A stretch of DNA of 15,132 nucleotides from an uncultured Deinococcales bacterium (GCA_964247135.1 CAXTTL010000118.1:1-15132), one strand, 5' to 3'. Positions 1 through 15,132 are shown, counted from the stretch's first letter. The notes: generated by a model not told the origin, from the sequence alone. Numbers and translations are program-made.

Positions 1-772
1 CAACAGCAAACAATGCCAAAACGAAATACCGCAAGTACGAAACCCATGCCAAATGGCGGACACTATCAGGAATCAAGCCAGAGGCGAAATACACGCCAAA
101 CACCAATACCAAACCGACCAGCGTCACCAAAACCCGAGTCAGCCAGGTTTTGGGCACCTCAAAATCAGCGCTCGAGATGAGAAACGCCACCGCCACCCCG
201 AGCGAGCGGGCAACGTCCAGACCAGCAAAAAACGCAACAACCAAACCCAGAATCACCGCAATGACTTTCGCCGTCAGGTTCAAAACGGGAACCTCGAGCC
301 GAGACGCGATCACGCTGACCAGCAAACCGATCCCAAGCCCAATCAGCACGTCCTGGGCGAAATGAACCGCCAAGTAAACCCTCGAGAATCCGATAACCAG
401 CGCCATCAAAACGCAAAGAGCAACAAACCAAGTTCTGGGATGCTTTTCTGCCAGAAAACCCCAAACGAACGCCGCGTTTTGAGCGTGACCGCTGGGCATC
501 CCGCCACCGCCAGCGGTCGCCATCGCCTTGGCACTCGCCAGCCCTGGCGCGAGTTCATACGGACGCTGGGTGTGAAACAACAGTTTTAAACCCGTATTGA
601 GTGCCACATTGATGCCAAACCAAAACCCCAACTGCCGACCTATTTTTGGCGAAACCAACCATGAATACAACGCCAGCACAGCAATATAGGTATTTTCAGA
701 ACCGAGATTGGTGATGAACAACATCAGGTTCTCGAGCGAACCGTTGCCGCGAACAAACAAAATGGTTTCCAT
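1..772 (-). CDS. PAP2 family membrane phosphatase (3' end runs off the window)
   Basis: Not in the ORF track because it has no stop in the window. My translation from ATG at 772 gives METILFVRGNGSLENLMLFITNLGSE...LKLLFHTQRP...MPSGHAQNA...IGFSRVYLAVHFAQDV, containing the three PAP2 motifs (Kx6RP, PSGH, SRxxxxxHxxxD) plus several hydrophobic helices. Confidence 0.9.
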   Translation of the reverse strand, partial: METILFVRGNGSLENLMLFITNLGSENTYIAVLALYSWLVSPKIGRQLGFWFGINVALNTGLKLLFHTQRPYELAPGLASAKAMATAGGGGMPSGHAQNAAFVWGFLAEKHPRTWFVALCVLMALVIGFSRVYLAVHFAQDVLIGLGIGLLVSVIASRLEVPVLNLTAKVIAVILGLVVAFFAGLDVARSLGVAVAFLISSADFEVPKTWLTRVLVTLVGLVLVFGVYFASGLIPDSVRHLAWVSYLRYFVLALFAV

Positions 773-913
773 ACAAACATGAGCTTAACCCGTGATTGAA
801 TCACAACGACAGTCCGAGCTTTGAATCTTGAACAATTGAATTCGATAGCCTGTAGACTGGCGCTCGAGGTCAGTCAGATGCCGTCACTCCCCATTGACAT
901 GACAGGAGTTTTT

Positions 914-1273
914 ATGAATTTGATTGCCAGTGTTTTGGTCGGTTTGGTCGCGCTGGAGCATCTTTTCTTTTTGATCCTCGAGATGTTTTTGTGGCAATCA
1001 AAGGTGGCGGCAAGGGCATTTAATTTGACCCCCGATTTTGCCGCCCAGTCCAAAGCGATGGCAGCCAATCAAGGTTTGTACAACGGCTTTTTGGCGGCTG
1101 GTTTGATTTGGGGTTTGTTGCCTGGCACTGCGGGGTTTGACGTCAAAATATTTTTCTTGGCTTGTGTGATCGTTGCAGGCGTTTTTGGGGCAGTGACCGT
1201 CAGTCCCAGAATTTTGTTTGTTCAAGCCATTCCTGCTGCGTTAGCCATGTTGTTCGTGTTTTTGGCAAAATGA
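914..1273 (+). CDS. DUF1304 family membrane protein
   Basis: AGGAG RBS at 904-908 before ATG 914. The protein has LVALEHLFFLILEMFLW and the characteristic ANQGLYNGFLAAGL and IFFLACVIVAGVFGA segments. Confidence 0.85.
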   Translation: MNLIASVLVGLVALEHLFFLILEMFLWQSKVAARAFNLTPDFAAQSKAMAANQGLYNGFLAAGLIWGLLPGTAGFDVKIFFLACVIVAGVFGAVTVSPRILFVQAIPAALAMLFVFLAK

Positions 1274-1833
1274 ACCAGATTTCGGGCGCAATTCTGACAG
1301 GGGGACGTTCGAGCCGATTTGGGCGTGACAAAGCCCTGGAAGTTTGGCACGGAAAGACGCTGCTCGAGCACGTTGCGGCGGCGCTCGAGGGATGTCAAGA
1401 TCGTTTTATCGTTGGAGGAAACCTCGAGCGGTACGGTTTTCTAGATTTGCCCGTTTACCCTGACCTCGAGTTACATCAAGGCAGTTTGTGCGGTCTGTCT
1501 CGAGCGCTCGAACTTTCAACATGCCCTCGAGTGGCGATCAGCGCTTGTGACACGCCGAATTTAACCAGAAAGTATTGGGAATTTTTGGCGAACTTTTCAG
1601 AATTCGAGATTGTGATTCCAGAGAATTCAGATGGTTTTCTCGAGCCGCTGGCGGCAATCTACAGCAAAAATTGTTTAGCGCACGTTCAATCGGCGCTCGA
1701 GGTCGAAAATCTCAAAATGACAGGATGGTTTTCGGAACTCGAGGTTCGGATTGTGAAATGGTCTGAACTCGAGGGGCATTTCAAACCCAGTCTTTTTTTG
1801 AACGCCAACACGCCAAACGATTTACTCGGCTGA
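1270..1833 (+). CDS. mobA: Molybdenum cofactor guanylyltransferase
   Basis: ATGA overlap with the upstream gene. Motifs GAILTGGRSSRFGRDKA, ACDTP and EPLAAIYS, plus C-terminal FLNANTPNDL. Confidence 0.88.
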   Translation: MNQISGAILTGGRSSRFGRDKALEVWHGKTLLEHVAAALEGCQDRFIVGGNLERYGFLDLPVYPDLELHQGSLCGLSRALELSTCPRVAISACDTPNLTRKYWEFLANFSEFEIVIPENSDGFLEPLAAIYSKNCLAHVQSALEVENLKMTGWFSELEVRIVKWSELEGHFKPSLFLNANTPNDLLG

Positions 1834-2490
1834 GCGGTCGGTCAAATCCAGTTCTTCCAAAGGCTCGAGTTTTTCTGGTTGCGCGTCAATTTTTGTTTCT
1901 TTATCTTCTTCGTCCGAAAAGACGCCGATACGCATACCCTTGCCAGATTTTCCACCGCTGTATTGCTCAAATTCGGGTTCGGACTCGAGCCAGCGCCGCG
2001 CGAAGAACAACAGCAATTCTCGAGTGAAAAACATAAACGTCAGCAAGCCAAAGGCGTCAACCTGCAAGCGAAAAATGGTGACGAAGAACAAGACCCCGAC
2101 GATCACCGCGTCCGAGACCGCCGCCAGTGCCCTGGCGTAAATTTCAAAGGTGCGTTCGTCCATTTTCTCTTGCTCGGCAAACAGGGTAACCAGCATGGCG
2201 GCGCCAATCCAGAGGTAAGCAATGTTTTGGGTCATTGCAAAACCAGCCAGCGCGACCCCTGTGGTGAGCATCAGGATTTGCGGCGTCATCAAGCGGTCCC
2301 TGAGGTTGCGAACGTCAACATCGATGTCAAGACTGCTTTTGCCGTCAGAAGTGCGCCGCACAAAACGCCTCGCCAGGGCGGTTGGTGAAACCACCAACAA
2401 GATTGATGGCAGGGTGATGGCACGCAGCAAGAAAAAGATCACCAGGTAAAAATTCGCGCAAAAAAGCAGCAAACCAAAAATAAAACTCAT
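1822..2490 (-). CDS. Hypothetical multi-pass membrane protein with a DER motif (DUF2178-like by inference) and an acidic C-terminal tail
   Basis: 222-aa ORF with about 5 hydrophobic segments and EKMDERTFEIYARA. Its start overlaps the XRE stop codon (ATGA, 2487-2490). Confidence 0.75.
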   Translation of the reverse strand: MSFIFGLLLFCANFYLVIFFLLRAITLPSILLVVSPTALARRFVRRTSDGKSSLDIDVDVRNLRDRLMTPQILMLTTGVALAGFAMTQNIAYLWIGAAMLVTLFAEQEKMDERTFEIYARALAAVSDAVIVGVLFFVTIFRLQVDAFGLLTFMFFTRELLLFFARRWLESEPEFEQYSGGKSGKGMRIGVFSDEEDKETKIDAQPEKLEPLEELDLTDRSAE

Positions 2491-2687
2491 GTGGTTTTCT
2501 CCTCGAGAAAAATCTCTTCAATTTTTTGTTGAAAAAGCCTGGCGAGTTTGAACGCCAAAGGCAAACTCGGGTCGTATTTCCCAGTCTCGAGCGCGTTGAC
2601 GGTTTGACGGCTGACCCCAAGCTCGTCTGCCAGATCGGCTTGCGACCAGCGTTTGACGGCGCGGAGTTCTCGGATGCGATTTTCCAT
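2487..2687 (-). CDS. Small XRE-family (HTH_3, COG1476-like) transcriptional regulator
   Basis: MENRIRELRAVKRWSQADLADELGVSRQTVNALETGKYDPSLPLAFKLARLF. ATG at 2687 overlaps the M48 peptidase stop (TGATG). Confidence 0.93.
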   Translation of the reverse strand: MENRIRELRAVKRWSQADLADELGVSRQTVNALETGKYDPSLPLAFKLARLFQQKIEEIFLEEKTT

Positions 2688-3841
2688 CAGGTGACAGCGA
2701 TTCCTTTGCTGGCAGCCCAAGCGCGAGCGGCGGCGATGCGTTTTTCGATGCTTGGATGGTCATGCAACCAGAATTCGACCCAAGCTGGCGGGTTTGGGTC
2801 AGACAGGTTTTCTTTGGCGAGGCTGCGAAACGCGGCTTCAAATGCGATTGGGTTTTTGGTGATCTCGAGCGCGAATTTGTCGGCGGCGTACTCGGCGGCT
2901 CGGGTGTTGGCGTTGGTGAGCAAACTAAACAATTGCCCGACGATGGTTGCCACAAAAAAGAACACGGGCAGCGTGGCAATGTCGCTCGAGCCGCGCAAGC
3001 CACCCTGCAAACCGATGCTCGAGAATGCCCAATTTGCCAGCGCGATAATCAAGGCAAATTGCAACCACGCCAGCGCCAGCCCCTTGTACAAATCCTTGTG
3101 GACTTTATGCCCGATTTCGTGTGCCAACACAACCTCGATGCCTTCAGGCTGCATACTTGCCATCAAAGTGTCCGAAATCAGGACTTCTGAACCGAAACCG
3201 TCTGGAATCAGGGCGGCATTGCCTTGTTTGGTTTTCTCGCCGAACAGCCAACGGCTGGTTTTGGTGAGCTTTACGCCAGACGCAGCAAAAATCTTTTTGA
3301 CCCGAGCCTCGAGTTCTGGGTTCTCGAGCGGCGCACTTTTAAACCGCATTTTGGCGAGCATTGGACTGATAAATAAAAGCACCGCAAAGAACACGGTCAC
3401 GCCAGCCATCGCCACCGGAAACCAGGCGTCAGGAAAGGCTCGAAAGGCGGCGTACAAACCAAACAGCAACACGGCAAAAATGGCACTCGAGGTGGCGGTT
3501 TCTTTGATGTTGTCAAGCAGCCAACCCGCAAAATTTTGTTTTAGCAAACCGAATTTTTTGCCGCTTAAAAACCCAAAATAATACGAGATTGGAAATTCCA
3601 CGAGGCTCGAGATCACAAAAAACACGACAATAAATAGAATTCTCGAGATGAAGTCCTTGTCGCCGCCGAGGGCGTCGCGCAGGCTGCTCGAGAGTCCGCC
3701 GTACACCCAGACGAAAAAGAACACGACAGCCAAGACCAGTCCCAAAATGCTCGAGATCACGTTCTCTTGCTCTCGGGCGCGGGCTTTGGCGAGGTCGGTT
3801 CCGGTCAATATTGCGGGTTGTGGGTTTTCAGTATTCGTCAT
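2687..3841 (-). CDS. M48 family (Ste24/CAAX-protease-like) membrane zinc metallopeptidase
   Basis: HEIGH zinc motif, AEYAADKFA third-ligand region, C-terminal DHPSIEKRI, and N-terminal transmembrane helices. Confidence 0.92.
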   Translation of the reverse strand: MTNTENPQPAILTGTDLAKARAREQENVISSILGLVLAVVFFFVWVYGGLSSSLRDALGGDKDFISRILFIVVFFVISSLVEFPISYYFGFLSGKKFGLLKQNFAGWLLDNIKETATSSAIFAVLLFGLYAAFRAFPDAWFPVAMAGVTVFFAVLLFISPMLAKMRFKSAPLENPELEARVKKIFAASGVKLTKTSRWLFGEKTKQGNAALIPDGFGSEVLISDTLMASMQPEGIEVVLAHEIGHKVHKDLYKGLALAWLQFALIIALANWAFSSIGLQGGLRGSSDIATLPVFFFVATIVGQLFSLLTNANTRAAEYAADKFALEITKNPIAFEAAFRSLAKENLSDPNPPAWVEFWLHDHPSIEKRIAAARAWAASKGIAVT

Positions 3842-3869
3842 GCGTTTATTCTTTCAGAAATGCCTTGGG

Positions 3870-4895
3870 CTATGCGAGTTTCTCGAGGATGGTATCCGTA
3901 TTGCCTTGCCAGACCGTTGCGGCGTGATACGGCTCAAATCCAAGTTCAATGTTGATTTTGAGCATGGCGGCGTTGGTGTCGGCATTGCCTGTGCGAACAA
4001 ATTTGGTTTCAGGATTCAGTCGCAACATCGCCTGAAGGTTTGCCGCCTTCAACCATCGCCCCAATCCTTGATTGCGATGCTCGAGGTTTACACCCGTTGC
4101 TTCCTGAGTGACAATACTGGCACGGGTTGGATGCCACTCGAGTTCGGTGTAGCCCGCGAATTCGCCGGTGGTGCGGTGCTTAACGTAACTGACGATTCGT
4201 TTGCCACCAGCCCCGAATTTGACTTTTTCCATGTCACGAATGACCTCTGGGCTGATGTGCTGGTCTTCCATCTCGAGGTCACCTTTTGGTTGTGTGTTCA
4301 TGACGTCCATCAATTTGCTGAACGCCAAAATATCAACCTCTGGAATTGCGCCATCCCAACTGCCCAACTCGTAATCTGAGGCTCGGGTTTGAGCAGCTTT
4401 GATCCAAGTTTCCAGTTTATCAGTCTCGAGGTTGGCAACCTCGAGTTGGCTGACCTTGGTTTCCATGCCACGACCAAAACCATAATGCTCGAGAAAGCTT
4501 TCGCCGGCTGGGATTTTGTCATGGCTAAAGGCAAGCAAAAGGCTACGGTTTGCATTTTTTGCGGTTTCGCACACCTGTTTGAGAATGGTTGATCCCAAAC
4601 CTTTGTTGCGGTGTTCGGGCACAACCTGAATGTTACATTGTGCCATGTGTTGGTTATCGGGCAGGTGAACAATTTGCAAATTTGCAAAACCGATGGCGCC
4701 GTTGTTCGCTCGAGCCAGCCAAATATGAACCTCGACAAAATCGGGCATGTTCTTAAATTCTTGAATTCGCACTTCGGGTTGAGCTGGTGGATCATTTGGG
4801 TGTGTTTCTGTGCGCAATGTATTACTCAGTTCGGTGAATTCTCTAATTTCGGTTTCAGAGATGGATTTTGCCGTGTGTTGTGTAATCTCAAACAT
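3870..4895 (-). CDS. Tandem-domain GNAT N-acetyltransferase
   Basis: Two acetyl-CoA binding motifs (VVPEHRNKGLGS and VNLEHRNQGLGRWLK) plus NADTNAAMLKINIELGF. Start placed at ATG 4895 (MFEITQH). Confidence 0.9.
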   Translation of the reverse strand: MFEITQHTAKSISETEIREFTELSNTLRTETHPNDPPAQPEVRIQEFKNMPDFVEVHIWLARANNGAIGFANLQIVHLPDNQHMAQCNIQVVPEHRNKGLGSTILKQVCETAKNANRSLLLAFSHDKIPAGESFLEHYGFGRGMETKVSQLEVANLETDKLETWIKAAQTRASDYELGSWDGAIPEVDILAFSKLMDVMNTQPKGDLEMEDQHISPEVIRDMEKVKFGAGGKRIVSYVKHRTTGEFAGYTELEWHPTRASIVTQEATGVNLEHRNQGLGRWLKAANLQAMLRLNPETKFVRTGNADTNAAMLKINIELGFEPYHAATVWQGNTDTILEKLA

Positions 4896-5088
4896 GTTTT
4901 TGCACCTGAACTTTTCCAGTAATCTCGAGGCTACCAATTGTTAAAGCGCGAAGCTCGAGGATCAAAGTCCTGATGGCGAGCTGAAGGTTTTTGAGGTGCT
5001 CCCGACGAATTGGCTCGAGGATGTTGTGAAGTGATGCCTCGTAGTGAAGTTGCTCGAGTTTGAATGGCGTGTTTTGGAAACTGTTCAT
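4888..5088 (-). CDS. Small hypothetical protein (66 aa), first gene of the GNAT/M48/XRE cluster
   Basis: AAGGGAAC RBS-like sequence before ATG 5088 (MNSFQNTPFKLEQLHYEASLHNILEPIRREHL...). Its stop overlaps the GNAT start by 8 bp. Confidence 0.55.
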   Translation of the reverse strand: MNSFQNTPFKLEQLHYEASLHNILEPIRREHLKNLQLAIRTLILELRALTIGSLEITGKVQVQKHV

Positions 5089-5121
5089 GGTGTTCCCTTT
5101 CGACATCCTCGAATCTCGAGG

Positions 5122-5203
5122 TGTCAATGTTGCTTGACATCAATGTAAAGGAAGCTTGGCTTTTTGTCAAGTGTAATTGTCAGAATGTCATTTTTACTTG
5201 ACA
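5122..5203. promoter_or_regulatory. Array of four 18-bp palindromic operator-like boxes (TGTCA-N8-TGACA type)
   Basis: TGTCAATGTTGCTTGACA 5122-5139; TGTAAAGGAAGCTTGGCT 5144-5161 (degenerate); TGTCAAGTGTAATTGTCA 5165-5182; TGTCATTTTTACTTGACA 5186-5203. They lie in the divergent intergenic region and contain TTGACA hexamers on both strands. Confidence 0.7.
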
Positions 5204-5233
5204 CACTCGAGTCGCTTGTTAAACTATCCCCCG

Positions 5234-6127
5234 ATGCAACCAGACGCCACACCAACCACCAAAGCCTACGCCCGCCCCAACACCGCACGGCTGCTGATTT
5301 CCTGCCCAGATCGGCGCGGTATCGTCGCCGCCGTCTCGCAATTCTTGTACAGCCACAACGCCAACATCATGTCCAGCGATCAGCACAGCACCGACCCCGA
5401 AGGCGGCACGTTTTTCATGCGCCAAGAATTTCATTTGGAAGGTTTGGATTTGACCAAATCCCAATTCGAGAAAACCTTCCAGGAAGTCGTTGCCACCCCG
5501 TTTGGCATGGACTGGAAGGTCTGGTACGCCTCTGAACCCAAACGCATGGCAATCCTGTGCAGCAAATACGATCACTGCATCATGGATTTGCTCTGGCGGG
5601 TGCGGCGCGGCGAATTTGACGCCGAAATTCCATTTGTCATTTCCAACCACCAAGACCTCGAGCCTGACGTGCACACCTTCGGCATTCCATTTCATTACGT
5701 GCCAGTCGAAAAGGCTGACAAAGCCAGCAGTGAGCAAAAAATTCTCGAGCTGTTAAAAGGCAACGCCGATTTTGTGGTTTTGGCACGCTACATGCAAATT
5801 CTGTCGGGCGATTTTCTCGATCAAACCCAGATGCCCGTCATCAACATTCACCACAGCTTTTTGCCCGCGTTCATCGGCGCGAACCCGTACAAAAGCGCCC
5901 TGGCTCGAGGTGTCAAACTGGTGGGCGCAACCGCGCATTACGTGACCGCCGAACTCGACGCTGGACCCATCATCGAACAAGATGTCGCCCGGGTTTCGCA
6001 CCGCGATGACGTGAAAGCCCTGACCAGAATTGGGCGCGACATCGAACGCAATGTTTTGGCTCGAGCGGTCAAAGCGCATCTCGAGGATCGGGTGTTGGTG
6101 CATCAGAATAAGACGGTCGTGTTTTAA
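5234..6127 (+). CDS. purU: Formyltetrahydrofolate deformylase
   Basis: N-terminal ACT domain ([16 protein letters not shown]), [50 protein letters not shown], and C-terminal NKTVVF. Confidence 0.97.
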
Positions 6128-6130
6128 AAC

Positions 6131-6165
6131 AAAAAAGCCGTGAGCGTTGATGCTCACGGCTTCTC
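6131..6165. terminator. Intrinsic terminator-like hairpin between convergent purU and the SBP gene
   Basis: 11-bp stem AAGCCGTGAGC (6135-6145) / GCTCACGGCTT (6152-6162). The preceding A-tract gives a U-tract on the minus strand. Confidence 0.8.
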
Positions 6166-6178
6166 GAGATTTTTAAAA

Positions 6179-7162
6179 TTATTTTGCTTGAACGTTTTTC
6201 AAGTAAATATTGGTGTAAAACGTGCTGCGCTTGGCAGGCTTCGGCAGGCGTCCCACCGATTTCAGAAGATCAATCGCGCTTTGCCAACCATTCGGATTGC
6301 TAAAACCAATCCCTTCGGCTTCGGTAAACGCGCTCTGGTACAACGGAATGCTCGCCTCGAGCACCTTCATGCCCTCGTCACCCAAGTTTTGCACAAATTT
6401 CTTGCTGGCTTCAAAGGCGACCTTGGGGGTTTTGATGGTGGTGACCATCGCGTCCTGATTTGCCGCCAAAAATGCCTTCACAAGTTCTGGTTTCTCGAGG
6501 TTGGCGTCGGTGGTGATCACGCCAACGCCTGGGGCGCGGTTGTACTTGGCGGCAGGAATCACGTTTAGTTTAATGTTTTGCGCGGCGGCTTTGACGGGTT
6601 CGTTGTTGATGAAGCCCATCGCCACGTCCACACGATCTGCCACGACCGCCTCGAGTTGAGTAAAGCCAATCTCGAGAATCTTGACATCGGATTCCTTCAG
6701 TTTGGCGGTTTTGAGCGTGGCTTGCAGGCTCGTCCAGGAGTTGCCGTACTTGCCTGGAATGCCGATGGTCTTGCCTTTCAGGTCTTTGATGGTTTTGATG
6801 TTTTTTTCTGCCTTGCTGAACAGGGCATTTGGCACGTTTTGATACAATGCCATGACGTATTTGAACGGCGCGGCTTTGGCGTTTTCGGAGCGCAACAAGA
6901 CCACATCCTCGGCGTCGGCAACGACATAATCGAGCTTGCCAGCCGCCAGCAGCGGATACAGTTCGTTGGTGAACCCGTGCTGGAATTCGACCTCAAAACC
7001 GGCTTTTTTGTACGCGCCACTGGTTTGTGCCAAATAAAACGGAGCAAATTGCACGTCTGGTAAATAACCCAGACCCACTTTGATCTTGGTGGTTCCAGTT
7101 TGCGAGAACGCGATGGGGGAGAGCACGACGGCGGTCAGCAAGAACAACAACGGTTTTTTCAT
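6179..7162 (-). CDS. ABC transporter substrate-binding protein, NMT1/THI5 family (RibY-like; vitamin or precursor ligand plausible)
   Basis: Signal peptide MKKPLLFLLTAVVLSPIAFS, then GLGYLPDVQFAPFYLA, DLKGKTIGIPGKYG and IGFTQLEAVVADRVDVAMGFINNEP. GAGG RBS upstream. Confidence 0.85.
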   Translation of the reverse strand: MKKPLLFLLTAVVLSPIAFSQTGTTKIKVGLGYLPDVQFAPFYLAQTSGAYKKAGFEVEFQHGFTNELYPLLAAGKLDYVVADAEDVVLLRSENAKAAPFKYVMALYQNVPNALFSKAEKNIKTIKDLKGKTIGIPGKYGNSWTSLQATLKTAKLKESDVKILEIGFTQLEAVVADRVDVAMGFINNEPVKAAAQNIKLNVIPAAKYNRAPGVGVITTDANLEKPELVKAFLAANQDAMVTTIKTPKVAFEASKKFVQNLGDEGMKVLEASIPLYQSAFTEAEGIGFSNPNGWQSAIDLLKSVGRLPKPAKRSTFYTNIYLKNVQAK

Positions 7163-7311
7163 GGTTTACCTCACCCAAACTCGAGCCTCAAACCCGAGGA
7201 AGAAAACGAAAGACTGTAAAACTCGGGGCACGACCCGAGCCAGTGTAACGCGTGCGTATGAAAATCTTGAAGTCCACGTCACGATTCGCGCTTGGGCGTT
7301 AGAATTGACCC

Positions 7312-8265
7312 ATGCCTAGAATCCTGATCCCTGATTCCGTCACCTGGGAACTTCCCGAATTGCCGCTCGAGGTGGTGCGTTTTAACCGTCATGAGAGTCT
7401 GGAAGGACTTGATGCCGAAGGTTTGGTCGTCTGGGGCATCACCAGCAAAGGGCTTGCGCCGCTGCTCGAGATGCCCAGCCTCAAATGGGTTCAAACCTTC
7501 ACGGCTGGGATCAATCACGTGCTCGATTTGAATCCTCGAGAAAGCATTCTGGTTTCCAACGGTAAGGGCTTGCACGATGCGCCCACCGCCGAACTCGCCG
7601 TGACGCTGCTGCTTTCAGCCGTGCGCCGAATGCACCTGCACCGCGACCACCAAAGCGCCAAAAGTTGGGACAAAGCCTTTTACAACCAAGCCGTCAACGC
7701 CCCCAGCACGCAACTGATGACGCTCGAGGGGGCGAATGTTTTGATTCTGGGGATGGGGGCAATCGGACTCGAGATTGCGCACCGCTTGCAACCGTTCGGC
7801 GCGAGTGTTGAGGGGGTTGCCAACACTTCTGGCGACCGCGAAGGTTTTGTCACCCACGCCATCGAAGACCTGGACTTGGTGCTACCCAGCGCCGACGCCG
7901 TCATCATGGTGCTGCCCGACACACCAGCCACCCAGCACATCATGAACGCAGAACGCCTCGCGCTGCTTTCCCCTCGAGCCTGGGTGGTCAACGTCGGACG
8001 CGGCAGCGCGATAGACGAAAACGCCCTGATTGCCGCACTCGAGAAACACGAAATTGGCGGTGCAGCTTTGGATGTGACCGACCTCGAGCCGCTGCCGAGT
8101 GATTCCAAACTCTGGTCGCTCGAGAATTGCATTCTGACGCCGCACATTGCGGGCGGTGGACCCAATCTGATTGGCAAAGCCAACGCGTTACTTGAGCGCA
8201 ATGCCGAAAAATTCGTGGCGGGGGAAACGCTCGAGAATCTGGTCAGCCGCGAGAAAGGGTATTGA
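7312..8265 (+). CDS. D-isomer-specific 2-hydroxyacid dehydrogenase (NAD(P)-binding)
   Basis: Rossmann motif ILGMGAIG, VNVGRGSAIDE, ALDVTDLEPLP, and catalytic LTPHIAG. Confidence 0.92.
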   Translation: MPRILIPDSVTWELPELPLEVVRFNRHESLEGLDAEGLVVWGITSKGLAPLLEMPSLKWVQTFTAGINHVLDLNPRESILVSNGKGLHDAPTAELAVTLLLSAVRRMHLHRDHQSAKSWDKAFYNQAVNAPSTQLMTLEGANVLILGMGAIGLEIAHRLQPFGASVEGVANTSGDREGFVTHAIEDLDLVLPSADAVIMVLPDTPATQHIMNAERLALLSPRAWVVNVGRGSAIDENALIAALEKHEIGGAALDVTDLEPLPSDSKLWSLENCILTPHIAGGGPNLIGKANALLERNAEKFVAGETLENLVSREKGY

Positions 8266-8367
8266 TTCCTCGAGTCTCGGATTGCAAGTGTGGGGTTGCA
8301 GTCAAACGCCCCGCGTCAAATCCTGGTAAATTGATTGGTCGAGTCGGAATTCGACCTTTCAACCTGT

Positions 8368-9993
8368 ATGCAACGCACATCCTCTCAAACCAGAGCTAAA
8401 ATCTCGAGTTTCAAACCTCGGGTGGGTCGTCCCGCGCCAAAAACGTTTTTGATTCCGGCGCTTCTGGCGTGTTTGGCGGTCTTGATTCCGTTGGCGTACC
8501 TGGTATTGCGGGCGCTCGAGGCGAATCCAAAAGACTTGCTCGAGATTGTTTTCAGGTTGCGCAACCTCGAGTTGTTGGGGAAGACCGTGGCGCTTGGCTT
8601 GGGCGTGGTGCTGGCTTGCAGCCTGATTGCCCTGCCGCTGGCTTGGTTGACCGCCAGAACCAACATTGCCGCCAAAGGTGTCTTGACCCTGATCGGTGTC
8701 TTGCCGCTCGCCGTTCCAGGGTATGTCGGCGCGTATGCCATGCTCGCCGCGACGGGTCAAAACGGGGTGCTCGAGAAAATGTTTGGCATCAATATTCCCA
8801 GACCCGAAGGTTATTTTGGGGCGCTCGGCGTGCTGGCGTTGTTCAGTTTTCCGTATTTGTATTTAAACCTCTGGAATGCCCTGCGCGGACTTGACCCGAG
8901 CCTCGAGGAATCAGGGCGCAGTTTGGGATTGTCTGCCTGGCAAGTCTTTTGGCGCGTGATCCTGCCGCAATTGCGTCCCGCTTGGTTGTCTGGCGCGTTG
9001 TTGATCGCCTTGCACGTTTTGGGCGATTTTGGCGTGGTGTCCTTAACCCAATACGAGACTTTCTCGAGCGCCATTTATGTTCAATACAATGCCGCCTACG
9101 ACCGCGTTTATGCCGCTTGGCTCGGCTTGATGCTGCTCGCCATCACCGTCGGCACGCTCGCGCTCGAGTCACGGTTTTTGCGCAACATTCGCCTCTCGAG
9201 GGTCGGTTCTGGCGTGGCGCGACATCAAAGCATGGCGCAGTTGGGAAAATGGACGCTGCCCGCCTTTGGTTTTGTACTCGCCATCGCCATTGCAACCTTG
9301 GTGATTCCGCTTGGCACCATCGTTTACTGGTTGCTCGGCAGTGCCGCGCCGGATTGGCAAGCCTTGTTTTTCGCCGTGCAAAATTCGGCTTTCGCCGCCG
9401 CGCCAACTGCCCTGGTTGCCACCTTTTTTGCCGTGCCGCTGGCAATTTTGGGAACCCGTTACGGTGGTACGTTTACACGCCTGCTCGAGCGAAGCGCTTA
9501 CTTGGGTTATGCCACGCCGCCGCTCGCCTTGGCGTTGGCGTTCGTCTTTTTCAGTTTGCGGGTGATTCCAGATTTGTATCAAACCCTGAGCTTGCTGGTG
9601 ATCGCCTTGACCATTCACTTTCTTGCCGAAGCCATCGGACCGATTCGCGCCAGCTTGTTGCAAGCCAACCCGAAGCTCGAGGAAGCCGCCCGAGGCTTGG
9701 GATTCACTTCACTTCAAGCCTTCGCCAGGGTGACCTTGGTGCTGATTCGTCGCGGATTGCTGACCAGTTTGGCGTTGGTGTTTTTATCGTGCCTCAAAGA
9801 ATTGCCGATCACCTTTTTGCTGTCCCCCATCGGTTTTGATACCCTCTCGAGACAAATTTTTGGTTTTACCTCCGAATCCATGTTTGCCCAAGCCGCGCCG
9901 TATGCCCTCGCCATCGTGATCGCCTCGAGTTTGATGGTCGGTCTGGTTTTGAGGCAAGAACAAGCCAGCAACGTTGTTAGAAAGTCTCCATGA
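8368..9993 (+). CDS. Fe3+-type ABC transporter permease (FbpB/FutB-like, fused double domain)
   Basis: Two EAA loops (LEESGRSLG and LEEAARGLG), LPLAVPGYVGAY, and LKELPITFLLSP. The start is uncertain; ATG 8368 was chosen. Confidence 0.9.
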   Translation: MQRTSSQTRAKISSFKPRVGRPAPKTFLIPALLACLAVLIPLAYLVLRALEANPKDLLEIVFRLRNLELLGKTVALGLGVVLACSLIALPLAWLTARTNIAAKGVLTLIGVLPLAVPGYVGAYAMLAATGQNGVLEKMFGINIPRPEGYFGALGVLALFSFPYLYLNLWNALRGLDPSLEESGRSLGLSAWQVFWRVILPQLRPAWLSGALLIALHVLGDFGVVSLTQYETFSSAIYVQYNAAYDRVYAAWLGLMLLAITVGTLALESRFLRNIRLSRVGSGVARHQSMAQLGKWTLPAFGFVLAIAIATLVIPLGTIVYWLLGSAAPDWQALFFAVQNSAFAAAPTALVATFFAVPLAILGTRYGGTFTRLLERSAYLGYATPPLALALAFVFFSLRVIPDLYQTLSLLVIALTIHFLAEAIGPIRASLLQANPKLEEAARGLGFTSLQAFARVTLVLIRRGLLTSLALVFLSCLKELPITFLLSPIGFDTLSRQIFGFTSESMFAQAAPYALAIVIASSLMVGLVLRQEQASNVVRKSP

Positions 9994-11027
9994 GTTTACT
10001 CAGCATCAAAAACCTTTCCAAAAGTTTTCACCGCTCGGGTACACCCACCGTCAACGACATGGGTTTCAACCTCAAGTCGGGACAAATTGTGGCACTGCTT
10101 GGACCCAGCGGTTGCGGCAAAACCACGACCTTGCGGCTGATTGCCGGTTTTGAGCGCCCAGATGCAGGCAGCATTTCGCTCGAGGATTCGGTCTTGTACG
10201 GCGCTGGTGTGGACGTGCCGCCCGAACGTCGCGGCATCGGTTTTGTCTTTCAAGATTACGCGCTGTTCCCGCATCTGACCGTGCTCGAGAATGTCACGTT
10301 CGGACTCTTAAACCTCAAAAAACCAGAACGGCTCGAACGCGCTCGAGAGGTCTTGGGCATGGTCGGATTGCTGGTGTTTCAAGACCGTTTGCCCTCGCAA
10401 CTTTCTGGCGGGCAGCAGCAACGGGTGGCGCTGGCGCGGGCGCTCGCGCCGCATCCAAAACTGATTTTGCTCGACGAACCATTCTCGAGCCTGGACGCGA
10501 ATTTGCGTGCCAGCACGCGTCTCGAGGTGCGGCGGATTCTCGAGGCTTTTGGCGCCACGGCGCTCTTGGTCACGCACGATCAAGAGGAAGCCATGAGTTT
10601 TGCCGACCGCATTATTGTCATGCGCGACGGCTCGATTGAACAAGACGGCACCCCCGAAAGTGTTTACGGGCAACCTCGAACGGCGTTCGTCGCCAATTTT
10701 CTGGGGCGCACCAATTTGATTCCCGCTCGAGCCTCAGGAAGCTTTGCCATGGGTATTTTGGGACTTGTGCCGCTTACGCACTCCGCAAGCGGTCCTGTGA
10801 TGCTCTCAGTGCGCCCTGAGAGCCTGAAGCTGGGGTCTGAGGGACTGGCGGCAAAAGTCACCGCCCGAGAGTTCAAAGGACACGATTTAACCTACACGCT
10901 TGAGGCTGGGAACGTGCAACTGGTCGTGCAAACCGATCACACAAATTCCTTGCAGGTTGGTGATGGCACGTTCGTCAAACTCGAGGGTCCAGCCGTGGTG
11001 GTTCGCGGCAGCGAAAAAAAGATTTGA
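9990..11027 (+). CDS. Fe3+/polyamine-type ABC transporter ATP-binding protein (FbpC-like) with C-terminal TOBE-like region
   Basis: Walker A GPSGCGKT, FQDYALFPH, LSGGQQQR signature, Walker B LLDEPFS, and VTHDQEEA. ATGA overlap with the permease. Confidence 0.93.
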   Translation: MSLLSIKNLSKSFHRSGTPTVNDMGFNLKSGQIVALLGPSGCGKTTTLRLIAGFERPDAGSISLEDSVLYGAGVDVPPERRGIGFVFQDYALFPHLTVLENVTFGLLNLKKPERLERAREVLGMVGLLVFQDRLPSQLSGGQQQRVALARALAPHPKLILLDEPFSSLDANLRASTRLEVRRILEAFGATALLVTHDQEEAMSFADRIIVMRDGSIEQDGTPESVYGQPRTAFVANFLGRTNLIPARASGSFAMGILGLVPLTHSASGPVMLSVRPESLKLGSEGLAAKVTAREFKGHDLTYTLEAGNVQLVVQTDHTNSLQVGDGTFVKLEGPAVVVRGSEKKI

Positions 11028-11035
11028 GAAAACAG

Positions 11036-11064
11036 TTTAAATCTTGACCAACCTCGAGTACACT
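11036..11064 (+). promoter_or_regulatory. Possible sigma70-type promoter for the unknown membrane protein
   Basis: TTTAAA (11036-11041), 17-bp spacer, TACACT (11059-11064), followed by GGAGG RBS at 11072-11076. Confidence 0.35.
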
Positions 11065-11082
11065 TCACCCTGGAGGTGTTCG

Positions 11083-12483
11083 ATGCAGCAAGTTCAGCCC
11101 AGAAGTTCAAGCCTCAACTTCAAACCCATTTTGACCACCGTGGGCGCGTTGACCGTGGTCGTGGCGCTGGTCAACTGGGGCGGCACCGCCAAGCCAGGAC
11201 CGATGTTCGTGCTCGGCGTGGGCGTCTTGACCGCCATGCTTGCCGCCCTCGGCGCTGCAATCTGGTACCTGTTCGTTTCAAAGCTTCCGACAAATGCTCG
11301 GGTCGCCCCAACCCGCTCGAGCCTGATGACCCGTTCTCTGGCGGGTGTGCTCGCCGTCTCGAGCGGACTGATGTTCTCGGTGGCGCTGGTCTGGGATGAA
11401 ACCTGGCATCACCGTTACGGCGGTTTTGGCAACGATTTTTTGTGGTCGCCGCATTTTTTGCTTTACGGCTCACTGGCGATTCTGGCGTTTTTTGCCAGCG
11501 CCGGAATCTTGTTTCTGGCATTGCAAGGTCAGGGCGGCATCCGCGAACGCTTCCGCGCCGAACCTTTGATTGGCTTGCTGGCATTGATCGCCCTGTTTCA
11601 AACCGCCGCCGCGCCATCGGATTTGCTGTGGCACAAGATTTACGGCGTTGACCTGACCGCATGGAGCTTGCCACACCTGATGCTTTTCGGCGGCGTGTCT
11701 TTTGTCATGATGTGCGCCGTTCCACTGACCCTCTCGGGCGTCCCGCAAGCCGCCTGGCGCGGATTGCAAGCTTTAAGACTCCAAGAATGGCTGGCAATTG
11801 CGCTGTTCAGTTTTGCGGGCACACTCATGATGATCGTGCTCGCCGCCGAATGGGAGGGTATTTCCAGCCTGCCCGATTTTGGCTCGAGTAACCTTCGCGC
11901 CTTCTGGCAACGCCCAGAATGGTTGTACCCCGTGGTGCTCATCACCTGCGGCGGATTCCTGGGCAGCGTCGCGCAAAACGCCCTCAAACGTGTCGGCGTC
12001 TCGAGCATCGTTGGCATTTTAATTGTGCTGCATCGCTTGGTGACCGTCGCCATTTTTGGCGGGGCGCAAGAAGGTCTGGCGGCAAACTCTCAACTGATGG
12101 TGCTGCCCGTGTTCGTGCTGCTTGATCTTTGGCAATTCTCGCGCCTGCAACGAAAACGTCAACCCGCCTGGAGCGCCAGCGGCGCCATGATCGTCGCCGC
12201 CGCATCATTAATCATCATCTTGCCTGCCATCTCGAGCCTGCTGATTTACCCCAGAATCAACGCCTCCACCTTGCCCATGATGATCGTCATGAGCCTCATC
12301 ATGATGCTTGCCTCGAGTTGGGCGGGATCGAACCTCGGCGCATGGCTCTCAACCCTCGGAGAGCGCCCGAACGCCCTTGAAGCCACACCAAGAAACTCGA
12401 GTGTTGTGCCAGCGGCGGGCGTTCTGACGGCACTCGTTTTGGTCGCCGTCGCCATTTTGACCGCCAAACCACCGACGCTCTGA
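11083..12483 (+). CDS. Hypothetical polytopic membrane protein with two DxxWH...PH motifs
   Basis: GGAGG RBS before ATG 11083. About 12 or more hydrophobic segments. Motifs WDETWHHRYG...WSPH and SDLLWHKIYG...WSLPH. Confidence 0.85.
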   Translation: MQQVQPRSSSLNFKPILTTVGALTVVVALVNWGGTAKPGPMFVLGVGVLTAMLAALGAAIWYLFVSKLPTNARVAPTRSSLMTRSLAGVLAVSSGLMFSVALVWDETWHHRYGGFGNDFLWSPHFLLYGSLAILAFFASAGILFLALQGQGGIRERFRAEPLIGLLALIALFQTAAAPSDLLWHKIYGVDLTAWSLPHLMLFGGVSFVMMCAVPLTLSGVPQAAWRGLQALRLQEWLAIALFSFAGTLMMIVLAAEWEGISSLPDFGSSNLRAFWQRPEWLYPVVLITCGGFLGSVAQNALKRVGVSSIVGILIVLHRLVTVAIFGGAQEGLAANSQLMVLPVFVLLDLWQFSRLQRKRQPAWSASGAMIVAAASLIIILPAISSLLIYPRINASTLPMMIVMSLIMMLASSWAGSNLGAWLSTLGERPNALEATPRNSSVVPAAGVLTALVLVAVAILTAKPPTL

Positions 12484-12633
12484 CACCCAAAAATAATCGT
12501 ATACCCAAACATGAAATTGCACTGTGAAATTTCTCGAGGCGCAATTCACAAAGCGGGTGTAGATTGATTTCACCGGCTTTACTACCTCAACCAAATCCTT
12601 TTCTTATGGCGAAGCCGGATTGAAAGGGGCATC

Positions 12634-13179
12634 ATGAACGTTTACAAGCTTGTAGGGCAAAACGTTGAAGTCACCGACGGAATGCGCGACCACGTTCAAA
12701 CCAGACTCGAACGGCTAGAGCGTTTCAGTCAACACATTGTGGACGCCAAAGTCGTGTTGCACGTCAAAGCCTCGAGCGAAGCCAACCGAAAAAACCGCGT
12801 CGAAATGCAGCTCAACGTTCCGCACGGCATTATTCGCGCCGAAGAAGCCAGCCACGACATGTACTACGCCATCGATGCCGCCACAGAAGTGCTCGAGCGT
12901 CAACTGAAAAAATTTAAGGACAAGTTCGTGACCCGAACCCACCGCCCAGACGCGCCCCCGCCTGAGACGGCAACCGATTTTGATGACAGCGAAGAGTTCT
13001 TGCCGCAAATTGTGCGCAACAAACGCTTTGAACTTCGCCCGATGGATGTCGAAGATGCCGCTGCGCAAATGGAAGCTTTGGGACACGATTTTTACGTGTT
13101 CAGCAATCCCAAAACCCAGAATGTGAACGTGGTGTACAAGCGTCGAGATGGGCATTATGGCTTGATCGAACCGCATTGA
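12634..13179 (+). CDS. hpf: Ribosome hibernation promoting factor, long form (RaiA/HPF)
   Basis: GQNVEVTDGMRDHV, DMYYAIDAATEVLERQLKKFK, and C-terminal domain PMDVEDAAAQMEALGHDFYVF...VVYKRRDGHYGLIE. Confidence 0.95.
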   Translation: MNVYKLVGQNVEVTDGMRDHVQTRLERLERFSQHIVDAKVVLHVKASSEANRKNRVEMQLNVPHGIIRAEEASHDMYYAIDAATEVLERQLKKFKDKFVTRTHRPDAPPPETATDFDDSEEFLPQIVRNKRFELRPMDVEDAAAQMEALGHDFYVFSNPKTQNVNVVYKRRDGHYGLIEPH

Positions 13180-13193
13180 GTTTGAAGCTCGAG

Positions 13194-13231
13194 AAACCAG
13201 AAAACCCCGTGATGAACGGGGTTTTTGGTTT
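13194..13231. terminator. Bidirectional terminator-like hairpin (hpf terminator); copy 1 of the CCCCGTGA..CGGGG repeat family
   Basis: AAACCAGAAAACCCCGT-GATGA-ACGGGGTTTTTGGTTT, 15 bp after the hpf stop. Confidence 0.85.
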
Positions 13232-13282
13232 GTAAATCTAGTTCGTTTTATAAACTCGGGATCAAGCATCAAGATGTTCTTG

Positions 13283-13470
13283 TGAAACCGAATGCTAAAC
13301 TCGAGGCAGCCTTGAAAAGTGCTAAACCTCCGATGACTGCTGAAATGTTGGATCGGAAGATATACAACACTGAGGATGAAAGAATGGCTTTTCAAGATGC
13401 AATGACTGAGATTCAAACTGAAAAAGATCAAGCTCGAGGGGAAATTTTGCTTGTTGAAATGGAGAAATAA
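13283..13470 (+). CDS. Small acidic hypothetical protein or gene remnant, translationally coupled to the HEPN gene (start uncertain)
   Basis: Open frame ...KPNAKLEAALKSAKPPMTAEMLDRKIYNTEDERMAFQDAMTEIQTEKDQARGEILLVEMEK. TAATG overlap with the next gene. No clear RBS or start codon. Confidence 0.4.
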
Positions 13471-14237
13471 TGCCTGGAAAGAATCTTGAAGAGATGGAAG
13501 AAATTTTACGCAACATTGGAGAAACCTCAGAAGAAATAGCGAACTTTAAGCAAGAATTTGGAAAAACCCCTGAAGACATGAAGGCAATTTTACGCGAATC
13601 TGGAAAATTTGGTGAAGAAATAGTTAAGCGTTTTGGTTCAGATTTTCATAGAGTAAATAATTTGTTAACAGCTTATGATGTTCTATCGATGGTAGAAAAT
13701 GTTAACAGAGATGATATTTTAAGAAGTGCTGTAGTTTTATTACACGCTATTTTAGAGGATACACTAAGGACAAATGCAGTTGTAATTTACCCAACTTTAT
13801 CAAAGGAAGTGATCGATACTATCCCACTGGCAGGGTTTCAGAAACGCCCTGGAAAGATTTCACTAGGAGATTTAGCGGAATTTCGAGGGAAAAATACCGA
13901 TGAAATAATCAAGGAATCTGTTTATACATATTTTCAAGAATCTAATTTTAATAGCACTAGAGATATTGCTGATCTTATAACTAAAATTGGTCTTAATTGC
14001 GATGAATTCAGGCAATATTTTCCGTTACTAAGTGATATGATCAGTAGAAGACATAGAATTGTCCATCTAGGTGATAGAATTGAATTATCAATTGACGAAA
14101 ATTTACATCCAGAAAATATTGAAAAGAGTTTAGTTTTACTATGGATTACAAATACTTGTAGATTCGTGTTTAGCTTTACTCAAAATGTTTTTAAGATTCG
14201 TTACCGTGAATTTTATATTGCACAAGGGTGGGAATAA
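13470..14237 (+). CDS. HEPN-domain protein (RiboL-PSP-HEPN/MAE_28990-like), predicted RNase or toxin
   Basis: DILRSAVVLLHAILED helix, S-N-F-N-S segment, and RRHRIVH (R-x4-H) at 14046-14066. GGAG RBS. Strongly AT-rich relative to the flanks. Confidence 0.75.
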   Translation: MPGKNLEEMEEILRNIGETSEEIANFKQEFGKTPEDMKAILRESGKFGEEIVKRFGSDFHRVNNLLTAYDVLSMVENVNRDDILRSAVVLLHAILEDTLRTNAVVIYPTLSKEVIDTIPLAGFQKRPGKISLGDLAEFRGKNTDEIIKESVYTYFQESNFNSTRDIADLITKIGLNCDEFRQYFPLLSDMISRRHRIVHLGDRIELSIDENLHPENIEKSLVLLWITNTCRFVFSFTQNVFKIRYREFYIAQGWE

Positions 14238-14266
14238 ACCCCTAAAGAATTAGATAAAAAGATTTT

Positions 14267-14303
14267 GAGAAATAATAAAACCCCGTGATGAGCGGGGTTC
14301 TCA
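14267..14303. terminator. Terminator-like hairpin between the convergent HEPN and SDR genes; copy 2 of the repeat family
   Basis: AAAACCCCG-TGATGAG-CGGGGTT at 14277-14299, 22/23 identical to 13201-13223. Confidence 0.8.
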
Positions 14304-14314
14304 GTTGCACAAGA

Positions 14315-15049
14315 TCAAGTCAACGATTCAGCCATCGTCCGCATCTGAATCTCAATAATCCTCGAGTTGCTCGATTGCGTACACGCCAGCAAAGTTGCGG
14401 CTGCCACATCTTCAGGCTCGAGCATGTTGGAAGCTGCCACGCCGTCTTCGGTGCGTCCTTTGCCGATGGCGAATTCGGTTTTGACGCCACCAGGACAGAT
14501 CACACCGACTTTAATGCCGTGCGGACGTAATTCTTTGTCGAGCGCTTGGGCAAATCCAACCTGCGCAAATTTGGTGGCGCAGTACACGGCTTCGCCTGCG
14601 AAACCGTAAATGCCTGCCATGCTCGAGATCATGATGACCGTGCCTGATTTTTGCTCGATCATGCTGGGTACAAGATGACGGGCGAACAAGAAGGTGGATT
14701 TGACGTTGGAATCCATCATTTCGTCGTAATCCTCGAGGCTGGTGTCCACCAGGTTTTTGTAATTGCCGACGCCTGCGTTGTTGATCAAAATATCAACGTG
14801 TCCAAAACTTTCAATGGCGGCTTTTTGCGCCGCGATGGCGGTTTGTTCCTCTCGAGCGTCACCTTCGACCGCAACGGCTTGACCGCCTGCGGCTTGGATG
14901 GCTTTGACCATTTCGTCTAAACGCGTTTTGCGTCGTGCGACCAACACCAGTTTTGCGCCCTCGGCGGCGAACGCCTCGGCGCAAGCTTTACCAATGCCTG
15001 CACTTGCACCTGTGATAACTGCGACTTTTCCTTCAAGCTTGTTTCCCAT
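14315..15049 (-). CDS. Short-chain dehydrogenase/reductase (SDR)
   Basis: TGASAGIG, NNAG, SS and YCATK catalytic motif. AAGG RBS upstream. Confidence 0.95.
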   Translation of the reverse strand: MGNKLEGKVAVITGASAGIGKACAEAFAAEGAKLVLVARRKTRLDEMVKAIQAAGGQAVAVEGDAREEQTAIAAQKAAIESFGHVDILINNAGVGNYKNLVDTSLEDYDEMMDSNVKSTFLFARHLVPSMIEQKSGTVIMISSMAGIYGFAGEAVYCATKFAQVGFAQALDKELRPHGIKVGVICPGGVKTEFAIGKGRTEDGVAASNMLEPEDVAAATLLACTQSSNSRIIEIQMRTMAESLT

Positions 15050-15090
15050 AAATACCTTCTTTCTCGAGATGATCCGAATAAAGCCGTGAA

Positions 15091-15123
15091 AAACAAAACC
15101 CCGCTTTCACGGGGTTTTTGTTT
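15091..15123. terminator. Terminator-like hairpin; copy 3 (inverted) of the repeat family, probably ending a minus-strand gene beyond the window
   Basis: AAACAAAACCCCG-CTTTCA-CGGGGTTTTTGTTT. The reverse complement reads AAAAACCCCGTGAAAGCGGGGTTTT. Confidence 0.8.
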
Positions 15124-15132
15124 GGCTCGGAA

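Follow-up and report, generated by a model that had tools for sequence, protein, structure and literature searches.

CTCGAG is hyper-abundant, within genes and between them, throughout an uncultured family of Deinococcales

The window (the whole 15,132-nucleotide stretch analysed, from an uncultured Deinococcales bacterium) carries 15 genes defined by open reading frames, 12 of which have Pfam matches. Scattered among them are exactly 108 copies of the palindrome CTCGAG, the first at position 171 and the last at 15063-15068, with a mean spacing of about 140 bp; a first-pass annotation, counting by hand, had already arrived at about 108 and had placed them correctly. The features that matter for the argument are these:

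171..15068, no strand: dispersed CTCGAG sites (n = 108), 93 genic in all three frames and 15 intergenic
1267..1833, plus strand: gene for a MobA-like NTP-transferase, with 10 sites (17.6 per kb) the most densely occupied gene of the window
4954..5211, no strand: intergenic stretch 5' of purU with five sites (4954, 5014, 5053, 5115 and 5206)
5657..5662, plus strand: purU CTC-GAG (Leu-Glu) site, in the same alignment column (423) in 13 of 15 family orthologues, the rest having CTTGAA or CTTGAG
5744..5749, plus strand: purU site common to 11 of 15 orthologues (column 513), the alternatives being CTTGAG, TTAGAA and CTCAAG
6080..6085, plus strand: purU site common to 11 of 15 orthologues (column 897), the alternatives being CTTGAA, TTGGAG and CTTGAG
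6163..6168, no strand: intergenic site where purU and the gene for an NMT1-like binding protein converge
12533..12538, no strand: intergenic site upstream of a hibernation-factor-like gene
13470..14237, plus strand: HEPN (RiboL-PSP) gene, GC 33%, with no CTCGAG in 768 bp

The genic sites occur on both strands and in different reading frames, as originally described: 56 are read CTC-GAG, 11 xCT-CGA-G and 26 xxC-TCG-AGx. The 15 sites between genes amount to 10.5 per kb. Nine positions had at first been called intergenic, and eight of them are so in our gene map; the ninth, at 11053, lies within an open reading frame (11044-12483), provided that the TTG start assigned to this frame is genuine. 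The protein encoded by the MobA-like gene is conspicuously rich in Leu-Glu. In 200 dinucleotide-preserving shuffles of the window the mean was 2.84 sites (sd 1.66, maximum 8), and none of the 200 reached 108.

The window is typical of its genome, a fragmented metagenome-assembled genome (MAG) of 5,091,702 bp (386 contigs, the longest of 116 kb; GC 52.7%; 84% complete). CTCGAG is its top-ranking hexamer, with 33,925 sites or one per 150 bp, which is 14.4 times the expectation of a second-order Markov model and 24.75 times that of base composition, in good agreement with the roughly 25-fold iteration first proposed. Nor is the enrichment confined to the window: all contigs longer than 5 kb carry 2.6-10.5 sites per kb, and densities below 2 per kb are limited to 38 kb of the genome. 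The depletion of palindromes that the same annotation ascribed to most bacteria is pronounced in this genome, where some 30 of the 64 palindromic hexamers are depleted more than 8-fold. The mirror word GAGCTC, which would encode Glu-Leu, does not occur once, and TCGA outside the CTCGAG hexamer is found at about its expected frequency.

A fragmented and incomplete source genome invites the suspicion of an assembly, binning, adaptor or library artefact, but we can give this virtually no credence. Comparable densities (4.3-7 sites per kb) are found in 19 of 19 genomes of the family, that is, in all 18 other genomes (4.3-6.8 per kb) as well as in the source, over five genera; one of these relatives (G011) is a closed, single-contig genome of 5.1 Mb with 23,515 sites. 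Similarly, 15 of 15 loci from MAGs named "Deinococcales bacterium", in differently named bins, have 4.6-8 per kb, and within real genes the sites are found in frame, at alignment columns that are conserved. The other four families of the order mostly have 0.01-3.5 per kb. The one exception is G253, a member of another family (its PurU is only 59% identical), with 7.0 per kb at a GC content of 49%, whereas its congener G197 has 0.3 per kb; for this single genome pair the family and genus labels are taken as assigned.

Could the excess simply follow from base composition, or from a preference for certain codons or dipeptides? The Leu-Glu frame does account for most coding sites, in the window (56 of 93) as in the genome (17,398 of 27,942), and high-GC genomes of other phyla reach 2-8x from codon use alone. 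However, the present genome has a GC content of just 53%, and shuffling synonymous codons within each gene, which preserves proteins, dipeptides and per-gene codon usage, gave a mean of only 3,934 sites (maximum 4,079 in 20 shuffles) against the 27,942 observed, a 7.1-fold excess over a set of 4,324 genes (called by a crude ORF-plus-codon-score procedure, some errors included). This excess persists in all three frames (5.7x, 13.7x and 11.3x). The density is highest between genes, where 2,147 strict gaps carry 8.79 sites per kb, 42 times expectation. The codons themselves tell the same story: away from Leu-Glu, only 15% of Leu is encoded by CTC and 33% of Glu by GAG, so that CTCGAG should write 5.0% of Leu-Glu pairs, but it writes 77.4% of them. 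Leu-Glu is also the top dipeptide of the proteome, with 22,487 pairs against 9,502 expected (2.37x), whereas Glu-Leu, with its absent GAGCTC, stands at 1.01x and Leu-Glu in loci of other phyla at 1.13x. The initial judgement that codon or dipeptide preference alone was unlikely to explain the sites is thus upheld, and we regard such an origin as refuted for all practical purposes. The pressure fixes the codon pair for 77% of Leu-Glu and has given the proteome some 13,000 Leu-Glu pairs beyond expectation.

The sites are also conserved in position. In counts pooled over four genome pairs, CTCGAG was retained at 87 of 108 places where the amino-acid pair is conserved (81%), against 230 of 541 control codon pairs (43%; p = 1.7e-13), and between genes at 37 of 55 (67%) against 1,669 of 5,539 (30%; p = 2e-8); conservation in orthologues therefore exceeds both the synonymous and the intergenic background. 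As the purU alignment illustrates, positions are common across genera. Turnover is nonetheless appreciable: 19-33% of sites are lost between species that have diverged by about 15-23%. Of 20 Leu-Glu pairs not written CTCGAG, ten are CTCGAG in the relative. The pressure acts on DNA, not on codons or peptides, in every member of the family; it both makes and retains the hexamer in its exact form, at positions that number in the tens of thousands.

Foreign DNA arrives without these sites. The HEPN gene of the window sits inside a 923-bp stretch devoid of CTCGAG (13438-14361), and we read it as a recent acquisition that the process has yet to mark; the pattern is seen across the genome, where site-free genes of 26-36% GC are flanked by genes with 18-26 sites.

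With respect to their arrangement, each site behaves independently, with no longer repeat unit, clustering or periodic spacing. The flanks are near random, with the largest deviations at -1 (G, 39%) and -3 (A, 37-42%), and bases four or more positions from the site are near background, both for all sites and for 5,400 non-coding ones, so that no longer REP- or MITE-like unit is present. From about 70 bp onwards the pair correlation is level, and there is neither a helical nor a long period at distances up to 1.5 kb, and in intergenic gaps only site-to-site distances below 15 bp are depleted. Gaps of the divergent, convergent and tandem types are equally enriched (39-44x), and along genes the enrichment does not vary.

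These features bear on the idea that the sites are selected directly for a function, whether as bulk binding sites for an abundant, sequence-specific nucleoid protein, as an orientation-free mark of self-DNA against nucleolysis (a palindromic analogue of Chi) or as an uptake or recombination signal for DNA of kin. Self-marks such as Chi and uptake sequences are spread uniformly and are scarce in recently acquired DNA, and CTCGAG shows both the uniform spread along genes and gap types and the absence from newcomers. Relatives in Deinococcus and Thermus, moreover, take up DNA by natural transformation and mend double-strand breaks in large numbers. Conservation at synonymous and intergenic positions is the criterion argued for such selection on HIP1, the highly iterated palindrome of cyanobacteria (PMC5861425), and an uptake role for HIP1 has been put forward in a 2026 paper (PMC13756078). 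Against this, non-coding DNA shows neither saturation nor preferred spacing, and spacing is what a function satisfied by one site per stretch would give. There is no concentration in convergent or terminator gaps (9.8 sites per kb, against 7.8-8.9 in other gap types); a 6-bp word offers an uptake receptor little discrimination; a palindrome cannot bear the orientation that Chi uses; a good part of the sites turns over, as described above; and no candidate binding protein was found. On balance, we consider direct selection, whose uptake, recombination and nucleoid-protein forms the first-pass annotation had also put forward, unlikely.

The decay products of the site are visible as well. Between genes, the one-transition neighbours of CTCGAG are enriched 2-3x (CTTGAG/CTCAAG and TTCGAG/CTCGAA each 2.1x), whereas its transversion neighbours stand at 0.2-1.1x. 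The products of C1>T and C3>T decay are equally common (286 and 289), an indirect hint that there is no methyl-cytosine hot spot.

This last result is relevant to a further explanation, namely that every genome of the lineage methylates CTCGAG (as m6A, m4C or m5C), by enzymes that are non-orthologous or lie outside the families scanned, and that the methylated site is favoured by methyl-directed repair or used in replication, regulation or transformation. There are good precedents. [quoted passage not shown] The family genomes examined each carry several methyltransferases. Furthermore, a D12 methyltransferase paired with a SacI-family nuclease occurs at 72-93% identity in 7 of 19 family genomes and in the CTCGAG-rich G253, while CTCGAG-poor genomes have only distant homologues (28-34%); the pair could be CTCGAG-specific.

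A family-wide enzyme was nevertheless not found. The five methyltransferases of the source genome (a C36-type, a C320-type, two C5 enzymes and a C4b-type), searched by protein in 40 relatives, are each sporadic, occurring in about 3-7 of the 18 other family genomes, some copies being pseudogenes with stops; most of these genomes are MAGs of 57-94% completeness, and enzymes that are not orthologous could have a specificity in common. In five family genomes scanned with Pfam no methyltransferase family was shared, and among enzymes of PF00145, PF01555, PF02086, PF02384 and PF07669 there is no family-wide orthologue. PF01555 is missing from the closed genome G011 and PF00145 (C5 methylase) from G008; the PF07669, PF02384 and PF02086 matches are not orthologous among themselves, and the HsdM-like and Eco57I-like matches are only 23-39% identical to one another. 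In G011, where no orphan methyltransferase was seen, the sole C5 methylase shares its operon with HD-CE and ORC/CDC6-like proteins, and the D12 methylase is paired with a nuclease. An orphan methyltransferase distributed in step with the enrichment, as first suggested, was thus not found among the enzymes tested, and taking this together with the lack of a methyl-cytosine signature we hold a methylation-based account to be rather unlikely.

A resident restriction-modification system of the XhoI type finds no support, its nuclease family (PF04555) not being found in any of the eight CTCGAG-rich family genomes searched, nor in G253 or G196. The search itself works, since it recovers a real XhoI-family nuclease within the phylum, in G021 (153 bits), adjoined by a beta-class methyltransferase; that enzyme is 23-28% identical to the family's beta-class methylases over the full length, and up to 41% over short stretches. 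In the genomes searched, a CTCGAG reader is not a family-wide orthologous methyltransferase of the usual families, an XhoI-type nuclease or a Vsr endonuclease, the last of these having been found in none of eight family genomes and not in G253.

We favour, at odds slightly below even (a probability of about 45%), the reading that CTCGAG is a true highly iterated palindrome of this family, sustained by a DNA-level pressure from a factor that reads the word. One protein would recognise duplex CTCGAG and tip mismatch repair or gene conversion towards the intact site; an equivalent weak selection for each intact site would serve instead of repair bias. The scaled strength would be about ln(42) = 3.7 per site if mutation and selection are at equilibrium, and sites would be lost roughly one quarter to one third as fast as the background. 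The host, by analogy with Deinococcus and Thermus, is probably polyploid and recombination-prone, which would favour a bias of repair or conversion. From the contrast between equally dense G253, in another family, and its CTCGAG-poor congener (one genome pair), the reader would probably be gained and lost as a single transferable function. Since the reader protein was not found, this mechanism is deduced from the pattern of sites. Positional conservation is expected under direct functional selection too; in their treatment of HIP1, Xu et al. (PMC5861425) employ just this argument against biased repair. A bolder version, to which we lend limited credence, is that the reader of CTCGAG is a single transferable factor other than a canonical methyltransferase, which spreads the word that it recognises through a polyploid genome by means of biased gene conversion and has struck at least twice in Deinococcales, once in the whole of this family and once in G253 but not G197.

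How does CTCGAG compare with the systems already described? Chi and the uptake sequences DUS and USS are non-palindromic self-marks of 5-12 nt, one per 0.4-5 kb; Chi is biased in orientation and uptake sequences are enriched as inverted pairs in terminators. CTCGAG shares with them an excess in native DNA, a scarcity in newly acquired DNA and a spread through genes, but as a palindromic 6-mer that favours no type of gap and averages one site per 150 bp it does not behave as a self-mark of this kind. In the Dcm/Vsr very-short-patch repair of enterobacteria, CCWGG is enriched and the T:G deamination products are depleted. What this shares with our proposal is a bias of repair linked to a single short palindrome; Dcm/Vsr repair itself finds no support, given that Vsr was not found in the genomes searched and that the deamination neighbours (CTTGAG/CTCAAG) are enriched about twofold rather than depleted, and the present effect is an order of magnitude larger. 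The XhoI/PaeR7I-type restriction-modification systems share the recognition word, but restriction targets are normally avoided and CTCGAG is enriched, with PF04555 not found in the CTCGAG-rich genomes searched. The orphan methyltransferase of Nocardiaceae (Blow et al. 2016, PMC4752239) provides the same word in a lineage-conserved, non-restriction use; as described there, its motif clusters only in the dnaA-dnaN intergenic region, at the replication origin, and follows a conserved orphan enzyme, whereas in the Deinococcales genome the 25x enrichment is even throughout and a conserved enzyme was not found.

The closest parallel is HIP1 (GCGATCGC, with alternates GGGATCCC and CAGGCCTG), likewise a short GC-rich palindrome, hyper-abundant lineage-wide and of unsettled function. 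A highly iterated palindrome is one present genome-wide at many times expectation (15-300x for HIP1), and CTCGAG has this abundance in all frames and in non-coding DNA, through a whole lineage and at conserved positions. The accounts of HIP1 (PMC5861425, PMC4390886, PMC13756078) also describe sites in genes in all frames and between them, conserved beyond the synonymous and intergenic background, in hosts that, like the present one, otherwise avoid palindromes and are rich in restriction-modification genes. The HIP1-like part of the first-pass annotation therefore stands, genome- and family-wide and robust to shuffling; its methyltransferase part found no support in the enzymes tested. HIP1 has two conserved cognate enzymes, and none was found for CTCGAG. 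HIP1 also has a large-scale periodicity of 10-90 kb along the chromosome, a scale beyond the distances of up to 1.5 kb covered for CTCGAG. CTCGAG further differs in being a hexamer rather than an octamer, in belonging to the phylum Deinococcota, in its visible effect on dipeptide content and in its density, HIP1 reaching at most about one per 350 nt (PMC5861425).

We found no earlier report of CTCGAG hyper-abundance in Deinococcales in the literature searched. It represents a second and denser case of the highly iterated palindromes, until now known only from cyanobacteria, and is dense enough to have changed proteins. If the word is indeed driven by biased gene conversion, then 4% of the DNA would have been rewritten, three quarters of Leu-Glu recoded and thousands of such pairs added, and the G253/G197 pair, together with the closed genome G011, could for the first time reveal the agent behind a highly iterated palindrome.

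The window contains exactly 108 copies of CTCGAG by direct count; in 200 dinucleotide-preserving shuffles of its sequence the number averaged 2.84 and never exceeded 8. The first-pass annotation had put the number at about 108, and its sites and their coordinates match ours. It had also estimated a roughly 25-fold hyper-iteration, and this extends beyond the window (contig C118) to the whole genome (G000; 5.09 Mb in 386 contigs, GC 52.7%, 84% complete): its 33,925 sites take up 4.0% of all bases and recur once per 150 bp, amounting to 24.75 times the expectation from composition and 14.4 times that from a second-order Markov model, and all contigs longer than 5 kb have 2.6–10.5 sites per kb. 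CTCGAG is the commonest hexamer of G000; the next ranks are held by words that overlap it, and the first independent hexamer, GGTTTT/AAAACC, occurs 11,958 times. The original observation is thus fully borne out, and is stronger than first stated.

The genome otherwise avoids palindromes. About 30 of the 64 palindromic hexamers fall below 0.12 times expectation, some being nearly or wholly missing from the 5.09 Mb (GAGCTC 0 sites, GGGCCC 1, CGGCCG 3, AGGCCT 4, CGTACG 5, GGATCC 7), and the tetramers GGCC and CTAG stand at 0.02 and 0.07 times expectation; the sole upward outlier among the palindromic hexamers is CTCGAG. Even tRNA genes carry the word, at about 2 per kb, which is under the genome mean and well over chance: it occurs, sometimes twice, in 8 of 66 aragorn predictions (some of them doubtful), partly in acceptor or anticodon stems, e.g. 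of tRNA-Glu, tRNA-Asp and tRNA-Leu(GAG).

Coding sequence was analyzed with the longest ORFs that passed an iterated filter on codon-usage score, a crude gene set with some errors within the window (4,332 genes covering 84% of the DNA; the 4,324 without N were used). It holds 27,942 sites, of which 17,398 read CTC-GAG, 4,207 xCT-CGA-G and 6,337 xxC-TCG-AGx. As a refuting check on the earlier claim that codon or dipeptide preference is insufficient to explain the sites, synonymous codons were permuted inside each gene, retaining the proteins, dipeptides and per-gene codon usage; the 20 shuffles gave a mean of 3,934 sites (maximum 4,079), so that the claim stands with a 7.1-fold excess (5.7-, 13.7- and 11.3-fold in the three frames, respectively), and this null is conservative since the codon usage that it preserves is already inflated by CTCGAG. 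The density is flat along the length of genes, and strict intergenic gaps (2,147 gaps; 299 kb; GC 46.6%) have an above-genic 8.79 sites per kb, 42 times expectation, with divergent, convergent and tandem gaps alike (39–44 times). The mixture of strands, frames and intergenic positions already remarked on for the window is real as well: 93 of its sites fall in genes of both strands (56, 11 and 26 in the three frames) and 15 between genes.

The proteome bears the imprint of the word. Leu-Glu occurs 22,487 times in G000 where amino-acid frequencies predict 9,502, and this 2.37-fold excess is the highest of any dipeptide; Glu-Leu, which the mirror word GAGCTC would encode, is at 1.01. CTCGAG spells 77.4% of the Leu-Glu pairs, the prediction being 5.0% from codon use outside this context (CTC 15% of Leu codons, GAG 33% of Glu codons). 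In the admittedly noisy set of long ORFs from other loci, Leu-Glu reaches 2.63-fold in members of the family and 1.13-fold in other phyla. A side observation concerns a 351-aa open frame (window 2526–3581, + strand) antisense to an M48 peptidase gene: G000 has many long antisense frames, and CTCGAG, which has no stop codon in any frame, may contribute to them.

The unit of enrichment is the exact hexamer. Its flanks are nearly random except for G at −1 or C at +1 (35–39%) and A at −3 or T at +3 (37–43%); GCTCGAGC accounts for only 12.5% of the sites, and TCGA beyond the hexamer is at about expectation. Spacing in G000 (mean 148 bp, median 108, CV 0.96) has neither a helical period nor a longer one within 1.5 kb by pair correlation, whose value climbs from 0.3 at 6–14 bp, reaches 1 at about 70 bp and then stays level. 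Between genes only distances below 15 bp are depleted, and the genome-wide repulsion at 15–65 bp is consequently a protein-coding effect; otherwise the sites act as independent events. We also considered a signature of directed repair in the form of scarce one-off neighbors and rejected it, as these neighbors are not depleted and the transition ones are enriched: between genes the three transition classes are at 2.1, 3.1 and 2.1 times expectation and the transversion classes at 0.2–1.1 times. The transition neighbors can be read as decay products of CTCGAG, and the near-equal numbers of C1>T and C3>T products (286 vs 289) imply that no cytosine stands out as hypermutable.

The enrichment belongs to a lineage. 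In public genomes the 15 nearest PurU loci (77–97% protein identity), labeled ‘MAG: Deinococcales bacterium’ or ‘Deinococcota bacterium’, all have 4.6–8 sites per kb, with observed/expected ratios of 20–32 at a GC of 45–57%; 42 loci of other phyla have 0–2.8 per kb. The suspected recurrence in related genomes was found in all 18 other members of f1, the family of G000 (five genera; 12,028–35,442 sites, 4.3–6.8 per kb), including the single-contig 5.1 Mb genome G011. Our survey of the phylum took in 250 genomes, with family and genus labels being those of the tool. The 92 genomes of a Deinococcus-like genus (g7; 2–7 Mb) have only 26–1,010 CTCGAG each, with GAGCTC equally scarce, and these counts are far under the level given by high-GC codon usage in other phyla. 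Within this one order, then, a family that strongly avoids the hexamer stands beside one in which it is hyper-enriched. In a Thermus-like genus (g9) the density is about 0.9 per kb and GAGCTC is as common. Several high-GC genera of the phylum have 2–3.5 per kb and are left out of account, as controls matched for GC are comparable. One outsider, G253 (family f3, genus g36), carries 24,536 sites in 3.5 Mb, or 7.0 per kb; the observed/expected ratio is 27 at one of its loci (GC 49%), and its PurU shares only 59% identity with that of the window. In G197, its congener by the tool's labels, there are 683 (0.3 per kb; GC about 53%), so that the two provide a natural with/without pair within one genus for tracing the cause.

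Individual sites are well maintained. Synteny between the window and loci of two related species (82–85% nucleotide identity) spans about 13 kb, in which 65–74% of CTCGAG sites (74–85% in the reverse comparison) are retained in place vs 37–43% of all other hexamers; at three shorter syntenic loci (about 3–5 kb, 83–88% identity) the figures are 71–90% vs 37–50%. A codon-aware test on four genome pairs (77–85% identity), with codon pairs of equal degeneracy as controls, bears out the conservation of position in orthologs: where the amino-acid pair was conserved, all six bases were retained in 87 of 108 CTCGAG sites vs 230 of 541 controls (Fisher p 1.7e-13), and between genes in 37/55 vs 1,669/5,539 (p 2e-8), although both p-values are optimistic since the pairs share query sequence. 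The calculated loss rate is about one quarter to one third of background. Of 20 conserved Leu-Glu pairs not written CTCGAG in the query, 10 were CTCGAG in the relative. Within purU, three sites are common to 11–13 of 15 orthologs across genera, and the alternatives are synonymous spellings at most three changes away (e.g. TTGGAA, TTAGAA) that are patchily distributed among close relatives, which implies that sites are both gained and lost.

DNA that looks recently acquired is unmarked. The example in the window is the following gene, which has native genes on either side:
Window 13470–14237, + strand: HEPN (RiboL-PSP) gene, GC 33%, zero CTCGAG in 768 bp
It has the look of a recent insertion and is perhaps a defense or toxin module. 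Other CTCGAG-free genes of G000 have a GC of 26–36% and lie between genes with 18–26 sites each. Only 38 kb of G000 falls under 2 sites per kb, a figure from which composition binning may have dropped larger islands; these regions encode a TraC/VirB4-like conjugation ATPase, a STAND NTPase, proteases and transporters, and no prophage was found in them. At 1.7 sites per kb the conjugation ATPase region (contig C75, 12500–19000) is intermediate, as would suit a mobile element marked only in part. On contig C189 (4856–5632) the gene of a 258-aa beta-class methyltransferase lacks CTCGAG throughout its 777 bp, against about 5 sites expected at the genome's density, and is probably a recent arrival. 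Among viral contigs, at least 120 stretches have three CTCGAG within about 100 bp, mostly on high-GC contigs with GAGCTC as common; the sole low-GC viral stretch among the matches listed is a poly-serine repeat. Density of the word is a sharp marker of native versus recently acquired DNA in these genomes.

The pressure for CTCGAG acts on DNA, reads all six bases and treats each site independently; it is active in every member of the family, overrides synonymous and some amino-acid constraints, and is slow relative to gene acquisition. At a mutation-selection-drift equilibrium, the 42-fold non-coding excess would translate into a scaled per-site advantage of about 3.7, a weak force such as that in strong codon bias, which would fit biased gene conversion or repair, or else additive weak selection. 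Direct functional selection, with the word serving as a nucleoid-protein site, self-mark or uptake signal, seems rather improbable to us. We favor a bias of repair or conversion exerted by a single CTCGAG-reading factor, at slightly below even odds (about 0.45), because the sites show neither saturation nor spacing, because they turn over individually, and because the same density (6–7 per kb) appears in the unrelated G253 and is absent from its congener. Relatives in the genus Deinococcus are polyploid and recombination-prone; if the same is assumed for f1, this too argues for a repair or conversion bias.

The main rival is a methylation-guided version of this bias, Elhai's type of model, to which we give appreciably less credence than to the repair or conversion bias itself, and a little more than to direct selection. 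A conserved orphan methyltransferase had been proposed at first pass as one possible cause. For the METHYLTRANSFERASE test, Pfam models gave about ten DNA methyltransferases in G000 (beta-class N4/N6, D12, two C5, HsdM-like and three large Eco57I-like). Five of these, named by contig, were searched by protein in 40 relatives, mostly MAGs 57–94% complete; the enzymes of C207/C4a and C189, the large ones of C21, C192, C112 and C169, and the MT-A70, EcoRI-type and phage Dam families, lay outside the search. None of the five has a family-wide ortholog: within f1, the C36 type has clear orthologs in 2–3 other genomes, the C320 D12 type in 6 of 18, the C14 C5 type 3 clear ones, the C178 C5 type 3 and the C4b type 3. 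Two of these last orthologs of C4b, itself a 466-aa methyltransferase-like gene, have in-frame stops (G005, contig C76, 182942–184300; G012, contig C72, 42092–43402), from which it follows that methyltransferase genes decay within the family. Likewise, no methyltransferase family is common to five good genomes of the five genera among four Pfam families: PF01555 was not found in the closed genome G011 nor PF00145 in G008, and the Eco57I-like, HsdM-like and D12 matches are unrelated or only 23–39% identical to each other in pairwise comparisons. G011 has a single C5 methylase, encoded in one operon with HD-CE and ORC/CDC6-like proteins, a D12 enzyme whose gene overlaps that of a nuclease, a 1,111-aa Eco57I-like protein and an HsdM-like protein. 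With sporadic enzymes and unshared families, the prediction of a conserved cognate orphan methyltransferase, in the style of HIP1, fails within this search, in which enzymes were matched by homology rather than by specificity.

Two enzyme pairs deserve separate mention, together with a related methylase of G253:
G000, contig C320, 1061–2985 (locus L078, 407–2331): D12 adenine methyltransferase and SacI-family nuclease
G011, locus L148, 9684–11611: the same D12/SacI-family pair
G253, locus L150, 22–921: D12 methylase
G021, contig C1, 73699–77256 (locus L271): XhoI-family nuclease convergent with a 340-aa beta-class methyltransferase
The C320 methylase overlaps by 4 bases a 364-aa SacI-family protein (PF09566, 29.7 bits, cut-off 19.3). 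The G011 pair has a different neighborhood and a nuclease 72% identical, and the G253 methylase is 72–74% identical, well over the 59% of PurU; CTCGAG-poor genomes have D12 homologs at 28–34% only. Judging from the occurrence of the D12/SacI-family pair in 7 of 19 f1 genomes and in G253 (72–93% identity overall), and from its varied neighbors (P450, radical SAM, G6PD), it is apparently a mobile restriction-modification unit that circulates among CTCGAG-rich genomes. The family name suggests that it reads GAGCTC, and it may explain the absence of that word from G000 (3–30 copies in most relatives), but such a specificity is not established, as some 30 other palindromes are equally depleted with no identified enzyme, and no source name among more than 3,000 relatives of the nuclease states a recognition site (‘SacI family’, ‘DNA adenine methylase’, ‘hypothetical’). 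CTCGAG is a possible target too; however, a pair present in only 7 of 19 genomes is not a sufficient explanation of the excess. As for XhoI-family nucleases, none was found in eight f1 genomes, in G253 or in G196, and the same search found that of G021 (153 bits), whose accompanying methylase is only 23–28% identical over its length to f1 enzymes; both G021 genes are themselves CTCGAG-free, with six sites in their flanks. Vsr was found only in G196, adjoining a C5 methylase, and in none of the CTCGAG-rich genomes searched (eight of f1, and G253). The repair-bias, methylation-guided and direct-selection readings overlap, and none is proven.

The comparison with HIP1, the highly iterated palindrome of cyanobacteria, made at first pass, is apt as regards abundance, independence of frame, lineage distribution and conservation. 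The differences are the word, the phylum, the density, the effect on the proteome and, within the search made, the lack of a conserved methyltransferase. HIP1 and its alternates have so far been reported only from cyanobacteria (PMC5861425; PMC4390886; PMC13756078), and CTCGAG does not appear in Elhai's paper (PMC4390886); Blow et al. (PMC4752239) describe a conserved orphan CTCGAG methylase in Nocardia whose motif clusters only at the origin. No organism with hyper-abundant CTCGAG came to light in full-text searches of a literature that takes in few subscription journals and no supplements.

In practical terms, the word will skew any binning by composition in this lineage, along with its codon models and dipeptide statistics; if unmodified, the sites would let XhoI reduce the DNA to pieces of about 150 bp. 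More generally, the puzzle of highly iterated palindromes is thirty years old, and since cyanobacteria were their only known hosts, hypotheses of methylation, repair, chromosome structure and uptake have been confounded with cyanobacterial biology. CTCGAG is an independent case, in another phylum and with a different word, a higher density, a measurable protein imprint, apparently no conserved methyltransferase, and a with/without pair in one genus; with it, the question of the palindromes becomes a comparative and testable one.
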